A stretch of DNA of 64,000 nucleotides, taken from contig CAIOAT010000003.1 in the NCBI GenBank assembly GCA_903856085.1, positions 64,318 to 128,317 of the forward strand, written 5' to 3'. Source of the DNA: Candidatus Omnitrophota bacterium (GTDB lineage Bacteria > Omnitrophota > Omnitrophia > Omnitrophales > Aquincolibacteriaceae). The notes beneath the pieces are model-generated. The model had not been told where the DNA came from, ran no database searches, and worked only from the letters and a program-made list of their open reading frames with translations. Positions 1-64,000 of this stretch are shown one piece after another. Numbering within the stretch: the first letter of the stretch is position 1; every line of letters begins with the position of its first letter. A program made the translations under genes and the position numbers.

Positions 1-678
1 GAAGAAATGCCGGCTTATGCCGAGGAGGTGCGCGAAGCGATCTATGAAGGTATCAATCTAATGCCGCTCACGCATCCCGTAGAGATATTAAAGAATCCGG
101 CGGGTAAGGTTACCGCGGTGAAATGTATGACCATGAAGCTTGGGGACTATGATCGCAGCGGCCGTCGATCTCCAACTGCAGACGGGGCGGATCAATTCAC
201 AATGGAAGCGGATCAGGTGATCGGTGCGATCGGACAGACACTTCAGGCCGGAAATCTTTTTGAGCTCAAGGATGCTGAGATCAAGATGACACAGAATAAA
301 TTCATTTATGCAGATTCCGTGACGGGCCAGACCTCGGTTCGCGGAATTTTTGCCGGTGGGGATGCTGCATCGGGGCCCTGGTCTGTCGTTGCGGCGATCG
401 GCGCTGGGGAGAGAGCCGCCGTGGGGATCGACCAACTTTTGACAGGTGGGGACCATGCGTTCTGGCGTGAAGAGAAGGCCGTGGACACGGATTTCGATCC
501 GGATGTGGATCCTGTTCCGTATCAGCGTGAACCGGTGTGTTCGATTCCGGTCGAGAAACGGAAACATAATTTTGATGAGGTAGAGCTTTCCTGGAATGAG
601 ACTGTGATGCAGCGTCAAGCCAAGCGCTGTCTTCGCTGCGATTACGGCAAGACGGTGACCCGGAGAGGGAACAAATAA
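1..678 (+). CDS. NAD(P)H-dependent oxidoreductase, glutamate-synthase small-subunit (GltD)-like FAD/NAD(P)-binding protein; C-terminal portion only (frame is open to window edge)
   Basis: Translation contains the GltD-type pyridine-nucleotide binding region (IFAGGDAASGPWSVVAAIGAGERAAVGID) and C-terminal cysteines; reading frame continues upstream of position 1 without a stop; stop TAA overlaps the ATG of the downstream hydA (ATAATG), suggesting translational coupling. Confidence 0.6.
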   Translation, partial: EEMPAYAEEVREAIYEGINLMPLTHPVEILKNPAGKVTAVKCMTMKLGDYDRSGRRSPTADGADQFTMEADQVIGAIGQTLQAGNLFELKDAEIKMTQNKFIYADSVTGQTSVRGIFAGGDAASGPWSVVAAIGAGERAAVGIDQLLTGGDHAFWREEKAVDTDFDPDVDPVPYQREPVCSIPVEKRKHNFDEVELSWNETVMQRQAKRCLRCDYGKTVTRRGNK

Positions 679-2450
679 TGCCGAAACTCTTTGTGAATAA
701 CCAGGAGGTGGAGGTCAAGCCGGACGCGACCCTTTATGATGCCGCCAAGGTCTTAGGTGTCGAGATCCCGACGCTTTGTTATCTTGAGGGCAAGTTGCCG
801 ATCGGGGCTTGTCGTGTCTGTCTCGTGGAAGTAGAAGGCGCGAAGACTCTTGTGGCCTCCTGTTCTACGCCGGCGGTCGAGGGCATGCGCGTCCATACCA
901 ATAATAAAAGAGTGCGTGAAGCACGGCGCATGGTCGTCGAATTGATCTTGAGTGAACATGAAGGAAACTGCCAATACTGCGGCCGCAGCGAAGACTGCGA
1001 ACTAAAAGAGATCGCGTCGCATTTGGGGATCGAAGACATCCACTATAAAGGTGAAAAGCCGGCGATCCAGATCGATAGCAGTACCCCGGCCCTTGTGCGT
1101 GATTCCGGGAAATGCATCAAATGCCGTCGCTGTGTGACGGTCTGCCGGGAAGTGCAGGGTGTGGGTTCGCTTTTTCCGCAAAATCGTGGCTACAAAACCA
1201 TGATCGGTCCGGCTTTCGCTATGGATCTGGACAGCGTGGCCTGCGTTCAGTGCGGTCAGTGTGCGGCCATCTGTCCAGTGGGTGCGATCCAGGAAAAAAA
1301 TGATATCGATAGGGTCTGGGAAGCGCTGGAAGACAAGACCAAGCACGTCGTGGTGCAGACGGCTCCCGCGATCCGCGCTGCTTTGGGAGAGTGTTTCGGC
1401 TATCCTCCCGGGACTCTGGTGACCGGAAAAATGGTGACGGCCTTGCGACGGATCGGCTTTCATTCGGTTTTCGACACTAATTTTGCGGCAGACCTGACCA
1501 TTATTGAAGAAGGTACAGAACTTTTGATGCGACTTAAAAAGGCTTTGGTCGAAAAGCAGCCTGTATCCCTTCCGATGTTTACAAGTTGTTCCCCGGGCTG
1601 GATCAAGTTCGCCGAATATTATTATCCGGAATTTTTACCGAATCTCTCCACGTGCAAATCGCCGCAGCAGATGTTCGGGGCTCTGGCAAAAACTTATTAC
1701 GCGACTCAAAAAGGCGTCAAGCCCGAGGACATGGTCGTGGTTTCAATCATGCCCTGCACGGCCAAGAAATTTGAAGCTTCACGGCCTGAGATGAATGCAA
1801 GCGGGTTTCAGGATGTTGATTACGTTCTGACTACCCGCGAACTCGGATTCATGATTGAATCGGCGGGTATTGATTTCAGAAGTCTTGAGGACGGGACGAT
1901 GGATTCTCCGCTTGGGATCTCAACTGGAGCGGCGGATATTTTTGCCAATACGGGCGGCGTGATGGAAGCGGCCTTGAGGACGGTCTATGAGATCGTGACG
2001 GGCCGTGAATTTCCTGGGGCGGACCTTCGATTGGGCCCTGTGGAAGGTCTGGCGGGCATCAAGGCGGCATCGCTTGTGATTACGGGGACTGTTCCGGAAT
2101 GGTCCTTTCTTGAAAATGTCGAGGTCAAGGTGGCTGTGGCTCACGGGCTTGCGAATGCCGCGCAGTTGCTGGATCAGATCAAGGAAGGTAAGGCGCAGTA
2201 CCATTTTATTGAGATTATGACCTGCCCCGGCGGCTGCATCGGCGGGGGAGGTCAGCCTCGCTACACGGACGATGCGGTTCGTCTTGCGCGCATCAATGCG
2301 ATTTATAAAGAAGATGCCGGGAAAAAGCTCCGGAAGTCCCATGCCAATCCCCAGATTAAAAAACTTTATGATGAATATTTGAAGCAGCCTCTCGGCGAGA
2401 AGTCCCACCATCTGCTTCACACCCACTACCACGCCCGCCCCAAGACCTAG
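678..2450 (+). CDS. hydA: [FeFe]-hydrogenase catalytic subunit (HydA) with N-terminal 2Fe-2S and 4Fe-4S ferredoxin-like domains; GltD-partnered type
   Basis: 590 aa; N-terminal plant-type 2Fe-2S motif (CRVC), two CxxCxxCxxxCP 4Fe-4S motifs, H-cluster motifs TSCSPGW (L1), MPCTAKKFE (L2), EIMTCPGGCIGGGGQP (L3); coupled to upstream GltD-like gene. Confidence 0.85.
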   Translation: MPKLFVNNQEVEVKPDATLYDAAKVLGVEIPTLCYLEGKLPIGACRVCLVEVEGAKTLVASCSTPAVEGMRVHTNNKRVREARRMVVELILSEHEGNCQYCGRSEDCELKEIASHLGIEDIHYKGEKPAIQIDSSTPALVRDSGKCIKCRRCVTVCREVQGVGSLFPQNRGYKTMIGPAFAMDLDSVACVQCGQCAAICPVGAIQEKNDIDRVWEALEDKTKHVVVQTAPAIRAALGECFGYPPGTLVTGKMVTALRRIGFHSVFDTNFAADLTIIEEGTELLMRLKKALVEKQPVSLPMFTSCSPGWIKFAEYYYPEFLPNLSTCKSPQQMFGALAKTYYATQKGVKPEDMVVVSIMPCTAKKFEASRPEMNASGFQDVDYVLTTRELGFMIESAGIDFRSLEDGTMDSPLGISTGAADIFANTGGVMEAALRTVYEIVTGREFPGADLRLGPVEGLAGIKAASLVITGTVPEWSFLENVEVKVAVAHGLANAAQLLDQIKEGKAQYHFIEIMTCPGGCIGGGGQPRYTDDAVRLARINAIYKEDAGKKLRKSHANPQIKKLYDEYLKQPLGEKSHHLLHTHYHARPKT

Positions 2451-2528
2451 CGATTTTTTAATTTTTATGTTGCAAGGTTTTGGGTTTTTTGATAAAATTT
2501 CAATCGTTCGGTTTTTCACGAATGCGCT

Positions 2529-3146
2529 ATGAAAAAACTTCCCCGAAAGATCATTACAAGGGTTCTGCTGTACATACGGACGCTTGAAGGCTTGGTCAAG
2601 GAGAAGCGTTTTCTGGTTTCTTCGAAGCAGCTTTCGGAGATCACAGGGCTTTCGGACGTCAAGATCCGCAAGGACATCTCGAATTTTAAGAAAGTCGGGA
2701 AGCCCCGCATCGGTTATAAAACCGTAGATTTGAAGAAGACGCTCGAGAATTATCTGCTCCAGAATAATACGGTGCATTTAGTTCTTTTTGGAGTTGGAAA
2801 TCTTGGTTCGGCGATTTTGCAGTATCCTGGGTTCAATCGCGACAAGATCAAATTTGTCGCTGCGTTTGATGTCTCGCGTCACAAAATCGGCAAGAAGATC
2901 AACGGTGTGGGGATTTATCCCGTGGAACGGGCGCCGGTGATCATTAAACGGTGCCATGCCGATATCGGGATCATCGCGGTACCGAAAGAACAGGGCCAGG
3001 AAGTAGCGGATTATATGGTATTATCGGGGCTTCACCGGATCGTTAATTTCGCGCCTTGTTCGATCAGCGTTCCTGCGAAGGTGCAGGTTCGTAATATCGA
3101 TTTTACGATTGAGTTTTTGTCGCTTTTTTGCGATTCGCCGAAGTAG
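2529..3146 (+). CDS. rex: Redox-sensing transcriptional repressor Rex
   Basis: 205 aa; N-terminal winged-helix (ITRVLLYIRTLEGL...SSKQLSEITGLSDVKIRKD) and Rossmann fold GxGxxG (VLFGVGNLGSAIL) typical of Rex; sits between two hydrogenase operons. Confidence 0.8.
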   Translation: MKKLPRKIITRVLLYIRTLEGLVKEKRFLVSSKQLSEITGLSDVKIRKDISNFKKVGKPRIGYKTVDLKKTLENYLLQNNTVHLVLFGVGNLGSAILQYPGFNRDKIKFVAAFDVSRHKIGKKINGVGIYPVERAPVIIKRCHADIGIIAVPKEQGQEVADYMVLSGLHRIVNFAPCSISVPAKVQVRNIDFTIEFLSLFCDSPK

Positions 3147-3175
3147 AAGCCTCAACGAAAATGCGGGAGGATGCT

Positions 3176-3517
3176 ATGGAATATGACGCGCAAAAGATCC
3201 TGAGCCAGTTTAATGAAGCCATGGTGGATATCCGTAAGGCTGTGCCCAAGGAATATGAGGCTTTCATAAAAGAAAAGGAAGTGATACTTGCTTCCGGGAA
3301 GGTTCCGGAAAAGACCAAGTGGTTGCTTCTTTTGGTGGCTAGTACGACTCAGAAATGTCCGGTCTGTATCCCCCGGGCGGTACGTCATTGCCTGGATGCG
3401 GGTTGGACGAAAGAAGAAATGCTTGAGGCTTGCATGGTGGCGGTGCTTGTGGGTGGTTCCAGCGCTATGACTTATGTGTCGTTGGTAGATAAAGCCATCG
3501 AACAGATGAAAAAATAG
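3176..3517 (+). CDS. Carboxymuconolactone decarboxylase/AhpD-like family protein with CxxC motif
   Basis: ORF 3128..3517 in track; the start preferred here is the ATG at 3176 preceded by GGGAGGA (3164-3170); contains CPVC...HC arrangement (TQKCPVCIPRAVRHC) characteristic of the AhpD/CMD core; track ORF start would overlap rex by 19 nt. Confidence 0.5.
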   Translation: MEYDAQKILSQFNEAMVDIRKAVPKEYEAFIKEKEVILASGKVPEKTKWLLLLVASTTQKCPVCIPRAVRHCLDAGWTKEEMLEACMVAVLVGGSSAMTYVSLVDKAIEQMKK

Positions 3518-3635
3518 AAAAAAGATACGGCTGAATAAGTCCAGTTTTTTGAATTTTTTTCTAAAGGGTGAATTGGACTAACCCTAGCATCCTTTGATGA
3601 AAAGAAAATAAGAGGCCAGGACAAGGAGCTTTTGA

Positions 3636-4127
3636 ATGGATAAAGAGATTTTAGAGCGAGAGGTCCGAGAAATCGCGGATTCCTGGAAAGACAAAGAAGG
3701 GAATCTGATCATGGTGCTCCACCAGATCCAGAACCGGTATGGCTACGTGCCGCGCGAGGTTTCGCTCGTGCTTTCCGAAATCCTGGATGTGCCGCTTGCC
3801 CGCATTTACGAAGTCATCACGTTCTATCATTTCTTCCGTTTGACCCCTCCAGGCAAGCACACGATCTCTGTTTGTATGGGAACTGCCTGCTATCTCAAGG
3901 GCGGGGCTGAGCTTTTGGGGGAGCTGGAACATCTTCTTTGCGTAAAACCCGGGGAGACGACCAAAGATGGTCAATTCCATTTGGAAATGGTGCGCTGTCT
4001 GGGGTGCTGTGGGTTGGCGCCTGTGTTGAAAATCGGGGAGAAGGTTTATGGTGGTGTGAAGAAAAAAGATATCGGTGACATCATCGCGCATTATTCCGAA
4101 GAAGCTGAAGCTCAGGCGATCGCGTAA
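3636..4127 (+). CDS. NuoE-like thioredoxin-fold [2Fe-2S] subunit of NAD(P)-linked [FeFe]-hydrogenase (HndA/HydC-like)
   Basis: 163 aa; 24-kDa-subunit-like cysteine pattern CMGTACYLKG ... CLGCCGLAP. Confidence 0.8.
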   Translation: MDKEILEREVREIADSWKDKEGNLIMVLHQIQNRYGYVPREVSLVLSEILDVPLARIYEVITFYHFFRLTPPGKHTISVCMGTACYLKGGAELLGELEHLLCVKPGETTKDGQFHLEMVRCLGCCGLAPVLKIGEKVYGGVKKKDIGDIIAHYSEEAEAQAIA

Positions 4128-4144
4128 CGGAGAGGCAGGCACCT

Positions 4145-4495
4145 ATGATTAAAATGACAAAGAAAGACTTAGACGCCACAAAACAGAAATATGCTGAAGC
4201 GGATCGTAACTGGATCAAGGTGGGTTTTAGCACCTGCGGGATCGCGGCTGGGGCCAAGGAAGTTTATGACACGTTGGTCGAAGAAAGCCGCAAGCACAGC
4301 GCTGACGTGGAGATTAAAAAATGCGGGTGTGTAGGGATGTGCTCCGCGGAACCGCTCGTGGAGGTTCATGTTAAGAATATGCCGACGGTGTTTTACGGCA
4401 AGGTCGATAAAGAGGTCGCGACCAAGATCATGGAAAAGCATGTGTGCGGCAAGATGCTTGTGAACGACAAGATCTACGATTTGAAACTTAATTGA
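4145..4495 (+). CDS. Small thioredoxin-like [2Fe-2S] ferredoxin subunit (HndB-like)
   Basis: 116 aa; four Cys (STCGIAAG, KKCGCVGMCS); position between NuoE-like and NuoF-like genes as in Hnd-type operons. Confidence 0.6.
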   Translation: MIKMTKKDLDATKQKYAEADRNWIKVGFSTCGIAAGAKEVYDTLVEESRKHSADVEIKKCGCVGMCSAEPLVEVHVKNMPTVFYGKVDKEVATKIMEKHVCGKMLVNDKIYDLKLN

Positions 4496-4510
4496 GGATT
4501 TGGGGAAGCT

Positions 4511-6250
4511 ATGGGAAAGACAGTTTTCATTAAAGATACGGCGATCACGGGGAAGGACCGGACACGCGATTTCTATGGGGTGTTTCTCGGGACTTTGAGA
4601 GAAAAAGGGCTGGAGAACGAGGTTCAGCTCGTGCGTGTTGCGGATATTGGCATTTACGGCCAAGGGATGACTGTTCGGGTGTTGCCTGAAAATTTTCTTT
4701 ATACGAACGTTCAGGAGAATGATATCCCGGCGATCGTTCAGGACAGCGTTGTGGGAGGTAGGCCTGTCGAGGGGAAGGCGAGCGCGCAGCCCTCCAAGCA
4801 GCTTCGGATCGTGCTTCGTAATTGCGGCGTGATCGATCCAGAAAGCATTGAGGACTATATCGCGCGGGACGGATATCAGGCCCTCGCGAAGGTCCTCACT
4901 GAATACACGCCTGAAAAGGTGGCTCAGGAAATTAAAAATTCGGGACTCAGGGGGCGTGGCGGTGCGGGGTTCCCGACGGGATTGAAATGGGACATTACGC
5001 GCAAGGCCCAGGGCGACCAGAAATATATTATCTGTAACGGTGACGAAGGGGACCCAGGTGCGTACATGGACCGCAGCGTGCTGGAGGGCGATCCCCATTC
5101 CGTGATTGAGGGCATGACCATCGGAGCGTACGCGATTGGTGCTTCCAAGGGATATTTCTATATTCGGGCGGAGTATCCTCTTGCCATCGAGAGGATCGAA
5201 AAAGCCATGCGTCAGTGCCATGAGCGCGGGATTCTTGGCAATGGTATCTTGGGTTCTTCCTTTAATTTTGATCTCGAGATCCGTTTGGGTGCCGGGGCTT
5301 TCGTGTGCGGCGAGGAAACAGCGCTCATTGCTTCTATCGAAGGCAAACGGGGTTATCCGAGTCCGCGGCCTCCCTTTCCGTCTATTAAAGGACTTTGGGG
5401 AAGGCCGACCTGTATCAATAACGTTGAGACTCTAGCGAATATTCCGGTCATTGTGATGAAAGGCGGGGCCTGGTTCGCGGGTATTGGGACCGAGACCTCG
5501 AAGGGGACCAAGGTGTTTGCCGTCACCGGGAAGGTGAAGAATTCCGGTCTTGTGGAAGTTCCGATGGGGACTGCGGTCGAAGATGTTGTTTATGGAATTT
5601 GTGGCGGGGCGATGGCCGGGAAGAATGTCAAGGCGATTCAAACCGGAGGTCCTTCTGGGGGCGTGATCCCGAAAGAATTTTTCCAGACTAAAGTGGATTA
5701 CGAAAGTTTGCAAAAAATGGGTTCCATTATGGGCTCCGGCGGCATGATCGTTATGGACGAGGACGATTGCATGGTGGATATCGCTAAATTCTATCTTGGA
5801 TTTTGTGTGGATGAATCTTGCGGAAAGTGCGCTCCATGCCGTATCGGGGGAACGCAGATGTTGAAACTTCTTGTGAAGGTTACCGACGGAGAGGGGACGC
5901 AAAAGGATCTGGACCAGCTCGAGCAAATCTCCTTTGCCATGCAAAAAGCTTCTCTTTGCGGTCTTGGACAAACGGCCCCGAATCCCGTGCTTTCGACCTT
6001 GCATTATTATCGTGCCGAATATGATGCTCATGTGGACAAAAAGAAATGCCCGGCCTGTAAATGCGCCAAGTTGGTTCGGTTTATGATTATGAGCGAAAAA
6101 TGCGTGAAATGCGGCATGTGTTTTAAGGCCTGCCCTGTGGGCGCCATTTCCGGAAATCGCGAAAGCGGTTATTTGATCGATCAGACAAAATGTATTCGCT
6201 GTGGTCAATGCTTTGAGGTTTGTAAACCCCGCGCGATCAGCCGGGGCTAA
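4511..6250 (+). CDS. NuoF-like NAD(P)H-binding flavoprotein subunit of hydrogenase (HndC/HydB-like) with C-terminal 2x[4Fe-4S] ferredoxin domain
   Basis: 579 aa; GRGGAGFPTG nucleotide site, FMN region, ESCGKCAPCR 4Fe-4S, C-terminal CVKCGMCFKACP and CIRCGQCFEVC; N-terminal ~100 aa Cys-less. Confidence 0.85.
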   Translation: MGKTVFIKDTAITGKDRTRDFYGVFLGTLREKGLENEVQLVRVADIGIYGQGMTVRVLPENFLYTNVQENDIPAIVQDSVVGGRPVEGKASAQPSKQLRIVLRNCGVIDPESIEDYIARDGYQALAKVLTEYTPEKVAQEIKNSGLRGRGGAGFPTGLKWDITRKAQGDQKYIICNGDEGDPGAYMDRSVLEGDPHSVIEGMTIGAYAIGASKGYFYIRAEYPLAIERIEKAMRQCHERGILGNGILGSSFNFDLEIRLGAGAFVCGEETALIASIEGKRGYPSPRPPFPSIKGLWGRPTCINNVETLANIPVIVMKGGAWFAGIGTETSKGTKVFAVTGKVKNSGLVEVPMGTAVEDVVYGICGGAMAGKNVKAIQTGGPSGGVIPKEFFQTKVDYESLQKMGSIMGSGGMIVMDEDDCMVDIAKFYLGFCVDESCGKCAPCRIGGTQMLKLLVKVTDGEGTQKDLDQLEQISFAMQKASLCGLGQTAPNPVLSTLHYYRAEYDAHVDKKKCPACKCAKLVRFMIMSEKCVKCGMCFKACPVGAISGNRESGYLIDQTKCIRCGQCFEVCKPRAISRG

Positions 6251-6286
6251 GATAAGACAGAATTCATAGTGAGAGAAGGAGAAGTT

Positions 6287-8038
6287 ATGGTTAATGCTAT
6301 TATTAACGGGCTGAAAGTCGAAGTGCCCGCGAATACCACCATTTTAGATGCGGCAAAAAAGGTCCAGACTAGGATTCCGACGCTTTGCAAGCACCCTGAT
6401 TCCTACCTGCACGCTTCTGCGGCTTGCGGTATTTGCATCGTAAGGGTCAAGGGTACTAAAAAGATGTTGCGGGCCTGTTGCACTCCTTTGGAAGAGGGGA
6501 TGGACATTGTGACTCACGATCCGGAAATCGTATCGATTCGCAGGACGGTTCTGGAGCTTATTCTTTCCAATCATCCGAACGAATGTCTGACCTGCGGAAG
6601 GAATAACAATTGCGAACTGCAGTCTCTGGTGGCGGATTTTGGGATTCGGGAAGAATTCTATGAAAAGATCGTCCGGGATATTCCCATAGACGATTCGACC
6701 GGGAACATCGTGCTGGAACCCCGGAAGTGTATCAACTGCGGCCGCTGCGTCGATGTTTGCCAGAATGTACAGGACGTGTGGGCGCTTACTTTTCTTCAGC
6801 GAGGATTTAATACCCGTATTGCAGCGGCAGGGGATATTAGCTTGGCCGAATCCCCTTGCGTTCGGTGCGGGCAGTGTGCCGCTCATTGTCCGACCGGAGC
6901 GATCTTTGAGAAAGACGATACGAAGCTTGCGTGGAAAGCGCTTCGTGATCCAGAACAATATTGCGTGGTCCAGATCGCCCCTGCGGTGCGTGTGGCGCTT
7001 GGAGAGGCTTTCGGTTTTCCGCTCGGAGCCAATGTAACGAAGAAAATGTACACCGCTCTTCGGCGTATGGGTTTTAAGGCGGTCTTCGATACGAATTTTG
7101 CCGCAGATGTGACCATCATGGAAGAAGCGAGCGAATTTATCGAGCGGTTCGTCCATAAGAAAGGACCCCTTCCGCTCATCACGACCTGCTGTCCTTCGTG
7201 GGTGGATTTTATGGAAAAATTTCATTCGGATATGATCCCGTATTTCTCTTCCTCGAAATCGCCGCATGAGATGATGGGTGTGCTGATCAAAACCTATTAC
7301 GCGGAAAAGAACAAGTTGGATCCCGCGAAAATTAAAGTGATCTCGATCATGCCTTGCACGGCCAAGAAGTTTGAGATTTCGCGTAGCCACGAGATGTCAG
7401 TTTCTGGATTCCAAGACGTAGACGTGGTGCTCACGACTCGGGAACTTGCGCGAATGATCAAACAGTCATGTATCAATTTTTCAAACCTTCCAGACACGGA
7501 ATGTGATCATATTTTGGGGGATTATAGCGGTGCCGGAACGATCTTCGGGGCGACCGGCGGTGTGATGGAAGCGGCGCTGCGCACGGCCTATTCCTTTGCG
7601 ACAGGCAAAAAGCTTCCCAAAGTTGAATTTGAAAACGTCCGGGGCTTAAAAGGCGTCAAAGAGACTTCGGTCAACATTGAAGGCACGGAAGTAAAGATCG
7701 CGGTTGCGCATGGTCTTGCGAATGTGGAATATGTTCTTACTCAAATACGCAAGGCCCAGAAGGAGGGCAAACCTCTCCCGTATCACTTTGTCGAGGTCAT
7801 GGCTTGCCCTGGCGGCTGCGTAGGCGGTGGTGGACAGCCGTATGGCGTGACGGATGAACTGCGTTTGGCGCGTGCGAAGGGACTTTATTCGGATGACGAG
7901 GCCCAAACGGTCCGATGCTCGCATGAGAATCCGTATGTGCAGCAGCTTTACAAGGATTTTCTCGGGAAGCCCTTAAGTGAGAAGGCCCACCATCTGTTGC
8001 ATACGAAGTATCAGCCGTTGCCTATTTATAGGCGGTAA
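6287..8038 (+). CDS. hydA: [FeFe]-hydrogenase catalytic subunit (HndD/HydA-like)
   Basis: Start chosen at ATG 6287 (MVNAIING) with AAGGAG RBS; H-cluster motifs TTCCPSW, MPCTAKKFE, EVMACPGGCVGGGGQP; N-terminal 2Fe-2S and 4Fe-4S motifs; paralog of 678..2450. Confidence 0.85.
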   Translation: MVNAIINGLKVEVPANTTILDAAKKVQTRIPTLCKHPDSYLHASAACGICIVRVKGTKKMLRACCTPLEEGMDIVTHDPEIVSIRRTVLELILSNHPNECLTCGRNNNCELQSLVADFGIREEFYEKIVRDIPIDDSTGNIVLEPRKCINCGRCVDVCQNVQDVWALTFLQRGFNTRIAAAGDISLAESPCVRCGQCAAHCPTGAIFEKDDTKLAWKALRDPEQYCVVQIAPAVRVALGEAFGFPLGANVTKKMYTALRRMGFKAVFDTNFAADVTIMEEASEFIERFVHKKGPLPLITTCCPSWVDFMEKFHSDMIPYFSSSKSPHEMMGVLIKTYYAEKNKLDPAKIKVISIMPCTAKKFEISRSHEMSVSGFQDVDVVLTTRELARMIKQSCINFSNLPDTECDHILGDYSGAGTIFGATGGVMEAALRTAYSFATGKKLPKVEFENVRGLKGVKETSVNIEGTEVKIAVAHGLANVEYVLTQIRKAQKEGKPLPYHFVEVMACPGGCVGGGGQPYGVTDELRLARAKGLYSDDEAQTVRCSHENPYVQQLYKDFLGKPLSEKAHHLLHTKYQPLPIYRR

Positions 8039-8129
8039 TATCAAGTAGCGTGGTTTTGAGTTCCTGAAGAAGAGGGCCCGCATAAGCTGGCCTGAAGCTA
8101 AGGGAAAGACAATCAAATAGTTGTCTTGT

Positions 8130-8163
8130 CCCAGCTTCCTCCCAGGAGCTGGGATTTTTTTTT
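8130..8163 (+). terminator. Rho-independent terminator after hnd operon (CCCAGCT / AGCTGGG stem followed by T9)
   Basis: Inverted repeat cccagct...agctggg at 8130-8153 followed by tttttttttt at 8155-8163, immediately downstream of the second hydA. Confidence 0.7.
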
Positions 8164-8226
8164 GGCGACAGCGGGACGCATCCGTCAGGCTTTAGGATGC
8201 ATAACGAACCGGAAAGGACGAGACGT

Positions 8227-8475
8227 ATGAACAAACGTTTGGGATTTGTCGGGATCATTATTGAGGATCGCAAGAAGGCAGCCGAAGAGGTGAACCATCT
8301 GCTTTCGGAGCACGGAGACATGGTCGTGGCGCGTGTCGGGATCCCGTATAAGGAAAAACATTGCTGCGTGATTACTCTGATTGTGGATACGACGACCGAT
8401 GAATTGGGAGCTCTCACCGGAAAACTTGGAACGCTCGAAGGTGTGTCGGTCAAATCTGCGCTCACGAAAGCTTAA
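8227..8475 (+). CDS. TM1266-like ACT-domain protein (putative iron-only hydrogenase system regulator family)
   Basis: 82 aa from ATG 8227 (MNKRLGFVGIIIEDRKKAAEEVNHLLSEHGDMVVARVGIPY...); small ACT-like fold pattern and genomic context directly upstream of hydF/hydG/hydE. Confidence 0.6.
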   Translation: MNKRLGFVGIIIEDRKKAAEEVNHLLSEHGDMVVARVGIPYKEKHCCVITLIVDTTTDELGALTGKLGTLEGVSVKSALTKA

Positions 8476-8489
8476 GGAAAAACAAAGAC

Positions 8490-9878
8490 ATGACAAACCG
8501 TATCGAGCAAGATCCCCTTGGCAGCAAAGAGGTGCCTGAAAATGCTTATTGGGGCATTCATACTCAGCGTGCCATTGAGAATTTTCCATTGAGTGGGCTT
8601 CGTGTGTCCCCGGGATTGATCCGCGCTTTGGTCACAGTCAAGAAGGCCGCATGTCTTGTGAACCTGGAATTGGGTTATCTCGCGGAGGAAAAAGCCAAAG
8701 CTATTTCGGCAGCCTGCGATGAAATCCTTGAGGGGAAATTATCCGACCATTGGCCGCTTGATGCGCTCCAGGGGGGTGCAGGAACTTCGACGAACATGAA
8801 CGTGAACGAAGTGATCGCCCATCGCGCAATCGAAATCCTGGGCGGAAAAAAAAGCCAGTACGAGCTTGTTCATCCGATTGAAGACGTGAACCTGCATCAG
8901 TCCACAAACGATGTTTACCCGACGGCTCTCAAAATGGCGGCGATCCTGGGACTTAAAACATTGAGTGAGGCAGCCGCGCAACTGCAGGGAGCTTTTCAGC
9001 AAAAAGAAAAAGAATTCGTCGGGATCATTAAAATAGGGAGGACCGAACTCCAGGAAGCCGTTCCTTTGACGTTGGGCGCAGAATTTGCGGCGTTTGCAGA
9101 GGCGGCAGCGCGCGATCGTTGGCGTACCTTTAAGTGCGAGGAGCGTTTGCGCGTTGTGAATCTCGGTGGTACCGCCATCGGAACCGGACTCGGCGCGCCG
9201 CACCGTTATATATTCCTCCTCATCGAAAAGTTACGCGAGATTACAGGGCTTGGCCTGAGCCGGAGCGAAAATATGATCGATGCCACGGCGAATGCGGATC
9301 CGTTCGTAGAAGTCTCCGGGATCTTAAAAGCTCACGCAAGCAATTTGCTGAAGATCGCAAATGATCTGCGGCTTATGAATCTCTTGGGCGAGATCGCGTT
9401 GCCGGGGCTTCAAAGCGGTTCTTCCATCATGCCGGGCAAAGTCAATCCTGTGATTCTGGAGGCCGTGATGCAAGCGGGGCTCAAGGTGATAGCCAATGAT
9501 CTTCTCGTGACGGAAGCAGCCTCACGCGGGTCATTTCAGATATGCGAATTCATGCCGCTTTTGGCCCACGCCCTGTTGGAGTCGATCGAAATTTTGACCC
9601 ATGCGGATCAAATGTTGGCGGCACATGTTGGCGGGATCAAAGCCGATCCGGAAAAGTGCCGGAAGTATGTCGATCAATCCGAAGGGATCATGACAGCGTT
9701 TGTGCCGTATCTCGGCTATGACAAAGCGGGCGAACTCTTGAAAGCGTTCAAGGCTTCGGCGCAGGGGAATCTCCGGGGGTTTCTGGAAGACCGGCTGGGT
9801 AAGGAAATTGTAGCGAAGACGCTTTCTCCTCAGAATCTTTTAGCGTTAGGGCACAAGGACCATGGAAAAAACACCTAA
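8490..9878 (+). CDS. Aspartate ammonia-lyase family protein (fumarate-lyase superfamily)
   Basis: 462 aa; fumarate-lyase signature GSSIMPGKVNP; N-terminus (EQDPLGSKEVPENAYWGIHTQRAIENF) closer to aspartase than class II fumarase; overlaps hydF start by 17 nt. Confidence 0.75.
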   Translation: MTNRIEQDPLGSKEVPENAYWGIHTQRAIENFPLSGLRVSPGLIRALVTVKKAACLVNLELGYLAEEKAKAISAACDEILEGKLSDHWPLDALQGGAGTSTNMNVNEVIAHRAIEILGGKKSQYELVHPIEDVNLHQSTNDVYPTALKMAAILGLKTLSEAAAQLQGAFQQKEKEFVGIIKIGRTELQEAVPLTLGAEFAAFAEAAARDRWRTFKCEERLRVVNLGGTAIGTGLGAPHRYIFLLIEKLREITGLGLSRSENMIDATANADPFVEVSGILKAHASNLLKIANDLRLMNLLGEIALPGLQSGSSIMPGKVNPVILEAVMQAGLKVIANDLLVTEAASRGSFQICEFMPLLAHALLESIEILTHADQMLAAHVGGIKADPEKCRKYVDQSEGIMTAFVPYLGYDKAGELLKAFKASAQGNLRGFLEDRLGKEIVAKTLSPQNLLALGHKDHGKNT

Positions 9879-11118
9879 ATCACTGCGGTTGCAGATCGGG
9901 ATCTTTGGTCGCACCAATGTGGGGAAATCGAGTTTTCTCAACATGGTGGCCGGCCAGGATGTGGCGGTTACTTCACCTGTGCCCGGCACGACCACGGATG
10001 TCGTCGAAAAGACCATGGAGCTTTTGCCGATCGGACCGGTGGTTTTTCTTGATACCGGGGGTATGGACGACAGTTCCGTATTGTCAGAAAAACGAATACA
10101 GAGAACGAAAAAGATTTTTGATCGCGCGGATGTCGTGGTGCTTGTGACCGAGCCCGAACAATGGACCGGGTTTGAAGACGCGATCTGTGACGAAGCTACG
10201 GAGAAAAAAGCTCCCTTGATTGTGGTAGTCAACAAAACGGATCTGGGTGTCCCGACCGCCGGTTTTCTTCAAAAGATTCGCGGGCGTTCAGAACGTATTT
10301 TGCTTTGTTCAAGCGTGGATGTCAGCAAACGAGATGATCTCGTGAACGATCTTAAGCGGAATCTGCTCGAAGTTTGTCCGGAGGATTTCCTGAGGCCGCC
10401 TCCCTTGATCGGAGATCTTGTGCCGGCGGGCGGACTTGTGGTCCTGATCGTTCCGATCGATCTTGAAGCGCCCAAAGGTCGCTTGATCTTGCCTCAGGTC
10501 CAGACGATCCGGGAAGTTCTGGATAGTGACGCCGCGGTGCTGGTGGTCAAAGAACGGGAATACGCCGCTTTGCTTATGCGGCTGAAGAACCCGCCGGACC
10601 TTGTGGTCTGTGATTCGCAAGTGGTGCTCAAGATGGTTGCCGATACACCGCCGGCGGTCAAATGTACGACATTTTCCATTCTTTTTTCGAGGCTTAAGGG
10701 CGATCTGACCGAAATGGTCAAAGGTGTTACGGCGATCGACAGATTGAAGTCTGGGGACAAGGTTCTGATCGCGGAATCTTGCAGTCATCACGCCGTCGAA
10801 GATGACATTGGCCGTGTAAAGATTCCGCGTTGGCTCAGGCAATACGCGGGCGTGGAACTGGATATAAGGAGCTCCGCGGGTCGCGATTATCCGGAGGACC
10901 TTGAGACTTACAAGCTCATTATTCATTGCGGGTCGTGCATGCTGACGCGCCGGGAGATGCTTTTTCGTATCGGAAAGGCAAAGGCCAGGGGTGTTCCTAT
11001 CACGAATTACGGTGTCGCGATCTCGTTTGTCCAAGGAGTGCTTGATAGGACGCTTGCGCCATTTCCGATGGTGCTAGAAGCTTATCGGAGCCAGATTCAA
11101 GCAGGAGAGAGGAAATAA
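9862..11118 (+). CDS. hydF: [FeFe]-hydrogenase H-cluster maturation GTPase HydF
   Basis: 418 aa; GTPase motifs GRTNVGKSS, DTGG, NKTD; C-terminal Fe-S ligands CSHH ... HCGSC. Confidence 0.85.
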   Translation: MEKTPKSLRLQIGIFGRTNVGKSSFLNMVAGQDVAVTSPVPGTTTDVVEKTMELLPIGPVVFLDTGGMDDSSVLSEKRIQRTKKIFDRADVVVLVTEPEQWTGFEDAICDEATEKKAPLIVVVNKTDLGVPTAGFLQKIRGRSERILLCSSVDVSKRDDLVNDLKRNLLEVCPEDFLRPPPLIGDLVPAGGLVVLIVPIDLEAPKGRLILPQVQTIREVLDSDAAVLVVKEREYAALLMRLKNPPDLVVCDSQVVLKMVADTPPAVKCTTFSILFSRLKGDLTEMVKGVTAIDRLKSGDKVLIAESCSHHAVEDDIGRVKIPRWLRQYAGVELDIRSSAGRDYPEDLETYKLIIHCGSCMLTRREMLFRIGKAKARGVPITNYGVAISFVQGVLDRTLAPFPMVLEAYRSQIQAGERK

Positions 11119-11121
11119 AAA

Positions 11122-12618
11122 ATGAATACTCAGTTTCAAGATGTTCATCCGTGGATCAGAGATCGAATTAAACAGGACCAGATCGATCGCTATCTCGATC
11201 ATGGCCGTGATTTTATCGATGATGCCGGGATCTGGAACAAAATCGAGACAGCGCTGGAACCCGATGCCGCAACCGTGCGTGCTCTTCTCTCGAAATCGCT
11301 TTCCGTCCAGACACTTACGCCGGAAGAACTGGCGGTGCTGATCCGCGTTCAGGATCCCGAGATGCTGCAGGAAATGGAAGTCGCCGCTTTTACGATCAAG
11401 AAAAAGGTCTATGACAACCGCATCGTCACGTTCGCGCCGCTTTACATGGGCAATTACTGTGTGAATAACTGCGCCTATTGTGGATTCAAACAGGAGAATC
11501 TCAAGGCGAAGCGCCGTGTCCTTTCGATGGATGAGATTCGTAAAGAGACTGAAAGTTTGACCGGGAAGATCGGTCACAAGCGTATTATCGCGGTCTACGG
11601 CGAGCATCCGCTGACGGGGATCGATTATATCCTGGAGAGCATGAAAACGATCTACGATGTGAAGACGCCGACCAAACACGGCTACGGTAATATCCGCCGT
11701 ATCAATGTGAATGCCGCGCCGATGTCGATCGAGGAGCTTACGCGTCTTCGGGATGGCGGGCTCGGAACCTATCAGGTGTTCCAGGAAACGTATCACCACG
11801 AGACTTACGCGAAGCTTCATCCGAAGGGCACGCTTAAATCCGATTACCGGTGGCGGCTCTATGCCATGCATCGCGCGATGGAGGCAGGGATCGATGACGT
11901 GGGGATCGGCGTGCTGTTCGGACTCTATGATTGGCGTTTTGAGGTGATGGCGCTTCTTTATCACGCCCTCCACCTCGAGGCAAAGATGGGGATCGGCCCG
12001 CACACGGTTTCGTTCCCGCGCATGGAACCCGCTCTCAATTCCGAATATGCCGAACATTCGCCCTACAAAGTTTCCGACGAAGATTTCAAGAAGATCATTC
12101 TGCTGATCCGTCTCGCCATTCCTTACACCGGCATGATCATCACAGCACGCGAGACGGCCCCGATGCGCCGCGCTGCGATCGGTCTCGGTATCACGCAGAC
12201 CGATGCTTCCACAAAGATTGGGATCGGAAGTTACAGCGAAGAGGGAAAGGGCCAGGAATCCGAACGGCAACAGTTCATGCTTGGCGATACGCGGAGCCTC
12301 GACGAGTTGGTCAAGGATTTCGCGGAAATGGGACACATTACTTCGTTTTGCACAGCCGGATATCGATGTGGCCGGACTGGAAAATGCATCATGGATCTGC
12401 TTCGTAGCGGTCAGGAAGGAAAATTCTGCAAACTGAACGCCGTGCTGACTTTTCAGGAATGGTTGGATGATTTCGCGACCCCGGCAACCCGCGAAGCCGG
12501 ACTCCGGGTTCTCGAGCGTGAGCTCGAAGAGATCCGTACCCGGAATCCTCAAGGGTTCCCGGTTTTTTATCAATTCCTTGAACGTGTTCGTAAAGGGGAG
12601 AGGGATCTCTTTCTGTAA
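11122..12618 (+). CDS. hydG: [FeFe]-hydrogenase maturase HydG (radical SAM tyrosine lyase)
   Basis: 498 aa; radical SAM CVNNCAYCGF; C-terminal auxiliary cluster cysteines (CTAGYRCGRTGKC). Confidence 0.85.
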   Translation: MNTQFQDVHPWIRDRIKQDQIDRYLDHGRDFIDDAGIWNKIETALEPDAATVRALLSKSLSVQTLTPEELAVLIRVQDPEMLQEMEVAAFTIKKKVYDNRIVTFAPLYMGNYCVNNCAYCGFKQENLKAKRRVLSMDEIRKETESLTGKIGHKRIIAVYGEHPLTGIDYILESMKTIYDVKTPTKHGYGNIRRINVNAAPMSIEELTRLRDGGLGTYQVFQETYHHETYAKLHPKGTLKSDYRWRLYAMHRAMEAGIDDVGIGVLFGLYDWRFEVMALLYHALHLEAKMGIGPHTVSFPRMEPALNSEYAEHSPYKVSDEDFKKIILLIRLAIPYTGMIITARETAPMRRAAIGLGITQTDASTKIGIGSYSEEGKGQESERQQFMLGDTRSLDELVKDFAEMGHITSFCTAGYRCGRTGKCIMDLLRSGQEGKFCKLNAVLTFQEWLDDFATPATREAGLRVLERELEEIRTRNPQGFPVFYQFLERVRKGERDLFL

Positions 12619-12649
12619 ACGAATAAGGCGCACGGAGTATGGATAAAAA

Positions 12650-13711
12650 ATGCAAGATCTGACACGGGAAGAGATGCTGGCGTGGTTTAGCGAAAAAGAT
12701 CCTCAGAAGCTCGAGGGGCTTTTCCGGGAGGCGCGTGCGTGCGCCATCCGGCATGTGGGCTCCAAAGTTTATTTTCGTGGCATTATTGAGTTCAGCAATC
12801 TCTGTGCGAAAGATTGTTACTATTGTGGTATTCGCAAGAGCAACCCGAATGTTCCCCGTTTCACCATGAGTGAACATGAGATCCTGGAATGTGCGATGGC
12901 AGCTCAAGAAATGGACTATGGATCCATCGTTCTACAGTCCGGCGAGCGCCAGGATGAGGTCTTTGTCCGTTTCATTGAGGGTGTGCTCCGGAAGATCAAA
13001 AACGCAACTTCCGGAAAACTGGGAATCACGCTTTCCTTGGGGGAGCAAACCGCGGAAACTTATGCGCGATGGTTTGGGGCGGGTGCGCACCGGTATCTTC
13101 TCCGGATCGAGACAAGTGATCCTGTTCTCTACAAGAGACTTCACCCTCCAGATCATTCCTTCGAAACGCGTCGCGAATGTCTCAGAACGCTCCGCCGTAT
13201 AGGCTATCAGGTTGGGACCGGTGTTATGATCGGTCTTCCTTTCCAGACGCACGAAAATCTGGTCGAAGATATTCTGTTCTTCAAGAACGAAGAGATTGAT
13301 ATGATTGGCATGGGGCCGTATGTTCCTCATGGAGAGACACCTCTGGTGCAAGAAGTTGATACCGGGGAAAATTTCAGACTTGGGCTCGTGATGATCGCTC
13401 TTTCAAGACTCACCCTGAAAAACGTGAATATTGCGGCCGCGACCGCGCTCCAAACGCTGGATCCCTCCGGAAGAGAAAAAGGGGTTCAGGCCGGTGCTAA
13501 TATCATCATGCCGAACATTACGCCTACGGACTATCGCAAGTTCTACCAGCTTTACGACAACAAGCCTTGTCTCGATGAAAACGCTCGCCAGTGCAAGAGC
13601 TGTCTTGAGAAGCGTATCCGAGCGGCAGGGGCTGAGATCGGCTATGGCGAATGGGGTGATTCCGTGCATTTTTTGAAAAAGCAGAAATCCTTAAAAGAAA
13701 GCAAGTCGTAG
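12650..13711 (+). CDS. hydE: [FeFe]-hydrogenase maturase HydE (radical SAM)
   Basis: 353 aa; CAKDCYYCGIR radical SAM motif; biotin-synthase-like fold pattern; follows hydG. Confidence 0.8.
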   Translation: MQDLTREEMLAWFSEKDPQKLEGLFREARACAIRHVGSKVYFRGIIEFSNLCAKDCYYCGIRKSNPNVPRFTMSEHEILECAMAAQEMDYGSIVLQSGERQDEVFVRFIEGVLRKIKNATSGKLGITLSLGEQTAETYARWFGAGAHRYLLRIETSDPVLYKRLHPPDHSFETRRECLRTLRRIGYQVGTGVMIGLPFQTHENLVEDILFFKNEEIDMIGMGPYVPHGETPLVQEVDTGENFRLGLVMIALSRLTLKNVNIAAATALQTLDPSGREKGVQAGANIIMPNITPTDYRKFYQLYDNKPCLDENARQCKSCLEKRIRAAGAEIGYGEWGDSVHFLKKQKSLKESKS

Positions 13712-13993
13712 GTGGTATGTAGTAGGTTGTGTTGCCATCTATGATTTTTGAGGTGTATTCTACGCTTGATATCTTCAAAAAATATGATAGAACATAGTGC
13801 CGTCGGATCGGCAAAGGCCTGTTTTAAGAACCCGCCCAGTCCCAATATCAACGATCGAAGGGAAGCTGAGCGTGTGGTCGTCTGAACCGTCATGGGTGAA
13901 GTGAAAAGTTTGGGCGGAAATAGGGCAGCTCGGGATTCCTATTGAGCAATGGAAGATGAAAGCCGCGACACGTGCAATCTAACGAGGTGGACC

Positions 13994-14377
13994 ATGGATA
14001 AAAAAGAATTCTACGCGAAGTCGGAAAAGATTATTAATGAAACTTTTGAGGCTGTCAAAAAGTACGCCAAGGTTGTGGCGGAAAAGACGGGAGAGGCGGC
14101 CCATGTCACGAGGCTTTTGATCCAGAAAGCGACCCTAGAGCATCAGATGACCAAGGCGTTCTCCCAACTGGGCAGCCAGGTCTATCAAACGACAGAGAGA
14201 CAGGGAGAGAAGCTTGATCTTGAGGCTCCCGAGATACAGAAGGTGCTCGGAGAGATCAAAAAACTAGACACCGAACTCGGTCAGGTCGAAGCGGTGCTTG
14301 AAAAGGAACGTAAGGTCAAGGCCGTCAAAGAAGCTAAGTTGAAATCTGTCCGAAAGCGAACAGGCAAGTCCTCATAA
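13994..14377 (+). CDS. Hypothetical coiled-coil protein (phasin-like composition)
   Basis: ORF 13949..14377; ATG 13994 preceded by GAGGTGG; K/E-rich heptad-like sequence; no recognised catalytic motif. Confidence 0.4.
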   Translation: MDKKEFYAKSEKIINETFEAVKKYAKVVAEKTGEAAHVTRLLIQKATLEHQMTKAFSQLGSQVYQTTERQGEKLDLEAPEIQKVLGEIKKLDTELGQVEAVLEKERKVKAVKEAKLKSVRKRTGKSS

Positions 14378-14407
14378 AGATCGCAAGTCATTGAAATTAT
14401 AATTCAT

Positions 14408-14489
14408 GCGAGCGTGGTGAAACTGGCAGACACATCAGCTTGAGGGGCTGACGCCGCAAGGCATGGAGGTTCAAGTCCTCTCGCTCGCA
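14408..14489 (+). tRNA. tRNA-Leu (anticodon GAG), class II with long variable arm
   Basis: Acceptor stem GCGAGCG/CGCTCGC, 3-bp D-stem GTG/CAC with GG in D-loop, anticodon stem TCAGC/GCTGA with loop TTGAGGG (anticodon GAG, G37), 14-nt variable arm, T-arm GGAGG-TTCAAGT-CCTCT, discriminator A; CCA not encoded; architecture parallels E. coli tRNA-Leu. Confidence 0.85.
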
Positions 14490-14595
14490 TTTGTTTTTTG
14501 TCAAACAAGTACGTCCTCGTGACGGTTCAGGGAAGGCCGTCTGCGATGAACGCATTGTTTTTACAACCTTGTTACCTCAGAGGAATCCACAGGAT

Positions 14596-15963
14596 ATGAT
14601 CCCATCCCATATTTTTAGAGAATACGATATTCGAGGCATTGCGGGAAAAGAACTTACGGAAGAGGTTGCTCTCGCAATCGGGAAGGCGTTCGGCTCAGTT
14701 CTGATCCGTGAAGGCAAGAAAAATATTGCCGTCGCGCATGATCACCGATGGAGCTGGGAATTCCTTTTTCGCGGACTGTCAAACGGGCTTCAGAGCTGCG
14801 GACTTACGGTGATTGATATCGGATTGGCCCCGACTCCGGTTCTCTATTTTTATGTGACGAACAATAAACTCGATGCTGGGATCTCGCTGACGGGTTCTCA
14901 CAATCCTCCGGATGAAAACGGTTTCAAATTCCAGCATGCCAGCCGCTCCTTCTACGGGAAGGAAATTCAGAATCTCAAGCTGGTCATCGACAAAAATGAT
15001 TTTGTGACCGGTCAGGGCAAGGTCGAGCAGCCGGACCACGCGGGAGTCCTCAAGTCCTACGAGGATTTTATAGCGAGCGGATTCAAATTCACAAAAAAAC
15101 TGAAGGTCGTTTTGGATACGGGGCATGGCATGGGCGGCCTTACGGCACCGACGCTTATTCGTCGGTTCGGGCACGATGTGACTGTTCTTTTTGAGAATCT
15201 CGATCCTAAAATGCCGGACCATCAAGCCGATCCGTCGGTACCTGATAATCTAAAAGATCTTCAACGGAAAGTTGTTGAGATAAAAGCGGATATTGGCATT
15301 GCTTTTGACGGAGATGCCGACCGTATCGGCGTGGTCGATGAAAAAGGGCATATCCTTTTTGGCGACAAACTTCTTCTTCTTTATGCGCGCGAGATCCTTA
15401 CCCGCAAGCCGGGCGCGGTGATCATCGGGGACGTAAAAAGTTCCAAGCAAATCTACGACGATATTGCCAAACGTGGCGGAAAACCTCTGATGTGGAAGAC
15501 CGGACATTCCCTTATCAAGGCGAAGATGAAAGAAACCGGCGCTGAGATGGCGGGGGAGATGAGCGGACACATGTTCTTTAAAGACCGTTGGCTCGGATTT
15601 GATGACGCGGTTTACGCGGCGTGCAGGATCCTTGAGATCGCGGACAAGGCGAATGCGCCGTTTTCAACGCTCCTTGCCGATGTGCCGCAATTGGTGAATA
15701 CGCCTGAAATCCGTTTTGAACTTCCCGAAGAGATTAAATTCAAGGTGATTGCTCAGGTTGTGGCGAACCTCAAAAAGAAATATGAGGTTATTGATATCGA
15801 TGGCGCCCGTGTCCAATTTCCGGACGGGTGGGGGTTGGTGCGTGCCTCGAATACCCAGCCTGTGCTCGTGATGCGCTTTGAAGCCGAGACTCAAAAGCGT
15901 CTTGATGAGATCCGGGCGATCGTCGAGAATGAGCTCAAGACCGTGATGCGCGGGATGAGCTGA
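14596..15963 (+). CDS. Phosphomannomutase/phosphoglucomutase
   Basis: ATG 14596 (MIPSHIFREYDIRG...); active-site serine loop GSHNPPDENG; track ORF begins at a TTG inside the tRNA flank, judged spurious extension. Confidence 0.8.
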   Translation: MIPSHIFREYDIRGIAGKELTEEVALAIGKAFGSVLIREGKKNIAVAHDHRWSWEFLFRGLSNGLQSCGLTVIDIGLAPTPVLYFYVTNNKLDAGISLTGSHNPPDENGFKFQHASRSFYGKEIQNLKLVIDKNDFVTGQGKVEQPDHAGVLKSYEDFIASGFKFTKKLKVVLDTGHGMGGLTAPTLIRRFGHDVTVLFENLDPKMPDHQADPSVPDNLKDLQRKVVEIKADIGIAFDGDADRIGVVDEKGHILFGDKLLLLYAREILTRKPGAVIIGDVKSSKQIYDDIAKRGGKPLMWKTGHSLIKAKMKETGAEMAGEMSGHMFFKDRWLGFDDAVYAACRILEIADKANAPFSTLLADVPQLVNTPEIRFELPEEIKFKVIAQVVANLKKKYEVIDIDGARVQFPDGWGLVRASNTQPVLVMRFEAETQKRLDEIRAIVENELKTVMRGMS

Positions 15964-17027
15964 TGAACTGGGCGGTCATCATGGCCGGCGGGAGCGGTAC
16001 ACGCTTCTGGCCGGAAAGCCGTAAGCATCGCGCTAAACAATTTCTAAACCTCTTTGGCCGCAAGACGCTTCTTGAGCAGTCCTTCAACCGCATCAAAAAA
16101 GTAATACCCTCGTCGCGCATTCTAGTTTTTACCGCTTTGGATAAAGCCGCTTCGACGGCGAAACAGCTCCACATCCCGCGTTCGCAAGTGATCGGGGAGC
16201 CGGTCGGACGCAATACGGCGCCCTGCGCAGCGTGGGCCGCATCCTTGATCTTGCGAAAGGATCCTTCGGCGGTCATGGGTATTTTCCCAGCCGATCATTT
16301 CATTAAAGATGAAACTACTTTCGCAAAAGTCCTTCGTGTTGCTTATGAACAAGCGGATCAAGAAGGGATGCCCGTGACGCTGGGGATCAAACCCGATCAA
16401 CCCCACACGGGATATGGCTATCTCGAAATGGCATCAAAGAACGTGACGGTTCGCGGCACGCCGGTTTTTTTTCTTAAATGCTTTCACGAGAAGCCCCAAC
16501 TTGCGCGGGCTCAGGCCTATTTCCGTTCACGGAAATTTCTCTGGAATGCCGGGATCTTCATTTGGCGTGCGGATTGTCTTCTAGAAACTACGCGCCGTGA
16601 GCTTCCCGCTGTTTTTAAAACGGTCGTGAAAATCGCGGCTGGAGGGATCTCTGCGGCGGTTGTTAAAAAACTTTTCTCAAAAGTTCCCAGCATTTCGATC
16701 GATTATGGGTTGATGGAAAAGCTTGCCGGCGGAATTTTGACGATTCCTGTCGCGATGGGTTGGAGCGATGTCGGGAGTTGGTCGACGCTCAAGGATGTTC
16801 TTCCTATCGACGAGAACAAAAATCTTTCCATCGGTAACAATCTATTGGTGGAAAGTTCCGGTAATGTTGTAAAAGGCTCGGGCCGTTTGATCGCGACGGT
16901 GGGGCTCAGGGATCACGTGGTGGTCGACACGGGAGACGCGGTGTTGGTTTGTCCCATAAGTGAAACCGAATCCATCCGCAAGATCGTTAACGAACTTAAA
17001 ATAAAAAATATGCACCGTTTTCTCTAA
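15963..17027 (+). CDS. Mannose-1-phosphate guanylyltransferase (GDP-mannose pyrophosphorylase)
   Basis: 354 aa; N-terminal nucleotidyltransferase motif AVIMAGGSGTRFWP; start overlaps PMM stop (ATGA). Confidence 0.8.
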   Translation: MNWAVIMAGGSGTRFWPESRKHRAKQFLNLFGRKTLLEQSFNRIKKVIPSSRILVFTALDKAASTAKQLHIPRSQVIGEPVGRNTAPCAAWAASLILRKDPSAVMGIFPADHFIKDETTFAKVLRVAYEQADQEGMPVTLGIKPDQPHTGYGYLEMASKNVTVRGTPVFFLKCFHEKPQLARAQAYFRSRKFLWNAGIFIWRADCLLETTRRELPAVFKTVVKIAAGGISAAVVKKLFSKVPSISIDYGLMEKLAGGILTIPVAMGWSDVGSWSTLKDVLPIDENKNLSIGNNLLVESSGNVVKGSGRLIATVGLRDHVVVDTGDAVLVCPISETESIRKIVNELKIKNMHRFL

Positions 17028-17042
17028 CATAGGAGATTTATC

Positions 17043-17279
17043 ATGAAAGCATCGATCAAGTTCTCGGCTCTGCTCCTTTCAACGTTAGTACTTTCGGGTT
17101 GTGCGGCTTGTCCGTGTAAACAAAATGCGGCGGAAACTGCAACATCCAACACTGTTAGTGCTACCAAAACGGTTGCGGCAGCAGTGGCGCCCAAGGTTAT
17201 GCAAGAACCCGTTGCCGTTGTTCCGGTGACCCCCACAACACCCGTGGCGAAAAAGATTCCTGCAGCGGTGATGAAATAA
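17043..17279 (+). CDS. Small lipoprotein
   Basis: 78 aa; signal peptide with lipobox LSGC, followed by AACPC; A/V/P/T-rich tail. Confidence 0.45.
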   Translation: MKASIKFSALLLSTLVLSGCAACPCKQNAAETATSNTVSATKTVAAAVAPKVMQEPVAVVPVTPTTPVAKKIPAAVMK

Positions 17280-17317
17280 ACAATCTGATAGCACGGGGAT
17301 CGAAAAGGAGATTTCTT

Positions 17318-17611
17318 ATGAAATTTTCGAAGAATATTATTTTCGCGGCGGTGTTTTTAGCTTTTTCAGGCTGCGTGGCGAGTCATTACATAAATGATAA
17401 GGGCTGCGATTGCACGCGCCGGTATTTCACGCCTTTCGGTATTTCGGTGAAAAGTTGCTCCAAGACGCCCTCGACGGATGCCCAACCGGCCAAAGCCAAG
17501 GGAGAAGAGCTTAAAGTGGCGCCTCTTGCGCCTTCTCCTTCTCTCAGGCAGACCACACCGGCTAAAACAATCGAACAGAATATCAAAGCAACCACTCAGG
17601 CGCTCCGGTAA
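17318..17611 (+). CDS. Small lipoprotein
   Basis: 97 aa; signal peptide with lipobox FSGC; extra cysteines (CDC, C). Confidence 0.45.
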   Translation: MKFSKNIIFAAVFLAFSGCVASHYINDKGCDCTRRYFTPFGISVKSCSKTPSTDAQPAKAKGEELKVAPLAPSPSLRQTTPAKTIEQNIKATTQALR

Positions 17612-17633
17612 AGAGCGTCTCTCAGGCCCCACT

Positions 17634-18464
17634 ATGACCTTATGGCAAGCACTGGTGTTAGGAATTGTTCAGGGACTTACGGAGTTCCTTCCGGTATCGA
17701 GTTCCGGGCACCTGGTTCTTTTTCAAACGCTTTTTCATATGAAAGAGCCGATGCTTGCCTTCGATGTGGCGCTTCATGCCGGGACACTTGTTGCAGTCCT
17801 GATTTATTTTAGAAAAGAAATCGCTGAGATTCTGGTCGGTTTCTGGGATTTCATGAAGCGGTGCTTTTTCCCCTGCAAATGTTCGCAAGAAGTTGCGAGC
17901 GGGTCTGGAAGCCTTTGGTTCATGATATGTCTGACATTAATCCCCACGGGCGTGATCGCGGTTTTGTTCAAAGACTATTTCGAAAGCTCTTTTTCGGATC
18001 TCGTCTCGGTCGGATGGCAATGGATCGTGATGGGGATCTTCCTTCTCTTGAGCGTGAAGATTCCTGAGGGCACGCGAAAACTCGAGAAGATCGGATGGTG
18101 GCGTTCCCTTGGGATAGGCCTGGCACAGGGGATTGCTCTTATCCCTGCGATCTCACGCTCCGGGAGCACGATCCTTGCAGGCATGGCTTTCGGGATCAAA
18201 CGGGAAGATGCCGCGCGGTTTTCTTTTCTCATCTCCATTCCGGCGATCCTTGGAGCGGTTCTTCTTGAGGTCAAAGAAGGAGGCGTTTATTTTACGTCCC
18301 ATCTGAACGAAGTGCTGATCGGGTTCTTGGCTGCTGCGATCTCAGGGTATGGGGTCATCAAATGGCTGATGGGAGTCATTCAAAAGGGCCGCTTTTCGAT
18401 GTTCGGCTATTATTGCCTCTTCGCCGGGCTCGTGAGCTTTGCGGTCGTGCATTTTTTCCGATGA
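17634..18464 (+). CDS. uppP: Undecaprenyl-diphosphate phosphatase (UppP/BacA)
   Basis: ATG 17634 (MTLWQALVLGIVQGLTEFLPVSSSGHLVLF), canonical UppP N-terminus; 8 predicted TM segments. Confidence 0.85.
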   Translation: MTLWQALVLGIVQGLTEFLPVSSSGHLVLFQTLFHMKEPMLAFDVALHAGTLVAVLIYFRKEIAEILVGFWDFMKRCFFPCKCSQEVASGSGSLWFMICLTLIPTGVIAVLFKDYFESSFSDLVSVGWQWIVMGIFLLLSVKIPEGTRKLEKIGWWRSLGIGLAQGIALIPAISRSGSTILAGMAFGIKREDAARFSFLISIPAILGAVLLEVKEGGVYFTSHLNEVLIGFLAAAISGYGVIKWLMGVIQKGRFSMFGYYCLFAGLVSFAVVHFFR

Positions 18465-19639
18465 AAACAGTCCGCTGTATCCTCCAAACAGGTAAAGAAC
18501 GGCCCGTCAAAAATCGTCATCCCTGGATTTTTTCAGGCGCGATCGATCGGATCGATGAAGGATTCGAGGCGGGTGACCTTGTCCGTGTTTTTTCCGACCA
18601 AGAAGAATTCCTCGGAGTGGGTTATCTCAATCCGGAATCCCAAATCGTGGTGCGCATGCTGACCTTCGAGGATGTGGCGATTGATGAAGCCTTCTTTGAT
18701 GAAAAGATAGCTCGGGCCCTTGAAACCCGTAAGCGGTATATGCCGTCTCGAACAAACGCCTACCGGCTTATTCACTCCGAAGGGGATTTTCTTTCGGGGC
18801 TGACCGTGGATGTCTACGGTGATTTTTTGGTCGCCGAGTTCAACACGGCCGGTATCAATGCTTGGAAATCGGTGATCGTGAAATGCCTTCAAAAATATTT
18901 CCCAGCCCACTCTATCTTTGAACGAAGCGATTCGGATCTTCGTAAATGGGAAGGGCTGAAGCGTTCCGTGGGCGTGCTCTCGGGGAAAGAACCTCCGGAA
19001 GCGATTGAGATCGAAGAACACGGGCTTCTCTTTGGTGTGGATATCCAGGGGGGTCAGAAGACAGGATTTTTTCTTGATCAGCGCGAGAGTCGCGAAGTGG
19101 TACGGGGACTCAGCGCCGGTAAGCGCGTGCTTAATTGTTTTGCCTACACCGGAGGGTTTTCTGTTTACGCGGCCAAGGGTGGCGCCCGCGAAGTCGTTTC
19201 CGTGGAATCGTCTGAACCGGCAGTGGCCATGGGGCGCAAGAATTTCGAAAGGAATCAGCTGGGTGCGGAGCAGAGCGTCTGGGCCCAGCAGGATGTTTTT
19301 GATTACTTGCGCGCAACAAAAAAAGAATTCGATATGATCATTCTCGATCCACCGGCTTTCTGCAAAAGCAAAAATCAAATTCAGCCTGCCGCGCGTGGTT
19401 ATAAGGATATCAACCTGCAGGCCCTCAAACAGCTCCCGAAAGGTGGCCTGCTTTTTACGTTCTCGTGCTCGTCTTACATCACGCCGGACCTTTTTCAAAA
19501 GATCATCTTCGGTGCGGCCTCGGACGCAAAGCGCGATGTGAGGATCCTTAAAAAAACCTCCCATGCGTTCGATCATCCAATCAATATCTATCATCCGGAG
19601 GGGGAATATCTGAAGGGTCTCCTCTGCGAGGTCCTTTGA
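18461..19639 (+). CDS. rlmI: RlmI-like 23S rRNA (m5C) methyltransferase (PUA + class I SAM-MTase)
   Basis: ATG 18461 overlapping uppP stop (ATGA); N-terminal PUA-like region and SAM-binding motif VLNCFAYTGGFSVYAA, DPPAF. Confidence 0.7.
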   Translation: MKTVRCILQTGKERPVKNRHPWIFSGAIDRIDEGFEAGDLVRVFSDQEEFLGVGYLNPESQIVVRMLTFEDVAIDEAFFDEKIARALETRKRYMPSRTNAYRLIHSEGDFLSGLTVDVYGDFLVAEFNTAGINAWKSVIVKCLQKYFPAHSIFERSDSDLRKWEGLKRSVGVLSGKEPPEAIEIEEHGLLFGVDIQGGQKTGFFLDQRESREVVRGLSAGKRVLNCFAYTGGFSVYAAKGGAREVVSVESSEPAVAMGRKNFERNQLGAEQSVWAQQDVFDYLRATKKEFDMIILDPPAFCKSKNQIQPAARGYKDINLQALKQLPKGGLLFTFSCSSYITPDLFQKIIFGAASDAKRDVRILKKTSHAFDHPINIYHPEGEYLKGLLCEVL

Positions 19640-19756
19640 GCTTGACGTTCAAAAGCCAACAGATGATAATCAGACCTTATTCTGCGCATTCGGTTACGCC
19701 CTTTGCGTGCTTTTTTTAGCTCTATCTTAGACAACAAACAACAGGAGGAACAGCAT

Positions 19757-19936
19757 ATGGCAAAGATAACAGGATTAGGGGCGAGTAAGACCTCAGCGCC
19801 GAAGCTCTCGGAGGCGGAGCTCAACGAACGTATTCAAAAAAAAGCCAAAGAACTCTGGGCGCAAAAAGGACATGTTCAAGGCAAAGACCTTGAGATCTGG
19901 CTCGAGGCTGAAAAATCAGTGAAGAGTGGGCGCTGA
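19757..19936 (+). CDS. DUF2934-like small protein
   Basis: 59 aa from ATG 19757 with AGGAGG RBS; motif AKELWAQKGHVQGKDLEIWLEAEK matches the DUF2934 pattern. Confidence 0.5.
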   Translation: MAKITGLGASKTSAPKLSEAELNERIQKKAKELWAQKGHVQGKDLEIWLEAEKSVKSGR

Positions 19937-19985
19937 ATTCCAATCATTTAGGGTGGTTTCGTCAGGAAATCGTAGAAAAACCAGT

Positions 19986-20963
19986 TTACGGAAGTAAAAC
20001 GATTTTCAGAGTTTGTTTGCCGTCAGTGACGAGTTGGAAACCTTCTTGGATTTGTTCGAGCGGAAGTCTGTGGGTGATCATGTCCTTCGCATGGATTTTT
20101 CCTGACTCGATCAGCTTGATCGCTTTTACAAGATCTTCGGGTGCCGCACCGTAAGAAGAAGTTACCGTCATCTCATTCCTCCATAAATCCACGGTCGGGA
20201 GTTGAATATCCGTGTCCGGGATGGCGAAGAGCAGGAGAGTGCCTTTCCGATCGATCGATTGAAACGCCTGTTTCACCGCCGGGAGAGCCCCTGTGCAGAG
20301 AATAACTTTCTCTGCTTTTAAGGAGGGAAGATCCTTCGGGTTGAAAACTTCGTCGGCGCCGTATTCCTTGGCTTTCTCCCGCCTGCATTCTTCCATGTCG
20401 GTGGCAATGACCTTGGCCCCATTTAATTTGGCGACTCGGATATTGAGCAATCCTGAGATCCCGCAGCCCAGGATCAAAACCGTTTGTCCCTTTTTGACGC
20501 CAATGGTTTCTTGGCCCCTGAGTGCACAGGCCAGGGGTTCGATCATGGTACCTTCTTCATAGGAAATATTCTTCGGCAGGACATAGACCCCATGATCGAC
20601 ATTGATCTTCGGGATTCTGACAAATTCACTGTAGCCGCCCGGATCATAATTGCCGGTATGCAGAGTTTCGCAGGCTGTGTGATGACCTTCTTTGCAGTAT
20701 TTGCATTGATAGCAGGGAACGTGGTGGCTGACAAAGACTCTCTGGCCGATCTTGTACTTCGGAGAGTTTGATTCGATGATATCGCCCGTTATTTCATGGC
20801 CCAGGATTCGCGGAGCTTTTTTGATTCGGTACCATTCCATGACGTCTGTGCCGCAGATTCCGCTTGCCTTGATTTTGACCAGGATCTCGCCCCCGCCGAT
20901 CTTGGGGACGGGGCGTTCCTCGATCCGGACGTCGCGGTTATTGTAATAAACGGCTACTTTCAT
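19986..20963 (-). CDS. Zinc-dependent alcohol dehydrogenase family (threonine/sorbitol dehydrogenase-like, MDR)
   Basis: 325 aa; catalytic Zn ligands (GICGTDV, HE), structural Zn C-x2-C-x2-C-x7-C (CYQCKYCKEGHHTAC), Rossmann GCGISG. Confidence 0.75.
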   Translation of the reverse strand: MKVAVYYNNRDVRIEERPVPKIGGGEILVKIKASGICGTDVMEWYRIKKAPRILGHEITGDIIESNSPKYKIGQRVFVSHHVPCYQCKYCKEGHHTACETLHTGNYDPGGYSEFVRIPKINVDHGVYVLPKNISYEEGTMIEPLACALRGQETIGVKKGQTVLILGCGISGLLNIRVAKLNGAKVIATDMEECRREKAKEYGADEVFNPKDLPSLKAEKVILCTGALPAVKQAFQSIDRKGTLLLFAIPDTDIQLPTVDLWRNEMTVTSSYGAAPEDLVKAIKLIESGKIHAKDMITHRLPLEQIQEGFQLVTDGKQTLKIVLLP

Positions 20964-20971
20964 GAAGGTGG

Positions 20972-21754
20972 TTACTTTGCCGAAGATTTGTAGATCTTGA
21001 GCGCTTCGCTTACCGAGGCCTTTTCATGAACAACGGCTTTGACCGCCTTCATCATGCCGACGGGATTATCTGATTGGAAAACATTCCGTCCCATGTCGAC
21101 GCCTGCCGCGCCATCCTGGAGGGCGTTGTAAGCCATTTCGAGCGCTGCTTTTTCTTCTATTTTCTTTCCTCCCGCGATCACGACAGGAACGTTCCCGCAG
21201 GCCTCGACGACTTTCTGGAAATCCTGGCAGTAGTAGGTCTTCACCATATGAGCGCCGACTTCTACGCACATCCTGCAGGCCAATCCCAAGTAGCGTGCGT
21301 CCCTCACCATTTCTTTGCCCACCGCGGTGACGGCCAATACCGGAATGCCATAGGCCTCGCCTTGGTTCACAAGTTCTGCAAGGTTTTGAATGGTTTGTTT
21401 CTCATGTTCTCCGCCGACATAAACGGAACAGGTGATTGCGGAGGCATTGATCCGGATGGCGTCTTCAATCGAAGTCGTGATGATCTCGTTGGAAAGTTCT
21501 TTTAAAATGCTCTGGCCTCCCGAGACCCGTAGGACGATGGGCTTATTCATCTCGGCGGGAATCCAGTTTCTGAGGGCCCCTCGCGTGATCATGAGGGCGT
21601 CGGCAAAGGGGAGGAGGGGTTCCACGGTCTTGCCCAGATTTTCAAGACCTGTGGTGGGCCCTTGGAAATAACCATGATCCACTGCCAGCATGACACAGCG
21701 GCCCGATTGTGCGTTCATGATCCTTGAGAATCTGTTTTTCATGCCCCATTCCAC
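20972..21754 (-). CDS. Class I aldolase of DhnA/FbaB/LsrF family
   Basis: Track ORF 20972..21835; the start preferred here is GTG 21754 preceded by AAGGAGGG (alt ATG 21742: MKNRFSRIMN...LAVDHGYFQGP); DeoC/DhnA-type TIM barrel pattern with Schiff-base lysine region (VKTYY). Confidence 0.6.
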   Translation of the reverse strand: MEWGMKNRFSRIMNAQSGRCVMLAVDHGYFQGPTTGLENLGKTVEPLLPFADALMITRGALRNWIPAEMNKPIVLRVSGGQSILKELSNEIITTSIEDAIRINASAITCSVYVGGEHEKQTIQNLAELVNQGEAYGIPVLAVTAVGKEMVRDARYLGLACRMCVEVGAHMVKTYYCQDFQKVVEACGNVPVVIAGGKKIEEKAALEMAYNALQDGAAGVDMGRNVFQSDNPVGMMKAVKAVVHEKASVSEALKIYKSSAK

Positions 21755-21937
21755 GATAATCCCTCCTTGAGCGATGCAGGTTAGTGATGAGTCGAATATT
21801 CGTGGGATTATACTCCGAGAGCTTTGCACGGTCACCCTCTCTTTTTTTTGTAAGGTGTGCGGCGTAGGGAATACGGCATATAGCGCGTTGCATCGTCAGA
21901 ATTATTTCTTCGCCGTACATGGGGTAGCATCAAAAAA

Positions 21938-21965
21938 TTGTCTAAGTTCGGATTCGTGTTATAAT
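21938..21965 (+). promoter_or_regulatory. Sigma70-like promoter candidate for the NifU-like gene (TTGTCT-16-TATAAT)
   Basis: TTGTCT 21938-21943, TATAAT 21960-21965, ATG at 21973 only 7 nt after the -10 element (near-leaderless). Confidence 0.3.
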
Positions 21966-21972
21966 CTGCCTC

Positions 21973-22530
21973 ATGAAAGATATCCAAGTCACTACCGAAT
22001 TTACGCCGAATCCGAACTCGCTTAAGTTCAATGTCAACGTTCCCATCTGTACGCATGGGACGGTGCAATTCGCCTCCAAAGCTGAGGCGGGGAAGTCTCC
22101 GCTGGCCGCCAAGCTTTTTGAGATCGAACACGTCAAAGAGGTGATGATCGGCTCCGATATCGTGACCGTGACGCGTGATGAGAAAGTACAGTCCTGGAGC
22201 GTTTTGATCCCGCGCGTGACTGAAACGATACGGGAGTTTCTCGTTTGCGGGAAAACAAGTCCGAAAGCTTGCGAGAAATGTGCGGATGCTACGAATCCGG
22301 GTTCTGCGATCGAAAAAAGGATCATCGAGATCATGGATGAGCAGATCCGTCCAGCTCTCGCTCGGGACGGTGGCGATGCGGTTTTCTGCGGTTTCGAGAA
22401 CGGTGTTGTGAAGCTGCATCTCAAAGGTGCTTGTTCCGGATGTCCGAGTGCCACCATGACGCTCAAGATGGGCATCGAAGCCTACCTCAAAGAGTACATC
22501 CCCGAAGTGAAGGAAGTAGTGCGCGTCTAA
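21973..22530 (+). CDS. NFU1-type Fe-S cluster scaffold (Nfu N-domain + NifU C-domain)
   Basis: 185 aa; N-terminal TPNPNSLKF pattern, C-terminal NifU CxxC (GACSGCPS); Cys-rich linker CGKTSPKACEKC. Confidence 0.7.
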   Translation: MKDIQVTTEFTPNPNSLKFNVNVPICTHGTVQFASKAEAGKSPLAAKLFEIEHVKEVMIGSDIVTVTRDEKVQSWSVLIPRVTETIREFLVCGKTSPKACEKCADATNPGSAIEKRIIEIMDEQIRPALARDGGDAVFCGFENGVVKLHLKGACSGCPSATMTLKMGIEAYLKEYIPEVKEVVRV

Positions 22531-22653
22531 TAAAAACCGTACCACGGGCACGAGCTACGTTCGACGTACCCCTTAGCTCGTCGTGGGAGACTTCACCCTT
22601 TCTTGAAAATGCCGATATCTAGCCAAGCAGTCGTCTATCATGGGAGGGGAGAT

Positions 22654-22830
22654 ATGGCTAAAAAAGTTCTTCGCAAGCTTTCCGCAGGCAAAGTTACCAC
22701 CTTCAAGCTCCGCAATCGTCGGGGTTATGCTGCCATCTGTATGAATAATCTCACGGAAGGGAATACCGAAAATATTGCCCTTGCGCGTATGGCAAAGGCT
22801 GTTAAACGGATGGGATATCTTCTTTCGTAA
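22654..22830 (+). CDS. Hypothetical small basic protein (58 aa)
   Basis: ATG 22654 preceded by GGGAGGGGAG; basic (K/R-rich) sequence MAKKVLRKLSAGKVTTFKLRNRRGY...; no recognised motif. Confidence 0.35.
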   Translation: MAKKVLRKLSAGKVTTFKLRNRRGYAAICMNNLTEGNTENIALARMAKAVKRMGYLLS

Positions 22831-22834
22831 AAAA

Positions 22835-22870
22835 ATACGGAGTACAGCGTTTGTCTGCCGTACTCCGTAT
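22835..22870. terminator. Bidirectional intrinsic terminator between convergent genes (11-bp stem ATACGGAGTAC/GTACTCCGTAT)
   Basis: Perfect 11-bp inverted repeat 22835-22845 / 22860-22870 flanked by A7 upstream and T-rich tract downstream. Confidence 0.6.
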
Positions 22871-22890
22871 TCGATATTTCTTGATCGTTC

Positions 22891-23061
22891 TTAGCGGCCG
22901 CTAGCATCCTTGCGCTTCGAGAAACAATCCTTGCAATAGACCGGACGGTCTTCTCTGGGCTTGAAAGGAACTTCACATTCCTTTTTGCATTCGCCGCAAG
23001 TCGCCTTATGCATCTCACGCGGTGCGCCTCCGAAACCACGGCCTTCTCCTTGAAACCCCAT
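22891..23061 (-). CDS. CxxC-x17-CxxC zinc-ribbon small protein (56 aa), not in ORF track (<60 aa)
   Basis: Minus-strand ATG at 23061..23059 preceded by GGAGGAG; translation MGFQGEGRGFGGAPREMHKATCGECKKECEVPFKPREDRPVYCKDCFSKRKDASGR; exact C-x2-C-x17-C-x2-C spacing; stop TAA 22893..22891. Confidence 0.6.
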   Translation of the reverse strand: MGFQGEGRGFGGAPREMHKATCGECKKECEVPFKPREDRPVYCKDCFSKRKDASGR

Positions 23062-23151
23062 GTTCATCTCCTCCTGTTGGCACTGATGTCAGTGCAGTTG
23101 TGGGAAAAAATTCCCGAAAAAACCATTACGCTTGTGAAACCATACCTGTAA

Positions 23152-23643
23152 CTACCGGGGACCTTTCCGGTGACGGAAAAAAGGTTTATCGCCATGACCA
23201 AAGCCGCGGGATCCTGCGCCTGGTTTTCTGTCAAAGGATCGCTCCGGGCCGGCGCTTCTTTCCCTGGGGCGGTCCTGTGAGAACCCACTTTCGCGAGGTC
23301 GGTCTTGCGAAAATCCGCCTTCGCGAGGCCGGTCCTTTGAAAAACCACTTGACCTGGGACGGTCATGTGAAAATCCGCCTTCCCTTGGGCGATCATGTGA
23401 GAAGCCTTCTCTCCGGGGACTGCGATTGAAGTCTCTTCCGCCGCCGAAGGAAGGACGAAAAGGTTTTGAAAATCGCTTTTCCCTGTCCCGGAACGGTTTT
23501 TCCGGTGATTGACCAATCAAGATATCTATTTTCTTCTCCAAAAAGTTCAGCTGCTGCTGCATCTTTTTGATCAAAGATACAACGTCCGAGTCGGCCGGCG
23601 GGGGAACAGCAATGTCCTCATTTTCTTCCGAATGTTCGCTCAT
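23152..23643 (-). CDS. Arg-rich low-complexity protein with N-terminal coiled coil and 5 tandem 10-aa repeats (GFSxDRPRExG)
   Basis: 163 aa; ATG with AAGGAG RBS 11 nt upstream; acidic N-terminus, QQQLNFLEKKIDIL coiled-coil, then RGG/RDR-type repeats; competing ORFs in two other frames are repeat artefacts (one needs TTG start). Confidence 0.55.
   Translation of the reverse strand: MSEHSEENEDIAVPPPADSDVVSLIKKMQQQLNFLEKKIDILIGQSPEKPFRDREKRFSKPFRPSFGGGRDFNRSPRREGFSHDRPREGGFSHDRPRSSGFSKDRPREGGFSQDRPRESGFSQDRPRERSAGPERSFDRKPGAGSRGFGHGDKPFFRHRKGPR
23257..23406 (-). repeat. Five tandem copies of a 30-nt unit (consensus cggtcNtgtgaRaaNccNcctTcgcgaggN) encoding the GFSxDRPRE repeats
   Basis: Directly visible periodicity: ggtcctgtgagaacccactttcgcgaggt / cggtcttgcgaaaatccgccttcgcgaggc / cggtcctttgaaaaaccacttgacctggga / cggtcatgtgaaaatccgccttcccttgggc / gatcatgtgagaagccttctctcc. 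Confidence 0.7.
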
Positions 23644-23816
23644 GTTACTTTAGCTCCTTTTGCGTCCGGGTTTTTGTTGAAGAGAAGAGTGGCAGGGCGT
23701 TCCCGAGCGTCCGCACTGACTCGCCATTAGATTTTATGTGTGATTCGTGCATTTCCAATCTTCAATGAAAATTTGAGGAGGATTGGGACGCACTGCATGT
23801 CTCTTTTGTCCGATCC

Positions 23817-24419
23817 TTAATCTTCTCCGGCAAGTGCCAAAGCCGAAAGGACCGAAGGGTTGATTCGCGACGCATGCCCTAGGTTTTTTAGGACTCTGTC
23901 TGCCGTTTTCTTTAAAGTAAGCTTAAACACACAGGAAAGTTCTCCCACAAGTCCTTTGGCCGAACGTTCGAGGGCCTGACGTTTTCTCTGGTCTTTTGCT
24001 TCGAACTTATCGTACGCGAAGGTCTGAAGAGCCCGGGCCAGGCCCCAAGCCTGATCTTGCAGGTTCGAGGATGAATCAGCTGCGGAGCGGCTTTTGCCAT
24101 TTCCAACTTTTAGATAGCGCAGGATCTTATTTGCTTCGCTGCGCGGAACAAGACCGTGAAAACCGGAAATTTCAAGATCTTTGGCCGCAATGACGAAGCG
24201 GGATTTCATTCTAGCGGTTATTTTCGGCACTAATGAATAGGATAGACCCTCTTGACCCGAAGGGCTTGGCCGGGTGACCCTCTCTATGCGGCAAAGGCCG
24301 TGGATCGGATGGTAAAGCAGGTCGCCGTTCGCAAGCTTTTCTTTTTTCATAAGCCTCTTTGTGAAGGTTCTGGGTAGATCATTTTTTCGTGAGGTTTCGA
24401 GTACTGCGTCTATACTCAT
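23817..24419 (-). CDS. CarD/CdnL-family transcriptional regulator (RNAP-interacting Tudor-like N-domain)
   Basis: 200 aa; N-terminal GDLLYHPIHGLCRIERV ... KSRFVIAAKDLEISGFHGLVPRSEANKILRYLK matches the CarD_CdnL_TRCF pattern (hP.HG.G.I ... vP.......GLR). Confidence 0.55.
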   Translation of the reverse strand: MSIDAVLETSRKNDLPRTFTKRLMKKEKLANGDLLYHPIHGLCRIERVTRPSPSGQEGLSYSLVPKITARMKSRFVIAAKDLEISGFHGLVPRSEANKILRYLKVGNGKSRSAADSSSNLQDQAWGLARALQTFAYDKFEAKDQRKRQALERSAKGLVGELSCVFKLTLKKTADRVLKNLGHASRINPSVLSALALAGED

Positions 24420-24476
24420 TTTAAGGGTTCGCAGTACCGTACCGTGTACCCTTAAAAATCAAATAACGCAGTACTG
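24398..24476. promoter_or_regulatory. Nested palindromes with three copies of the 8-mer CGCAGTAC (one inverted) spanning the CdnL-like start codon
   Basis: GTACTGCG 24401-24408, CGCAGTAC 24430-24437 and 24467-24474; inner 9-bp inverted repeat TTTAAGGGT/ACCCTTAAA 24420-24428/24448-24456; start codon complement at 24417-24419. Confidence 0.4.
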
Positions 24477-24641
24477 GTATGACTTCAACTAAGACGGGCT
24501 TGTTTCAGTGCTGGTGTCACCTAGGGGATTGCCAAGCTCTATTGTGACGGGAGGCATTATACAACAGTTTTCTTCAAAAGAGTTATTTATTCTATGCCTC
24601 ATGTTTTTACCCCGATTCGATGCCGAGGGCGATGTGTTTCA

Positions 24642-24671
24642 TTGACACCTCTGAACGATCTGCTGTAAAAT
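24642..24671 (+). promoter_or_regulatory. Sigma70-like promoter candidate for trpS (TTGACA-18-TAAAAT)
   Basis: TTGACA 24642-24647, TAAAAT 24666-24671, 37 nt upstream of trpS ATG 24709. Confidence 0.4.
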
Positions 24672-24708
24672 CCTCAAAATTCAAAGGTTACGGAGATTTG
24701 CCCTCATT

Positions 24709-25692
24709 ATGTCAACACGCGTTCTAAGCGGTACACGGCCCACGGGAAAACTGCATCTTGGGAACCTTCTCGGGGCTCTGGAAAACTACAAAAAATTGCA
24801 AGGCCAGGACGCTTTTTTCATGATTGCGGATTTGCATGCCCTGACCACGGAGTACGAAGATAAGACCAAGATTGCCGAGAACGTGACGGAAGTCGTGGTC
24901 GATTATCTTGCAAGCGGTCTTGATCCGGAGCAGTGCACGATGTTTGTGCAAAGTGAAGTTCTGGAGCACGCCAATCTCGCGCTGCTTTTTTCAATGATCA
25001 CGCCGCTGGGGTGGTTGGAGCGGAATCCGACTTACAAGGATCAGCTCGCGGAGTTGAAGGGCAAAGACCTTCACACTCACGGCTTTTTGGGATATCCGGT
25101 GCTTCAGGCCGCGGATATAGCGCTTTATAAGGCTGAGAAGGTTCCGGTCGGCGAGGATCAGCTGCCACATCTGGAATTGACGCGCGAAATCATTCGTCGG
25201 TTTTTTCATCTTTATAAGAAGCAGATTTTTCCGGAGCCGGAGGCTGTCTTGACGCATGTGCCAAAAGTGCCGGGGCTCGATGGACGGAAGATGAGCAAAA
25301 GTTATGGCAACTGTATTTATCTCGCGGATTCCAGGGAGGAAGTAACGAAGAAGGTCAAGGCCATGGTGACGGATCCGGCGAGAAAACTGCGTTCGGACAA
25401 GGGACATCCAGAAGTTTGTCCCGTCTATTTTTATCATAAGCTCTTTAATCAAGATCAGGTGGAAACGGTTGCGCGGGAATGCCGGGATGCGGCGCGTGGC
25501 TGCGTGGATTGTAAAATGGAAATGGCTGCGAAATTGAACGGATTTATGGATCCGATACGGGAAAGACGTGAATCATGGATGAAGAAAAAAACGGAAATAC
25601 GGCAGATCCTCGACCGGGGAGCCAAGAGGGCGCGGGAAGTAGCGAGCCAAACCCTCAAGGAAACCCTGCAGGCGATGGGTCTGGTGTCGTAG
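24709..25692 (+). CDS. trpS: Tryptophan--tRNA ligase
   Basis: 327 aa; class I motifs (TGKLHLGNLLG = HIGH-like; KMSKS present as KMSKSYGN). Confidence 0.9.
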   Translation: MSTRVLSGTRPTGKLHLGNLLGALENYKKLQGQDAFFMIADLHALTTEYEDKTKIAENVTEVVVDYLASGLDPEQCTMFVQSEVLEHANLALLFSMITPLGWLERNPTYKDQLAELKGKDLHTHGFLGYPVLQAADIALYKAEKVPVGEDQLPHLELTREIIRRFFHLYKKQIFPEPEAVLTHVPKVPGLDGRKMSKSYGNCIYLADSREEVTKKVKAMVTDPARKLRSDKGHPEVCPVYFYHKLFNQDQVETVARECRDAARGCVDCKMEMAAKLNGFMDPIRERRESWMKKKTEIRQILDRGAKRAREVASQTLKETLQAMGLVS

Positions 25693-25748
25693 CTTCTCCC
25701 GCGACGCCTCCGTCAGAACTCTCTGGGCTCCCGCTTATCCCGGAAGCC

Positions 25749-26489
25749 GTGAAAGAACACGATCCGCTTCACGTCAAGATCGCGGTCTATGACGGGCCGC
25801 TTGATCTTCTTCTAGACCTCATCCGGAAAAATGAGATGAATGTCTACGACATTCCGGTCGCGGAGATCACGCAGCAGTATTTGGATTATCTGAAAGTGAT
25901 GAAACAGCTGGACCTCGAGGTTGCGGGCGAATTCATCGTGATGGCCGCAACGCTCATCTATATCAAGTCTAAGATGCTGCTGCCCACGGATAAGGATGAG
26001 GAAGAAGGCGACGGCGAGGATCCGCGCGCGGAACTCGTGCGCAAACTACTCGAGTATCAGGCCTTCAAGGAAGCAGCCAAGGAACTCGGGCTGCTTCAGA
26101 CCGAACGCGGCAAGGTGTTCACGCGTCAGATCACGGATTATTATTTGGGAGAGCTGGATCCCGAGGACGTGGGCGTGGATACGTTCAGCGCGAATTTTTT
26201 CGATCTCATCGTTGCGTTCCAGAACGTGCTGGCAAAAAAAGAGCCCAAAAGTCAGCATGAGGTTTTTGAAGAAGTTATCTCGATCGAAGAAAAGATGATC
26301 CAGATCCAGGCTTATCTCGAAGAGAAAAAGAAGGTCTCGTTTAACGATCTTTTTTCGGAGCGCTGGACGAGGAACGAACTCATTGCGACGTTCCTGGCGA
26401 TCCTCGAACTTGTAAGGACACGTTTCGCCTGGGTGCGGCAGGATAAGCAGTTCGGCGAGATCGTCATTGAAAAACGGGAAGAGAATTAG
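25749..26489 (+). CDS. scpA: Segregation and condensation protein A (ScpA)
   Basis: Conserved start region VYDGPLDLLLDLIRKNEMNVYDIPVAEITQQYLDYL; track ORF starts at ATG 25575 inside trpS, so GTG 25749 (first in-frame start after trpS region) is preferred; start remains uncertain. Confidence 0.65.
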   Translation: MKEHDPLHVKIAVYDGPLDLLLDLIRKNEMNVYDIPVAEITQQYLDYLKVMKQLDLEVAGEFIVMAATLIYIKSKMLLPTDKDEEEGDGEDPRAELVRKLLEYQAFKEAAKELGLLQTERGKVFTRQITDYYLGELDPEDVGVDTFSANFFDLIVAFQNVLAKKEPKSQHEVFEEVISIEEKMIQIQAYLEEKKKVSFNDLFSERWTRNELIATFLAILELVRTRFAWVRQDKQFGEIVIEKREEN

Positions 26490-26596
26490 TATAAAAGGTA
26501 ACAGTCTGTTATTTAAGATCGGTCCATCGCTTAATCTTCCGACAGTGAAGAGATAAAATTTAACAGGAGAGGGTACGGGGAACGGAGAACGCTGAA

Positions 26597-26628
26597 CGTA
26601 AAAGCTTTTACGTTTCTCGATTTTAACT
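26597..26628 (+). terminator. Palindromic hairpin CGTAAAAGCTTTTACG followed by T-rich tract; part of a repeated intergenic element
   Basis: Perfect 16-nt palindrome 26597-26612 then tttctcgatttt; immediately downstream of scpA; AT-rich stem so terminator function is tentative. Confidence 0.3.
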
Positions 26629-26629
26629 T

Positions 26630-27508
26630 ATGAAAATGACTGCAGCGCAGGAACGGGAAAAGCAAGCCAAACTCAAGAGTTTGCGCAAGGAGCTGGATCA
26701 GGAGATCCAGGAGCAACTTGAGGAAAAGAATGCTCTCGAGGGTTTGACGGGGGCCCAAAAATTCCAGATTGAATCTTTGCGTGAAGAAGATCTTCAGGAT
26801 CCGAAGAAGGCCAAGCTTGTGGTGGAAGCCCTTATTTTTGCGTCTTCGAAGCCACTGACACCCGCCGAGATCCGCAAGGTCACGAAGGTTCTGAGCGTGG
26901 CTCAGATCGAGAAGATCGTGGCGGAGCTGAAAGAAGATTATCAAAAAACGGAACGTTGTTTCGAACTCTTGGAGATCGCGGGCGGGTATGAACTCTCGAC
27001 CCGGAGAGAATTTGCACCGTGGATCCTGAAGATCGAGTTGCAACGCAAAGCGCGTCAGGCGACGCAGTCGGCGCTTGAGACGCTGGCGATCCTGGCTTAC
27101 AAACAACCGCTTACGCGCGCCGAGATCGAGGCTTTGCGGGGGGTGGACACGAGCGGTGTGCTGAATACTCTTATGGAAAAGAATTTCATTAAGATCACGG
27201 GCAAGAAAGAAGTCCCCGGGAGACCGTTTATGTACGGAACGACGGAAAAATTCCTGGAACATTTTGGTCTCAAAGCGCTTGTGGACCTTCCGAGCATCGA
27301 TGAGATCCGTCAAATGGTGGATAGCTCCGTGAAGAAGGAAGAGTTGATCGGAACGAAGAAGATCGTGGACGTGCCTCAGGAGGGCGTGCCACAGGACCAA
27401 ACACAGCAGGACCTGTCGGAAGACAGGACGTCAACTTCTGAAGCCCCGGCAGAAGCGTCGCAGGCGACGGGAGAGGCGACACCCAGTGAGAGCGAGGAAA
27501 AACTTTAA
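26630..27508 (+). CDS. scpB: Segregation and condensation protein B (ScpB) with N-terminal coiled-coil and C-terminal acidic extensions
   Basis: Core KLVVEALIFASSKPLTPAEIRKV ... tandem winged-helix pattern; ~60-aa N-terminal K/E-rich extension and ~60-aa acidic C-terminal tail. Confidence 0.75.
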   Translation: MKMTAAQEREKQAKLKSLRKELDQEIQEQLEEKNALEGLTGAQKFQIESLREEDLQDPKKAKLVVEALIFASSKPLTPAEIRKVTKVLSVAQIEKIVAELKEDYQKTERCFELLEIAGGYELSTRREFAPWILKIELQRKARQATQSALETLAILAYKQPLTRAEIEALRGVDTSGVLNTLMEKNFIKITGKKEVPGRPFMYGTTEKFLEHFGLKALVDLPSIDEIRQMVDSSVKKEELIGTKKIVDVPQEGVPQDQTQQDLSEDRTSTSEAPAEASQATGEATPSESEEKL

Positions 27509-27509
27509 T

Positions 27510-28589
27510 ATGGACCTGAGCCAACTACGGAAGAAAATTGACGAACTGGACCAGAAGATCATCGGGCTTTTGAACGAGCGGACCGAGTTCGCGCGCGAAG
27601 TCGGCAAAAAAAAGACCGAGGCTGGCAAGGAGATCTACGCCCCCGAAAGAGAAAGTGAAATCTATCGGAAGATTGATGCCCTGGCGGGGAAGGGAGTTCT
27701 GCCGAAGGATGCCCTAAAATCCATTTACCGGGAGATTATGTCGGCGGCACTTGCCCTGGAAAAACCGCTCGCGATCGCCTATCTTGGGCCTGAAGCGACT
27801 TTTACGCATCTCGCGTCGCTTTCGAAATTCGGTTCGAGTGTGGAATACCGTTCTTGCGCGAGCATCGGTGAAGTTTTCCGAGAGGTCGAGCAGGGCCGTG
27901 CCGATTACGGTGTGATCCCGATCGAGAATTCGATTGAAGGCGCTGTGAGCCACACGTTGGATATGTTCATTGATTCGGATCTTAAGATCTGTTCGGAGAT
28001 TTATTTTGAGATCGCGCATAACTTGATGTCGAATGTTCAGAATATGAAGCAGATCAAGCGGGTATATTCTAAAGCCGAGGTCTTTGGTCAGTGTCGCATG
28101 TGGCTTGAGTCGCATCTTCACCACGCAGAGCTTATGGAGGCCTCGAGCACGGCCGCGGCGGCCAAGCGCGCGGCAGACGAAGATGGCGCGGCGGCGATCG
28201 GTTCGAAGCTCGCGGCGACGCTTTACAATCTGCCGATCCTGGCGGAAGGGGTCCAGGATTTTTCGAACAATGTGACCCGCTTTCTCGTGATCGCCAAACA
28301 GATCCCAGGCCGGACCAAGAACGACAAGACCTCCATCCTCGTCTCGATCCGCGACAAGGTTGGTGCTCTCTATGAGATGCTCTTGCCGATCAAAAAATAC
28401 CGCGTGAACATGACTAAGATCGAATCGCGTCCTTCCAAGAAAAAGGCGTGGGATTATTATTTTTACATCGATCTCGAGGGACATGTGCAAGACCCTTGTG
28501 TTCGGAAGATGCTCTCGGAGATGGAAAAGAAGGTCAAGTTCCTGAAAGTGCTGGGTTCCTATCCGACGGTGGGGAAAACGAAAGACTGA
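27510..28589 (+). CDS. pheA: Bifunctional chorismate mutase / prephenate dehydratase (PheA) with C-terminal ACT domain
   Basis: ATG 27510 (MDLSQLRKKIDELDQKIIGLLNERTEFAREVGKKK = chorismate mutase type II); PDT region with TRF, ESRP motifs; ACT domain. Confidence 0.85.
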   Translation: MDLSQLRKKIDELDQKIIGLLNERTEFAREVGKKKTEAGKEIYAPERESEIYRKIDALAGKGVLPKDALKSIYREIMSAALALEKPLAIAYLGPEATFTHLASLSKFGSSVEYRSCASIGEVFREVEQGRADYGVIPIENSIEGAVSHTLDMFIDSDLKICSEIYFEIAHNLMSNVQNMKQIKRVYSKAEVFGQCRMWLESHLHHAELMEASSTAAAAKRAADEDGAAAIGSKLAATLYNLPILAEGVQDFSNNVTRFLVIAKQIPGRTKNDKTSILVSIRDKVGALYEMLLPIKKYRVNMTKIESRPSKKKAWDYYFYIDLEGHVQDPCVRKMLSEMEKKVKFLKVLGSYPTVGKTKD

Positions 28590-28690
28590 CGCCGTGAACC
28601 ACGGGCCAAGGGCCGCGGAGGCCGAGGTTCGTGGGACATGGACCGAAGTTGTGCGAATTTTTTAGAACTGAAACTACGGTGAAGAACGAA

Positions 28691-29800
28691 ATGATCCCAT
28701 TCAAAAAACACATCCAGGATATCAAACCCTACGAACCCGGGAAGCCGATCAAGGAGCTTCAACGGGAGTATGGGATTCGCAATGTCATCAAGCTTGCCTC
28801 CAACGAGAATCCGCTTGGACCTTCGGGAAAGGCGATCAGCGCGATGCGTAAGGCGATCCGGGAAGTGCATCTCTATCCGGAAGGGAGCTGCCATTATCTT
28901 GTGACCCGTTTATCCAAGGAGTTGGATCTCGATCCGGCCCATCTCATTTTCGGGAACGGTTCCAACGAGATCATCGAGCTTTTGGCGCGCGGTTTTTTGT
29001 CAGAAGGCGATGAGGTTATTTCCTCAGAGATGACGTTCCTGGTCTACCCGATTCTTTCTCAGGTATGCGGTGCGAAGTTCAAGGCTGTGCCGATGAAGGC
29101 TTATCGCTACGATCTTGAGGGGATTCTCGAAGCGATCACGCCAAAGACCAAGCTCATTTTTATCGCGAATCCCAACAATCCGACCGGGACTTTCGTGACC
29201 GCGGGGGAAGTCGAAGATTTTCTTTCCAAAGTTCCCGATCACGTGGTCGTGTGTTTCGATGAAGCGTATGTGGATTTTGTGGACGCTGCAGATTTTCCGA
29301 AGATGCTGACTTATGTCAAGGACGGGCGGACGAATGTGGTGATCCTGAGGACTTTTTCCAAGGCGTATGGTCTTGCGGGGCTGCGTATCGGGTATGGTGC
29401 GGCATCCAAGGAGATGATCCAATATCTTCACAAGGTCCGCCAGCCGTTCAACGTGAACTCAGTCGCACAGGCCGCGGTCGTGGCGGCACTGGATGATTCG
29501 TTCTTTCTTTGGCGCACCAAATGGCTCGTGGTTCGCGGGCGGAAATTTTTCTGCCGTAAGCTCAAACAATTAGGACTGGAATACCTGCCCAGCCAGGCGA
29601 ATTTCATCCTTATTCATATGAAAACCGACGGCCAGGAGGTTTATCAGTACTTGCTGCGACAGGGCATGATCGTCCGGCCGATGAATTCCTACAAATTGCC
29701 GGACTGGATTCGTATCACGATCGGCCGTCGCAGTCAGAACGTGCAATTGATCAAATTGCTCAAAAGTTATTTGAGTAAAAATACAGCCAACAAGGAATAA
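28691..29800 (+). CDS. Histidinol-phosphate/aromatic aminotransferase (HisC family, class II aminotransferase)
   Basis: ATG 28691 (MIPFKKHIQDIKPYEPGKP); PLP-lysine region RTFSKAYGLAGLRIGY; within aromatic amino-acid gene block. Confidence 0.75.
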   Translation: MIPFKKHIQDIKPYEPGKPIKELQREYGIRNVIKLASNENPLGPSGKAISAMRKAIREVHLYPEGSCHYLVTRLSKELDLDPAHLIFGNGSNEIIELLARGFLSEGDEVISSEMTFLVYPILSQVCGAKFKAVPMKAYRYDLEGILEAITPKTKLIFIANPNNPTGTFVTAGEVEDFLSKVPDHVVVCFDEAYVDFVDAADFPKMLTYVKDGRTNVVILRTFSKAYGLAGLRIGYGAASKEMIQYLHKVRQPFNVNSVAQAAVVAALDDSFFLWRTKWLVVRGRKFFCRKLKQLGLEYLPSQANFILIHMKTDGQEVYQYLLRQGMIVRPMNSYKLPDWIRITIGRRSQNVQLIKLLKSYLSKNTANKE

Positions 29801-29865
29801 GGCTGCGGAGCAAAAGCTTTTATACCGTGCTCTGTGCGTCTTAATTATGAGGAGCCTGACTTAAA

Positions 29866-30882
29866 ATGATTATTGTTCTGAAGAAAACAGCAACGCCGCA
29901 AGAGCTCGAGCATATCTGTCAAAAGGTGCGGGAGCTCGGTCTTACGCCGCAGGTTTCGCGCGGTATTGAGCGCACCGTGATCGGCGTGATCGGGGATGAA
30001 GAAAAGCTCCATGTTCAACCGCTCGAAGTTTTCCCGGGCGTTGAGTCCGTCATGGCGATCTTGAAGCCCTACAAACTTGCGAGTCGTGATTATAAGGCTG
30101 AAAACACCGAATTCGATATGGGCAATGGGGTGAAAGTCGGCGGTAAAAAGATTGTTGTCATGGCCGGACCGTGTGCTGTGGAGAACTATGACATGCTTCT
30201 CGGCGTTGCGAAGGCTGTCAAGAAATCCGGCGCGACATTCCTTCGCGGGGGGGCGTTCAAGCCGCGCACGTCGCCTTATTCTTTCCAGGGACTCGGCGAG
30301 GAAGGTTTAAAATACTTGCGTCAAGCGGCGGATGAAGTGGGGCTTTTGGTGGTGACCGAGGTGATGGATACGCGCCAAGTGGAGCTCGTGTCGCAATATG
30401 CAGACATGCTTCAGATCGGGGCAAGAAATATGCAGAATTTCGATCTCCTCAAGGAATGCGGCATGACGAAAAAAGCGGTGCTCTTGAAACGGGGCTTGAG
30501 CGCCACGGTCAAAGATCTTTTGATGTCTGCCGAATACCTGCTTTCCAAGGGGAATTTCAAGGTCATGCTCGGTGAGCGTGGCATTCGCACGTTCGAGACA
30601 TCCACCCGCAATACGCTCGATCTGAATGCTATTCCCGTGCTCAAAAAAGAGACCCATTTACCGGTACTTGTGGACCCGTCGCATGGGACCGGGTTCCGTG
30701 ATTTCGTGGCCCCCATGGGTATGGCCGGGGTCGCGGCAGGATGCGATGGTCTGATGGTTGAAGTCCATCAGAATCCGGAGGAGGCAAAAAGCGACGGGGA
30801 ACAATCGGTGTTGCCGGAGCAATTTGACGAAATGATGAAAAAAGTCCGTCTTATTGCCCATGCGGTTGGAAGAGATATTTAA
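29866..30882 (+). CDS. 3-deoxy-7-phosphoheptulonate (DAHP) synthase, class I-beta with N-terminal regulatory domain
   Basis: 338 aa; KDO8P/DAHP-synthase I-beta core (GPCAVEN, KRG, DPSH) preceded by ~70-aa ferredoxin-like regulatory domain. Confidence 0.8.
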   Translation: MIIVLKKTATPQELEHICQKVRELGLTPQVSRGIERTVIGVIGDEEKLHVQPLEVFPGVESVMAILKPYKLASRDYKAENTEFDMGNGVKVGGKKIVVMAGPCAVENYDMLLGVAKAVKKSGATFLRGGAFKPRTSPYSFQGLGEEGLKYLRQAADEVGLLVVTEVMDTRQVELVSQYADMLQIGARNMQNFDLLKECGMTKKAVLLKRGLSATVKDLLMSAEYLLSKGNFKVMLGERGIRTFETSTRNTLDLNAIPVLKKETHLPVLVDPSHGTGFRDFVAPMGMAGVAAGCDGLMVEVHQNPEEAKSDGEQSVLPEQFDEMMKKVRLIAHAVGRDI

Positions 30883-30994
30883 TTGCCGGAAAACGACAAA
30901 CGTTGAACGGGGAACTTAAAATCTTTTGCGTTCAGCGTTTCCCGTTACCCGAGATCGTTTGAATGGTAAAATTAGGTATCATGAAGGTGAATTT

Positions 30995-31834
30995 ATGTTC
31001 AAAAAAATAGCGATCGTAGGGTTGGGTTTGATGGGTGGCTCATTGGCCGCGGCATGTCGGGAAAAATTTCCAAGTGCCCGGATCGTCGGGATCAGCCGCA
31101 GCAGCGAAGCTCTCGCGCTTGCCAAGAAAAAGAAATGGGTCCATGAAGCCACGCGGGAAGTGTTGTTCGGGGCGCATGGCGCGGATCTCGTGGTGCTTTG
31201 CACGCCCGTCGACACTTTCTTGCCTTACCTCAAGGCTATCGACAAAGTTTGTGCAAAAGGTGCTTTGGTCATGGATGTCGGAAGCGTCAAGACTTCTGTT
31301 CTGAAAGAAGTGAATTCGCGCTGTTGGAAGAATCTCTCGTTTGTCGGATGCCATCCCATGGTGGGTTCTCACAAGCGTGGGGTCCAGGCAGTCAATCCCG
31401 CGCTCTATAAAGGAGGTTTGGTGCTCTTGACGCGTGATCGGAAAACCTGTCCCCGCGTTTATAAACAGGCTAAGAATTTCTGGAAGTGCTTCACGCCCTC
31501 GATTTTGGAGATGAGCCCGGAAATGCATGACAAGCTCGTAGGAGAGGTCAGCCATCTGCCGCATGCCATCGCGGCTTGTCTGATGCACACCATATCGATG
31601 CCTGCGCTCAAAGTTGCTTCGACCGGTTTTCGTGACACTACGCGCATCGCGGCCGCCTCATCCTCGATTTGGCAGCCGATCTTTACTTCAAACCGCAAGG
31701 TCATGCTGAATATTCTATGCCGTTTCGAGCGAGAACTCCGGATATTCAAAAAGCTCCTTCAAGGCCAGGATCCCAAAAAACTGGCTCGGTTTCTGGATGC
31801 CGCACAAAAAAAAAGGCGGAATATTACGGGATAG
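30995..31834 (+). CDS. tyrA: Prephenate/arogenate dehydrogenase (TyrA)
   Basis: ATG 30995 with GAAGGTGA RBS; N-terminal Rossmann IAIVGLGLMGGSLA; catalytic HPM(V)G motif. Confidence 0.8.
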   Translation: MFKKIAIVGLGLMGGSLAAACREKFPSARIVGISRSSEALALAKKKKWVHEATREVLFGAHGADLVVLCTPVDTFLPYLKAIDKVCAKGALVMDVGSVKTSVLKEVNSRCWKNLSFVGCHPMVGSHKRGVQAVNPALYKGGLVLLTRDRKTCPRVYKQAKNFWKCFTPSILEMSPEMHDKLVGEVSHLPHAIAACLMHTISMPALKVASTGFRDTTRIAAASSSIWQPIFTSNRKVMLNILCRFERELRIFKKLLQGQDPKKLARFLDAAQKKRRNITG

Positions 31835-32058
31835 CGTCCTCGGGTAACGGTGAACACAATCCGCCTATCGGTCATCGTTTCACGCTTTCAGAGATTTTCT
31901 AAAAATCCTCTTCCCAAATCCGCAAGATGTGCTACACTCCCCTTGTTCGCATCGATTTCAGTTCCGGCTAACGCTGAACTGAGAGGGAAAAACGATGCGG
32001 ACCCCCATTTTCATGCAGTCCCAATGAGAAGGGGACTCTCAAGGAGGTTTTCCCTATT

Positions 32059-33621
32059 ATGCAATCCACGTTTTCAGAACTGTACGAGAAGTCTTTTCAG
32101 GATATTAAGATCGGTGAGGTCGTTAAAGGCACGGTGATCGCGGTCCACGAGCGCGACATTGTAGTCGATATCGCCTATAAGGCCGAAGGCATCCTATCCA
32201 AGGATGAATTCTCTCAACCCGAACTTCTGACAGTTGGGTCGGAGATCGAAGTGTTGTTCGAAGGTTTTAATGATGTGGAAGGCACGGCCATTCTTTCCAA
32301 GCGCAAGGCCGACCGCCAGAAGACATGGAATGATATTCTCTCCAATGCCACCGAAGGCGCCATTGTGGACGGACGCATTTCCCGTAAAGTGCGCGGCGGT
32401 TTCATGGTCGATATCGGCATGGAAGCCTTTCTGCCGGCGTCGCTTGTGGACATCAAGCCGGTTCGCAATCAGGACATGTTTATCGGTTTGCAGAGCAAGT
32501 TTCTCGTCGTAAAGATCAATCATAAACGCAAGAACGTCGTGGTTTCACGCAAGGACCTTCTTGAAAAAAGCCGCAACGAAGCCCGCACGGAAAAACTGAG
32601 CACCCTCAAGGTGGGTCAGGTCGTGAAGGGTAAAGTGAAGAACATCACGGATTTCGGCGTCTTCATCGACATCGGAAACCTCGATGGTCTTCTCCATATC
32701 ACGGATATGAGCTGGGGACGCATTTCGCATCCCTCGGACCTCGTGAAGATCGGTGATGACATCGAAGTTGTTGTCATCTCGATCGATCAAGTCAAACAGA
32801 AGATCTCCCTTGGTCTCAAGCAGAAGGGGACGGATCCCTGGGGCACGGTCGATCAGCGTTACGCGATCGGTAATCAGGTCCACGGCAAGGTCGTCAATAT
32901 TCTGCCTTACGGCGCTTTCGTGGAACTCGAGCCCGGAATTGAGGGGCTGGTCCACATTAGTGAGCTTTCCTGGACCAAGCGCGTCAATCACCCGAGTGAG
33001 ATCCTTTCGATCGGAATGGAACTGGATGTTGTGATTCTGAGCCTTGATACGGCCGCGAAGAAGATCTCGTTGGGTGCGAAACAAGCGCAGGAGAATCCCT
33101 GGACCACCGCTTCTGACAAGTTCCAAGTCGGCAGTCGCGTGACCGGGACCATCCGGAACCTCACCGATTACGGCGCGTTCATCGAACTCGAGCCTGGCAT
33201 CGAAGGGCTGTTGCATGTGTCCGATATTTCGTGGACCCACAAGGTCGCCAAACCCTCGGATGTCCTCAAAAAAGGGGATACTGCGGAAGTGATGATCCTT
33301 GCGGTCGACACCGATGCGAAGAAGATCTCGCTTGGCATGAAACAACTCTCAGATGATCCATGGACCGAACTCACCAAGAATTTCCTTACGGGTCTTGAGC
33401 TTCAGGGCAAGGTCACAAGAATCGTGAATTTTGGGGTTTTTGTGGAGTTGGACAACGGCCTCGAAGGACTGATTCATGTCTCCGAGATCCCGGATTGTTC
33501 TGCGCAGGATCTCGCGAAGCGTTTCAATGTGGGAGACACGCTCCGTTGCAGTATCCTGAACGTAGACCATGAAGGGCGCAAGATCGCGTTGAGCTGCAAG
33601 AGCGAGCCGGTCACGGCCTAA
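32059..33621 (+). CDS. rpsA: 30S ribosomal protein S1
   Basis: 520 aa; six consecutive S1 domains (repeated G.V.G.V....G.F(V)....GL.H.SE pattern). Confidence 0.85.
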   Translation: MQSTFSELYEKSFQDIKIGEVVKGTVIAVHERDIVVDIAYKAEGILSKDEFSQPELLTVGSEIEVLFEGFNDVEGTAILSKRKADRQKTWNDILSNATEGAIVDGRISRKVRGGFMVDIGMEAFLPASLVDIKPVRNQDMFIGLQSKFLVVKINHKRKNVVVSRKDLLEKSRNEARTEKLSTLKVGQVVKGKVKNITDFGVFIDIGNLDGLLHITDMSWGRISHPSDLVKIGDDIEVVVISIDQVKQKISLGLKQKGTDPWGTVDQRYAIGNQVHGKVVNILPYGAFVELEPGIEGLVHISELSWTKRVNHPSEILSIGMELDVVILSLDTAAKKISLGAKQAQENPWTTASDKFQVGSRVTGTIRNLTDYGAFIELEPGIEGLLHVSDISWTHKVAKPSDVLKKGDTAEVMILAVDTDAKKISLGMKQLSDDPWTELTKNFLTGLELQGKVTRIVNFGVFVELDNGLEGLIHVSEIPDCSAQDLAKRFNVGDTLRCSILNVDHEGRKIALSCKSEPVTA

Positions 33622-33635
33622 ATTACAATCGATCG

Positions 33636-34886
33636 ATGACGTCCCCCAGGAACCGCAGAGTCGTTATTACGGGCCTGGGGGTCGTCTCATCGGTCGGCTT
33701 CGGCAAAGAGGCCTTTTGGGATTCTATTTCCAAAGGTCGTAGCGGCGTTTCCAATATCACTGCATTTGATACCACCCAGTTCACCACTCATTTCGCCGGC
33801 GAGATCAAGAATTTCGATCCGTCTGCCTATATCCTTCCCAAAAAACTCAAGCGCATGGATCGTACAACACAGTTTGCGGTTGTGGCTTCCAAGATGGCCG
33901 TTGAGGACGCGAAGCTTGATCTTGAAGAACCCGGAGTCCGCGAGCGGACCGGCGTGATCATCGGCGCAGCTTTAGCGGGCGTGGGTTTTATTCTGGAACA
34001 ACATGAAGGGATGTTGAAAAAAGGTCCGATGCGAATCAACCCTTTTACGGCGCTCGCTTCTTTTCCGGACGCTTGTGCCGGAAATGTTTCCATCGAGTTG
34101 GGCGTGAAGGGTCCGAGTTTTTCTATCGCGACAGCCTGTTCTTCGGCGTCCGATGCTTGTGGTTATGCTTTTGACGCGATCCGGAGCGGTGACCTTGATT
34201 TCTTGATCATGGGCGGTGCCGAAGCGACGATCTTTCCTGGCATTGTGGCATCTTTTTGTGTGGCGCGCGCACTTTCAACCCGGAACGATCAACCCGAAAA
34301 AGCTTCACGTCCGTTCAGTATGGACCGCGATGGATTCGTCCTGGGGGAAGGGGCGGGGATGTTGGTGCTGGAAGAATATGAACATGCGAAAAAACGGGGA
34401 GCGCATATTTACGCGGAAATCCTCGGCCATGGCATGACCTGCGATGCGTATCACATGACGGCACCGGATCCGGAAGGGACCGAAGCGGCTCGTGCCATGC
34501 AGCTCGCGATGGAAAACGCAGGGGTCGATCCTAAAGAGATCGATTATATTAATGCTCATGGGACCTCAACGTCTTTGAACGATAAAACCGAAACCTTGGT
34601 TATCAAAAAAGTTTTTGGTCCCCGGGCTTATGAGATCCCCATCAGTTCCGTAAAATCCATGATCGGCCATCTGATCGGTGCGGCCGGCAGCGTGGAGCTC
34701 ATTGCGACGCTCCTTGCCATGGAACATCAGCTAATCCCTCCGACGATTAATTACAACTCCAAAGACCCCGAATGCGACCTGGACTATGTCCCCAATGTTG
34801 CCCGCAAGGCCAACATCCGGATTGCGATGAAGAATTCCTTCGGTTTCGGCGGCAAGAATTCCATTCTCATCCTCAAAAAAGTCTAA
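33636..34886 (+). CDS. fabF: 3-oxoacyl-[ACP] synthase II (FabF)
   Basis: 416 aa; active-site Cys (ATACSS), His-His (HGTST, GHLIGAAG) condensing-enzyme motifs. Confidence 0.85.
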   Translation: MTSPRNRRVVITGLGVVSSVGFGKEAFWDSISKGRSGVSNITAFDTTQFTTHFAGEIKNFDPSAYILPKKLKRMDRTTQFAVVASKMAVEDAKLDLEEPGVRERTGVIIGAALAGVGFILEQHEGMLKKGPMRINPFTALASFPDACAGNVSIELGVKGPSFSIATACSSASDACGYAFDAIRSGDLDFLIMGGAEATIFPGIVASFCVARALSTRNDQPEKASRPFSMDRDGFVLGEGAGMLVLEEYEHAKKRGAHIYAEILGHGMTCDAYHMTAPDPEGTEAARAMQLAMENAGVDPKEIDYINAHGTSTSLNDKTETLVIKKVFGPRAYEIPISSVKSMIGHLIGAAGSVELIATLLAMEHQLIPPTINYNSKDPECDLDYVPNVARKANIRIAMKNSFGFGGKNSILILKKV

Positions 34887-34974
34887 TGTTGTTACATCGT
34901 GTCGCGATGCACGGATCACGGTATTGGGTTCGATACAAGACGTTCCTTGTGGCCCTTGGCCCGCGGAACGTACT

Positions 34975-35826
34975 TTAGGCGAGCTCTTCTTCGATTTCTG
35001 CAGGACTCTCTTCGGTGTTGCGGTTCTTGCGGTGGGAAAGTGTTTCTACTGCGGAACCATCCAGGATGCCTCGCTTGGAGGCTTCGATGAACTCGACCAT
35101 ATGCGCGACCTCAGGGCTTTTGAAGGATTTCTTAATAGCCTCGAGTGCCTGGCTCACGTTCATGCCAGAACGGTAAAGTAGTTTGTAGACTTCCTTGATC
35201 TCAGCGCGCACTTGAGGTCCGATGCCGGCACGTCTCATGCCCACCACATTGATCCCTTGGGCGATGCCCGGGCGGCCGCCGCAGACCACATAAGGAGGGA
35301 TGTCCTTGTTGATGGCGGTCAGGGCGCTTACCATGGCGAGCGTACCAATGCGTGTGAATTGATGGAATCCTGTCATTCCTGAGAGGAATGCCCGGTCTTC
35401 GACCATGCAGTGGCCGGTGAGCGAGGCCTGGTTCACCATGATGATGTTGTTGCCGAGAAGGCAGTTATGCGCGATGTGGCAATAGGCCATGATGAAATTC
35501 TCATCACCAAGCGCAGTGGCCGTGCTTTCCTTGGTGCCGCGGTGGATGGTGACGAACTCCCTGATGACATTCTTCGAACCGATCTTGGTAAAGGTCGCTT
35601 GGCCCTGATAGGCGAGATCTTGGGGTTCATGACCAATCACGGCATTCATGTGGATTGCGTTGTAATTCCCAAGTTCGGTCCCGCGGGCGAGGTAAACGCC
35701 GGCCAGGATCTTGTTGTGGGAGCCGATCTTGACCCCGTCTTCGATGATGACGTTCGGGCCGATCGTGTTATTGACCCCGATCTCGACATGCTTTCCGATG
35801 ATGGCGCTAGAGTGGATCTCAGACAT
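34975..35826 (-). CDS. lpxA: Acyl-ACP--UDP-N-acetylglucosamine O-acyltransferase (LpxA)
   Basis: 283 aa; left-handed beta-helix hexapeptide repeats from N-terminus, LpxA-type C-terminal helical domain; indicates LPS biosynthesis. Confidence 0.8.
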   Translation of the reverse strand: MSEIHSSAIIGKHVEIGVNNTIGPNVIIEDGVKIGSHNKILAGVYLARGTELGNYNAIHMNAVIGHEPQDLAYQGQATFTKIGSKNVIREFVTIHRGTKESTATALGDENFIMAYCHIAHNCLLGNNIIMVNQASLTGHCMVEDRAFLSGMTGFHQFTRIGTLAMVSALTAINKDIPPYVVCGGRPGIAQGINVVGMRRAGIGPQVRAEIKEVYKLLYRSGMNVSQALEAIKKSFKSPEVAHMVEFIEASKRGILDGSAVETLSHRKNRNTEESPAEIEEELA

Positions 35827-36091
35827 GAGCGGGATTATATCACAATGGTTTGAATCCGAAATTACAAATTCAAACCTGGGGCGGCTGACTGAACGCTCCG
35901 CAAAGATTATGGATAGTCATAGGCATCTTTTTGTGAAAGAAAGGTAGGGGATGGAGGGTGAATGAATAGTGTGATTTTTCTGCGGCTATTGATGTTCGTC
36001 GTATTCCTGATGCGTACCGTTTGACGGATATTCCTTCCGCTGATAGAATGCTTTCCATCTTCTAACTCTTTTCCAATTGGGGACTTAGAGA

Positions 36092-37309
36092 ATGTTTCCG
36101 CCCGTCAAAGAACAGCTAGAGGTCTTCAAAGAGAATCTCGTCGAGCTTATTTCAGAGCGAGAGCTTACGGCGAAACTTGAAGGATCCCTTAAAAATAAAC
36201 GCCCTCTTCGCATCAAATACGGGGCGGATCCCTCAGCGCCTGATCTTCATCTGGGGCACACCGTTCCGCTTCGCAAACTCCGCCAACTCCAGGATTTAGG
36301 GCATACGGTGGTTTTTATTATAGGTGACTTCACGGCCCGTATCGGCGATCCCTCCGGAAAGTCCGAAACAAGGCCTATGCTCACCGAAGAGCAGGTCCAG
36401 GCGAACGCTAAGACCTATCAGGAGCAGGTGTTCCGCATTCTCGATAAGAAAAAGACCGAAGTCCGTTACAATTCCGAATGGTTGGGGACGATGCGGTCGG
36501 AGGATTTCCTGAAGCTCACAGCACAATACACCGTGGCGCGCATCCTGGAGCGCGATGATTTTTCGAAGCGCTACAAGGCAGGGGAACCCATCGCGGTTGT
36601 AGAGCTTCTCTATCCCCTGATGCAGGGGCATGATTCCGTGGAGATCGAGTCGGATGTTGAGATCGGCGGAACCGATCAGAAGTTCAATCTGTTGGTAGGC
36701 CGTGAGCTGCAAAAGGCTGACGGGCAGGAGTCTCAGGTTGTGATGACACTGCCTCTGATCGAGGGCCTGGATGGCGTGCAGAAAATGTCTAAAAGTCTTG
36801 GCAATCACATTGCCTTGCAGGACACGCCGCGCGAGATGTTCGGCAAAGTGATGTCGATCCCGGACGCGATGATGGAGCGCTACTACCGCTACGTGGCCGC
36901 GCTATCTCCGAAAGAGGTGGAGCCGATTCTTGCAAGTCTGAAAAATGGAGAGCTGCATCCTCGCGATGCCAAGGCACGTCTCGCGGAAAGGATCGTTTCT
37001 CTTTTTTATTCTGAGGCGGAAGGAAAAAGCGCCCGCGAAGAATTTGATGAGATTTTCAAGAACAAAGGAATGCCGGATGAGATTCCCGTCGTCAAGATTG
37101 GTCAAAAGACGATCGATATTGTGAGCCTTTTAGTTGAGGCTCATCTTGTGACGAGCAAATCCGAGGCCCGCCGGCTCATGGAGCAGGGCGGTGTCAAGAT
37201 CGGTCACGAAAAGATCACAGACCCGAAGGCGGTCATTACGATCGGAACGCCCTTCGTCCTGCAATGCGGTAAGCGGAAATTCGCAAAAATCCAATGCGAC
37301 CTGTCGTAA
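36092..37309 (+). CDS. tyrS: Tyrosine--tRNA ligase (with C-terminal S4 domain)
   Basis: 405 aa; HIGH-type motif ([11 protein letters not shown]), KMSKS, C-terminal S4-like RNA-binding region. Confidence 0.9.
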
Positions 37310-37376
37310 ATACAATGTTATATATCGAAAACGCTGGTGCGGATGAACCGCGGGTAAGTTGTCCTCGATATACGGT

Positions 37377-38375
37377 ATGCGAATGATGTCCATGAACCAT
37401 CCCGAGCCCTCCAACCTTATCCGGTTTGAAAATGTTTCCAAAAAGTATGGTGCCTTCTACGCGCTCCGCGATGTTTCTTTTGAGGTGAAGGAAGGGGAGA
37501 TCGTCGGGCTTCTGGGGCCGAACGGCGCAGGGAAGACGACGGTCATGCGTACTCTTTCCGGATTTTTCCCGCCCACCTCCGGCCGCGTTTTTGTTCGAGA
37601 CCTGGAAATGGCAAAACATCCCCACAAGGCCAAGCGGGCCATCGGCTATCTTCCGGAGACTGTGAGCCTTTACCCGGATATGCGAGTGATCGAATATCTC
37701 AGGTTTGTGGCGAAGCTCAAAGGCGTTCCGGCTCATGAACTTCGTGGACATGTCCGCAGTAAAATGTCGTTTTGCGGTCTGCTCGATTCCGGACATCGTT
37801 TGATCGGGCGGCTTTCCAAAGGTTACCGGCAGCGCGTCGGACTTGCTCAGGCGTTGATGGCGGATCCGCCGGTTTTGGTGCTGGATGAACCGACCACCGG
37901 GTTGGATCCGACACAGATCAAAGAGATCCGCGAGCTGATCCGCGCGTTAGGACAAAATCGCGCCGTAATCCTTTCGACGCACATCCTGCCTGAGGTCTCT
38001 ATGCTTTGCAGCCGCGTCATGATGATCAATCAGGGGCAAATCCTGGCAAGTGGTACCGTGCGAGAACTGGCGTCGTGTCTCGAGGACCGTGAAGCGATCC
38101 ATATCAAGATCAAGGATAAGCAAGATCAGGATCGGGCGCTCAAGATTCTAAGTCTGCTGCCAGGAATCTGGAATTTGAAGGTTTCGGAGGAAGTGAGAGG
38201 CGAGACTTTTATTTCTTTCGAGACTTCTCCGGATGAAGATTTGCGACCCCGCATCACAAAACTCTTCGTAGAGCAGGGAGTCTCGCTTTTGGAGATTCAG
38301 CGTCTGCAACTGACGCTTGAAGATATCTTTCTGGGTCTTTTAAGAGAGGGAAAACTGGGGAGGCGTTTCCCATGA
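37377..38375 (+). CDS. ABC transporter ATP-binding protein (GldA-like, ABC-2 subfamily)
   Basis: Walker A GPNGAGKTT, signature LSKGYRQR, Walker B VLVLDEP; start ambiguous (ATG 37377 or 37392). Confidence 0.8.
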   Translation: MRMMSMNHPEPSNLIRFENVSKKYGAFYALRDVSFEVKEGEIVGLLGPNGAGKTTVMRTLSGFFPPTSGRVFVRDLEMAKHPHKAKRAIGYLPETVSLYPDMRVIEYLRFVAKLKGVPAHELRGHVRSKMSFCGLLDSGHRLIGRLSKGYRQRVGLAQALMADPPVLVLDEPTTGLDPTQIKEIRELIRALGQNRAVILSTHILPEVSMLCSRVMMINQGQILASGTVRELASCLEDREAIHIKIKDKQDQDRALKILSLLPGIWNLKVSEEVRGETFISFETSPDEDLRPRITKLFVEQGVSLLEIQRLQLTLEDIFLGLLREGKLGRRFP

Positions 38376-39148
38376 GAAAGGTCCTGACGATTGCGCGAAA
38401 AGAGTTTAGCAGTTGCTTCCATTCCTGGTTGGGAGTGTTGATGGCGGCACTTTTCTTCCTGGCTTCGGGGATCTTTTTTGTGATCCTCGTGTTGAGCTAT
38501 TCGAAGATTTCCATGAATCCACAGCAGTATGGTCTTTCGAATTTCTCGGGGATCAATCAAACGCAGTATATCTTCGGGTCTTTCTTTTCAAATCTAAGCA
38601 TCATGCTCCTTTTCCTGGTGCCGATCCTGACGATGCGTTCCTTTGCGGAAGAAAAAAGGCAGGAAACGCTGGAGCTTCTCTTCACGTATCCTTTGTCCGA
38701 TTTCGAGATCGTGATCGGCAAACAGCTGGGGATTCTCTTGTTTTTTGGAGTTTTACTCTTACCTCTTTCAGGGTATTTGGCAGTGTTCCGTTGGATCGGT
38801 GGGGAATTTGACTGGGGACCGGTGTCGCTTGGATTTCTCGGATTCTGGCTTTTGGGGGCGGCTTACCTGGCGGCAGGGGTCTTTATTTCAAGCCTGACTA
38901 AAAACCCGATCGTCAGTGCTCTCGGGACTTTCAGCGTGCTGCTTGTATTCTGGATCTCAGACTGGGTGGATGATGTCGCAACGGGGCCGTGGGTGCGTAT
39001 CTTTTCTGAGCTTTCACCTCTCGCTCATTACAAGAATTTCACACTTGGGATCCTGGATGTTCAGGACATGGTTTTTTTCGGCTTCTTTTTCTTTTATTTC
39101 CTTTTTTTGACGCTTCGCTCGATCGAAACAAGAAATTGGAAAAGCTGA
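38372..39148 (+). CDS. ABC-2 family transporter permease (GldF-like)
   Basis: 258 aa; six predicted TM helices; start overlaps ATPase stop (ATGA). Confidence 0.7.
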   Translation: MRKVLTIARKEFSSCFHSWLGVLMAALFFLASGIFFVILVLSYSKISMNPQQYGLSNFSGINQTQYIFGSFFSNLSIMLLFLVPILTMRSFAEEKRQETLELLFTYPLSDFEIVIGKQLGILLFFGVLLLPLSGYLAVFRWIGGEFDWGPVSLGFLGFWLLGAAYLAAGVFISSLTKNPIVSALGTFSVLLVFWISDWVDDVATGPWVRIFSELSPLAHYKNFTLGILDVQDMVFFGFFFFYFLFLTLRSIETRNWKS

Positions 39149-40506
39149 TGCGCCAATTCTTCCTGAAATTCCAACTCTTGTTTGAAGCCGCGATCCTTTT
39201 AGCGACGCTCACGTTGGTTTATGTGGTGATCCAACCGTTCCACGAGCGGTGGGACATGACCCGCGACAAGGTCTATTCGCTTCCCCGGGCGACGACCGGA
39301 GTTTTGCGCGACCTGAAAGATCGTCCGATTGATCTGCTTCTTTTCTTTTCGCAGGATGATCCCTCCCGGCAGGGACTGGATGTCTTTTTGAAAGAATGCA
39401 GCCGCCATCATCCGGAATTCCATTACGTTTTTTATGACCCGAACCGGAGACCGCAGCTTGCGCGCAAGTTTAATGTCTCGGTTGCCAAGACGGTGATCTT
39501 CCGCTCCGGAGACCGCGAAGAGCGTCTGGTCGGGCCGACAGAAGAAGGATTTACGAACGCGTTTTTAAGGCTGCTCCACCCCAAAGATCTGGATGTTTGT
39601 TTTGTGACGGGGCATGGGGAAGTCGTGCTGGATGATGATGCGACGGGCGGGTATCTGCGTTTTAGAGACACACTTCAAGGTTATAACGCCAAGATTCATG
39701 GGATCGTGCTCACGCGCGACCATGTGCCGGACGCTTGCCAGGTAGTTGTGGTGGGCGGACCGCGTTGGGACCTGACGCCCGAGGAGTTTGCGGATCTGGA
39801 CAAGGCTTTTCAAAAAGGGAAAGGTCTGTTCTTGCTGATCGATCCTATGGATCCCGGCGCGGGAAATGCTTTTATCGAGTTTGCTAAAAAGTATGGTGTG
39901 GCCCTCGGACAGAACGTGATCGTCGATAAGGTCAGCCGCATGGTGGGCGGAGATTTTCTGATGCCGCTTGTCAGTCAATATCTGGTGACACATCCTGTCA
40001 CAAAGAGTATGAAACAGGCGACTTTTTTTCCTTTGGTCCGTACGGTTCAGCCGTCCGCAGATGTCGTGGCGGGTCTTGAAGTTGTGCCGCTGGCCATGAC
40101 GGGCGATGGGAGTTGGGCGGAAACGAATCTGCCGGCCTTGGAGGATGGGAATGCGACCTTTGATATGAAAACGGATATCGCGGGTCCTTTACCTGTCGCT
40201 GTGGCGGTTGAAAAAAAACAGGCAGGGACGGGTGCTGGGAGGATGATCCTCGTGGGGGACGGAGATTTTTTGACGAATGGTTACTTGGATCTTTCCGGGA
40301 ATAAAGAGCTGGGACTGAATATGGTCCGATGGCTCGCCAGCGATGATCGGTTTATGGATGTGAAGCGTCCGGAGCTTCGTTTTAAGCCGCTGTTGCTGGA
40401 TGTGCCACACCGGACCCAACTGATGATCCTTTTGCTTGGCGTCTACCCGCTAGCGTTTTTTGTTCTCGGCGGGACTTATCTTGTGATCCGTTTCAGGACG
40501 TCATGA
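39148..40506 (+). CDS. GldG-like ABC-transporter auxiliary protein
   Basis: N- and C-terminal TM anchors with large periplasmic domain; ATG 39148 overlaps preceding TGA; track start TTG 39136. Confidence 0.6.
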   Translation: MRQFFLKFQLLFEAAILLATLTLVYVVIQPFHERWDMTRDKVYSLPRATTGVLRDLKDRPIDLLLFFSQDDPSRQGLDVFLKECSRHHPEFHYVFYDPNRRPQLARKFNVSVAKTVIFRSGDREERLVGPTEEGFTNAFLRLLHPKDLDVCFVTGHGEVVLDDDATGGYLRFRDTLQGYNAKIHGIVLTRDHVPDACQVVVVGGPRWDLTPEEFADLDKAFQKGKGLFLLIDPMDPGAGNAFIEFAKKYGVALGQNVIVDKVSRMVGGDFLMPLVSQYLVTHPVTKSMKQATFFPLVRTVQPSADVVAGLEVVPLAMTGDGSWAETNLPALEDGNATFDMKTDIAGPLPVAVAVEKKQAGTGAGRMILVGDGDFLTNGYLDLSGNKELGLNMVRWLASDDRFMDVKRPELRFKPLLLDVPHRTQLMILLLGVYPLAFFVLGGTYLVIRFRTS

Positions 40507-41507
40507 AGCTCGTCCGAACGATCGTTTTTACCCTTCTTTTTGTCGTCGTTGTGGCGATCTATCTTTTTCAGGCACGACTTGCCAAGCAGGCTCTCGCGAT
40601 TATTCCGGATGAAGTGAACCGAAGCGTTGTTATCACCCAGGACGATGTGATCGATCGCATCACATTAGTTGACCATGTTCAAAAAACACAGATCGAACTT
40701 CGAAAAGAGAACGGAGCCTGGGTTTTAAAAGTGCCGGTCCATTATCCGGCGGAATCCCGAATTGTGGACGGACTTGCAGTGGTGGCTCGGGTGGCTTCCC
40801 GGCAGCCGCGCCTGCGGGCCGAAAAAGAATGGGCGGAGTACGGGTTGGCGAAACCGGAACTCGAGATCACGTTCAATCTTGCGGGGAAAAAGGAAGTTAC
40901 TCTTTCCATCGGCGCGCAGGCGCCGGTCGGGAAGGCTGTTTTTGCCCGCTGGGGCGATGAACGCGGGTATTTTCTTTTGCCTCCGGAGATGAGATCCGCA
41001 TTTCGGCAAAGCGTCTACGGTTTGCGGGAAAAGCGGTTGTTTCGTAATCCTCCCGAAACATTCCAAAAGATCACCATCGAAATGGGAGAGCGTAGCGTTC
41101 AGTGGAAGAAGGACGGCGGGAGCTGGTATTGGCTCGAACCCATCATGAAATTTGGTCAAAAGATCCCAGCCGCTCAGATGGACGCTATGTTGGTGGTTCT
41201 GCAGAATCTTTACGTCAAAGAATTTCAGGACAATAATAAAAAGTCCAAGGCCGAGCTCGGGTTTTTTGTGATCCATGACCGTATCCGGATCGAGTCTGAA
41301 GGTGGCAAGACGGAGACATTTTATTTTGGGAATGAAGTCCCGGACCGGAATGCCTATTACGGGCTCCGTGAAGGTGAAGATACGGTCTTTTTTGTGGAAC
41401 GAGGGAAAGCGATAGAACTTTTCGACGTGATCAAGAAGATCCAGGCAGAGAAACCCAGCTCCAAGGTTCAGGATCCAAGGCTCGAGATGGGGAGATTTTT
41501 TTCATGA
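40503..41507 (+). CDS. DUF4340-domain protein (commonly follows GldG-like genes)
   Basis: 334 aa; N-terminal TM anchor; context and size typical. Confidence 0.45.
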   Translation: MKLVRTIVFTLLFVVVVAIYLFQARLAKQALAIIPDEVNRSVVITQDDVIDRITLVDHVQKTQIELRKENGAWVLKVPVHYPAESRIVDGLAVVARVASRQPRLRAEKEWAEYGLAKPELEITFNLAGKKEVTLSIGAQAPVGKAVFARWGDERGYFLLPPEMRSAFRQSVYGLREKRLFRNPPETFQKITIEMGERSVQWKKDGGSWYWLEPIMKFGQKIPAAQMDAMLVVLQNLYVKEFQDNNKKSKAELGFFVIHDRIRIESEGGKTETFYFGNEVPDRNAYYGLREGEDTVFFVERGKAIELFDVIKKIQAEKPSSKVQDPRLEMGRFFS

Positions 41508-42196
41508 GCATTCCAACAAGGATTCGCTCACTGAATCAGTCCATTCGCGAAGTCTCTGCGAAAGTTGGACGTGATTCGCAAGACATTCGTCTTGTGATCG
41601 TGACCAAGACTGTCGAGCCCCAACTCGTCCTGGAGGCTTATCAGGCTGGCGAAAGGGACTTTGGGGAGAATCGTGTCCAGGAGTGGCAAGACAAAAAGGA
41701 TGCGCTTCCGGCGGATATCCGTTGGCATTTGATCGGGCATCTTCAGACCAACAAAGTGAAGTATGTGGCGGGTCAAGTTTCGCTCATCCATTCACTCGAC
41801 CGGCTCGAGCTTGCGGACGCGATCGAAAAACAAGCGAAAGCCAAAGGGATTGCCGCGGTGCCGTGCCTTGTGCAGGTGAATATGTCCGGAGAAGAAAGTA
41901 AGTTCGGTCTTGATCCCGCCCTGGTCGTGGATTTTGTAAGACAAATGGCCTTAAGGCCTTCGGTTAAGATCCGTGGACTTATGAGCATTGGGCCTCTGAC
42001 GGAAGATGAGGGAGAGATCCGCAAGTGTTTTCGAGAGACTCGGGAGCTTCGGGAGGATCTGAAAAATAAATTTCCTCAATATAGCTGGGACATCCTTTCC
42101 ATGGGGATGTCGGCCGATTACAGAATAGCTATTGAAGAAGGCGCAAATATGCTTAGAATTGGCTCCTTAATCTTTCCGAGGGAAGTCAAAAAATGA
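41504..42196 (+). CDS. yggS: YggS/PLPBP family pyridoxal-phosphate homeostasis protein
   Basis: 230 aa; alanine-racemase N-domain-like TIM barrel with PLP-lysine (VIVTKT), HLIGHLQTNK. Confidence 0.8.
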   Translation: MSIPTRIRSLNQSIREVSAKVGRDSQDIRLVIVTKTVEPQLVLEAYQAGERDFGENRVQEWQDKKDALPADIRWHLIGHLQTNKVKYVAGQVSLIHSLDRLELADAIEKQAKAKGIAAVPCLVQVNMSGEESKFGLDPALVVDFVRQMALRPSVKIRGLMSIGPLTEDEGEIRKCFRETRELREDLKNKFPQYSWDILSMGMSADYRIAIEEGANMLRIGSLIFPREVKK

Positions 42197-43008
42197 AAAC
42201 ATTGGGCAATAAGAAGATCGGTGTTGTCGGGGTTGGCAATATGGGTGCTTCGATCTTGGAAGGCGTGCTGGCCAGGCGGCTCACAACGTCTTCTCGCATA
42301 TGGGTTTATGATAAGGCCGTGAATAAAGCGCAGTCTTTTGCCCGCCGGCATCATGTGGGTAGGGCGTCTTCGGTCGCGGAATTGTTGGAAAAAACGGATA
42401 TCGTGCTACTTGCCATGAAGCCTCAGGATTTTACAAGTTTTGCGATGGAGCATCGGTCTTTATTCAGGCCGGGGCAAGGAGTTATCTCGATCCTTGCCGG
42501 GATGACGACGGAAAAGATCGCAAAGGCTCTTGGGAAAAACGTCACGATCGTGCGGGCGATGCCGAACCTGGGGGCCAAGGTGGGTCAGTCCATGACCGTG
42601 ATTTGTGGAAAAAACAAAGCGGCGCTTTCTTTTGCCGGGACGCTTTTTGCCGGATGCGGGGAAGTCGTGACGCTTCCGGAAAAGATGCTGGACCTTGTGA
42701 CCGCGATCAGCGGCAGCGGGCCGGCCTATTTTTTCCATCTGATGGAACTTTTAACGGATTTCGGCGTGAAGCAGGGGCTTCCGTCCACGGTTGCTGAGGT
42801 TTTGGCCGTTCAAACAGGCTTGGGAGCCGCGCTCTTGGCGAAAAGTTCTGAAGAATCTTGTGGGGAGTTGCGTGAACGGGTAACCTCGAAAAAAGGGACG
42901 ACGGAGGCCGCTCTGAAAACTTTACAGCGAAAGAAATTCGGGAAAATCTTTCAGCAGGCGCTTACGGCGGCCATGAACCGGAGCCGCGCGTTGCGGAAGG
43001 CGGTCTGA
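42193..43008 (+). CDS. proC: Pyrroline-5-carboxylate reductase
   Basis: 271 aa; Rossmann IGVVGVGNMGASI; P5CR C-terminal dimerisation pattern. Confidence 0.8.
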   Translation: MKTLGNKKIGVVGVGNMGASILEGVLARRLTTSSRIWVYDKAVNKAQSFARRHHVGRASSVAELLEKTDIVLLAMKPQDFTSFAMEHRSLFRPGQGVISILAGMTTEKIAKALGKNVTIVRAMPNLGAKVGQSMTVICGKNKAALSFAGTLFAGCGEVVTLPEKMLDLVTAISGSGPAYFFHLMELLTDFGVKQGLPSTVAEVLAVQTGLGAALLAKSSEESCGELRERVTSKKGTTEAALKTLQRKKFGKIFQQALTAAMNRSRALRKAV

Positions 43009-43310
43009 TGTTCGTTTTCGGGATCGTTTTCCAGGGATTGGCCATGCTCGTCAACGGGATCTGTACGATCCTCTACTGGCTGCTTTTTGCGCGGATCATC
43101 ATCTCCTGGTTTCCGGTGGATCCTTTCTCGGGGCCGGTGCAATTCCTGATCCAGGTGACGGATCCGATCCTCGAACCTCTGCGCAGGCTCCCGATCCGTA
43201 TCGGGATGATGGACTTCTCGCCGCTTCTTGCTTTTTTCATGCTCTACATTACGAATCGCGTACTCGTCACAGTTCTTTTAAAACTGGCTTACAAATTTGG
43301 CGGAGGTTGA
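43008..43310 (+). CDS. yggT: YggT family membrane protein
   Basis: 100 aa; two TM helices, conserved FARIIISWFP pattern. Confidence 0.75.
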   Translation: MFVFGIVFQGLAMLVNGICTILYWLLFARIIISWFPVDPFSGPVQFLIQVTDPILEPLRRLPIRIGMMDFSPLLAFFMLYITNRVLVTVLLKLAYKFGGG

Positions 43311-43311
43311 T

Positions 43312-44160
43312 ATGCCCATGAAACGTTTTCAGAAAACCCAGGCTCCTACGATGGAGCGGATCACAAAATGTCTGGCGTATGTTCGGAAGAAAACATCCTT
43401 CAAACCCGAAGTCGCGTTGATCCTTGGGACCGGACTCGGGAATCTCGCCAAGCGCATCAAAGTTGAAAAGGTCTTCGCGTATGAGGAGCTTCCTTTTTTC
43501 CCGAGGACGACGGTCCAGTCCCACAGCGGAAAGCTGATTTTAGGCGAGCTGGGCGGCAAGAAGATCGCGGCGATGGAAGGGCGGTTCCATTTTTATGAAG
43601 GTTATTCGCTCGAGGAAGTGACCTTTCCGGTGCGTGTTCTGCGCGAGATGGGTGCCAAGGTGCTTGTGGTTTCGAATGCTGCGGGGGGGCTCAATCTCGG
43701 CTACAAAAAAGGCGAGATCGTGATCATTACCGACCAAATCAATTTCATGGGCGTGAATCCGCTTGTCGGTCCCAATTTGGATAAGCTTGGTTCCCGGTTT
43801 CCGGATATGTGTGAGCCCTTTTCCAAGCGCCTGATGGATCTGACGCTTTTGGCTTCGAAAGAAGTCAAAGTTCCGGTGAATCAAGGGGTTTATGTCGGAG
43901 TGACGGGACCTTGTCTTGAGACCAAGGCCGAGTACCGGATGATGCGGAATTTTGGTGCCGATCTCGTGGGGATGTCCACTGTGCCGGAGGTGATCGTGGG
44001 CGTGCACATGGGGATGGAGATCCTGGGCGTGAGCATTGTGACGGACACTTGCGATCCGGACCATTTGGAACCCTGTGATATTCAAGAGATCATCAAGACT
44101 GCCAATGAGGCCGGTCCGAAACTAGATAAGCTCATTACTGCGGCTATTGCGAAATTCTAA
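43312..44160 (+). CDS. Purine nucleoside phosphorylase (PNP-I/PunA family)
   Basis: ATG 43312 with GGAGG RBS; motifs GTGLG, SNAAGGLN, MSTVPE. Confidence 0.8.
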   Translation: MPMKRFQKTQAPTMERITKCLAYVRKKTSFKPEVALILGTGLGNLAKRIKVEKVFAYEELPFFPRTTVQSHSGKLILGELGGKKIAAMEGRFHFYEGYSLEEVTFPVRVLREMGAKVLVVSNAAGGLNLGYKKGEIVIITDQINFMGVNPLVGPNLDKLGSRFPDMCEPFSKRLMDLTLLASKEVKVPVNQGVYVGVTGPCLETKAEYRMMRNFGADLVGMSTVPEVIVGVHMGMEILGVSIVTDTCDPDHLEPCDIQEIIKTANEAGPKLDKLITAAIAKF

Positions 44161-44232
44161 AATCTCGGGAAACGGGGAATCTTCAACGGATAACCCAACT
44201 GTTTCCCGTGAATCATTCCACGGCATTTAAAT

Positions 44233-47034
44233 ATGACTGAGCCTAAAAATTACAAAGATACTTTAAATCTTCCGCAGACTTCCTTTCCGATGAAAGCGAA
44301 TCTGGCCCAGCGTGAGCCGGAGATGCTTAAAAGCTGGGAGGCGGAAGGTGTGTATGCTGCGATCCGCGCGAAGTCCGCGGGCAAGCCCAAGTATGTTCTC
44401 CATGATGGTCCGCCTTACGCCAATGGCCACATCCATATCGGTCACGCGCTCAATAAAGTCTTGAAAGACCTCATCGTGAAGTACCAGACCATGCGCGGCC
44501 ATGACGCGCTCTATGTTCCGGGCTGGGATTGCCATGGTCTGCCGATCGAACACGCCTGTTTAAAAGAGATGGGCAAGCGCAAGGAGGAAGTGGACCGGGT
44601 TGAGTTCCGTCAGCAAGCGCGCAAGTATGCGGAAAGATTCGTCGGGATCCAGCGCGAGGGTTTCAAACGGCTCGGCATTTTCGCGGAATGGGAAAAACCT
44701 TATCTCACGATGAATTACGAATATCAGGCCTCGATTGCGGCGTCCTTCATCAAACTTTACGAAGACGGTTTCATCGAACAGCGCTTGAAGCCCGTTCCTT
44801 GGTGCTATGACTGCGATACGGCACTCGCCGAAGCCGAGCTGGAGTACGAGGATAAGATCTCAAAATCCGTTTATGTGAAATTTCCGGCGAATCATGCCAA
44901 GGATGCTTCCTATCTTGTCTGGACGACCACTCCCTGGACGCTTCCTGCCAACGTTGGTTTGGCACTTCATCCCGATCTGGAATACGTTACGGTTGAAACC
45001 GATAAGGGGAAACTTATTTTTGCTCGTGATTTAATGCAAACTCTTCAGGAAAAACTTGACCTTAAGGAAGTCAAAGAGATCGAATCAAAAAAAGGAAAGG
45101 ATTTTATTGGTCTTGAGGCAAGGCATCCTTTTCTCGACCGAGTTTCAAAGATAATTTCAGCGGACTATGTATCAGCGACCGATGGCACGGGAATCGTACA
45201 TATCGCACCGGGACACGGGGAAGATGACTACAAGTATGGACATTTGGAAAATGGGCTTCCGATCGTTTCGCCTGTGGACTCGCGCGGAAAATTCACCGCA
45301 GAATTTCCGCTCTGCCAAGGGGATCATGTTTTTAAAGCCAATCCGAAGATTGCAGCCCTTTTGACCGAAAAAGGTCTTCTCCTCAAAGAAGAAGATTATT
45401 CGCACAGCTACCCGCATTGTTGGCGCTGTAAAAAGCCGATCATCTTCCGCGCGACGACGCAATGGTTCATGAAAATTGACCACAAGGATCTTCGTAAGCG
45501 CATGCAGGGAGCTATCGAAAAGGATATTCAGTTCATTCCGGATTGGGGCAGGAAACGTATCGGGGCTATGGTCGAAACGCGGCCGGAATGGTGCCTTTCC
45601 CGTCAGCGTTATTGGGGAGTGCCGATTCCGGTGATCCGCTGCAAGCATTGCACCGGGGTGCACTTTGTGAAGGAATCCAAGGCGAAGATCCTAGAGTTTT
45701 TCGAAAAAGAAGGAGCGGACGCGTGGTTCGCGCATCCGGCGGAGGCGTTTCTTCCGGCTGGGGTAAAATGTCCAAAATGTCACAAAAGCGAATTTGAAAA
45801 AGAAACCGATATCATTGACGTCTGGTTCGATTCGGGTGTGAGCCATCAGGCCGTACTTCATCGCCATCCCGGGCTCAGGTTTCCCGCGGATCTTTATCTT
45901 GAGGGTTCCGATCAACATCGGGGATGGTTCCAAAGTTCGCTTACCACGTCGATGGCGCTTGAAAATGAAAGTCCCTTCAAGAGCGTTCTAACACACGGAT
46001 TTGTGATGGATGGGCAGGGGAAGAAGATGTCAAAGTCCGCGGGGAACGTTGTCACCCCGCAGGATGTGATGAAGGACTTCGGGGCAGACGTCCTACGCCT
46101 CTGGGTAACTTCCTGTGACTACCAGTTCGATGTCCGGCTTTCCAATGAGATCCTGAAACAATTGGTAGATACTTACCGCAAGATCCGCAATACGTTTCGT
46201 TATTTTCTATCGAACCTCTATGACTTCGATCCTGCGAAGCATACAGTTCCTTATGAGAAACTGCATCCTCTCGATCGCTGGGCCATGGCCAAGACCGACC
46301 GGCTGGTCGCGTCGGTGACGGATCTCTACGAACGCTTTGAGTTCCATGAGATCTATCGCGAGGTCTACGATTTTTGCGTGGCGGACTTAAGCTCCTATTA
46401 TCTGGACGCTTTAAAGGATACGCTTTACACGGCGGCACCGGACTCCTGGCTTCGCCGCTCCGCGCAGACGGCGTTTTTTTATATCCTGTCGCGACTGGTG
46501 AAGATCGTGGCGCCGATTTTACCGTTCACGGCGGATGAGGTTTGGAAATCGTACGAGCTTGAAGAGAATGTGACGACGGTCCACGCGAGCGCATGGCCCG
46601 TTTCTCTTGGAATTCCAACGGGCAATGAGTTCCGGGATTGGGAGCATCTTCGCGAGGTTCGCCACTTGATCACGCCATTCCTTGAAAAAAAGCGCGAGGC
46701 CAAGGAGATCGGTGCGGGGCTTGAGGCGAAGGTGATCTTCACTGCAGAAGATTCGGAATCGGCCGAAATATTACATAGATATGAAAAAGAACTCGCTCGC
46801 GTTTTTGTCGTGTCCCAGGTCGCTCTGGAAACAAAGACCGTGGAGGGTATGGAGGCCGCAGAAGGTCTTTCCGCGGTGCTCCAAAAGAAATTCGGATTGA
46901 AGGTCCTTGTGACCAAAGCGGAAGGCGGGAAATGTGTCCGCTGCTGGAATTATTCATCCTCCCTCGGCCGGGATCCCGAGCATGTTTCTCTCTGTCCCAA
47001 ATGCGTCGAAGCGGTCCGGGGAACGAAGCCGTGA
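44233..47034 (+). CDS. ileS: Isoleucine--tRNA ligase
   Basis: 933 aa; HIGH ([15 protein letters not shown]), KMSKS, editing domain, C-terminal Zn-binding CxxC...CxxC. Confidence 0.9.
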
Positions 47035-47079
47035 AACAAAGGGGATGCCCCCATTTTTAAAAAAGATGTACCTTTCCAT

Positions 47080-48594
47080 GTGAGAACTCCGAAGACGGTC
47101 CTGAAAAAAGTCTTGGTCGGTCTTGTCCTCTTTTCGCTCGGAGCTTTTGTCGCCTTCCTACTTCCTTTCCTGATCGCTTCTTTCGGGATCTCGGACCCTT
47201 GGGTTCATCACCCGCTGTTTTCGATCCTCGTGATGACCGTGATCTTTGTGGTTGCCTATAAATCCACAGAGAAGTTGATTAAAAAATTTCTCGAAAAGTA
47301 TTTTTTTCATAAAAAAACATTCGCTCAAATGACTCTGATGGATTTGGCGGGCGACTTGACCGTGAATTTAGATCTCCAGGAGATCGCGAATCTGGTGGTG
47401 AATACGTTCGGTGAAGTGCTGCAGTTGAAGACTGTGGCCTTACTCGTTTCGGACCCGCTCCAGAATCATCTTGAGGTTGCGTCGGCTTATGGATGGACGC
47501 TTTCGGCTTCCAAAGGGATTCGCCTCGCGACCGATACGCCGCTTTTGAGAATGATCCATCAAATGGGGCCGCACGTCTTGATGCGTGGGCCGGTACTTCA
47601 GAGCCTTGCTTGGCAGGAAGCGAATGCGTTGGCGCGTGATCTTGATTCTTTGCAGGCCGCCTGGATCATTCCGCTGTTCGTAAAAGGGGAGTTGGTGGGG
47701 CTTCTCGCGTTCGGGGCGCTTTTGCCGGATACCGTGTTTGATCAGGGGGACTTCCATTTCTTCCGGGAATTTGCGGCGGCGATTGCGCCTTGTGTGCATA
47801 ATGCCCTTGTCGTGAAGCGACTCAGGGAGCTTAATTTCGAGCTTCAGGATTCTCAATCCCAGTGGGTCCAGAAGACCAAATTGAACGCGATCGAAAAGCT
47901 GGCCGCGGGCATTGCCCACGAGATCCATAATCCTTTGGCCATCATTTCCGGAAAGGCCCAGGTTCTGCTCATGCAGAAAGGGCCCAAGCAGTTAGAACCG
48001 AATGTTCAGGACGCGCTCAACACGATAGTGAAGCAAACGCGACGGGCAGCCGATATAACAAGGAAGCTTTTGATGTATTCTCAAGGGTCCCGAGGACCCC
48101 AGGAGTGGGTTACTCTGGAAAAAGTATTGGATGAGACCCTGGCGTTGCTTGCGTATCAGGCTTCCATGGATAAGATCGAGATCGTAAGAAATCTGGACCC
48201 CGAACTGCCGCCATTTTACGCGAATATGCAGGAGATTCGGGAGATCTTCCTCAATCTGCTTCTGAATGCTGTGGAGGCCGTGGGGTCTGAGGGGAAGATC
48301 GTTGCGGAATTGAAGTATCGCCGGGATGAAGAGCTGATTGAAATCGTGTGCTCGGACACCGGGAAAGGGATTCCGGCCGAACATCTTGATAAGGTGTTTA
48401 ATCCGTTCTATACCACGAGGCACGAGGCTGTGGGGCTCGGGCTTTTCGTGACCAAACAGATCGTGCATCGTTACGGTGGATCGATTCGCGTTGAAAGCCA
48501 GATAGGGATTGGCAGTATGTTCATTCTTCAATTGCCGTATGTGGCGGAGGCGGCACGAAATACGATAGCGAAAAGAACGGGTGCGCCAGTTTAG
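47080..48594 (+). CDS. Sensor histidine kinase with GAF domain
   Basis: 504 aa; N-terminal TM segments, GAF region, HisKA H-box (IAHEIHNPLAII), HATPase N/G boxes. Confidence 0.8.
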   Translation: MRTPKTVLKKVLVGLVLFSLGAFVAFLLPFLIASFGISDPWVHHPLFSILVMTVIFVVAYKSTEKLIKKFLEKYFFHKKTFAQMTLMDLAGDLTVNLDLQEIANLVVNTFGEVLQLKTVALLVSDPLQNHLEVASAYGWTLSASKGIRLATDTPLLRMIHQMGPHVLMRGPVLQSLAWQEANALARDLDSLQAAWIIPLFVKGELVGLLAFGALLPDTVFDQGDFHFFREFAAAIAPCVHNALVVKRLRELNFELQDSQSQWVQKTKLNAIEKLAAGIAHEIHNPLAIISGKAQVLLMQKGPKQLEPNVQDALNTIVKQTRRAADITRKLLMYSQGSRGPQEWVTLEKVLDETLALLAYQASMDKIEIVRNLDPELPPFYANMQEIREIFLNLLLNAVEAVGSEGKIVAELKYRRDEELIEIVCSDTGKGIPAEHLDKVFNPFYTTRHEAVGLGLFVTKQIVHRYGGSIRVESQIGIGSMFILQLPYVAEAARNTIAKRTGAPV

Positions 48595-48828
48595 GCGCCT
48601 GATTTTTCATTAAGAAAAGCATCGAGCAATCAGTCCTGGTTCTCATCTAGAATGGAATATAGCTGACCAGGACAGTCCTAATCACCATTAAGGAAAAGAA
48701 ATCAAAGATCAGGACAGTGCAGTCCAAGCCAGCGCTGATGAAATGAAAAGGGGAGACTTGGGCGCCTGATTTTTATAAATGTTCTTGATTAATCTCGGAT
48801 CACACTCACGCAAGGGAGGAATGCAAAA

Positions 48829-49203
48829 ATGAATAAGATATTGATCGTGGATGACGAAATCGAGATCTGTGAATTTTTAAAATCTTTTTTTGAGGACCGT
48901 GATTTCAAAGTTGCGATTGCGTGTGACGGGACCCAAGCGCTTGAGCAAGTGAGTCTCTTTCATCCAGAAGTTGTGCTTCTGGATATTCAGATGCCGGGGT
49001 TGGACGGTCTTCAAACTCTGAAGAAGATCAAAGAAATGCATCCCAAGGTGAAGGTCATCATGGTGACTGCCGTGGAGACGCAAGAGAAGATCGAGGAAGC
49101 CATGCGGCTGGGAGCGGATAATTACATCACCAAGCCCTTGAGTCTTGAATATCTCGAGAAAGACGTTCAGGACAAGATCGATATTCTTGCCAAGGATTTA
49201 TAG
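48829..49203 (+). CDS. Response regulator, stand-alone receiver domain (CheY-like)
   Basis: 124 aa; receiver motifs DDE, phospho-acceptor D in VVLLDIQMPGLDG, conserved T and K. Confidence 0.8.
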   Translation: MNKILIVDDEIEICEFLKSFFEDRDFKVAIACDGTQALEQVSLFHPEVVLLDIQMPGLDGLQTLKKIKEMHPKVKVIMVTAVETQEKIEEAMRLGADNYITKPLSLEYLEKDVQDKIDILAKDL

Positions 49204-49343
49204 TGTTCTTTCGGTCAACGTCGGCGACGGTCCAGTTTGAGGACTGCCTTCCGAAGCCTTAGTACGAAGATAGCAACGCCGGAGTCCTTGCCGCCGATAC
49301 GGGGGGGCCCAGAAAGAGACCCCGCACGCTGGGGAAATTTTTT

Positions 49344-50618
49344 ATGCCGACGAAAGCGAAGTTGCCGAACACTCAAAAATTCGATTATCAAGAAGTCCTT
49401 CGGGATGTAGCCCGCAGTATGGTTCGCCTCAAGAGGCCTGACCGCCTTCTCAAGCTTATCACTCGTTTCATCGACCAGCAGTTTGGTCTCGCGCATGCCT
49501 CGCTTCTGGTTTTCGATCCAAAGAAGGGGCATTATGTTTTCGTCCATTCGAAAGGGACAAAACGTCTTCCGATGGGGCTCGTAAAATTCGATTCGGACCA
49601 TCCTCTCGTTCAGTGGTTCTCAGGTTCCAAGAAAAAACTGCCATTCCAAAAAGATTTTCTTTTCCTCTCTGATGTCAAAAAAATGCTTTCCCGCGCGGAA
49701 TTCCGTATGGCCTCGAATTCTAAGGGGGATCAGCTCGCAGGGATCCAGAAAACGATGCAGAACCTGAAAGTAGAGCTGCTGGTTCCCGGTTATTTCAAGG
49801 ATGCGCTCGTAGGTTTGCTGATGTTGGGGCGGCGTGTGAATGGCCGTTGCTTCACCACGCAGGAAGTCACTTTTTTCCAGACGCTGGCCCACGATTGCTC
49901 GATGGCCGTCAAAACCGCGGAATACAATCAGAATCTTGTTGAGCAGAATCAGGAACTCGCGAAGCGTCTTGAAGAGATCGAAAGAATGCGGAACAAAGAA
50001 CAGCGGACCTATTATGAGATCATGCGATCGCTGGCCGAAGAAGTTCATGCCAAGGAGCCTTATATTTTTAGTCATGTCTCGGAAGTGGAGCGCCTCGGAA
50101 TGATGACGGCCCGTGAAATGGGGATGGATCTTTCCGGTAAGACCAAGGACCTGCTTTCCGCGGCATTGATCTTGCATGACGTCGGAAAGATCGGGATCCC
50201 GGATAACATTCTTTGCAAACCCGGACAGCTGACTCAGGAAGAATGGCGGGTCATGAAGACCCATGTGGAAAAAGGAGCCCGGATCCTGGAGCCGCTTACG
50301 GATTTCAAGAAAGTCCGCGAGATTATCATGTCGCATCACGAGCGTTTTGACGGGAGTGGTTATCCTCGTGGTCTCAAGGGGGATGAGATTTCGATCGAAG
50401 CGCGTATCATCAGCGTGGTGGACAGTTTTCATGCCATTGTTTCGTCGCGGTGCTATCGGGAAGGCCGCTCGATTGATTCTGCTATCCACGAGGTCCGGAA
50501 TTGCGCGGGCACCCAGTTCGATCCGGTCGTGGTGGATGCTTTTCTGAGAGCTCTGAGGACGGAGCTTCAAAAAAAAGGCGAGATCCCAAGTGCTTTGGCC
50601 GAACACGCCGCAGACTGA
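49344..50618 (+). CDS. GAF-domain HD-GYP phosphodiesterase (c-di-GMP signalling)
   Basis: 424 aa; HD motif (ILHDVGKIGIPDNIL), HHERFDGSGYP (GYP motif). Confidence 0.75.
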   Translation: MPTKAKLPNTQKFDYQEVLRDVARSMVRLKRPDRLLKLITRFIDQQFGLAHASLLVFDPKKGHYVFVHSKGTKRLPMGLVKFDSDHPLVQWFSGSKKKLPFQKDFLFLSDVKKMLSRAEFRMASNSKGDQLAGIQKTMQNLKVELLVPGYFKDALVGLLMLGRRVNGRCFTTQEVTFFQTLAHDCSMAVKTAEYNQNLVEQNQELAKRLEEIERMRNKEQRTYYEIMRSLAEEVHAKEPYIFSHVSEVERLGMMTAREMGMDLSGKTKDLLSAALILHDVGKIGIPDNILCKPGQLTQEEWRVMKTHVEKGARILEPLTDFKKVREIIMSHHERFDGSGYPRGLKGDEISIEARIISVVDSFHAIVSSRCYREGRSIDSAIHEVRNCAGTQFDPVVVDAFLRALRTELQKKGEIPSALAEHAAD

Positions 50619-50645
50619 CCTCTTTCATTTTTATGGACTTATCGC

Positions 50646-50674
50646 TTGCGTCTCCAGGGGGGCATCAGTATAAT
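50646..50674 (+). promoter_or_regulatory. Sigma70-like promoter candidate (TTGCGT-17-TATAAT) upstream of dksA-like/lspA/lgt/rluA operon
   Basis: TTGCGT 50646-50651, TATAAT 50669-50674; first gene ATG at 50757. Confidence 0.4.
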
Positions 50675-50756
50675 GCCGCCTCGATTTCTTAAGTATGTAG
50701 GCAGGCCCGGTCCACGGCGGGGTCTTTCAATTTCAAGGAAAGTGGGTTAAAATTTT

Positions 50757-51221
50757 ATGGCAAAAACCAAAAAAACTTCCAAGAAGTCTTCCAAAAAGCC
50801 TGTGAAAAAGTCTGTCAAGAAACCAGCCAAGGCGTTGAAAGTTAAGCGTCTTCCTAAGAAGGAGCTGGACATGTACAAAAAGATGCTTTTTCAGCTGCGC
50901 GGGAAGATTGCCGGAGATCTCCAGCAAATTGAGGGAGATTCCCTGAGTGGGAATCAACCCAGCAATTCAGGGGAACTCTCCGACGTGGCCGATATGGCAA
51001 CCGATAATTATGATCGGGAACTGAGCATCGGGCTGGCGACTAACGAGCAGCAGCTTCTCAACGACATTGATGTTGCCCTCAAAAGGATTGAAGACGGTAC
51101 CTACGGTGTTTGCGAAATCTATGGAACGCCGATCCCCAAAAAACGTCTTTTGGCGATGCCTTATACTCGTCTTTCGATGAAGGCCCAGGAAGAAGAGGAG
51201 AAGAACAAACGTCATCAGTAA
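50757..51221 (+). CDS. DksA/TraR-family RNAP-binding protein lacking the C4 zinc finger, with Lys-rich N-terminal tail
   Basis: 154 aa; coiled-coil with acidic tip region (DVADMATDNYDRE) and C-terminal DGTYGVCEIYGTPIPKKRLLAMPYTRL, where only one of the four canonical Cys is retained; N-terminus MAKTKKTSKKSSKKPVKKSVKKPAK. Confidence 0.6.
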   Translation: MAKTKKTSKKSSKKPVKKSVKKPAKALKVKRLPKKELDMYKKMLFQLRGKIAGDLQQIEGDSLSGNQPSNSGELSDVADMATDNYDRELSIGLATNEQQLLNDIDVALKRIEDGTYGVCEIYGTPIPKKRLLAMPYTRLSMKAQEEEEKNKRHQ

Positions 51222-51238
51222 TCTTCTTCTACGGCCTC

Positions 51239-51676
51239 GTGGGGTCCGTAGTTCTCATTGACCAGCTCTCAAAATTTCTCGCCCTTCAATATCTTTCCCC
51301 TCAAACATCGGTCCCCCTCATTTCGCAGGTTCTGGATCTGACGCTCGTCAAAAATCCCGGCGTTGCGTTCGGACTTTTTAGCGGCTACGCGCCGGTGCTT
51401 TTTACGGTGATCACGGTCAGCCTTGTTTTTTTATTTCTGATTGCGAACCGTTCTCACGGAACTGCGGCTCATGGAACTTCGACCGTGGACCGTTGGGCGC
51501 TTAGTTTGATCTTAGGGGGTGCGATCGGGAACTGGATCGACCGCCTGCGTTTCGCGGCGGTGATCGATTTTATCGATTTCCGGGTCTGGCCGGTCTTTAA
51601 CCTAGCGGATACTGCGATCACGATCGGTGTTTGTCTTTATTTTGTCCGCGTTCTTATGTCCAAAGAAAAAACATGA
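51239..51676 (+). CDS. lspA: Lipoprotein signal peptidase (LspA)
   Basis: Conserved LspA blocks (VLIDQLSK, VKNPGVAFGLF, IDFIDF, FNLADTAI); track ORF begins at ATG 51110 inside the dksA-like gene; a GTG at 51239 just after its stop is the most plausible start (uncertain). Confidence 0.7.
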   Translation: MGSVVLIDQLSKFLALQYLSPQTSVPLISQVLDLTLVKNPGVAFGLFSGYAPVLFTVITVSLVFLFLIANRSHGTAAHGTSTVDRWALSLILGGAIGNWIDRLRFAAVIDFIDFRVWPVFNLADTAITIGVCLYFVRVLMSKEKT

Positions 51677-52410
51677 GACCCATTCTTTTTTCTTTCGGGG
51701 CGATCCACCTCTACTCGTACGGTTTCAGTATTGCCTTCGGTGTTCTGCTCTCCCTTTTTCTGATGAGGCATCGCGCCGCTAAAGAAGGGTTTCCTAAGCC
51801 TGACGGGGTGGTCGATATTGCTTTTGCGGTTCTCGTGTGGGGATTTCTCGGAGCTCGACTTTTTTATGTGATCCAGAACTTCTCCTATTACGCGGCTGAA
51901 CCGCTTAAGATCTTGGCCGTTTGGGAAGGCGGGCTGATCTTCTACGGAGGTGCGATCACGGCTTTGCTGGGTTTTGGGCTGATGGTCCGGAAGCAGAAGT
52001 GCCCCTTCTGGAAAACCCTAGATTTTTTTGTCCCGTATGTTGCACTGACGCACGCTTTCGGAAGAATCGGATGCTTTTTGAACGGATGTTGTTACGGCAA
52101 GAGTTGCGATCTGCCCTGGGCTGTTCGGTTTCCGGAGATTCCTCATGCGGTGCATCCGACGCAGCTTTATGAGGCTTTTTATGACCTTCTGCTTTTTGTG
52201 TTCCTCATTAAACGGAGGAAACGGGCTCGGCGCGAAGGTGAGATCAGCCTTCTTTATTTTCTTCTGTACGGCATGGGCCGCTACATGATCGAGTTTGTAC
52301 GCGAACCGAGCTGGATGTGGATGGGACTTACCTCGAACCAGTGGCTGAGCGTCGCGATCATGGTGGTTGCCTTCATTTTTTTTCAATCCCGTCAGCGAAA
52401 AGCCCCATAA
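51673..52410 (+). CDS. lgt: Prolipoprotein diacylglyceryl transferase (Lgt)
   Basis: ATG 51673 overlapping lspA stop (ATGA); Lgt signature region (HLYSYGF...; GRIGCFLNGCCYG). Confidence 0.85.
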   Translation: MRPILFSFGAIHLYSYGFSIAFGVLLSLFLMRHRAAKEGFPKPDGVVDIAFAVLVWGFLGARLFYVIQNFSYYAAEPLKILAVWEGGLIFYGGAITALLGFGLMVRKQKCPFWKTLDFFVPYVALTHAFGRIGCFLNGCCYGKSCDLPWAVRFPEIPHAVHPTQLYEAFYDLLLFVFLIKRRKRARREGEISLLYFLLYGMGRYMIEFVREPSWMWMGLTSNQWLSVAIMVVAFIFFQSRQRKAP

Positions 52411-52411
52411 C

Positions 52412-53335
52412 ATGCCCAAAAACCGTTTTACGGAGTTTGAGGTGGAGTCCATGGAGGCCGAGCAACGGCTCGATGTGTTTCTCGCCCAGAAGATGCTTGA
52501 TCAACATTCTCGATCGCATCTTCAAAAGATGATCAAGAATGGTGCTGTGCTCGTGGATGGAAAAAATGTGACACCCCACCATCTGGTCAAGGAAGGTGAG
52601 AAAGTCCGCGTCGAAAAACTCGACATGCCGGTGGAGGATCTTCCCGCCGAGGCGATCTCACTCGATATTGTTTATGAAGATGACGATTGCCTGGTTGTGA
52701 ACAAAGCGGCGGGCATGGTCGTCCATCCAGCGCATGGAAACCCCCGCCATACGCTCGTCAACGCGCTGCTCTTTCATGTCCAAAGCCTGGGGAATGCCGA
52801 GGACAAGGTCCGGCCGGGGATCGTGCACCGCCTCGATAAAGACACCTCAGGCCTCCTGGTGGTCGCCAAGAATGACTACGCACATGCCAAACTCGCGTTC
52901 CAGTTCAAAGAACACACGATTGACCGGGTCTACAACGCCATCGTCCGCGGCGTGGTGCAGCATGACGAGGGTGTCTGCGAAGAACCCGTGGGGCGTGCCT
53001 TTCTCAATCGAAAAAAAGTAGTCATTCGTCCCTCCGGCGGTAAGGACGCTGTCACTTTTTTTCGTGTGCTGAAACGGTTTCCGAACGCGACTTTCGTGGA
53101 GATCCGTCCGAAGACCGGCCGCACCCATCAGATCCGCGTGCATTTCGCGTACATGGGGCATCCGGTGTTGGGCGATGCCCTTTATGGCGTTCAATTCCCG
53201 CCGATCAAACGACAAGCGCTTCACGCCTTGTCGCTTGGATTTGAGCAACCCCGTACGAAGAAGTGGATCCATCTGACAAGCGAGTTACCCGAGGATATGC
53301 AGGGCCTTCTGCGCTTTCTTGAAACGCACCCCTAA
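52412..53335 (+). CDS. RluA-family 23S rRNA pseudouridine synthase (RluD-like, with S4 domain)
   Basis: ATG 52412; N-terminal S4 domain; catalytic HRLDKDTSGLLVVAK motif. Confidence 0.8.
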   Translation: MPKNRFTEFEVESMEAEQRLDVFLAQKMLDQHSRSHLQKMIKNGAVLVDGKNVTPHHLVKEGEKVRVEKLDMPVEDLPAEAISLDIVYEDDDCLVVNKAAGMVVHPAHGNPRHTLVNALLFHVQSLGNAEDKVRPGIVHRLDKDTSGLLVVAKNDYAHAKLAFQFKEHTIDRVYNAIVRGVVQHDEGVCEEPVGRAFLNRKKVVIRPSGGKDAVTFFRVLKRFPNATFVEIRPKTGRTHQIRVHFAYMGHPVLGDALYGVQFPPIKRQALHALSLGFEQPRTKKWIHLTSELPEDMQGLLRFLETHP

Positions 53336-53355
53336 TTCGCTTATAATCAAAAGCC

Positions 53356-54033
53356 GTGAATCCTGTTCATTGGCTTTTCTTCATCGGGACCGTTGTCGTC
53401 TCTCTGGGTTTTGCATTCTACGGGCAGTGGGTGCTCTGGAAATATAAAGCGTCTGCTTATAGAACCACCGTGACCGGCTGCGAGACCGCACGTTTCGTTC
53501 TGGATAAAGCGGGCCTCGTCCAGGTTCCTGTGACTCCGATCGAACCCTCCGAGGAATATCCTTCCGCCGAAGGTCTTTTTTTGGAACCTGGGATCTATGA
53601 AGGGCGCGATTTCCTTTCTGTCCTTCAGGCATCGCGTCAGGCATTCCTGAAGTGTCAACTCTCCAACATGACTTTTTGGGTGCGTCTCAAAACCCGTATT
53701 GCGTTCCTGATCCGTTTCACAGTTTTGGCCGGATGGATCCTCTTGGTTCTCGGCAATTTTTTCCACGCCCTTCAATTCCTGGTCAACCTTGGGCTTGGGT
53801 GTTTTACCGTGGTCATGGCCCTCGTGATCTTTGATCTGCCGTTTGAACTGGAGGTCGAGGAGAAAACGTCCAAGCTTCTCAAACATTCCGGATATTTTCA
53901 GCTGAATGAAATGACCCATCTGAAAAAGCTGAGTCAAGCGATCGCGCTTTGGGGGCTAGCGGCCATCGTCCGTGCTCCCTTTGATAAATGCCTTTGCCTT
54001 TTAGGGAAGAAAGGGAGGGGCTATGGGCTTTAA
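53356..54033 (+). CDS. YugP-type (Zn_peptidase_2-like) membrane protein lacking the HExxH catalytic motif
   Basis: 225 aa; architecture and several blocks parallel YugP-type peptidases (TGCETARFVLDKAGL..V.V; later TM helices and FELEVEE block), but positions of DHYDP and HExxH read SEEYP and RQAFL. Confidence 0.45.
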   Translation: MNPVHWLFFIGTVVVSLGFAFYGQWVLWKYKASAYRTTVTGCETARFVLDKAGLVQVPVTPIEPSEEYPSAEGLFLEPGIYEGRDFLSVLQASRQAFLKCQLSNMTFWVRLKTRIAFLIRFTVLAGWILLVLGNFFHALQFLVNLGLGCFTVVMALVIFDLPFELEVEEKTSKLLKHSGYFQLNEMTHLKKLSQAIALWGLAAIVRAPFDKCLCLLGKKGRGYGL

Positions 54034-55492
54034 AAATCTCGGGGAATTTCTGAAAGCCCTTCGCGAAGAAGGCGAGCTTGTGGAAGTGAAAGCGCCGGTC
54101 GATCCGGTGCTGGAGGTGACGGAAATTTATGACCGCATCGTGAAAAAGGAGGGGCCGGCGCTTCTTTTTACGAATGTCCGAGGTTCTTCGATGCCGCTTG
54201 CTATCAACATTTTTGGTTCTCAGAAACGTATGAGTATGGCGCTTGGCGTAAGGGACACTGCAGAGATCGCCCAGCGCATCCATTCTTTCTTGGATCTCAA
54301 GCCGCCCCAAGGTCTTTTTGAGAAGCTCGCGATGATCCCTAAGCTCTCAGAGTTGAACGCTATCATTCCTAAATCCGTCAAGCACGCACCTTGTCAGGAG
54401 AAGATCATTCTCGCGGGCGAAGGAAAGATGTTGGATCAACTTCCCTTGATCCAGTGCTGGCCCAAGGATGGTGGAAAATTTATCACATTCCCGCTCGTGG
54501 TTACCCAGGACCCCGAGACGAGCAAACGCAATCTCGGGCTTTATCGAATGCATGTCTATGATGACCGGACAACCGGAATGCATTGGCAGATCCATAAGGA
54601 CGGTGCCGAACATTTTCGCAAGCTCCGCAAGGGCGGGAAAGGCCGCTTGCCCGTCGCGTGTGTGATCGGCGCGGATCCGGCGACTATGTTCGCGGCCGCG
54701 TGCCCGCTTCCGAGTGGTATGGATGAGCTGATGCTCGCGGGATTTTTGAGGAAAAAATCTGTGGAGCTTGTCAAATGCAAGACCATTGATCTGGAGGTTC
54801 CGGCCGAGGCCGAGATCGTGCTGGAAGGGTATGTCGAAGAGGGAGAGATGCGTCTTGAGGGGCCATTCGGTGATCACACGGGGTTTTACTCGCGCGCGAA
54901 GGATTTTCCAGTTTTTCACATCACCTGCATGACGCATCGCAAGGATCCGGTCTATGTCACGACCGTCGTCGGCCGCGCGCCGATGGAGGATTGTTACATG
55001 GGGAAGGCGATCGAACGGATATTCCTTCCTATGATCCAAAAACCATTTCCCGAGATCACGGATATACACCTTCCCTGGGAAGGGGCGTTTCACAATTGTC
55101 TTATCGTGAGTATCAAAAAAAGCTATCCGGAGCAGGGAAAGAAGATCATTCATGGGATCTGGGGCCTCGGACAGATGATGTTCTCCAAAATGATCGTTGT
55201 CCTCGACGATGATACGAATATTCAGGACTTGAAAGAGGTTTCGTGGCGCGTGCTGAATAATATGGACCCGAAACGCGATATTGTGTTTGGCGAAGGGCCG
55301 CTCGATGAGCTCGATCACGCCGCGGCGAAGGATTTCGGAGGCTCGAAGATCGGGATCGACGCGACGCGAAAAAACGAAGCCGAAGGGATGGAGCGTCCCT
55401 GGCCCGAAGATATCGTGATGACGGATGAGATCAAACGCCGGGTCGAGACTCGTTGGCGTGAGTATGGGCTAGATGAAAAATATCTTCGCTAA
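54023..55492 (+). CDS. UbiD-family (prFMN-dependent) decarboxylase, menaquinone/futalosine-pathway MqnL-like
   Basis: 489 aa; UbiD family N-terminal and prFMN-binding region; cluster context with UbiA-like, UbiX, mqnA, mqnC/E, ubiE. Confidence 0.7.
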   Translation: MGFKNLGEFLKALREEGELVEVKAPVDPVLEVTEIYDRIVKKEGPALLFTNVRGSSMPLAINIFGSQKRMSMALGVRDTAEIAQRIHSFLDLKPPQGLFEKLAMIPKLSELNAIIPKSVKHAPCQEKIILAGEGKMLDQLPLIQCWPKDGGKFITFPLVVTQDPETSKRNLGLYRMHVYDDRTTGMHWQIHKDGAEHFRKLRKGGKGRLPVACVIGADPATMFAAACPLPSGMDELMLAGFLRKKSVELVKCKTIDLEVPAEAEIVLEGYVEEGEMRLEGPFGDHTGFYSRAKDFPVFHITCMTHRKDPVYVTTVVGRAPMEDCYMGKAIERIFLPMIQKPFPEITDIHLPWEGAFHNCLIVSIKKSYPEQGKKIIHGIWGLGQMMFSKMIVVLDDDTNIQDLKEVSWRVLNNMDPKRDIVFGEGPLDELDHAAAKDFGGSKIGIDATRKNEAEGMERPWPEDIVMTDEIKRRVETRWREYGLDEKYLR

Positions 55493-56336
55493 GACGGCTC
55501 TTTTTCTTGAAATGATCAAGTTCGAGCATTCGATCTTTGCTCTTCCCTTTGCGTATCTCGGGCTTTTCTTTGCCGAGAAAAAAATCCCGAGCTTTTTCCT
55601 CTTTTTCTGGATCACGGTTGCGATGGTAAGTTTTCGCACTCTGGCCATGAGCCTCAACCGGTTGCTTGACCGGACGATCGACGCGGAGAATCCGAGGACT
55701 CAAGGACGGGCGCTTCCGCAAAAAAAAATACGGGTGGGCTTTGTTTGGTTGGCGGTGCTCGCCTCGTTCCTTATTTTCGAATGGAGTTCTTTTACTCTCG
55801 GACCGTTGTGTTTTTGGCTTTCGCCGGTTCCCGTGGCCTTGGTGTGGATTTATCCGTTGACCAAGCGTTTCACATGGCTCTCGCATTTTGTGCTGGGGCT
55901 GGTCCTTGGGATCGCGCCGTACGGCGCCTGGATCGCAAGCCGGCAGTCGTTCGGCTGGGCGCCCGCATTCCTGACTTTGGGTGTCATGATGTGGGTCGCA
56001 GGTTTTGATATGATCTATGCTCTGCAGGACATGGATTTTGATCGTAAATCCGGGCTTTATTCCGTGCCGGCCAAGTTCGGAGAGGCGCGAACGCTTCAAA
56101 TCACCAAGGTGCTTCATGCGCTGGCCGTTCTCTGTTGGGCCGTGGCGGGTCTCTTGAATGGGGCAAGGTTGATCTATGGGTTTGGGTTGGTCCTGGTGGC
56201 TTATTTGCTTTGGCGCGAGCATCGACTGATGCTCTCTTCCGGTATCACGAAAATGAACGAGGCCTTTTTTATCATGAATGGCATCGTCAGCGTCGCGCTT
56301 TTTCTGGCTGTCGTGCTGGATGTGACGATAAAATAA
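55473..56336 (+). CDS. UbiA-family aromatic prenyltransferase (MqnP-like)
   Basis: 287 aa; 8-9 TM helices; Asp-rich motifs (NRLLDRTID; DMIYALQDMDFD). Confidence 0.7.
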   Translation: MKNIFAKTALFLEMIKFEHSIFALPFAYLGLFFAEKKIPSFFLFFWITVAMVSFRTLAMSLNRLLDRTIDAENPRTQGRALPQKKIRVGFVWLAVLASFLIFEWSSFTLGPLCFWLSPVPVALVWIYPLTKRFTWLSHFVLGLVLGIAPYGAWIASRQSFGWAPAFLTLGVMMWVAGFDMIYALQDMDFDRKSGLYSVPAKFGEARTLQITKVLHALAVLCWAVAGLLNGARLIYGFGLVLVAYLLWREHRLMLSSGITKMNEAFFIMNGIVSVALFLAVVLDVTIK

Positions 56337-56461
56337 AATTTTGAAGTGACAATAGCACGTAACGCGGCGACGCAAGCTGCCTGTCCTTTTGGCAACCAAG
56401 TAGCATTGTGCCGTACTCGGTATCCTTCGAAAGGCTTACCGTCCAATGGGAGGTGAGGGGA

Positions 56462-57574
56462 ATGAACAGGATCAAGACTGATAACTCTTTGAAACAAAAT
56501 GAGGCGTATTACCGCCAGCTGGTCCAGGACGCCAACAGCATCATCTTGCGCATGGATACCCAAGGAAAGATCACCTTCTTAAACAAATTCGCGCAGAAGT
56601 TCTTCGGATTCACGGAGAAAGGCATGCTGGGTAAAAGCGTGATCGGCACTATCGTGCCGGTGACAGACAGCGCGGGTCGGGATCTGAAGATCATGATCGA
56701 TGATATCGTGCGCAATCCGGGGAAGTATGTGAGTAATGAAAATGAGAACATGCTTCGCAGCGGAGAGCTCGTGTGGATTTCATGGACCAACAAAGCGTTA
56801 CCGGGCAAGAAAGGGCATACCCAAGAGATCCTCTGCGTGGGGAACGATATCAGCAAGATAAAAAAGGCTGAAGAGCTTTTGAAGCAGATGGACAAGCGGA
56901 AGTCGGCTTTTGTCGCCAATGTTTCTCATGAATTCAAAAACCCTTTATGCAGCATGCGGCTCTCGCTCGACTATCTCCTCGCCGGTTCGGCCGGCGAAAC
57001 CAACGAGCAGCAAAAGATGCTGCTTAAGATCGCCCAAAAAAGCACGGAGAGACTCATCCGGTTAGTCACCGATCTTCTGGATCTTTCAAAGATCGAAGCG
57101 GGAAAGATGAAGTTAAAAAAGGAAGAGGTTCGGATCACCGCTCTGGCCGATGAAGTGATTGTCGGCAGCGGTGATGAGATCTCCAAGAAACATATGATCC
57201 TAGAAAAAGATTTTTCTGAGAGTGCGGGATCAGTTTGGGCGGATCAGGACAAGCTGACCGAAGTTATTATCAATTTGCTGAGTAACGCCATAAAGTACAC
57301 TCCTGACGGCGGAAGAATTACTCTCGGTCTTTCCGGAACAAAAAAAGAGGTTCGTTTTGTAATAGCCGATTCGGGGCCGGGGATTGCCAAAGAGGATTTC
57401 TGCAAGCTGTTCGATAAATTCGAGCGTCTGACCGCCGAAAAAGAGGAAGGAACTGGTTTGGGTCTTTCTATCACCAAGGATATTATAGAACTTCATAAGG
57501 GCAAGATTTGGGTCGAAAGCGAACTGGGAAAAGGCAGTAAATTTATTTTTACATTGCCCAGAAAATGTAAATAG
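56462..57574 (+). CDS. PAS-domain sensor histidine kinase (cytoplasmic)
   Basis: ATG 56462 with GGAGGTGAGGGGA RBS; PAS region then HisKA (VSHEFKNPL) and HATPase (GTGLGLSI). Confidence 0.75.
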   Translation: MNRIKTDNSLKQNEAYYRQLVQDANSIILRMDTQGKITFLNKFAQKFFGFTEKGMLGKSVIGTIVPVTDSAGRDLKIMIDDIVRNPGKYVSNENENMLRSGELVWISWTNKALPGKKGHTQEILCVGNDISKIKKAEELLKQMDKRKSAFVANVSHEFKNPLCSMRLSLDYLLAGSAGETNEQQKMLLKIAQKSTERLIRLVTDLLDLSKIEAGKMKLKKEEVRITALADEVIVGSGDEISKKHMILEKDFSESAGSVWADQDKLTEVIINLLSNAIKYTPDGGRITLGLSGTKKEVRFVIADSGPGIAKEDFCKLFDKFERLTAEKEEGTGLGLSITKDIIELHKGKIWVESELGKGSKFIFTLPRKCK

Positions 57575-57692
57575 AACAGCACCAAAAACCACAGCGAAAC
57601 GGGCACGCGGTCCCGTCCCATTCGACCCATAGGAAGTAGAAAAGTCCCAGGTGTCGAGGGACCAGGTTGAAAAAGCAGGATGAAAGAATAAT

Positions 57693-58298
57693 ATGAAACC
57701 TTATATTGTTGCTATGACAGGTGCCAGCGGATCGGTTTATGGAATACGGCTGCTCGAGGTACTCGCCGAACAGAAAATTCCGGTGGAGTTTGTGATCTCG
57801 GATACGGCGAAGATTGTGATGAAAGAAGAGTTGGGGGTCGAAGCCGGCGAAGGCGATCTCTTGACGAAACTCGGGATCGGGGATGCAAACAAGATACATC
57901 TTCATGATTTCAAGGATTTCACGGCACCGATTGCGAGCGGCTCTTACCCAACGGAAGGGATGGTCGTCATCCCGTGCAGCATGGGAACTCTGGGCGCGAT
58001 CGCATCTGGCTTGAGTCAGAATCTTATCCACCGCGCCGCGGATTGTACGATCAAAGAAGGACGTAAACTCATTCTCGTGCCGCGAGAAACTCCGCTTTCT
58101 GCCATTCATCTTGAAAATATGCTGAAACTTTCACGGCTTGGCGTTCGTATCGTGCCCGCGATGCCAGCTTTTTATTCTGGTCAGCAAAGCATTCAAGAGC
58201 TTATCGATTTTATGGTGGGAAAGACGCTCGATCAGATGGGCATCCCACACGCGCTTTATCCCCGATGGGTCGGAAGTCCCAGCCGCTCTCCGGAATAG
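57693..58298 (+). CDS. ubiX: Flavin prenyltransferase UbiX-family
   Basis: 201 aa; N-terminal flavoprotein motif VAMTGASGSVYGIRLLEVL; PCSMGTL. Confidence 0.8.
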   Translation: MKPYIVAMTGASGSVYGIRLLEVLAEQKIPVEFVISDTAKIVMKEELGVEAGEGDLLTKLGIGDANKIHLHDFKDFTAPIASGSYPTEGMVVIPCSMGTLGAIASGLSQNLIHRAADCTIKEGRKLILVPRETPLSAIHLENMLKLSRLGVRIVPAMPAFYSGQQSIQELIDFMVGKTLDQMGIPHALYPRWVGSPSRSPE

Positions 58299-58303
58299 AG
58301 ATC

Positions 58304-59152
58304 ATGAAAACACAAATCCGCCTCAAGATCGGGAAGATCCGCTATTTGAATTGTTTGCCATTCTATTTCGGTCTCCCGGAGATGCTCGCGGCAAAAGGGC
58401 TGGAGCCGGAAATGAGCTTTTTTGAATCGTATCCCGCCGAGATCAATCTGGCGATGCAGCGTGGGGAGATTGACGTGGCGCCTGTGTCGTCTTTGGAATA
58501 TCTTCAGCATCAGGACGATTATCTTTTGCTTTCCGACCTTGCGATCGGAACGCGGCTTTTCGCCCGGAGTGTGCTGCTCCTTTCCAAGAAAAAAATCGAA
58601 CAACTGAGTGGTTCGGTGATCGCTCTTTCAAGGGAAAGTCTCAGTTCCGCAGGTCTTGTGCGCATTCTCCTTGCGAAGAAATACGACCACCGCAATACGT
58701 TTGAGTTGACCGATCAAGATCCCGAGGCCATGCTTCAAAAATATCCGGCCGCGCTCGTGATAGGAGACCAGGCGCTTTTTTGCCAGCCTAAAGAACTGAT
58801 CTATAAATACGATCTCGGGGAATTGTGGCAGTCCTGGACCGGAAAGCCGTTCGTGTTCGCGCTCTGGGCTGTGCGCAAGGATTTTGCAGTTCGCCATCCA
58901 GAGTTGCTCAAGGCTTTTTCCGAAGTTCTGAAAGAAAATCTCCTGAGAAATCTCGCGGATACGGAAGGACTTCTAAAGCAGGCGCTTGGTATAGCACCTT
59001 CGGACAAACGATTCTGCCAGATGCTGGGTTATCTTGTGAATCTTCAATACACGTTGGATGCGGACATGAAAGAAGGCGTGTCGCGGTTCTTCGAGCTTGC
59101 TCATGAGGAAGGCCTCGCGCCCGCGCCCCAACCTCTTCAATTCTTCGAATAA
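58304..59152 (+). CDS. mqnA: Chorismate dehydratase MqnA (futalosine pathway)
   Basis: ATG 58304; periplasmic-binding-protein-like fold pattern with LNCLPFYFGL start typical of MqnA. Confidence 0.6.
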   Translation: MKTQIRLKIGKIRYLNCLPFYFGLPEMLAAKGLEPEMSFFESYPAEINLAMQRGEIDVAPVSSLEYLQHQDDYLLLSDLAIGTRLFARSVLLLSKKKIEQLSGSVIALSRESLSSAGLVRILLAKKYDHRNTFELTDQDPEAMLQKYPAALVIGDQALFCQPKELIYKYDLGELWQSWTGKPFVFALWAVRKDFAVRHPELLKAFSEVLKENLLRNLADTEGLLKQALGIAPSDKRFCQMLGYLVNLQYTLDADMKEGVSRFFELAHEEGLAPAPQPLQFFE

Positions 59153-60246
59153 TGAACCGCGGCGAAAGCATCCTCCAGAAACGCCTGAACGGCGAGAGGC
59201 TGACCCTCGAAGAGGGTGTGGGGCTTTATGCTTGCGATCTTTTAAGGTTAGGGCAAGTCGCGCAAAAGCTGACGCCGAGGCTTGTGTCAAACGCCGTCAC
59301 TTTTGTTGTGGACCGCAATATCAGCTACACCAATGTTTGTACGATAGGCTGCGATTTTTGCGCCTTTCATTGCACTCCCGGCGCTCCCGAAGCGTATGTC
59401 CTCTCCAAGGAAGAGATCCTGGAAAAAGTCCGGGAGCTCGCGGAGCTTGGAGGGACACAGGTCCTCATTCAGGGAGGCGTTCATCCGGATCTGCCGCTGA
59501 ATTACTATCTTGATATGGTTCGTGCGATCCATGAGAAATTTCCGAAGATCCGCATCCATTCTTTTTCGGCCATCGAAATGGACACTCTTGCGCAGAAAAG
59601 CAAGGTGCCCTTGCCCGAACTTTTCCGGATTTTCAAAGAAGCGGGTCTCAATTCTCTCCCCGGTGGTGGGGCGGAGATCCTTGTGGAGCGCACAAGAAAG
59701 CTCATCAGCCCGGCCAAGATTTCGTCCGACCGATGGCTCATGGTTATGCGGGTTGCGCATGACGCAGGTCTGAAGACTACGGCGACTATGGTTTTTGGCC
59801 ATGTCGAAACACTCGAGGAGCGTATTTTCCATTTGATCCGGTTGCGGGAATTGCAAGATCAGACGTACGGCTTCCGTGCGTTCATCCCTTGGAGTTTTGT
59901 GCCGCAAGGCACTCCCGGTATGAGTCATATAAAACCCGTGGGGGGGGATGACTACCTCAAGACCGTTGCAATCGCGCGTCTTATGCTCGATAATTTCGAG
60001 CATATTCAAAGCGGTTGGCTTACGGAGGGATTGAAGCTCGGGCAGATCGCGCTCGCATTCGGTTGCGATGATATGGGGGGTACGCTGATCGAGGATAAGG
60101 TCCTCGAGCCCACAGGTATCAAGGTCCATACCCGACGTGAGGACCTAATCCGCCTCATCCGAGATGCTGGGTTTATCCCCGTTCAGCGAGACACGGACTA
60201 CAGAATCTTAAAAGTTTTTGGGGAGGCGAGTGATGTCCATTCCTGA
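59152..60246 (+). CDS. MqnE/MqnC-family radical SAM enzyme (aminofutalosine synthase or cyclic dehypoxanthinyl-futalosine synthase)
   Basis: 364 aa; radical SAM Cys triad CTIGCDFCAF; family-typical length; adjacency to mqnA. Confidence 0.6.
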   Translation: MNRGESILQKRLNGERLTLEEGVGLYACDLLRLGQVAQKLTPRLVSNAVTFVVDRNISYTNVCTIGCDFCAFHCTPGAPEAYVLSKEEILEKVRELAELGGTQVLIQGGVHPDLPLNYYLDMVRAIHEKFPKIRIHSFSAIEMDTLAQKSKVPLPELFRIFKEAGLNSLPGGGAEILVERTRKLISPAKISSDRWLMVMRVAHDAGLKTTATMVFGHVETLEERIFHLIRLRELQDQTYGFRAFIPWSFVPQGTPGMSHIKPVGGDDYLKTVAIARLMLDNFEHIQSGWLTEGLKLGQIALAFGCDDMGGTLIEDKVLEPTGIKVHTRREDLIRLIRDAGFIPVQRDTDYRILKVFGEASDVHS

Positions 60247-60928
60247 TAAAAAATTTATCCGTGACACGTTTGATTCAATCACGCCACGCTATGATATGCT
60301 GAATCAGGTCCTGAGTTTCGGGATGTCGGAGGCCTGGCGCAAGCAGTCGGCGGAGATTCTTTTGCAGAATCCCGGTTTTTTTCCCAAGACCCTTCTGGAC
60401 CTCGGCTGCGGGACTGGAAAATTTCTGGAATGTTTTTTGAAAGCGAGGTCCTGGGAGAGTGCGACCGGAGTGGATTTCTCGGTGGCCATGCTTAAAAAAG
60501 CGCGTGAAACGGTCTCGGGAAATGTGATGTGGCTTCAGGAGGATTTTGATTCTTTGCCGTTTCTTGACGGGAGCTTTGACCTGGTGATCTCGGGGTTTAC
60601 GTTGCGAAGTGTCCAGAAGCTCCCGGAATTTCTGGACAAAGTTCATTGTATTTTGACGCTGGGAGGGAAGGCTGCTTTTCTGGACCTGACGCGGCCGCGT
60701 AATTTTTGGGTCCGGTTGCTGTTCTATCCTTATTTGAAATTCGTGCTGCCGCTTTTGGGATGGTTTCTTTCAGGCAACCAAAAAGCCTATGGTTTTTTGT
60801 CCGGTTCAGTCCGGAACTTCCAGGCTCCCGAGGAAACGGTCCGGTTGATGCAGGCTGTCGGGTATCGCGATTGCACGAGTAAAAGCTTTGCTTTTGGTGC
60901 GGCCACGCTTATCATAGGTTCGAAATAA
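60233..60928 (+). CDS. ubiE: Demethylmenaquinone methyltransferase UbiE/MenG
   Basis: N-terminus MSIPDKKFIRDTFDSITPRYDMLNQVLSFGMSEAWRK is canonical UbiE; SAM motif LDLGCGTG. Confidence 0.8.
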   Translation: MSIPDKKFIRDTFDSITPRYDMLNQVLSFGMSEAWRKQSAEILLQNPGFFPKTLLDLGCGTGKFLECFLKARSWESATGVDFSVAMLKKARETVSGNVMWLQEDFDSLPFLDGSFDLVISGFTLRSVQKLPEFLDKVHCILTLGGKAAFLDLTRPRNFWVRLLFYPYLKFVLPLLGWFLSGNQKAYGFLSGSVRNFQAPEETVRLMQAVGYRDCTSKSFAFGAATLIIGSK

Positions 60929-60935
60929 CTTCAAA

Positions 60936-61394
60936 ATGATGACTCCAGAAGAAAAAATCACACAATTAGGTCTGTCTCTTCCGCCCGCACCCAAGCCTGT
61001 GGGGCTTTATCAACCGTTCGTGGTGTCTGGAAAACTGGCATTCTTAAGTGGTCAGATCTCCAAGGACGCGGAAGGCAAGGTTCTGGCGGGGAAAGTTGGA
61101 AAAGATCTGTCCTTGGCCGAAGGACAAGCGGCTGCGCACCTTGCGGCACTCAATGTTTTAAGTATCATGAAGTACTTGATCGGGTTTGAGAAGATCCAAC
61201 GCGTTGTTAAGATGACTGGTTTTATCCAAACGGCACCGGATTTTTATGAAATCCCTGCGGTTCTGAACAAAGCCTCAGAACTTTTCGCGGAGGTGCTCGG
61301 CGCTCAGGGCGCGCACGCCCGTTCTGCCGTGGGCATGAGCAGTTTACCGCTCAATGCCGCAGTCGAGATTGAACTTGTTTTAGAACTAAAATAG
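60936..61394 (+). CDS. RidA/YjgF family protein
   Basis: 152 aa; chorismate-mutase-like fold pattern of RidA family with C-terminal AAVEIELV. Confidence 0.7.
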   Translation: MMTPEEKITQLGLSLPPAPKPVGLYQPFVVSGKLAFLSGQISKDAEGKVLAGKVGKDLSLAEGQAAAHLAALNVLSIMKYLIGFEKIQRVVKMTGFIQTAPDFYEIPAVLNKASELFAEVLGAQGAHARSAVGMSSLPLNAAVEIELVLELK

Positions 61395-61408
61395 CGGAAA
61401 GAGATGGC

Positions 61409-62281
61409 ATGAAAGGTTTCCTTAAATTTGTTGTCGTTTTTTCAGGCATTCTTCTCCTGAGCGCGGTTCTCGCGCCGGTGTTGCATCCTTTTCTGCCTTA
61501 CAGCTTTGCGCGTGTCTTTAACCGGCTTGTCATGGTGAGCGCGCTTCTCGCGGTCCTGATCTTTGTGAGATTTCGAAAAGTGATGTTCGTGCAGTTCGGG
61601 ATGGATTGGAGGAAGGACAGTCGGCGCCTTTTTTTGACCGGATTTCTGACCGGGACGATTGTCCTGGTGTTTTTTACGATCACCCAGCTTCTTACGGGAA
61701 ATGCCGCCCTATCTCTTCGCGATCTTTCTTGGCAAAGGTGGGTGTATAAGTTTGCTAGCTGTCTAGGCGGGGGACTGTTGATCGGAATCATGGAAGAGTT
61801 TTTCTTTCGTGGGTTCATTTTTACTACCCTTCGCGACAAGATGTTCCGGGGGAGCGTTCCTCTGGCGATGGTCGTCACAAGCCTTTTTTATGCGGCCATT
61901 CATTTTGTCAGTATCCGTAAACCTGTGATCAGCCAAGCTCCGGGGTTCATGGATAGTCTGAAGATGATCGTGGCACCTATCCAGTCTTTCGCGGACTGGC
62001 AAGCTGTGTGGCCGGCGGCCATCGGGCTATTTCTCTTCGGGATGATACTGAATTATTGCGCGGTGCGTACCCGATCGCTTTATGCTTCGATAGGGTTGCA
62101 CGCGGGAGCTGTTTTTTTTGTAAGGGTCATCGGGCTTTTTGTAGTGTTTTTGGAAAAGAACGTTCTTTTCTGGAGTACGAAAAAGGTCTATGACGGCGCC
62201 TTGGGTTGGATCTTCTTGCTTTTGATCGGATGGATCTTGAGCAAGCTTCTGAGAAAAGCAGAACCTCTTAAAATCACCTAG
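61409..62281 (+). CDS. CPBP-family intramembrane metalloprotease (CAAX protease-like)
   Basis: 290 aa; EExxxR (MEEFFFRG) and FxxxH (YAAIHF) motifs on TM helices. Confidence 0.75.
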   Translation: MKGFLKFVVVFSGILLLSAVLAPVLHPFLPYSFARVFNRLVMVSALLAVLIFVRFRKVMFVQFGMDWRKDSRRLFLTGFLTGTIVLVFFTITQLLTGNAALSLRDLSWQRWVYKFASCLGGGLLIGIMEEFFFRGFIFTTLRDKMFRGSVPLAMVVTSLFYAAIHFVSIRKPVISQAPGFMDSLKMIVAPIQSFADWQAVWPAAIGLFLFGMILNYCAVRTRSLYASIGLHAGAVFFVRVIGLFVVFLEKNVLFWSTKKVYDGALGWIFLLLIGWILSKLLRKAEPLKIT

Positions 62282-62299
62282 CTCGGAAATACTTTCACC

Positions 62300-63379
62300 A
62301 TGACCACGTTCAATAAAATTACCCGTGAAAAAGTTCTCGAATGTCTCAAGCAGGTCCAGGAGCCTGTTTTGAAAGAAGATATTGTTTCCCTCGGCCTTGT
62401 GCGAGAGATCGAGATTGATAAGAACCATGCTTTCCTTCATCTGGAATCTTCTGTCGAGGATCCGTGCCTGCTTGAAAAATTACGTCTGGCGATCGTTCAG
62501 GCCGTGAAGGAGGCGGGTGCGAGTGGATGCGAGGTGCATTTTTCAGGAAAACCGAAAGCGAAGTGCGGGGTCAGCGCTTCAGCCTGCGAAGACGTGGACA
62601 TTAAGTCCCCGCGAGCGTGCCCGGGACATGAGGCGCGGGCTTTTCAACGGATTCCCGGAGTGAAACATGTGGTTGCTGTGGCGAGCGGGAAAGGTGGGGT
62701 CGGAAAATCGACCGTGGCTGTGAACCTGGCGCTCGCGCTCAAGCAGCTTGGGGCTAAAGTGGGTTTGATGGATGCGGATATCTATGGGCCGAATATTCCG
62801 ATCATGCTTGGAATCCCGCCCGGAAAGCGTCCGGAAGGGAATGTCGAGAAGATAGTTCCCCTTGAAGCTCATGGCGTGAAAGCGATCTCCATCGGTTTTT
62901 TTGCGAATCCTGAGCAGCCGGTGATTTGGCGCGGGCCGCTTCTTCATAAGACCCTGGAGCAGTTCCTGCACCGGGTGGATTGGGGCGAGCTTGATTATCT
63001 GGTTGTGGATCTGCCTCCCGGGACTGGCGATGTTCAATTGTCTTTGTCTCAATGGGTGAGTTTGTCGGGCGCAGTCGTGGTGTCGACGCCCCAAGAAGTG
63101 GCTTTAACCGATGTCCGGAAAGCGGTGAACATGTTCCGTCAGCTCGAGGTTCGGATACTGGGCGTGGTTGAGAACATGACCGGACCGGTATTCGGAAAAG
63201 GTGGTGGCGAAAAGATGGCCGGGGTGTTTCAGATCCCCTTCTTAGGCGACATTCCTCTTGAGGCCCAAGTGCGGGAATGTGGTGACTCGGGGTTGCCGGT
63301 CGTCGTCGGGCATCCCAAGAGTCCTATCAGTGAGCGGTTCATGAAAATCGCGGAAGCGGTTCGCAAAGCATTGCAATAA
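62300..63379 (+). CDS. Mrp/ApbC/NBP35-family Fe-S cluster carrier ATPase with N-terminal DUF59/MIP18-like domain
   Basis: 359 aa; Walker A SGKGGVGKST; CxxC (later ligand region) pattern of ParA/Mrp family. Confidence 0.8.
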   Translation: MTTFNKITREKVLECLKQVQEPVLKEDIVSLGLVREIEIDKNHAFLHLESSVEDPCLLEKLRLAIVQAVKEAGASGCEVHFSGKPKAKCGVSASACEDVDIKSPRACPGHEARAFQRIPGVKHVVAVASGKGGVGKSTVAVNLALALKQLGAKVGLMDADIYGPNIPIMLGIPPGKRPEGNVEKIVPLEAHGVKAISIGFFANPEQPVIWRGPLLHKTLEQFLHRVDWGELDYLVVDLPPGTGDVQLSLSQWVSLSGAVVVSTPQEVALTDVRKAVNMFRQLEVRILGVVENMTGPVFGKGGGEKMAGVFQIPFLGDIPLEAQVRECGDSGLPVVVGHPKSPISERFMKIAEAVRKALQ

Positions 63380-63397
63380 AATACTACCGAGGGAAAA

Positions 63398-63988
63398 ATG
63401 AAAAAACAAAAAGTAGGGCAGGGGGAAGGAAGATTTGAAGGGTTGGTCAAGGAGATGCTCACGCTTCTTGGAGAAGACCCCAAGCGCGAAGGGCTCGAGA
63501 GGACACCTGTGCGTGTGGCGAAGTCGCTTCGGTATCTGACGCAAGGTTATCAGATGGATGCCAAAGAGATCCTGAAGCATGCGGTCTTTAAGGAACCTTA
63601 CGATGAGATGGTCATCGTCAAGGATATCGAGATCTTTTCACTTTGCGAACACCACATGCTTCCTTTTTACGGTAAAGCCCACGTCGCCTACATTCCGAAC
63701 GGGAAGATCATCGGACTTTCCAAGATCCCGCGCCTCGTGGAGGTATTCTCCAAGCGACTTCAGGTCCAGGAGCGCCTGACGACGCAGATCGCGGAATGTT
63801 TGATGAAGGCGCTTCAGCCGAAAGGCGTTGCAGTCGTGATCGAAGCGTTGCATCTGTGCATGTCCATGCGCGGCGTCAGGAAGGCCGATGCTTACACCAT
63901 TACCAGTTCCATGCTCGGCGCTTTCCGCAAAGACGCTCGCTCTCGCAGCGAATTTCTCAGCTTGATCCGGTTGAAAAGGGAAGAGTAA
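63398..63988 (+). CDS. folE: GTP cyclohydrolase I (FolE)
   Basis: 196 aa; conserved CEHHMLPF and zinc-ligand region. Confidence 0.85.
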
Positions 63989-64000
63989 AAAAGAGGGCCA

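Follow-up and report, generated by a model that had tools for sequence, protein, structure and literature searches.

Gene content and organization

The window, which is the whole 64-kb stretch of DNA analyzed in this study, begins with a genuine and compact set of genes for two [FeFe]-hydrogenases and their maturation, from an uncultured Omnitrophota-like bacterium. Every gene ORF listed in a preliminary description of this DNA was found on the + strand at the coordinates given there, with the expected domains. That description had proposed a single block with two paralogous H-cluster subunits 3.8 kb apart, Rex and an AhpD-like CxxC protein between their genes, and the full HydE/F/G set. All of these are present, and the products of hydA1 and hydA2 are 48% identical. 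The extent of the block was underestimated: it also reaches hydC1 and nfnAB upstream of the window.

Table 1. Features of the hydrogenase cluster (window positions unless preceded by L001, an overlapping metagenome contig)
Feature	Position	Strand	Remarks
Sister Rex-type site TTGTTCTAAATTTCACAA	L001:6237-6254 (off-window)		Ends 15 nt before hydC1
hydB1::gltD 3' end, residues 832-1056	1..678	+	Full gene L001:6831-10001, 1056 aa
hydA1, M3-type [FeFe]-hydrogenase catalytic subunit, 590 aa	678..2450	+	Fe_hyd_lg_C and small-subunit domain
Promoter-like site upstream of rex	2470..2498	+	TTGCAA, 17-nt spacer, TAAAAT with TG extension
Putative Rex-type operator, 18 bp, TCGTTCGGTTTTTCACGA	2504..2521	+	Just 3' of the −10, ends 8 nt before rex ATG
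rex, redox-sensing repressor, 205 aa	2529..3146	+	GVGNLG Rossmann motif; five NCBIfam Rex models above cutoff
AhpD/CMD-family protein, CPVC motif, 113 aa	3176..3517	+	ATG 3176 with GGGAGG upstream; alternative starts 3161, 3128
hydC2/hndA-like, NuoE-type [2Fe-2S] subunit	3636..4127	+	
hndB/hydD(bfuD)-like small thioredoxin-like [2Fe-2S] protein, 116 aa	4145..4495	+	Four Cys; weak Pfam match, 21 bits, below cutoff
hydB2/hndC-like NuoF subunit	4511..6250	+	
hydA2/hndD-like M3-type catalytic subunit, 583 aa	6287..8038	+	Fe_hyd_lg_C and small-subunit domain
Intrinsic terminator closing the rex-to-hydA2 unit	8128..8164	+	11-pair stem 8128-8155, then T-run of eight or nine
TM1266-family putative iron-only-hydrogenase system regulator	8227..8475, alternative start 8197	+	TIGR03959 105 bits, cutoff 60.8
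aspA-like aspartate ammonia-lyase	8490..9878	+	NF008909 565 bits, cutoff 510
hydF, maturation GTPase	9862..11118	+	TIGR03918 526.7 bits, cutoff 325.55
hydG, radical SAM maturase	11122..12618	+	TIGR03955 466.4 bits, cutoff 312.15
hydE, radical SAM maturase	12650..13711	+	TIGR03956 365.5 bits, cutoff 254.6

The Hnd layout previously assigned to the second operon holds, with NuoE-like, small [2Fe-2S], NuoF-like and HydA genes in this order at 3636-8038. HydB2 possesses the C-terminal 2x[4Fe-4S] ferredoxin-like domain (B3/B4), and its N-terminal thioredoxin-like domain has lost the Cys residues. HydA2 scores 802.6 bits on NCBIfam NF040763 (cutoff 765) and carries the motifs L1 TTCCPSW, L2 MPCTAKKFE and L3 EVMACPGGCVGGGGQP; its ORF was listed from GTG 6269, and ATG 6287 has GAAGGAG 7 nt before it. 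The label "NAD(P)-linked" given to this layout is dated, as Hnd is now viewed as NAD+/ferredoxin bifurcating and not NADP-reducing (PMC7820892). The AhpD-like gene occurs only in the four Omnitrophota loci, each time between rex and hydC2. A strong terminator had been placed at 8130-8163, before the maturase genes; it was found again and is the strongest site in a 14.5-kb scan.

The maturases HydE, HydF and HydG all score above their equivalog cutoffs, as anticipated, and the operon that encodes them has five genes, not three. The TM1266-like and aspartate ammonia-lyase genes between the terminator and hydF had been overlooked. Genes aspA and hydF overlap by 17 nt. Aspartate ammonia-lyase is a known ammonia donor for the H-cluster's bridging ligand, DTMA (PMC11736057).

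A NuoF-GltD fusion in the first hydrogenase

The metagenome contig L001 is 100% identical to positions 1-12450 of the window and adds 9.3 kb upstream of it. The upstream extension suggested in the preliminary description was run with this contig, and the full GltD-containing gene was recovered. What had appeared to be a separate, stand-alone GltD-like ORF turned out to be the C-terminal 225 residues of a fusion protein of 1056 aa. Residues 160-558 of the fusion match NuoF (TIGR01959, 500.8 bits) and residues 527-1044 match PRK12771/GltD (481 bits). Among PDB chains, residues 37-574 match HydB of NiFe-HydABCSL 7t2r (789 bits) and HydB of 7q4v (743 bits), and residues 573-1045 match the StnC-type chains 9bov_A and 8oh5_C (330-378 bits). 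The domain order is thioredoxin-like [2Fe-2S], NuoF FMN/NADH module, N3-type [4Fe-4S], DPD_II 2x[4Fe-4S], FAD, NADPH (GGGNAA...YRR) and a C-terminal tail that contains RCLRC (window 625-639). The motifs CFGTGC...CNGFC, GRGGAGF, CGKCVPC and GGGPSG were also read in this protein. Among the fusion homologues, GxGxxA+YRR, the FAD motif and RCLRC are each present in 81/81, and GRGGAGF in 78/81.

On L001 the fusion gene is preceded by a NuoE-like HydC gene (hydC1), itself behind nfnAB, and operon 1 is therefore HydC–HydB::GltD–HydA. Hydrogenase 1 is a three-subunit HydABC-type complex plus an added NADPH-binding GltD-like module. In place of the 2x[4Fe-4S] domain that binds ferredoxin, HydB1 has a GltD/NfnB-like module containing two [4Fe-4S], FAD and an NADPH site. 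The stop TAA (676-678) shares one base with the hydA1 ATG (678-680), so that the ATAATG junction noticed earlier spans 675-680.

Rex-type boxes

Conserved Rex-type boxes overlap the predicted transcription starts of the hydC1 and rex units, and the box is kept at 8/8 orthologous positions in four Omnitrophota loci. The GATA core of the −10 is invariant across an 8-sequence alignment. One exact match to the derived box pattern was observed in the 64-kb window against 0.00 expected, for a pattern derived from the sites themselves, whose only independent support is cross-genome conservation and position. In its left half the box reads TYGTTC and does not follow the TTGTGAA consensus, which counts against the Rex reading. 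There is no Rex-type box before hydC2, so rex–ahpD–hydC2–hndB–hydB2–hydA2 is probably one operon, judging from the sequence; hydC2 could have its own promoter in the ahpD-hydC2 gap, which is 118 nt in this genome.

Proposed function and alternative interpretations

With a probability of roughly 0.6, the locus is a cluster for redox balancing and H2 on the chromosome of an Omnitrophota-like anaerobe, with four transcription units on one strand. The first would be the off-window nfnAB, a ferredoxin/NADH:NADP+ transhydrogenase homologue, and the second hydC1–hydB1::gltD–hydA1, encoding a three-subunit HydABC/Bfu-type [FeFe]-hydrogenase. The third, rex–ahpD-like–hydC2–hndB–hydB2–hydA2, would combine an NADH-sensing repressor with a conventional four-gene Hnd/HydABCD-type NAD+/ferredoxin electron-bifurcating hydrogenase. 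The fourth, TM1266-like–aspA–hydF–hydG–hydE, would supply the H-cluster maturation machinery including its own ammonia source. When NADH/NAD+ rises, Rex would leave both putative operators, both hydrogenases would be induced, and reductant would be disposed of as H2.

Ferredoxin binds Bfu enzymes at the B3/B4 domain (PMC12018979), and the GltD module of StnC is a non-bifurcating NADPH port (PMC10482914). The GltD module of hydrogenase 1 would likewise be an NADP(H) port, wired where ferredoxin normally docks, so that the enzyme would link H2 to NAD(H) and NADP(H) at the same time. We infer the substrate stoichiometry and direction of the HydB::GltD hydrogenase as follows: at low H2, oxidation of NADH and NADPH would yield 2 H2, with no ferredoxin at the GltD-replaced site. 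NADP+ is no low-potential acceptor, and a bifurcating core feeding NADP+ is therefore thermodynamically less obvious than one feeding ferredoxin. Interconversion of reduced ferredoxin, NADH and NADPH would fall to the adjacent NfnAB. The nfnAB products match 4ylf chains (580 and 264 bits) and those of 5jca, named NfnI by its depositors (544 and 294 bits). The pair also lies beside a fusion-hydrogenase operon in a Chitinispirillaceae MAG (L036); adjacency in only 4/80 loci counts against the NfnAB partnership.

It is possible, if rather doubtful, that the HydB::GltD enzyme still uses ferredoxin, which would dock at the GltD [4Fe-4S] as in NfnAB, with the NfnB-like FAD as a second canonical bifurcation site linking H2, NAD(H), NADP(H) and ferredoxin. 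The module shares 39% identity with the neighboring NfnB and retains both [4Fe-4S] and the FAD/NADPH motifs, the bifurcating FAD of NfnAB lies in its large subunit (PMC9304861), and Zheng & Huang (2024) raised the extra FAD as a possible second bifurcation site (PMC11406978). However, StnC, the closest solved GltD module in a Bfu-type complex, has lost bifurcation and is a plain NADPH port; the tail and N-terminal Cys arrangement are of PRK12771/StnC type, not NfnB, and the operon lacks an NfnA-like high-potential partner. The preliminary description had made HydA1 a GltD-partnered, group-A2-type enzyme, that is, a two-subunit "glutamate-synthase-linked" hydrogenase of HydDB group A2 with a stand-alone NADPH oxidoreductase. 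The window alone shows just a GltD-type C-terminus (Pyr_redox_2; PRK12771, PRK12814 and gltA matches) overlapping hydA1 by one base, and a 2026 survey assigns A2 to any HydA with a PRK12771/PRK12814 neighbor. HydDB's own rule reserves A2 for a GltD domain present "but not NuoF" and places neighbors with NuoF in A3 (PMC5037454); the upstream gene also holds a complete NuoF/HydB module behind a NuoE-like HydC, so hydrogenase 1 is A3 by this published rule. The three-gene order is moreover kept in about 70 loci. The A2 reading, already refuted by the upstream sequence of L001, can hardly be correct.

HydA1 could also be a non-catalytic or sensory paralogue, leaving H2 turnover to the Hnd-type enzyme only, because its L1 lacks the second cysteine. 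Complete L1-L3 motifs had been expected in both HydA proteins; L2 (MPCTAKKFE) and L3 (EIMTCPGGCIGGGGQP) of HydA1 are intact, and L1, being TSCSPGW (TCKSP adds a further Cys) and not TSCCPxW, formally deviates. In CpI, the second Cys of TSCCP (Cys300) is a ligand of [4Fe-4S]H. An earlier genome paper took TSCSPGW as a departure from the motif (PMC3787301). Against this reading, Ser is the common state at this position in four of five BfuA sub-types, HydA1 scores 879.6 bits on the group-A model NF040763 (cutoff 765), and no PAS or kinase domains were found in HydA1. An identical TSCSPGW...SCKSP arrangement is seen in chain HydA1 of the solved 7q4v, which the depositors named an iron hydrogenase and which we take to be the active Acetobacterium woodii enzyme. 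Common to this chain and to 81/89 HydA sequences scored at related loci, the variant is no sign of a dead enzyme, and a non-catalytic HydA1 seems very improbable. Horizontal acquisition of the block as a mobile "island" is likewise unlikely as an alternative to a resident chromosomal cluster. A tRNA-Leu gene lies 700 nt 3' of hydE, and transfer of BfuABC clusters between phyla has been reported. However, GC is uniform (0.49-0.53) across 64 kb, housekeeping genes follow the cluster, and the flanks examined showed no integrase, transposase or repeats. The whole cluster is also syntenic in other Omnitrophota: the order from nfnAB to hydG is intact in three MAGs, with 67-97% amino-acid identity, in line with vertical descent inside the lineage.

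Distribution and comparison with known systems

The three-gene hydrogenase module is conserved across about ten phyla, including Omnitrophota, Spirochaetota, Planctomycetota, Verrucomicrobiota, Hydrogenedentota, Kiritimatiellota, Lentisphaerota, Fibrobacterota and Bacteroidota. HydC is upstream of the fusion in 76/76 loci having room upstream (a one-base overlap in L070 counted), and HydA is downstream in 69/70 loci having room downstream. Genome surveys have already recorded the HydB::GltD hydrogenase, which is widespread; no biochemical characterization of any member was found in the searchable literature. BfuB with this architecture defines the sub-type I BfuABC, a group A3 [FeFe]-hydrogenase described without biochemistry (Zheng & Huang 2024, mSystems, PMC11406978). 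Both have the B3/B4 ferredoxin-like domain of BfuB/HydB replaced by DPD_II 2x[4Fe-4S] and a C-terminal FAD/NAD(P) domain, the C-B-A gene order, closest relatives without BfuD, and Ser as the fifth residue of the P1 motif. The reported hosts are Hydrogenedentota, Spirochaetota, Planctomycetota, Verrucomicrobiota and Kiritimatiellota, whereas the copy here comes from an Omnitrophota-like genome, has nfnAB, rex, a second hydrogenase and maturases as its neighbors, and carries a Rex-type box.

Rex regulons with [FeFe]-hydrogenase and hydG genes are known, for example in Caldicellulosiruptor bescii (PMC6391272). There too rex adjoins hydrogenase genes, and 18-bp boxes like TTGTGAANNNNTTCACAA overlap promoters, rex's own included; the left half-site here is TYGTTC, not TTGTGA, and in front of the maturation operon no Rex-type box was found. 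The second operon resembles Desulfovibrio fructosovorans HndABCD in gene order, the basis of the comparison, and differs in having rex and the AhpD-like gene ahead of the four genes.

Hydrogenase 1 shares with the HydABC bifurcating hydrogenases 7q4v and 8a6t, presumably the Acetobacterium woodii and Thermoanaerobacter kivui enzymes, the L1 variant of HydA (631 bits to 7q4v_A), the HydB core matching 7q4v_B and a NuoE-like HydC. In contrast to them, HydB1 has the GltD module in place of the C-terminal 2x[4Fe-4S] ferredoxin-like domain; the standard C-terminus does occur in HydB2. The GltD/PRK12771-type NADPH module encoded beside a group A HydA is shared with the putative HydDB group A2, from which the complex is set apart by NuoF in the neighbor and by its HydC and HydB modules. 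The StnABC/NfnABC (Nfn-Bfu) transhydrogenases (8oh5, 9bov, 9n5u) have the same HydBC-type core and a PRK12771/StnC-type GltD module with two [4Fe-4S], FAD and the GxGxxA NADPH motif. However, their module sits inside a NuoG-like A subunit and the H-cluster is absent, whereas here GltD is fused to the B subunit, replacing the ferredoxin site, and the A subunit is a true HydA.

Gene organization of the cluster

The plus strand of positions 1-13711 is packed with closely spaced ORFs, each of which is assigned by Pfam and NCBIfam, and the ORF list and these assignments bear out the gene inventory of the preliminary description. The genes form operon 1 (hydC1–hydB1::gltD–hydA1, entering the window with its 3' part), the Hnd-type operon 2 (probably rex–ahpD–hydC2–hndB–hydB2–hydA2) and a maturation unit (TM1266-like–aspA–hydF–hydG–hydE). 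The ATAATG overlap of the hydB1::gltD stop and hydA1 start is present at 675-680. The strong terminator said to close operon 2 is the best site in our terminator scan and consists of a stem of 11 pairs (8128-8155) with a T-run after it. HydA2 is listed with a GTG start at 6269, and GAAGGAG lies 7 nt before the ATG at 6287. Intergenic gaps in the Hnd-type four-gene order at 3636-8038 are 17, 15 and 36 nt. The Rex protein has a winged-helix N-terminus and a Rossmann NADH domain and exceeds the NCBIfam cutoffs, and the protein encoded at 3176-3517 has the CMD domain and CxxC of the AhpD/CMD family.

Coordinates of genes and sites in the cluster and in related loci (window positions unless prefixed; L001, metagenome locus extending upstream of the window; other prefixes, loci from the genome scan)
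Feature	Coordinates	Strand	Assignment
nfnAB	L001:3933-4760 and 4774-6159		109-nt gap to hydC1
HydB::GltD	L001:6831-10001		1056 aa
hydA1	678-2450	+	M3-type [FeFe]-hydrogenase catalytic subunit
Rex-type box	2504-2521		just after promoter-like site 2470-2498
rex	2529-3146	+	NF003995 191.2 bits (cutoff 126); PF06971 and PF02629; GVGNLG
CMD/AhpD-family gene	3176-3517	+	PF02627 42.1 bits (cutoff 23); CPVC
hydC2, NuoE-like	3636-4127	+	Pfam/NCBIfam
hndB, thioredoxin-like, 116 aa	4145-4495	+	Pfam/NCBIfam
hydB2, NuoF-like	4511-6250	+	Pfam/NCBIfam
hydA2	6287-8038	+	M3-type [FeFe]-hydrogenase catalytic subunit
TM1266-family putative regulator	8227/8197-8475	+	TIGR03959 105 bits (cutoff 60.8)
aspA, aspartate ammonia-lyase	8490-9878	+	NF008909 565 bits (cutoff 510); overlaps hydF by 17 nt
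hydF	9862-11118	+	TIGR03918 526.7 bits (cutoff 325.55)
hydG	11122-12618	+	TIGR03955 466.4 bits (cutoff 312.15)
hydE	12650-13711	+	TIGR03956 365.5 bits (cutoff 254.6)
Short HydA-like ORFs	L007:15255-16013, L014:6898-7770, L017:5455-6375, L019:7329-8057, L021:15447-16199, L022:7630-8358, L043:15275-16003

HydE, HydF and HydG were correctly recognized in the preliminary description and all score above the equivalog HMM cutoffs; the TM1266-like gene and aspA, which lie between the terminator and hydF, had been overlooked. Successive genes from the TM1266-like gene to hydE are spaced by +14, −17, +3 and +31 nt. The position of aspA beside hydF is a documented association, and in vitro AspA is able to provide the dithiomethylamine ligand with its bridgehead nitrogen (PMC11736057). 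Among the best 80 loci of our genome scan, AspA adjoins HydF in six of the 12 that contain HydF, and aspA is missing from this position in the Omnitrophota loci L002 and L003.

An Rfam scan of the whole window returned tRNA-Leu alone; the cluster itself gave no riboswitch or leader match. Beyond hydE, within 13949-14490, a 142-aa Lys/Glu-rich ORF matching no Pfam or NCBIfam family is directly followed by tRNA-Leu(GAG) at 14407-14490. The listed TTG start (14491) of a phosphoglucomutase-like ORF abuts this tRNA, so its real start must be further downstream.

A NuoF-GltD fusion upstream of HydA1

An exact-protein look-up of HydA1 retrieved a 69.9-kb JGI contig (3300009502, Ga0114951_10000315) and an ENA contig (ERZ1426827). 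Placed on the JGI contig, the window would overrun its end, so the two are distinct contigs. Window positions 1-12450 agree at 100% identity with the locus L001, which added 9.3 kb of sequence upstream of position 1. The GltD-like gene running off the window edge was completed by this extension, and proved to be the C-terminus of a 1056-aa NuoF fusion, HydB::GltD, rather than the GltD-like oxidoreductase proposed before. The fusion begins with a thioredoxin-like [2Fe-2S] domain (CFGTGC...CNGFC), followed by a complete NuoF module with GRGGAGF, CNADEGDPGAF and the CGKCVPC cluster (TIGR01959, 500.8 bits). A DPD_II/Fer4_20 2x[4Fe-4S] domain stands where the C-terminal ferredoxin-like 2x[4Fe-4S] domain (B3/B4) would normally be, and the GltD/PRK12771 part (481 bits) carries the FAD site GGGPSG and the NADPH-type site GGGNAA...YRR. 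Residues 37-574 match HydB of NiFe-HydABCSL 7t2r (789 bits) and HydB of 7q4v (743 bits), and residues 573-1045 match the GltD part of the StnC-type chains 9bov_A (378 bits) and 8oh5_C (330 bits), and also 9n5u_A.

The fusion ends in a 75-residue tail (window ~445-675) with the terminus ...AKRCLRCDYG. The RCLRC in this tail (window 625-639) resembles the N-terminal [4Fe-4S] ligand motif ...ALRCLQC of NfnB, in place of which the fusion's own GltD N-terminus has HHCEAGVC. These motifs suggest that the tail folds back to complete a cluster, in a permuted arrangement common to the PRK12771/StnC type.

A NuoE-like gene of 189 aa, hydC1, precedes the fusion gene with an 8-nt overlap. Farther upstream, two adjacent genes encode a predicted NfnAB (NfnSL), with a small FAD/[2Fe-2S] subunit and a large GltD-like 2x[4Fe-4S] subunit. 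They match the chains of 4ylf with 264 and 580 bits and those of 5jca (named NfnI by its depositors) with 294 and 544 bits, and score 410.8 bits with NF004862 (cutoff 220) and 573.9 bits with TIGR01316 (cutoff 471.75).

H-cluster motifs of the two HydA proteins

HydA1 and HydA2 share 48% identity, and each possesses 2Fe-2S, NuoG-type 4Fe-4S, 2x[4Fe-4S], H-domain and small-subunit domains. Both carry the PF02906 and PF02256 domains of group A HydA (PF02906, 327 and 317 bits, respectively) and score above the NF040763 cutoff of 765 (879.6 and 802.6 bits). Their sequences were compared with the canonical motifs L1 (TSCCPxW), L2 (MPCxxKxxE) and L3 (ExMxCxxGCxxG). HydA2 has TTCCPSW, MPCTAKKFE and EVMACPGGCVGG, with all cysteines present. 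In HydA1, L2 (MPCTAKKFE) and L3 (EIMTCPGGCIGG) are intact, and the second Cys of L1 is replaced by Ser (TSCSPGW). We take this residue to correspond to CpI Cys300, a ligand of [4Fe-4S]H. The preliminary description had named an incomplete motif set in either HydA as evidence against its reading, and HydA1 is formally such a case, since its L1 Cys is replaced.

About 20 residues downstream, HydA1 has an extra Cys in LSTCKSPQQ (CpI: LSSAKSPQQ; window 1581-1595 and 1572-1592). An identical L1 and the same TSCSPGW...SCKSP arrangement are found in the HydA1 chain of 7q4v, a solved iron hydrogenase; 7q4v is the active Acetobacterium woodii enzyme. The L1 of HydA1 also matches the relaxed P1 motif xTSCxPxW (PMC11406978), and four of five BfuA sub-types commonly have Ser at this position. 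T/SSCSP occurs in 81 of the 89 HydA sequences scored in related loci. Because the variant recurs in 7q4v, in these four sub-types and in most related HydA sequences, we treated HydA1 as a putative catalytic subunit. The extra Cys (T/SCKSP) accompanies 78 of those 81 and may compensate for the lost L1 Cys, but the pairing is not strict, with three TSCSP/SSCSP sequences having TAKSP and four TSCCP sequences having the extra Cys.

Classification of the hydrogenases

HydA1 had been assigned to the glutamate-synthase-linked group A2, and the protein adjacent to it contains NuoF besides GltD/PRK12771. The HydDB rule reserves A2 for a GltD-type neighbour 'but not NuoF' and assigns A3 when NuoF is present (PMC5037454), so HydA1 is A3 by this rule. 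A 2026 survey, which ranks PRK12771/PRK12814 first and describes A2 as functionally uncharacterised, would place it in A2. HydA1 thus shows that neighbour-based rules are able to mislabel hydrogenases. It belongs in fact to a hybrid type, in which HydB carries an A2-style NADPH module, and the earlier reading of a GltD-HydA1 dimer was wrong in mechanism, given the NuoF-GltD fusion and the NuoE-like HydC1 upstream.

Both operons contain the partners of the HydDB A3/HydABC (Bfu) type, operon 1 in HydC1 and HydB::GltD and operon 2 in HydC2 and HydB2. The canonical electron-bifurcating BfuBC core (Schut et al. 2022) includes a complete set of BfuB cofactors with B3/B4, from which HydB1 departs by having DPD_II and FAD in place of B3/B4. 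HydB2 keeps B3/B4 (two Fer4 motifs, residues 526-575) and has lost the Cys of its N-terminal [2Fe-2S] (B5). Its N-terminal thioredoxin-like domain (4511-4840) aligns with 7t2r HydB with every [2Fe-2S] Cys replaced, and the HndB-like protein retains four Cys in the unusual spacing C-x29-CxCx3C. Judged from its sequence, operon 2 has all the hallmarks, B3/B4 included, of a HydABC(D)/Hnd enzyme of the conventional kind, for which bifurcation between NAD+ and ferredoxin would be predicted.

A sub-type I BfuABC, with B3/B4 replaced by DPD_II and a FAD/NAD(P) domain, has been described bioinformatically in Hydrogenedentota and related phyla (PMC11406978). Operon 1 conforms in predicted domains and gene order, C-(D)-B-A, to this sub-type (Zheng & Huang 2024), whose example MAG CSSed162cmA_463 is among our loci (L012, 67% identity). 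Our literature search retrieved work on Stn/Nfn-Bfu and the Hydrogenedentota genome survey, and no biochemical study of a NuoF-GltD hydrogenase. The cluster itself is real and well organised, and all of its components are of recognised kinds.

Distribution and genomic context of the fusion

The best 120 clusters of a protein search were all full-length fusions with 64-92% identity. The genome scan confirmed at least 582 loci, from PVC-group phyla, Spirochaetota, Hydrogenedentota and others, so the HydB::GltD hydrogenase is widespread. The best 80 of these were kept, and their neighbourhoods were searched with all proteins of the island by tblastn. The closest genomes among the best 80 are three Omnitrophota MAGs (74-78% identity); the others belong to Spirochaetota, Planctomycetota, Verrucomicrobiota, Hydrogenedentota, Kiritimatiellota, Lentisphaerota, Fibrobacterota, Bacteroidota and further phyla. 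The best species-representative genome has 78% protein identity, and no close representative of the source, an Omnitrophota-like lineage, is found among these 80 loci.

Of the 70 loci that extend far enough downstream, 69 have HydA directly 3' of the fusion, and the remaining one (L021) has a partial match; HydC lies 5' in all 76 loci that extend far enough upstream, including L070 with a one-base overlap. In 18 of the best 80 loci these genes are interrupted by a small BfuD/HndB-like gene. The NADPH-type motif (GxGxxA and YRR), the FAD motif and RCLRC are each present in 81/81 homologues, and GRGGAGF in 78/81. The order nfnA-nfnB-hydC1-hydB::gltD-hydA1-rex-ahpD-hydC2-hndB-hydB2-hydA2-TM1266-(aspA)-hydF-hydG is conserved in the three Omnitrophota MAGs with 67-97% identity. 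This synteny, a uniform GC content (0.49-0.53) and the housekeeping genes downstream argue against a mobile island, and indicate a resident chromosomal cluster.

Two Spirochaete genomes (L005:69-11121 and L006:9452-20517) each have two convergent HydC–HydB::GltD–HydA copies. The second copy shares 34-48% identity with the window proteins, and the fusion type accordingly comprises two or more deep lineages. Several loci from Planctomycetota, Spirochaetia and 'Deltaproteobacteria' have a short ORF 3' of hydA1 with 27-31% identity to part of HydA. This ORF, which is absent from the window, is possibly a truncated HydA-like gene or a sensory one. In a Chitinispirillaceae MAG of Fibrobacterota (L036:14987-17213), nfnAB lies directly 3' of a sub-type I hydA, and rex and a hydC2-like gene come next. 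Linkage of nfnAB and rex to a sub-type I hydrogenase is seen here a second time, independently.

Rex-type boxes and predicted transcription units

Matches to the canonical Rex consensus TTGTGAANNNNTTCACAA with up to three mismatches were at chance level, with three in the window (3.3 expected) and one in L001 (1.2 expected); one such match lies 15 nt before hydC1. Comparison of orthologous intergenic regions from four Omnitrophota loci revealed the conserved box AAT[CT]GTTCNNNNTTTCAC[AG]A[AT]T. In all four genomes it directly follows a −35/−10 pair, once ahead of hydC1 and once ahead of rex (eight of eight sites), and the flanks diverge. Compared with TTGTGAAN4TTCACAA, the box TYGTTCN4TTTCACRA has three mismatches, all in the left half-site. 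The degenerate 18-mer has one exact match in 64 kb against 0.00 expected, a pattern derived from these same sites, so that the independent evidence is conservation and position. We regard the boxes in the rex and hydC1 promoters as candidate cognate 18-bp Rex operators. Loci from Hydrogenedentota, Spirochaetia, Planctomycetota and Verrucomicrobiota also have related or canonical boxes ahead of rex or hydC1. In the Omnitrophota locus L004, nfnB and hydC1 are separated by ORFs for a response regulator and a histidine kinase-like protein (identified by eye; 7413-9480), and the promoter and Rex box still lie just before hydC1.

A search for Rex operators in the two promoter regions had been suggested. 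One box was found before rex, besides that before the off-window hydC1, and none before hydC2, nfnA or the TM1266-like operon. The other Omnitrophota loci have an ahpD-hydC2 gap of about 30-40 nt, compared with 118 nt in the window. With no box before hydC2 and this short gap elsewhere, rex-ahpD-hydC2-hndB-hydB2-hydA2 probably form a single operon, autoregulated by Rex and closed by the terminator. In other systems, [FeFe]-hydrogenase and hydG genes are known to be under Rex control (PMC6391272).

Proposed coupling of H2 to NAD(H) and NADP(H)

Bfu enzymes bind ferredoxin at the B3/B4 domain (PMC12018979). The GltD of StnC, the nearest solved GltD module within a Bfu-type complex, is a non-bifurcating NADPH port with electrons passing via its two [4Fe-4S] clusters (PMC10482914). 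From this precedent and the replacement of the B3/B4 site by a GltD with an invariant NADPH-type motif, we propose that the operon 1 enzyme would couple both NAD(H), at its FMN, and NADP(H), at its FAD, to H2, with no ferredoxin acting at that site. When H2 is low, the enzyme would form H2 by oxidising NADH and NADPH. The ferredoxin pool would be linked in through NfnAB, and accumulation of NADH would lead Rex to induce both hydrogenases. We give this whole proposal a probability of roughly 0.45. The main rival places a second bifurcation site at the fused FAD, with ferredoxin still participating. It was raised as possible by Zheng & Huang, and we rate it as less likely than our proposal. Taken together, the adjacent nfnAB, the Rex boxes on both hydrogenase promoters and the invariant NADPH-type motif favour the hypothesis that NADH and NADPH are balanced through H2.

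More tentatively still, HydC–HydB::GltD–HydA may represent a class of ferredoxin-independent hydrogenases coupling H2 with NADH and NADPH, with NADP(H) in ferredoxin's place in the bifurcating core. In Omnitrophota such an enzyme would work alongside NfnAB under Rex control. If H2 is coupled to NAD(H) and NADP(H) in this way, a concrete function would be given to many hydrogenases now 'uncharacterised A2' or lumped into A3, in at least ten phyla. The locus provides contextual clues to a very widespread type for which we found no biochemical study, and a clean, compact gene set (structural, regulatory, maturation and ammonia supply) suited to heterologous expression.

The arrangement differs from that of the Stn and Nfn-Bfu complexes, in which GltD is part of a NuoG-like A subunit without H-cluster. 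GltD resides in the B subunit in operon 1 and a full HydA serves as A, and by this subunit placement the operon does not encode a Stn/Nfn-Bfu transhydrogenase.

Follow-up and report, generated by a model that had tools for sequence, protein, structure and literature searches.

The [FeFe]-hydrogenase locus of a Candidatus Omnitrophota bacterium encodes, overlapping the maturase gene hydF, a lyase of the aspartase type that falls in a clade of its own beside the housekeeping aspartases and whose pairing with hydF recurs in many phyla. We suggest that this protein, a probable paralogue of aspartate ammonia-lyase dedicated to maturation, would supply ammonium for the H-cluster; judged from sequence comparisons and published biochemistry, this reading has a probability of roughly 0.6, a figure that covers the lyase part of the argument. 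The DNA analysed, hereafter the window, is a stretch of 64,000 nt.

No part of [FeFe]-hydrogenase maturation is less settled than how cells make the NH bridgehead of the H-cluster, and the ammonium-supply idea for a hyd-linked aspartase is already published and is not new here. A 2012 paper on Pelobacter already remarked on the position of aspA by hydF (PMC3543383), and the association of the two genes was described from genome-context networks by Pagnier et al. (2024, J Biol Chem 300:107760; PMC11736057). In a defined maturation system, aspartate and E. coli AspA brought 15N into the dithiomethylamine (DTMA) ligand of the H-cluster; ammonium is also reported to stimulate the HydF GTPase (PMC11736057; both repeated in PMC12501116). 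Free ammonium alone suffices in vitro, the lyase not being strictly required, and many hydF-containing organisms are without a linked aspA (PMC11736057). The initial annotation had held that neither of the proteins encoded between hydA and hydF has an established role in H-cluster assembly; for the lyase, that statement has been superseded by these publications. The hyd-operon ammonia-lyase of Pagnier et al. is likewise an aspartase-family gene beside hydF within the hydEFG cluster, a description that the window gene fits, and we adopt the role proposed for it, ammonium for the DTMA nitrogen by way of the glycine-cleavage H and T proteins. However, their neighbours were identified by Pfam domain only, the hyd-linked genes were not separated as a clade, and the paper makes no mention of an invariant signature, of a Glu at the His188 position, of a five-residue deletion, or of TM1266. 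Clade separation, signature, deletion, the retention of all catalytic and substrate-binding residues, and the breadth of the lyase–hydF pairing are the additions of the present analysis.

In the mechanism that we propose, the five genes from 8227 to 13711 (TM1266-like, lyase, hydF, hydG, and hydE) would form one maturase unit, which a terminator-like hairpin would set apart from the structural hydABC-type genes. The lyase would most likely split L-aspartate into fumarate and ammonium; this ammonium and a C1 unit derived from serine would be loaded onto the lipoyl H-protein by the glycine-cleavage T-protein, a step known from published biochemistry and presumably followed in vivo; and HydF would then use the loaded unit for the NH bridgehead of the H-cluster's DTMA ligand.

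Organization of the Maturase Locus

The gene order on the + strand, taken from the open reading frames and a profile search, is hydABC-type structural genes, TM1266, lyase, hydF, hydG, and hydE (table 1). Open reading frames and profiles agree with the initial annotation that an 82-aa ACT-like protein and a full-length aspartase-type lyase are encoded between hydA and hydF. The 17-nt overlap that it gave for lyase and hydF is also exact, running from the hydF start codon (ATG 9862) to the lyase stop codon (TAA, 9876–9878). This hydF start is backed both by the HydF profile alignment, which begins at residue 3, and by the N-terminus M-x-x-TPK-x-LRLHI that relatives share; the lyase stop falls within the codons of the conserved TPK motif. 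The same overlap architecture occurs in three other loci (L003, where the sequence is identical, L010, and L089). Since the two reading frames overlap, lyase and HydF are likely to be produced together, presumably by co-translation.

Table 1. Features of the hydrogenase locus (positions in the window)
Feature	Position	Strand	Profile or domain evidence
Upstream structural operon: NuoE-like, small 2Fe-2S protein, NuoF-like, HydA	3636..8038	+	NuoE/NuoF family matches
HydA, group A6 [FeFe] hydrogenase	6269-8038	+	NF040763 802.6 bits
Intrinsic-terminator-like hairpin between hydA and TM1266 gene, 11-bp stem then T9	8128..8165	+	
TM1266-family protein, 82 aa, first gene of the maturase string	8227..8475	+	
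Aspartase-type lyase, hyd-linked clade, 462 aa	8490..9878	+	
Overlap of lyase 3' end and hydF 5' end, 17 nt, ATGGAAAAAACACCTAA	9862..9878	+	
hydF, H-cluster maturation GTPase and scaffold, 418 aa	9862..11118	+	TIGR03918 526.7 bits; HydF_dimer and HydF_tetramer domains
hydG, radical SAM tyrosine lyase maturase, 498 aa	11122..12618	+	TIGR03955 466.4 bits
hydE, radical SAM maturase, 353 aa	12650..13711	+	TIGR03956 365.5 bits

The spacer of 188 nt between hydA and the TM1266 gene (folding z = -3.25) contains the hairpin, which was the best-ranked terminator-like site in a scan of positions 3000–15000; the equivalent place in an Omnitrophota relative (L002) is occupied by a 17-bp hairpin. This element probably ends or attenuates the structural-gene transcript before the maturase genes. 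No riboswitch or known leader RNA in the spacer reached an Rfam threshold, the weak matches being to the terminator hairpin itself. A sigma-70-type promoter for the maturase unit was also sought; the overall count of such sites was that expected from shuffled sequence, and because none was found between hairpin and TM1266, the boundary of the unit is a provisional one. Elsewhere in the window, a paralogue search and an annotation of open reading frames to about 33 kb, where they are housekeeping, revealed no second lyase and no glycine-cleavage, SHMT, or lipoate genes; the sole paralogue matches were a second hydA and weak radical-SAM cross-matches, one of them near 59332–59772.

Conservation of the Lyase–hydF Pair

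Hyd genes were sought within 8 kb of the lyase in 80 retrieved genome loci. HydF, HydG, or HydE is encoded at this distance in 17 of the 20 closest lyase relatives; among the 60 more distant loci, of the AspA/FumC type, L022 alone has a hyd gene (for HydF) nearby. At least 14 of the 17 hyd-linked loci in the clade place lyase and hydF side by side on the same strand, with gaps of -17 to 73 nt, and the pairing spans at least seven lineages: Omnitrophota, Planctomycetota, Betaproteobacteria, Bacillota, Fibrobacterota, Mycoplasmatota, and Spirochaetota. Because the pair recurs so often and in so many phyla, this layout is not a matter of chance. It persists where the rest of the cluster is reduced: Anaerocolumna cellulosilytica (L087) and L089 have stand-alone hydF–lyase modules of two genes, and a Thermodesulfobacterium cluster (L085) retains the pair with hydG absent within 8 kb. 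Three of 21 clade members (L005, L006, and L021) are without hyd genes within 8 kb; their neighbours there are unrelated (an efflux component, NeuB, and an NlpA lipoprotein), and no alternative conserved partner gene emerged at these three loci.

A Separate Clade with Its Own Signature

In a neighbor-joining (not maximum likelihood) tree of 82 retrieved loci and references, the hyd-linked lyases form their own clade beside the AspA clade, with a bootstrap of 82, or of 97 when the divergent L033 is included; the window lyase does not group with AspA of the E. coli/Bacillus type. The initial annotation had argued that the lyase belongs functionally with maturation, and had named clustering with housekeeping AspA and a lack of conserved linkage to hydF as the outcomes that would speak against this. 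Neither was found; a maturation role, probably the supply of ammonia, is therefore the best reading.

The profile scores draw the same line. Against the aspA equivalog model TIGR00839, the window lyase scores 469.5 bits (cut-off 681.2) and five other members of the hyd clade score 445–558, whereas the AspA clade scores 630–781; the window lyase does clear the less strict subfamily model NF008909 (565 vs. 510). The protein is not a FumC, reaching 388.9 against a cut-off of 664.75 in TIGR00979 and having the motifs QGGAGTS, QSTND, GRTE, and a segment ending in NPVILE in place of FumC's QTGSGTQ, QSSND, GRTH, and GSSIMPGKVNPTQxE.

The clade also has a signature: Q170, E173, R210, W211, K215, R219, and R221 are invariant in all 260 members and variable in AspA and FumC. 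In its fuller form it comprises nine positions, invariant or nearly so (Q166/Q170/E173 plus R210-W211-x3-K215-x-E217-x-R219-x-R221), and this QxxxQxxE plus RWxxxKxExRxR motif distinguishes the hyd-linked clade from AspA and AspB. In FumC, hydrophobic residues prevail at positions 210 and 217, for which reason the signature may be partly buried and structural. A motif so specific to one clade suggests an extra conserved property beyond those of ordinary aspartases, for which partner docking and altered loop dynamics or regulation are candidates.

These observations have practical consequences. The in vitro work of the field has relied on E. coli AspA as a substitute (it was the only lyase, and a housekeeping one, used in the 2024 experiment; PMC11736057), while in nature HydF seems to be partnered by a distinct paralogue whose signature is sharply conserved. 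The hyd-linked paralogue would be the apt protein for reconstitution, the signature names the residues to mutate, and Oxobacter pfennigii, Anaerocolumna cellulosilytica, and Sporobacter termitidis offer cultured entry points. The signature could also sharpen annotation: current pipelines give one and the same name to metabolic aspartases and to lyases linked to maturation, and it separates the two.

The Active Site of the Lyase

The protein is a member of the aspartase/fumarase superfamily (PF00206 Lyase_1, 273.5 bits) with its three conserved regions, including the SS-loop signature GSSxMPxKxN, here GSSIMPGKVNP at residues 310–320; argininosuccinate, adenylosuccinate, and nitrosuccinate lyases are among its weaker family matches. 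A Pfam profile search gave no FumaraseC_C match, the C-terminal domain being weaker or divergent. Its closest solved structures are aspartases (1J3U, E = 4e-114; 1JSW, E = 1.5e-107), to which its predicted model compares with a TM of 0.92. Identity to E. coli AspA (1JSW) and Bacillus sp. YM55-1 AspB (1J3U and 3R6V) is 42–46%, with TM ~0.9, and the SS loop, the catalytic Ser, and the contacts to the alpha- and beta-carboxylates are common to all of them.

With residue roles taken from AspB (PMC11744663), T101, S140, T141, N142, T187, S318, S319, M321, K324, and N326 all have equivalents in the window lyase, and across the 260 members of the clade these ten positions vary little or not at all; the exception is S319, which is conservatively replaced by Thr in most members of the Bacillota branch. 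Thus the inspection of active-site residues proposed in the initial annotation reveals every catalytic and aspartate-binding equivalent in place, with one change at the amine contact: where AspB has His188 and E. coli AspA has Gln, the window lyase has Glu186. Across the 260 clade members this position is Glu in 250 and Gln in 10; among the genome-locus members about half have Gln, like E. coli AspA. In the window's subclade five residues are moreover missing directly before the catalytic SS loop (the segment 'SGPxxG' is deleted). Because of the Glu and of this shortening, kinetics or substrate range could differ from those of known aspartases. Aspartase activity is thus a prediction from retained residues; a literature search found no published assay of any hyd-linked clade lyase.

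Alternative Roles for the Lyase

The same facts can be arranged in other ways. The lyase might be mainly a physical partner of HydF, its motif a docking surface, with locally released ammonium gating the cation-dependent GTPase or nitrogen being channelled to an assembly of HydF, H-protein, and T-protein, rather than the cellular pool being raised. Overlapping or near-abutting genes across phyla, the isolated lyase–hydF pairs, the nine positions (near-)invariant in this clade only, and the stimulation of the HydF GTPase by ammonium are all consistent with this; yet a lyase–HydF complex is putative, the motif is perhaps partly buried, and the apparent lyase–HydF fusions (P0297 and P0250), considered as Rosetta-stone evidence, are frameshift artefacts, low-complexity out-of-frame joins on truncated contigs. 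We regard docking as the main role as rather unlikely. Marginally better, though still speculative, is a broader proposal in which the hyd-linked lyases would serve as a fourth or fifth factor dedicated to maturation, whose motif and remodelled pre-loop segment dock onto HydF or the H/T-proteins and hand over nitrogen locally or gate the HydF GTPase, with TM1266 as a sensor or adaptor subunit.

The complete catalytic residue set also suits an ordinary catabolic aspartase that happens to lie in the cluster and ties aspartate fermentation, or the supply of fumarate as an acceptor, to hydrogen metabolism, as proposed for Pelobacter carbinolicus (PMC3543383); Pagnier et al. mention fumarate as a useful by-product (PMC11736057). 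However, the conserved partner is hydF and not hydA or a catabolic gene, even in the two-gene modules, the clade stands apart from housekeeping AspA and is marked by an invariant motif of its own, and no C4-dicarboxylate transporter or fumarate reductase gene adjoins the lyase in the window. This makes a purely catabolic role improbable. Less probable still is cleavage of an N-substituted aspartate, by which nitrogen would be donated to a cofactor precursor on HydF in a GTP-dependent step and fumarate then removed, as in the adenylosuccinate synthetase/lyase pair: superfamily members with such substrates, the still unsettled role of the HydF GTPase, and an amine-contacting residue and loop region unlike those of characterised aspartases lend it some colour, but defined in vitro maturation works on ammonium alone and with E. 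coli AspA, the alpha-carboxylate pocket and all other aspartate contacts are those of a true aspartase, and the Gln found at position 188 in about half of the genome-locus members is that of E. coli AspA.

The TM1266-Like Protein

The open reading frame of the TM1266-like protein extends from ATG 8227 to the stop at 8475 (82 aa), with an alternative start at 8197 (92 aa). The start at 8227 is preferred because homologues agree with it in length (82–83 aa) and N-terminus (MxKRLGFVG) and because GGAAAGGA lies 8–15 nt upstream. Family membership is well marked (TIGR03959, 105.6 bits with a cut-off of 60.8; PF21699, 108.7 bits; E = 2e-16 against PDB 2NZC, the Thermotoga maritima TM1266). The fold is a stand-alone beta-alpha-beta-beta-alpha-beta of the NikR-C/ACT-like kind, which, 2NZC aside, most resembles the regulatory C-domain of NikR, although the NikR_C Pfam score of 20.7 is below the cut-off of 22. 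The gene occurs in 8 of the 18 loci with hyd genes nearby, as well as in L085/L086 and L088, whereas the roughly 60 loci that have no hyd genes all lack it. Wherever present, it opens a maturase string whose genes run in one direction; about half of the hyd-linked loci are without it. For this protein the initial annotation's statement about established roles holds good, a literature search having found no experimental work on it.

Curated family names call TM1266 a 'putative regulator', and both its resemblance in fold to the NikR regulatory domain and its constant place at the head of the maturase string would accord with a transcription regulator of the hydrogenase system. Nevertheless, the protein consists of a regulatory-type domain only: no ribbon-helix-helix or other DNA-binding domain is present in it or in the 120 listed homologues (mostly 81–93 aa), the family shares no conserved His or Cys, which means that the NikR nickel site is absent, and a Rex-like repressor gene already lies upstream (2529–3146). 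An N-terminal DNA-binding extension was considered for the longer calls (L085, 134 aa), in which the additional length appears to be an over-extended start and a Lys-rich tail, not a ribbon-helix-helix. A role in transcription is thus unlikely. The protein differs from the NikR C-domain and from ACT-type subunits (IlvN/IlvH) in being without nickel ligands and without a DNA-binding domain, which narrows the options by setting it apart from DNA-binding regulators and nickel sensors; our best guess, a tentative one, is that it might be a ligand-sensing or adaptor subunit whose target is a maturase protein and not DNA. The T. maritima protein, with 41% identity, equal length, and the same fold, is likewise associated with hydE, hydF, and hydG; there the next gene is hydG, whereas in the window it is the lyase.

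Gene Organization of the Maturase Locus

The initial annotation had described an 82-aa protein and a lyase that overlaps hydF by 17 nt, and this was accurate in all particulars when open reading frames and profiles were checked. The lyase stop codon is at 9876-9878, 17 nt into hydF as counted from its ATG at 9862, and the hydF start is secure because the HydF profile alignment begins at residue 3 and the N-terminus MxxTPKxLRLHI is kept in relatives. For the gene of the TM1266 family (named after Thermotoga maritima TM1266), the chosen start is favoured over 8197, since homologues have 82-83 aa and the same opening residues.

Genes of the hydrogenase and maturase region (window positions)
Gene	Position	Strand	Evidence
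NuoE-like	3636-4127	+	ORF and family matches
Small 2Fe-2S protein	4145-4495	+	ORF and family matches
NuoF-like	4511-6250	+	ORF and family matches
Group A6 [FeFe] hydrogenase (hydA)	6269-8038	+	NF040763, 802.6 bits
TM1266 family, 82 aa	8227-8475	+	TIGR03959, 105.6 bits; PF21699, 108.7 bits
Lyase_1, 462 aa	8490-9878	+	Lyase_1 domain
hydF	9862-11118	+	TIGR03918, 526.7 bits
hydG	11122-12618	+	
hydE	12650-13711	+	

Within the maturase string TM1266-lyase-hydF-hydG-hydE the gaps are 14, -17, 3 and 31 nt. The spacer between hydA and the TM1266 gene is unusually structured (z = -3.25) and fits no Rfam family; it holds an 11-bp hairpin with T9 behind it (8128-8165), which ranks first among the terminator-like elements in 3000-15000. 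In a further Omnitrophota genome, L002, a 17-bp hairpin occupies the same position. The TM1266-led string is probably transcribed separately or at an attenuated level, although a promoter scan detected no promoter-like site ahead of the TM1266 gene.

A second [FeFe] hydrogenase (678-2450; window region 7-2450) is 48% identical to the hydA product. Ahead of its gene, and cut off by the window start, lies the 3' portion of a gene for a pyridine-nucleotide-disulphide oxidoreductase, which points to another partner, possibly an NADPH-linked one. Genes for a Rex-type redox-sensing repressor (Put_DNA-bind_N and CoA_binding) and a carboxymuconolactone-decarboxylase-family protein occupy 2529-3517, immediately 5' of the hydABC-type operon. 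After hydE comes a 142-aa ORF (13949-14490) with no match in Pfam or NCBIfam, on whose start gene callers differ for identical contigs (127-142 aa), and then tRNA-Leu(GAG).

A Distinct Lyase Family Partnered with hydF

With the lyase as query, 80 loci were retrieved from species-representative genomes and then searched with the window's Hyd proteins. The 20 best-ranked loci (L001-L019 and L021) match the lyase at about 49-66% identity in local tblastn segments, and 17 of them encode HydF, HydG or HydE no more than 8 kb away; of the 60 more distant loci, which hold housekeeping AspA and FumC, only L022 does. The initial annotation's linkage to hydF proved conserved: of the 17 hyd-linked loci in the clade, 14 have the two genes side by side on the same strand, in either order and with gaps of -17 to 73 nt. 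The hosts of the close loci range from Omnitrophota, Planctomycetales, Kuenenia, Propionivibrio and Chitinispirillaceae to Paenibacillus, Clostridium, Peptostreptococcaceae, Lachnospiraceae, Mycoplasmatota and Treponema. The overlap sequence ATGGAAAAAACACCTAA is identical in the window and a Planctomycetales genome, and the same overlap architecture occurs in Kuenenia and in locus L089. In Oxobacter pfennigii the order is TM1266-hydE-hydG-hydF-lyase, and in Anaerocolumna cellulosilytica and L089 the lyase and hydF make up a two-gene module by themselves, other hyd genes being absent within 6 kb. From the adjacency counts and these isolated modules it follows that hydF is the specific partner of the lyase.

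In Paenibacillus wynnii (L009, 5346-10689) the lyase is flanked by two HydF paralogues (hydG-hydF-lyase-hydF). In A. cellulosilytica (L087, 4163-7326; AP023367.1) the hydF-lyase pair is preceded by the gene for aspartate 1-decarboxylase (PanD), a second aspartate-consuming enzyme beside the module. The L022 locus (Anaerostipes faecalis, 8001-13308) has a housekeeping-type AspA, devoid of the clade signature, 2.7 kb from hydF, and the other strand carries another lyase-family gene; an ordinary aspartase may have been recruited there.

A neighbour-joining tree was built from the 80 locus proteins together with AspA and FumC of E. coli. It groups the hyd-linked proteins in a single clade, supported by a bootstrap of 82 (97 if the divergent L033 is counted in), next to a clade that holds E. 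coli AspA and enzymes of the Bacillus type. Scores on the curated aspA equivalog model (cut-off 681.2) agree: 469.5 for the window protein, 445-558 for five other hyd-clade members and 630-781 for five AspA-clade proteins. The lyase is thus distinct from housekeeping AspA. Hyd-clade and AspA-clade proteins alike pass a looser subfamily model, and pipelines therefore call them all 'aspartate ammonia-lyase'.

Residues Retained and Changed

The catalytic and aspartate-contact residues are numbered as in AspB, the Bacillus sp. YM55-1 aspartase, and their roles are taken from PMC11744663. The window protein has equivalents of the catalytic Ser318, of Ser319, of T101/S140/T141/N142 and of the alpha-carboxylate pocket (T187, M321, K324, N326). 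The 260 clade members compared comprise 20 genome loci and two sets of 120 relatives, one set for the window protein and one for a Clostridiales member; in them these positions are invariant or nearly so, Ser319 being conservatively Thr in most Bacillota-branch members. Because these residues are kept and the predicted model superposes on aspartase structures (TM 0.92), aspartate is the most probable substrate. The amine-contact position has changed: His188 in AspB and Gln in E. coli AspA, it is Glu in 250 of the 260 and Gln in the rest.

Compared with usual aspartases, proteins of the window's subclade are short of five residues ('SGPxxG') where helix 270-298 ends, just ahead of the catalytic SS loop; this subclade (bootstrap 100) takes in members from Syntrophus, Planctomycetales and Thermodesulfobacterium as well as each of the 120 closest database clusters. 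Elsewhere in the clade, most members have lost the Arg of the usual SGPR. Q170, E173, R210, W211, K215, R219 and R221 are invariant in 260/260 members, and Q166 and E217 in 258/260, whereas these positions vary in 15 AspA and 44 FumC sequences. In the model they lie where bundle helices 139-176 and 195-220 reach their C-termini. A conserved motif confined to the clade suggests a property dispensable in ordinary aspartases, for which partner docking and altered loop control would be the obvious candidates. The Bacillota-branch lyases (P0391-P0510) have a C-terminus about 20 residues shorter (437-445 aa), a catalytic loop that is mostly GST, not GSS, and no precomputed FumaraseC_C match in any.

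Relation to Published Work

In Pelobacter carbinolicus, an aspartase gene located between hydG and hydF was noted in 2012 and given a catabolic explanation (PMC3543383). Pagnier et al. (2024, PMC11736057) found aspA, ilvA or sdaA within 20 ORFs of 79% of authentic hydF genes, traced 15N from 15N-aspartate, with E. coli AspA, to the bridgehead of dithiomethylamine (the H-cluster bridging ligand) in a lysate-free maturation system, and noted that ammonium stimulates the HydF GTPase; the ammonium-supply scheme was restated in a 2025 PNAS paper (PMC12501116). The initial annotation's proposal of a maturation role, perhaps ammonia supply, was therefore correct in substance but is the current published view and not an open idea. 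The window locus adds a further case to a known arrangement, and the names of its closest protein matches indicate that it probably comes from a Candidatus Omnitrophota genome. Pagnier et al. defined neighbours by Pfam membership, tested the E. coli housekeeping AspA, and included neither a phylogeny nor mention of TM1266 (PMC11736057). What is new here is that the HydF-partnered lyases appear, by sequence, to be a distinct family of paralogues marked by a sharp signature, and that the window's branch has a shortened catalytic-loop hinge. This new content is modest and leaves the overall picture unchanged; it offers specific residues and more suitable proteins for study.

TM1266

The AF2 model (pLDDT 90) shows a single domain of beta-alpha-beta-beta-alpha-beta order, and N23, R36, G38, P40, G68 and K76 are invariant family-wide. 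The family alignment has no conserved His or Cys, and the NikR nickel site is therefore absent; the homologues among the matches listed are mostly single-domain proteins of about 82-83 aa, and hence have no DNA-binding domain. A profile search of all fetched loci found TM1266 in 8 of the 18 that have hyd genes close by, in L085/L086, and in none of about 60 without hyd genes; Oxobacter has it too. Its gene is in every case the first of a co-directional string, followed by hydG (four loci), hydE (L014, L016, L018 and Oxobacter L088), the lyase (window, L002) or hypE (L085). Our literature search found no experimental paper on TM1266, and the database label 'putative regulator' is based on fold and context only. 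With low confidence, we favour a protein-level sensor or adaptor over DNA binding; for transcriptional control of the hydrogenase genes, the Rex-type repressor is a more conventional candidate.

The L085 (1-17374) and L086 contigs (Logan SRR22214803 and SRR22214790) carry an [FeFe]-hydrogenase cluster whose lyase, P0102, is named Thermodesulfobacterium sp. and in which hydG is missing within 8 kb; no paper mentioning this gene combination came up in a full-text search. The order is hydrogenase large and small subunits, TM1266-like, HypE, HypC, lyase, HydF, HydE-like radical SAM protein, NifH-like ATPase, two NifD/K-like proteins, HypF and HypD. The place expected for HydG is taken by CO/CN machinery of the [NiFe] type and by a Nif-like reductase.

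Follow-up and report, generated by a model that had tools for sequence, protein, structure and literature searches.

The Omnitrophota occur widely but have hardly been cultured at all, and annotation is lacking for most of the small proteins that they encode. In the 64,000-nt stretch of Candidatus Omnitrophota DNA analysed here (the window), an array of head-to-tail 30-nt units is spanned by open reading frames in several frames and on both strands, as a reading made earlier from the sequence only had pointed out. Which of these frames is a gene, to what family its product belongs, and what the product may do together with the small zinc-ribbon protein encoded next to it are the questions that this locus raises. 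The features of the locus are collected in Table 1.

Table 1. Features of the repeat-protein locus (positions in the window)
Feature	Position	Strand	Basis
CDS, 163-aa repeat protein	23152..23643	-	ORF list, homologues, codon-position bias
Shine-Dalgarno sequence AAGGAG, 10 nt 5' of ATG 23643	23654..23659	-	read from sequence
Sigma-70-like promoter match TTGGAA-16-TAAAAT, weak and tentative, about 90 nt before the start codon	23731..23758	-	motif scan
Acidic N-terminal tail, residues 1-20 (MSEHSEENEDIAVPPPADSD), net -7	23584..23643	-	charge calculation
Predicted amphipathic coiled-coil helix, residues 17-45 (…DVVSLIKKMQQQLNFLEKKIDILIGQ), family signature	23509..23595	-	AlphaFold2, alignment
Linear motif FSKPFRPSF, residues 58-66	23446..23472	-	alignment conservation
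Five head-to-tail 30-nt units, GFSxDRPRxx, residues 80-129	23257..23406	-	Tandem Repeats Finder, unit table
Basic C-terminal tail, residues 130-163 (…ERSFDRKPGAGSRGFGHGDKPFFRHRKGPR), net +7	23155..23256	-	alignment, charge
CxxC-x17-CxxC zinc-ribbon gene, 58-aa ORF from ATG 23067	22891..23067	-	HMMs
Intrinsic terminator, 15-bp stem then U7, after the ribbon gene	22827..22871	-	folding

The repeat gene and its predicted transcription unit

The 163-aa ORF is a genuine gene, and its strand and frame are correct. All 154 homologues found at E<=1e-3 are in the 163-aa frame, and the 86 nucleotide differences between the repeat units are distributed over codon positions 1, 2 and 3 of this frame as 20/4/62. 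This bias and the same-frame homologues together show a real frame on which selection acts. The sequence-only reading had chosen the same frame and strand, in part for its ATG (at 23643 in the ORF list) and its Shine-Dalgarno sequence, and both are indeed present.

The ORFs seen earlier in other frames and on the opposite strand come from base composition. Two long ones over the repeat encode 150 aa (23064-23516, minus strand) and 135 aa (23022-23429, plus strand), and the +1 frame of the 163-aa gene is open in every orthologue, because codons for Leu, Ile, Val and Met are nearly absent from the disordered region. Since 62 of the 86 unit differences fall at codon position 3, a second coding constraint is ruled out; an overlapping gene or alternative frame across the repeat was rejected on codon-position bias and base composition. 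That the ORF is spurious, and that the real feature lies in a different frame or on the opposite strand or yields no product, is hardly credible: long alternative frames do stay open in the orthologues too, but composition accounts for them, and the codon-position bias, the hundreds of same-frame homologues and an invariant N-terminal helix that lies outside the repeat all argue for the 163-aa frame.

The repeat gene and the ribbon gene 90 nt downstream are predicted to form a two-gene operon, because a strong terminator stands after the ribbon gene and the stretch separating the two genes has none. The terminator has a fold energy of -26 kcal/mol (z -7.0, with 0 of 200 shuffles as good), and no significant structure was found in the 90-nt spacer (z -1.3). 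The promoter candidate agrees with the consensus at 9 of 12 positions, the number of such sites being no higher than in shuffled sequence. A search of positions 22000-25000 against Rfam returned no match at E<=1. The ribbon gene itself probably starts at ATG 23061 (56 aa, MGFQGEG…) rather than at ATG 23067; the later codon sits 6 nt after GGAGGAG, and the ribbon orthologues begin with MGFQG.

Architecture of the protein and origin of its repeat

The 163-aa protein was described earlier as an acidic head and coiled coil followed by a low-complexity tail, and this outline is right. The helix is the sole confident element of the AlphaFold2 model (pLDDT >90 for residues 17-45, <60 for the remainder). 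Its heptad a/d positions are V21, I25, M28, L32, L35, I39 and L42, and Q29, Q30, L32, L35, K38 and L42 are invariant in the family alignments; residues 21-40 (VVSLIKKMQQQLNFLEKKID) fit the signature [LIV][IL]K[KR][MIV]QQQLxxLEKKID. A coiled coil of three to four heptads would most likely make the protein a dimer or a higher oligomer. The disordered remainder is rich in Arg, Gly, Phe, Ser and Pro and holds two conserved elements, RFSKPFRPSF (residues 57-66) and the GFG…KPFF-basic tail RGFGHGDKPFFRHRKGPR (residues 146-163). In the former F58 is invariant and K60, P61 and R63 occur in at least 90% of the sequences, and F137, F148, K153, P154 and F155 are conserved family-wide in the C-terminal tail.

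The protein has a pI of 10.5 and a net charge of +10, rising to +17 outside the acidic head. The repeat block, at net +2, is not strongly basic. The proposed likeness of the tail to RGG proteins was mistaken, for the 163 residues contain no RGG and a single RG, and the repeat is instead built from a charge-balanced DRPRE-GGF unit (two Arg, one Asp and one Glu each). Being near-neutral and free of RGG, the repeat block is expected to be a weak nucleic-acid binder by itself.

Five head-to-tail units are found in the minus-strand frame, as had been proposed. At 23260-23400 Tandem Repeats Finder reports a period of 30 nt, a copy number of 4.7 and 70% matches, and the units translate as GFSHDRPREG, GFSHDRPRSS, GFSKDRPREG, GFSQDRPRES and GFSQDRPRER, with a mean pairwise identity of 71% in DNA and 80% in protein. 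The fused relatives, in which the ribbon is part of the same polypeptide (see below), have just one PREGxF element at the corresponding position (consensus …PREGxFxxxRxFDK…RKKPxFRRRK). The five GFSxDRPRxx units arose by lineage-specific amplification of a PREGGF element, of which other members have one copy.

The number of units was expected to vary, and between relatives it does: close relatives carry about 1 to 7 units, and their protein lengths group near 139, 149, 159 and 169 aa, i.e. in steps of about 10 aa. Such variation could be read as the sign of a contingency locus, phase- or length-variable by fast slippage between strains, in which the variation itself is the function. We regard this as very improbable. 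The units are only 71% identical in DNA and their differences are concentrated at synonymous sites, so that the array is an old one and ill suited to slippage; the one relative with 99% identity shares all five units; and in the alignment every length change is in frame and leaves the conserved C-terminal tail in place.

An Omnitrophota family with a zinc-ribbon partner

By sequence comparison, the 163-aa protein belongs to a family without a name that is found mainly, or almost only, in Candidatus Omnitrophota. The family, most of whose members come from MAGs of Candidatus Omnitrophota, is defined by two alignments (A1 and A2). Homologues of the N-terminal region, a search for which had been suggested, were found in number: the profile search gave no fewer than 506 clusters (50% identity, E<=1e-3), of which 277 at E<=1e-10. 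Members share an N-terminal tail, the helix (LIKKMQQQLxFLEKKID), FSKPFR, a disordered region that varies, and the KKPFFxxRK tail, the N-terminal region being the most conserved part. The best 150 of the 506 clusters are 51-194 aa long; in nearly all of these the module starts at residue 1, and in the others within the first ~60 residues, and no alternative architecture for the helix was seen among them. The window holds no further copy of the family.

The 163-aa protein has no match in Pfam, NCBIfam, PADLOC or PHROGs, and a phage or defence origin was set aside, given the empty PADLOC and PHROGs results. PDB sequence searches gave no significant relative for either the family or the ribbon, and a Foldseek search of the fused-form model against the PDB returned generic small zinc fingers only, none at E<=0.001.

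The downstream gene is a clear member of the CxxC-x17-CxxC proteins (TIGR04272; PF23477, zf_Tbcl_2, a 'probable treble clef zinc finger'). The adjoining ribbon recognised earlier by its cysteines (CGEC-x17-CKDC in the 58-aa protein) scores well above both cutoffs, with 66.6 bits against TIGR04272 (cutoff 36, E 1.2e-18) and 68 bits against PF23477 (cutoff 27, E 5.5e-19), and the protein is basic (pI 8.95). We know of no function for this domain family. Two members in Methanosarcina mazei bind zinc according to ICP-MS, the small ribbons of that species were detected by proteomics with high confidence, and a TFIIB-like role was suggested for them (PMC12704099).

Unlike the TIGR04272/PF23477 family, the 163-aa protein has no cysteine and no ribbon. 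Its helix, FSKPFR motif and basic tail are nevertheless shared with Omnitrophota proteins of about 165 aa that NCBI names CxxC-x17-CxxC; the module of helix and disordered tail lies outside the TIGR04272/PF23477 definition and has no Pfam or NCBIfam model of its own. The fused form gave 830 matches, the best 120 of which all carry PF23477. In these relatives the ribbon is positioned between helix and tail, and in the structure model a disordered stretch joins the helix to a distinct ribbon (residues 83-117, pLDDT about 80). As to public annotation, one contig or more has the ribbon ORF called wrongly, ribbon-less members are left nameless, and one family member (P0034) was named 'ATP-dependent RNA helicase DeaD' by JGI.

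The pairing of tail and ribbon is stronger than the sequence-only reading had proposed. Among 84 distinct loci, 33 encode a ribbon-less protein and, 24-411 nt further downstream (median 73 nt), a ribbon gene, 16 a fused protein and 2 a fused protein with an extra downstream ribbon gene; the remaining 33 have no ribbon nearby. A ribbon gene thus lies downstream in 35 of the 84 loci and a ribbon within the same polypeptide in 18, in addition to the terminator that here follows the ribbon gene only. In five loci (L001-L005) the downstream ribbon ORF is kept although the flanking genes differ. The mean charge before the helix is -4.0 in ribbon-less members (n=210) vs +3.0 in ribbon-fused ones (n=108).

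Other neighbours are diverse: 146 Pfam families are represented among 72 same-strand neighbours, and no conserved operon partner besides the ribbon was found among these 72. Several neighbours are RNA-related. An unfused DEAD-box helicase gene lies immediately upstream in four loci (L028, L035, L045 and L058), an RlmI-like methyltransferase is found in L003 and L026 and RlmN in L089, in L087 a fused homologue is flanked by trmD and rplS, and one Dus and three ABC proteins with an ABC_tran_Xtn domain (probably of the ABC-F type) are also found.

The neighbour upstream of the repeat gene (23817-24419) had been called CdnL-like, an identity that could not be established. Its match to CarD_TRCF_RID is sub-threshold (15.8 bits, cutoff 23, E 0.015) and recurs, weakly, in only 4 of 12 orthologues. 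A profile search of the PDB gave no match for it, and hhalign gave a probability of 0.5% (residues 30-105 colinear with 5-77) against a sequence that we take to be that of M. tuberculosis CarD. The neighbour is moreover not conserved; it is present solely in the 14 closest loci and therefore not part of the module.

Likeness to known systems and possible function

Some bacterial DEAD-box helicases may, as the sequence-only reading proposed, have C-terminal tails that are followed by a CxxC-x17-CxxC ribbon. The C-terminal extensions of the DeaD/CsdA and RhlE type are, like the 163-aa protein, disordered, low in complexity and rich in Arg and Gly. Unlike them, however, the protein has no RGG and no helicase core (DEAD/Helicase_C), and the 150 best family representatives are all of <=194 aa. 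The helicases adjoining family genes have short basic tails and no ribbon. In the ribbon profile search the best 120 of 4459 matches are all stand-alone proteins of 51-76 aa, a tblastn search of plasmids for helicase-ribbon fusions found only Firmicute double-ribbon proteins, and a literature search with the domain accessions and with DEAD-box plus treble clef found nothing.

Further resemblances are looser. The loop GFGGQTKPIFRKKAK of ribosomal protein eL42 has a short motif like the family tail GFG…KKPFFxxRK, and eL42 chains are the top, non-significant, PDB profile matches (E 0.18-1.4). The topology of eL42 is unlike that of the 163-aa protein, and homology of the tail to eL42/L44e was rejected: hhalign gave 4.9% against a sequence that is presumably that of yeast eL42, and this, besides the PDB E of 0.18, does not speak for common descent. 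The mixed-charge (RD/RE) and FG-type low-complexity domains of eukaryotes resemble the DRPRE-GGFS unit, which likewise alternates Arg with Asp/Glu and contains Gly-Phe, in composition only.

In our preferred reading, to which we give roughly an even chance (about 0.5), the predicted operon encodes one functional module, an oligomeric binder of nucleic acid, with RNA the likelier ligand than DNA. The coiled-coil helix would oligomerise the 163-aa protein, and in this split lineage the ribbon would be delivered separately by the downstream gene. The acidic head may dock the basic ribbon protein, or shield the protein's own basic tail. The five repeats would serve as a spacer whose charges balance and whose length varies, offering several contact points through Arg and Phe, and the oligomer would display multiple basic tails and zinc ribbons, much as ribosomal-protein extensions or the accessory tails of helicases do. 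We infer from these features that the protein oligomerises, docks through its acidic head, binds nucleic acid and prefers RNA. The charge of +17 outside the head speaks for nucleic-acid binding, as do the zinc-binding ribbon homologues of M. mazei, and the recurring RNA-related neighbours, taken as plain counts, may point to RNA. On the other side, no part of the module has an experimental or homology-based functional annotation, the neighbours are highly diverse, and for 33 of the 84 family genes the surroundings contain no ribbon gene.

A role in DNA binding or transcription, as an H-NS-like nucleoid-associated protein or as an accessory factor of RNA polymerase, is unlikely, yet several observations point that way. 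H-NS combines an N-terminal coiled-coil oligomerisation domain, a flexible linker and a C-terminal nucleic-acid-binding domain. The fused relatives share the layout of coiled coil, disordered basic linker and small binding domain; the likeness is one of analogy only, with no similarity in sequence or fold, their binding domain being the zinc ribbon. Contexts pointing to transcription or DNA are Mfd, encoded by the next gene after the fused homologue in L088, the possibly CarD-like neighbour of the closest clade, with its weak match to an RNA polymerase interaction domain, and the label 'DNA-directed RNA polymerase' that annotators gave to some ribbon proteins, next to the TFIIB-like suggestion for M. 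mazei (PMC12704099). Against these stand the sub-threshold score of the CarD match, its low hhalign probability and the confinement of that neighbour to 14 close loci, the lack of homology to known DNA-binding families in PDB sequence and fold searches, and the RNA- and translation-related neighbours, which outnumber the DNA-related ones.

Less likely again is a scaffold or chaperone that acts between proteins and takes no part in nucleic-acid binding; its helix and motifs would recruit the ribbon or other partners, and its repeats would serve as an entropic spacer. The invariant surface residues Q29, Q30 and K38 of the helix and the conserved FSKPFR and KPFF motifs would suit specific docking, as would the charge shift of the N-terminus upon ribbon fusion, and the neutral repeat block agrees with a spacer. 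The rest of the protein is strongly basic, however, as is the ribbon protein, so that an acidic target, e.g. nucleic acid, is still the simplest ligand; the ribbon is, besides, the only conserved partner in the neighbourhood.

A more far-reaching version of the nucleic-acid-binding module is unlikely: an abundant, phylum-specific organiser associated with RNA or ribosomes (or with the nucleoid), in which the N-terminal charge is a switch. In split systems the acidic head would capture the separate basic ribbon protein or mask the protein's own tail, and the amplified mixed-charge Arg/Phe repeats would adjust a multivalent, condensate-like assembly. Condensate formation is purely speculative here.

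What would have been listed as a hypothetical protein with a repeat becomes a member of a defined family, with a signature helix, two linear motifs, a disordered region of variable length and a partner ribbon. The CxxC-x17-CxxC domain, for its part, gains its first consistent partner, in gene neighbourhood as well as by fusion, and oligomerisation, docking of the acidic head and the choice between RNA and DNA are now testable hypotheses. The practical importance would be modest unless the module is a major component of the ribosome or the nucleoid. If it does act as an organiser, these proteins would represent a type of module not seen before, by which bacteria organise nucleic acid and whose disordered region can be tuned.

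The repeat and the protein that carries it

The repeat region agrees with the sequence-only reading: Tandem Repeats Finder reported a 30-nt period with 4.7 copies and 70% matches at 23260-23400, and the unit table places five 30-nt units in the frame of the 163-aa ORF. The encoded peptides (GFSHDRPREG, GFSHDRPRSS, GFSKDRPREG, GFSQDRPRES and GFSQDRPRER) share 80% identity at the protein and 71% at the DNA level. The 86 pairwise differences between units are distributed 20/4/62 over codon positions 1/2/3, which is the signature of an old repeat kept in this frame by purifying selection. Two further long ORFs cover the repeat, and the +1 frame lacks stops in every orthologue because the disordered region is almost devoid of L, I, V and M codons; since third positions in the 163-aa frame are free, a second coding constraint is excluded. 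The gene starts with ATG, with an AAGGAG Shine-Dalgarno sequence 10 nt upstream. Both the 163-aa gene and its repeat are real.

Features around the repeat gene in the window
Feature	Coordinates	Strand	Remarks
Five 30-nt units	23257-23406	-	exact bounds in frame of 163-aa ORF
163-aa ORF	23152-23643	-	from ORF list
Overlapping long ORF	23064-23516	-	covers repeat
Overlapping long ORF	23022-23429	+	covers repeat
Ribbon ORF	22891-23067	-	next on same strand; TIGR04272 and PF23477, far above cutoffs
Hairpin and U7	22827-22871		15 bp, directly after ribbon gene; -26 kcal/mol, z = -7.0
Promoter-like site	23731-23758		weak, chance level
58-aa convergent gene	22654-22830	+	zero family matches
Upstream 200-aa gene	23817-24419	-	conserved in 14 closest loci only

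The acidic segment and coiled-coil head were recovered as well. The acidic residues 1-20 sum to a net charge of -7. An amphipathic helix follows (residues 21-46), its a/d heptad positions taken by V21, I25, M28, L32, L35, I39 and L42, and AlphaFold2 (35-sequence alignment) gave one confident element, helix 17-45 (pLDDT >90), all else lying below a pLDDT of ~60. The remainder is basic (net +17) and rich in Arg, Ser, Gly, Pro and Phe. Within it, the repeat block is nearly neutral (net +2), because each unit holds two Arg, one Asp and one Glu; as the full sequence is also devoid of RGG tripeptides, the proposed RGG-like tail had to be given up. Searches with the 163-aa protein returned sub-threshold matches only in Pfam and NCBIfam, zero matches in PADLOC and PHROGs, and nothing significant in a PDB profile search.

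In close relatives (at least 57% identity) the 10-aa unit is present in ~1-7 copies: one in family protein P0079, two in P0051, three in P0025, five in the window protein, six each in P0002 and P0003 and ~7 in P0082. Protein lengths cluster near 139, 149, 159 and 169 aa. The sole 99%-identical relative has five units, as in the window, so that the anticipated variation in repeat number was seen among species-level relatives, not among strains. Distant members lack the array and contain instead either a single PREGxF element or independent ~30-aa repeats (e.g. P0097, P0253). The 10-aa array thus arose within this lineage by amplification of an element that already existed, and the disordered middle has expanded more than once.

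Association with a small zinc ribbon

The ribbon gene probably starts at the ATG at 23061, in view of a GGAGGAG 6 nt ahead of it and of the MGFQG start of orthologues. The simplest reading is a bicistronic unit of the 163-aa and ribbon genes: the strong hairpin follows the ribbon gene, and the spacer between the two shows no significant structure (z = -1.3). A search of Rfam gave zero matches. The hairpin is used in common, as a bidirectional terminator, by the gene of a conserved 58-aa basic protein (MAKKVLRKLSAGKVTTFKLRNRRGYAAICMNNLTEGNTENIALARMAKAVKRMGYLLS), convergent with the ribbon gene here and at locus L001 (5773-5949, -); the ORF is listed with 75 aa from a TTG at 22603, which probably overstates its length.

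Ribbon arrangement was counted over 84 distinct family genes. In 33 loci a ribbon gene lies downstream of a ribbon-less member at a distance of 24-411 nt (median 73 nt); the ribbon is embedded between helix and tail in 16; two combine an embedded ribbon with a further ribbon gene downstream; and the flank lacks a ribbon in the other 33. The pairing proposed earlier is thus borne out by a downstream ribbon gene in 35/84 loci and an embedded ribbon in 18/84. At L089 (4001-4778) and L031 a ribbon-containing member precedes a stand-alone ribbon gene of 40-96 aa, indicating that the downstream position is retained even where the upstream protein has its own ribbon. Four metagenomic contexts unrelated to one another all have the ribbon gene after the family gene; for one of them the public annotation calls it in the wrong frame. 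At L003 the ribbon ORF (5588-5761, +; 57 aa, MGFQGGGYGG…) is uncalled, its place being taken by a 75-aa ORF that overlaps it in a different frame (5610-5837); assemblies of this type may miss small ribbon genes.

The fused form gave 830 matches, the best 120 of which are ~165 aa long, contain PF23477 and are named 'CxxC-x17-CxxC domain-containing protein' by NCBI. This is the closest named family; the ribbon partner and the fused homologues are members, whereas the 163-aa protein is not. The domain binds zinc in Methanosarcina mazei, where such small ribbons were confidently detected in proteomic analyses (PMC12704099). AlphaFold2 modelled the fused form as helix 16-45 and a separate β-hairpin-plus-helix ribbon at 83-117 (pLDDT ~80) with disorder between; given the pTM of 0.25, the two are independent modules on a flexible chain. 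Foldseek with this model found generic small zinc fingers only. Taken together, the conserved neighbourhood and the gene fusions argue strongly for joint action of the two window genes. Unexpectedly, the mean net charge before the helix is -4.0 in ribbon-less members (n=210) versus +3.0 in fused ones (n=108) among P0001-P0381.

The family and its neighbours

A homologue search yielded 154 proteins with lengths of 110-186 aa; none carries a name other than 'hypothetical', and those with an organism given by the source are from Candidatus Omnitrophota. The alignment has an invariant core (Q29, Q30, L32, L35, K38, L42, F58, F148) and the motifs LIKKMQQQLxFLEKKID, FSKPFR and GFG…KPFFxxRK, with a highly variable middle between them. 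The suggested search for N-terminal homologues, using a profile of 65 positions against 1.84 billion representative proteins, was productive, with 506 clusters passing E<=1e-3 and 277 passing E<=1e-10; the best 150 of the 506 measure 51-194 aa with the module at residue 1 in nearly all, and the family is therefore confined to small proteins. When GTDB species were scanned with one genome each, 80 loci were obtained, mostly from Omnitrophota MAGs, a few having been filed by their submitters under names such as Planctomycetia, Acidobacteriota or delta-proteobacteria. No published literature on the family was found; it is previously undescribed and mainly Omnitrophota.

The upstream 200-aa gene lies outside the conserved module. 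Its product (80% mean column identity in the closest clade, invariant C-terminus …SVLSALALAGED) had been read as CdnL-like, which is at present no more than a lead: the CarD/TRCF-RID match is sub-threshold (15.8 bits vs 23; seen in 4/12 orthologues), a PDB profile search gave nothing, and hhalign against an M. tuberculosis CarD sequence gave a colinear alignment at only 0.5% probability. The product could represent a new family or else a CarD-like factor that has diverged strongly. At 24709-26489 (+) the TrpRS ORF (24709-25692) overlaps by 118 nt an ORF called from 25575, which is probably ScpA by synteny with L001 and probably starts further downstream; the orders TrpRS-ScpA-ScpB and NifU-aldolase around the module are the same in the window, L001 and L002.

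Apart from the ribbon, the 72 same-strand neighbours vary widely and represent 146 Pfam families. Genes related to RNA or translation turn up repeatedly, as a plain tally of loci: a DEAD-box helicase immediately upstream of the family gene in L028, L035, L045 and L058, RlmI-like methyltransferases in L003 and L026, RlmN in L089, one Dus, and three ABC proteins with an ABC_tran_Xtn domain, probably of ABC-F type. The order is zinc ribbon, helicase, family gene on one strand of L058 (1385-3450) and helicase, family gene, ribbon in L045. In L087 (2777-4969) a fused member of 170 aa, after an unannotated, apparently membrane protein of 133 aa, lies between trmD and rplS, a position within the classical rpsP-rimM-trmD-rplS ribosomal operon. 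Mfd follows a fused homologue in L088. Locus L086 (2845-3123), on Pusillibacter faecalis plasmid pMM59_01, encodes a Firmicute protein of 92 aa immediately after the gene for a sigma-70-family sigma factor; in it a different zinc ribbon (CKEC…FVFTAGEQEFY…CKAC) is joined to a CxxC-x17-CxxC ribbon.

Proposed role

The family unites a short helix of coiled-coil type with basic, disordered tails in which linear motifs are conserved, and a small zinc ribbon is linked to it physically or genetically. It is of a familiar kind, that of small basic disordered, presumably oligomeric, proteins with a zinc finger. We expect that the helix oligomerises the protein, and that the oligomer would present several basic tails and ribbons, through which an acidic polymer would be bound. 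RNA seems a likelier target than DNA, judging by which genes lie nearby and by how the tail resembles the extensions of ribosomal proteins and helicases; the likeness to DEAD-box helicase tails is best taken as analogy. Searches turned up no helicase with this ribbon, the best 120 of 4459 ribbon matches all being stand-alone proteins. Profile comparisons rejected homology of an eL42-like tail motif to eL42. In split forms the acidic head may dock the basic ribbon protein or mask the tail, and the charge-balanced Arg/Phe repeats could serve as a spacer whose length and valency can be tuned.

A DNA or transcription factor of H-NS-like layout is unlikely in view of the RNA-related neighbours; a pure protein scaffold is slightly less likely still. 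A contingency repeat is very improbable, the copy number being equal in the 99%-identical relative, and a spurious ORF, for which the overlapping frames might plead, can practically be dismissed on the codon-position pattern.

Judged by its genomic context, the family is functionally coupled to the zinc ribbon, and the fusion and neighbourhood link, together with the N-terminal charge switch, are the parts worth pursuing.
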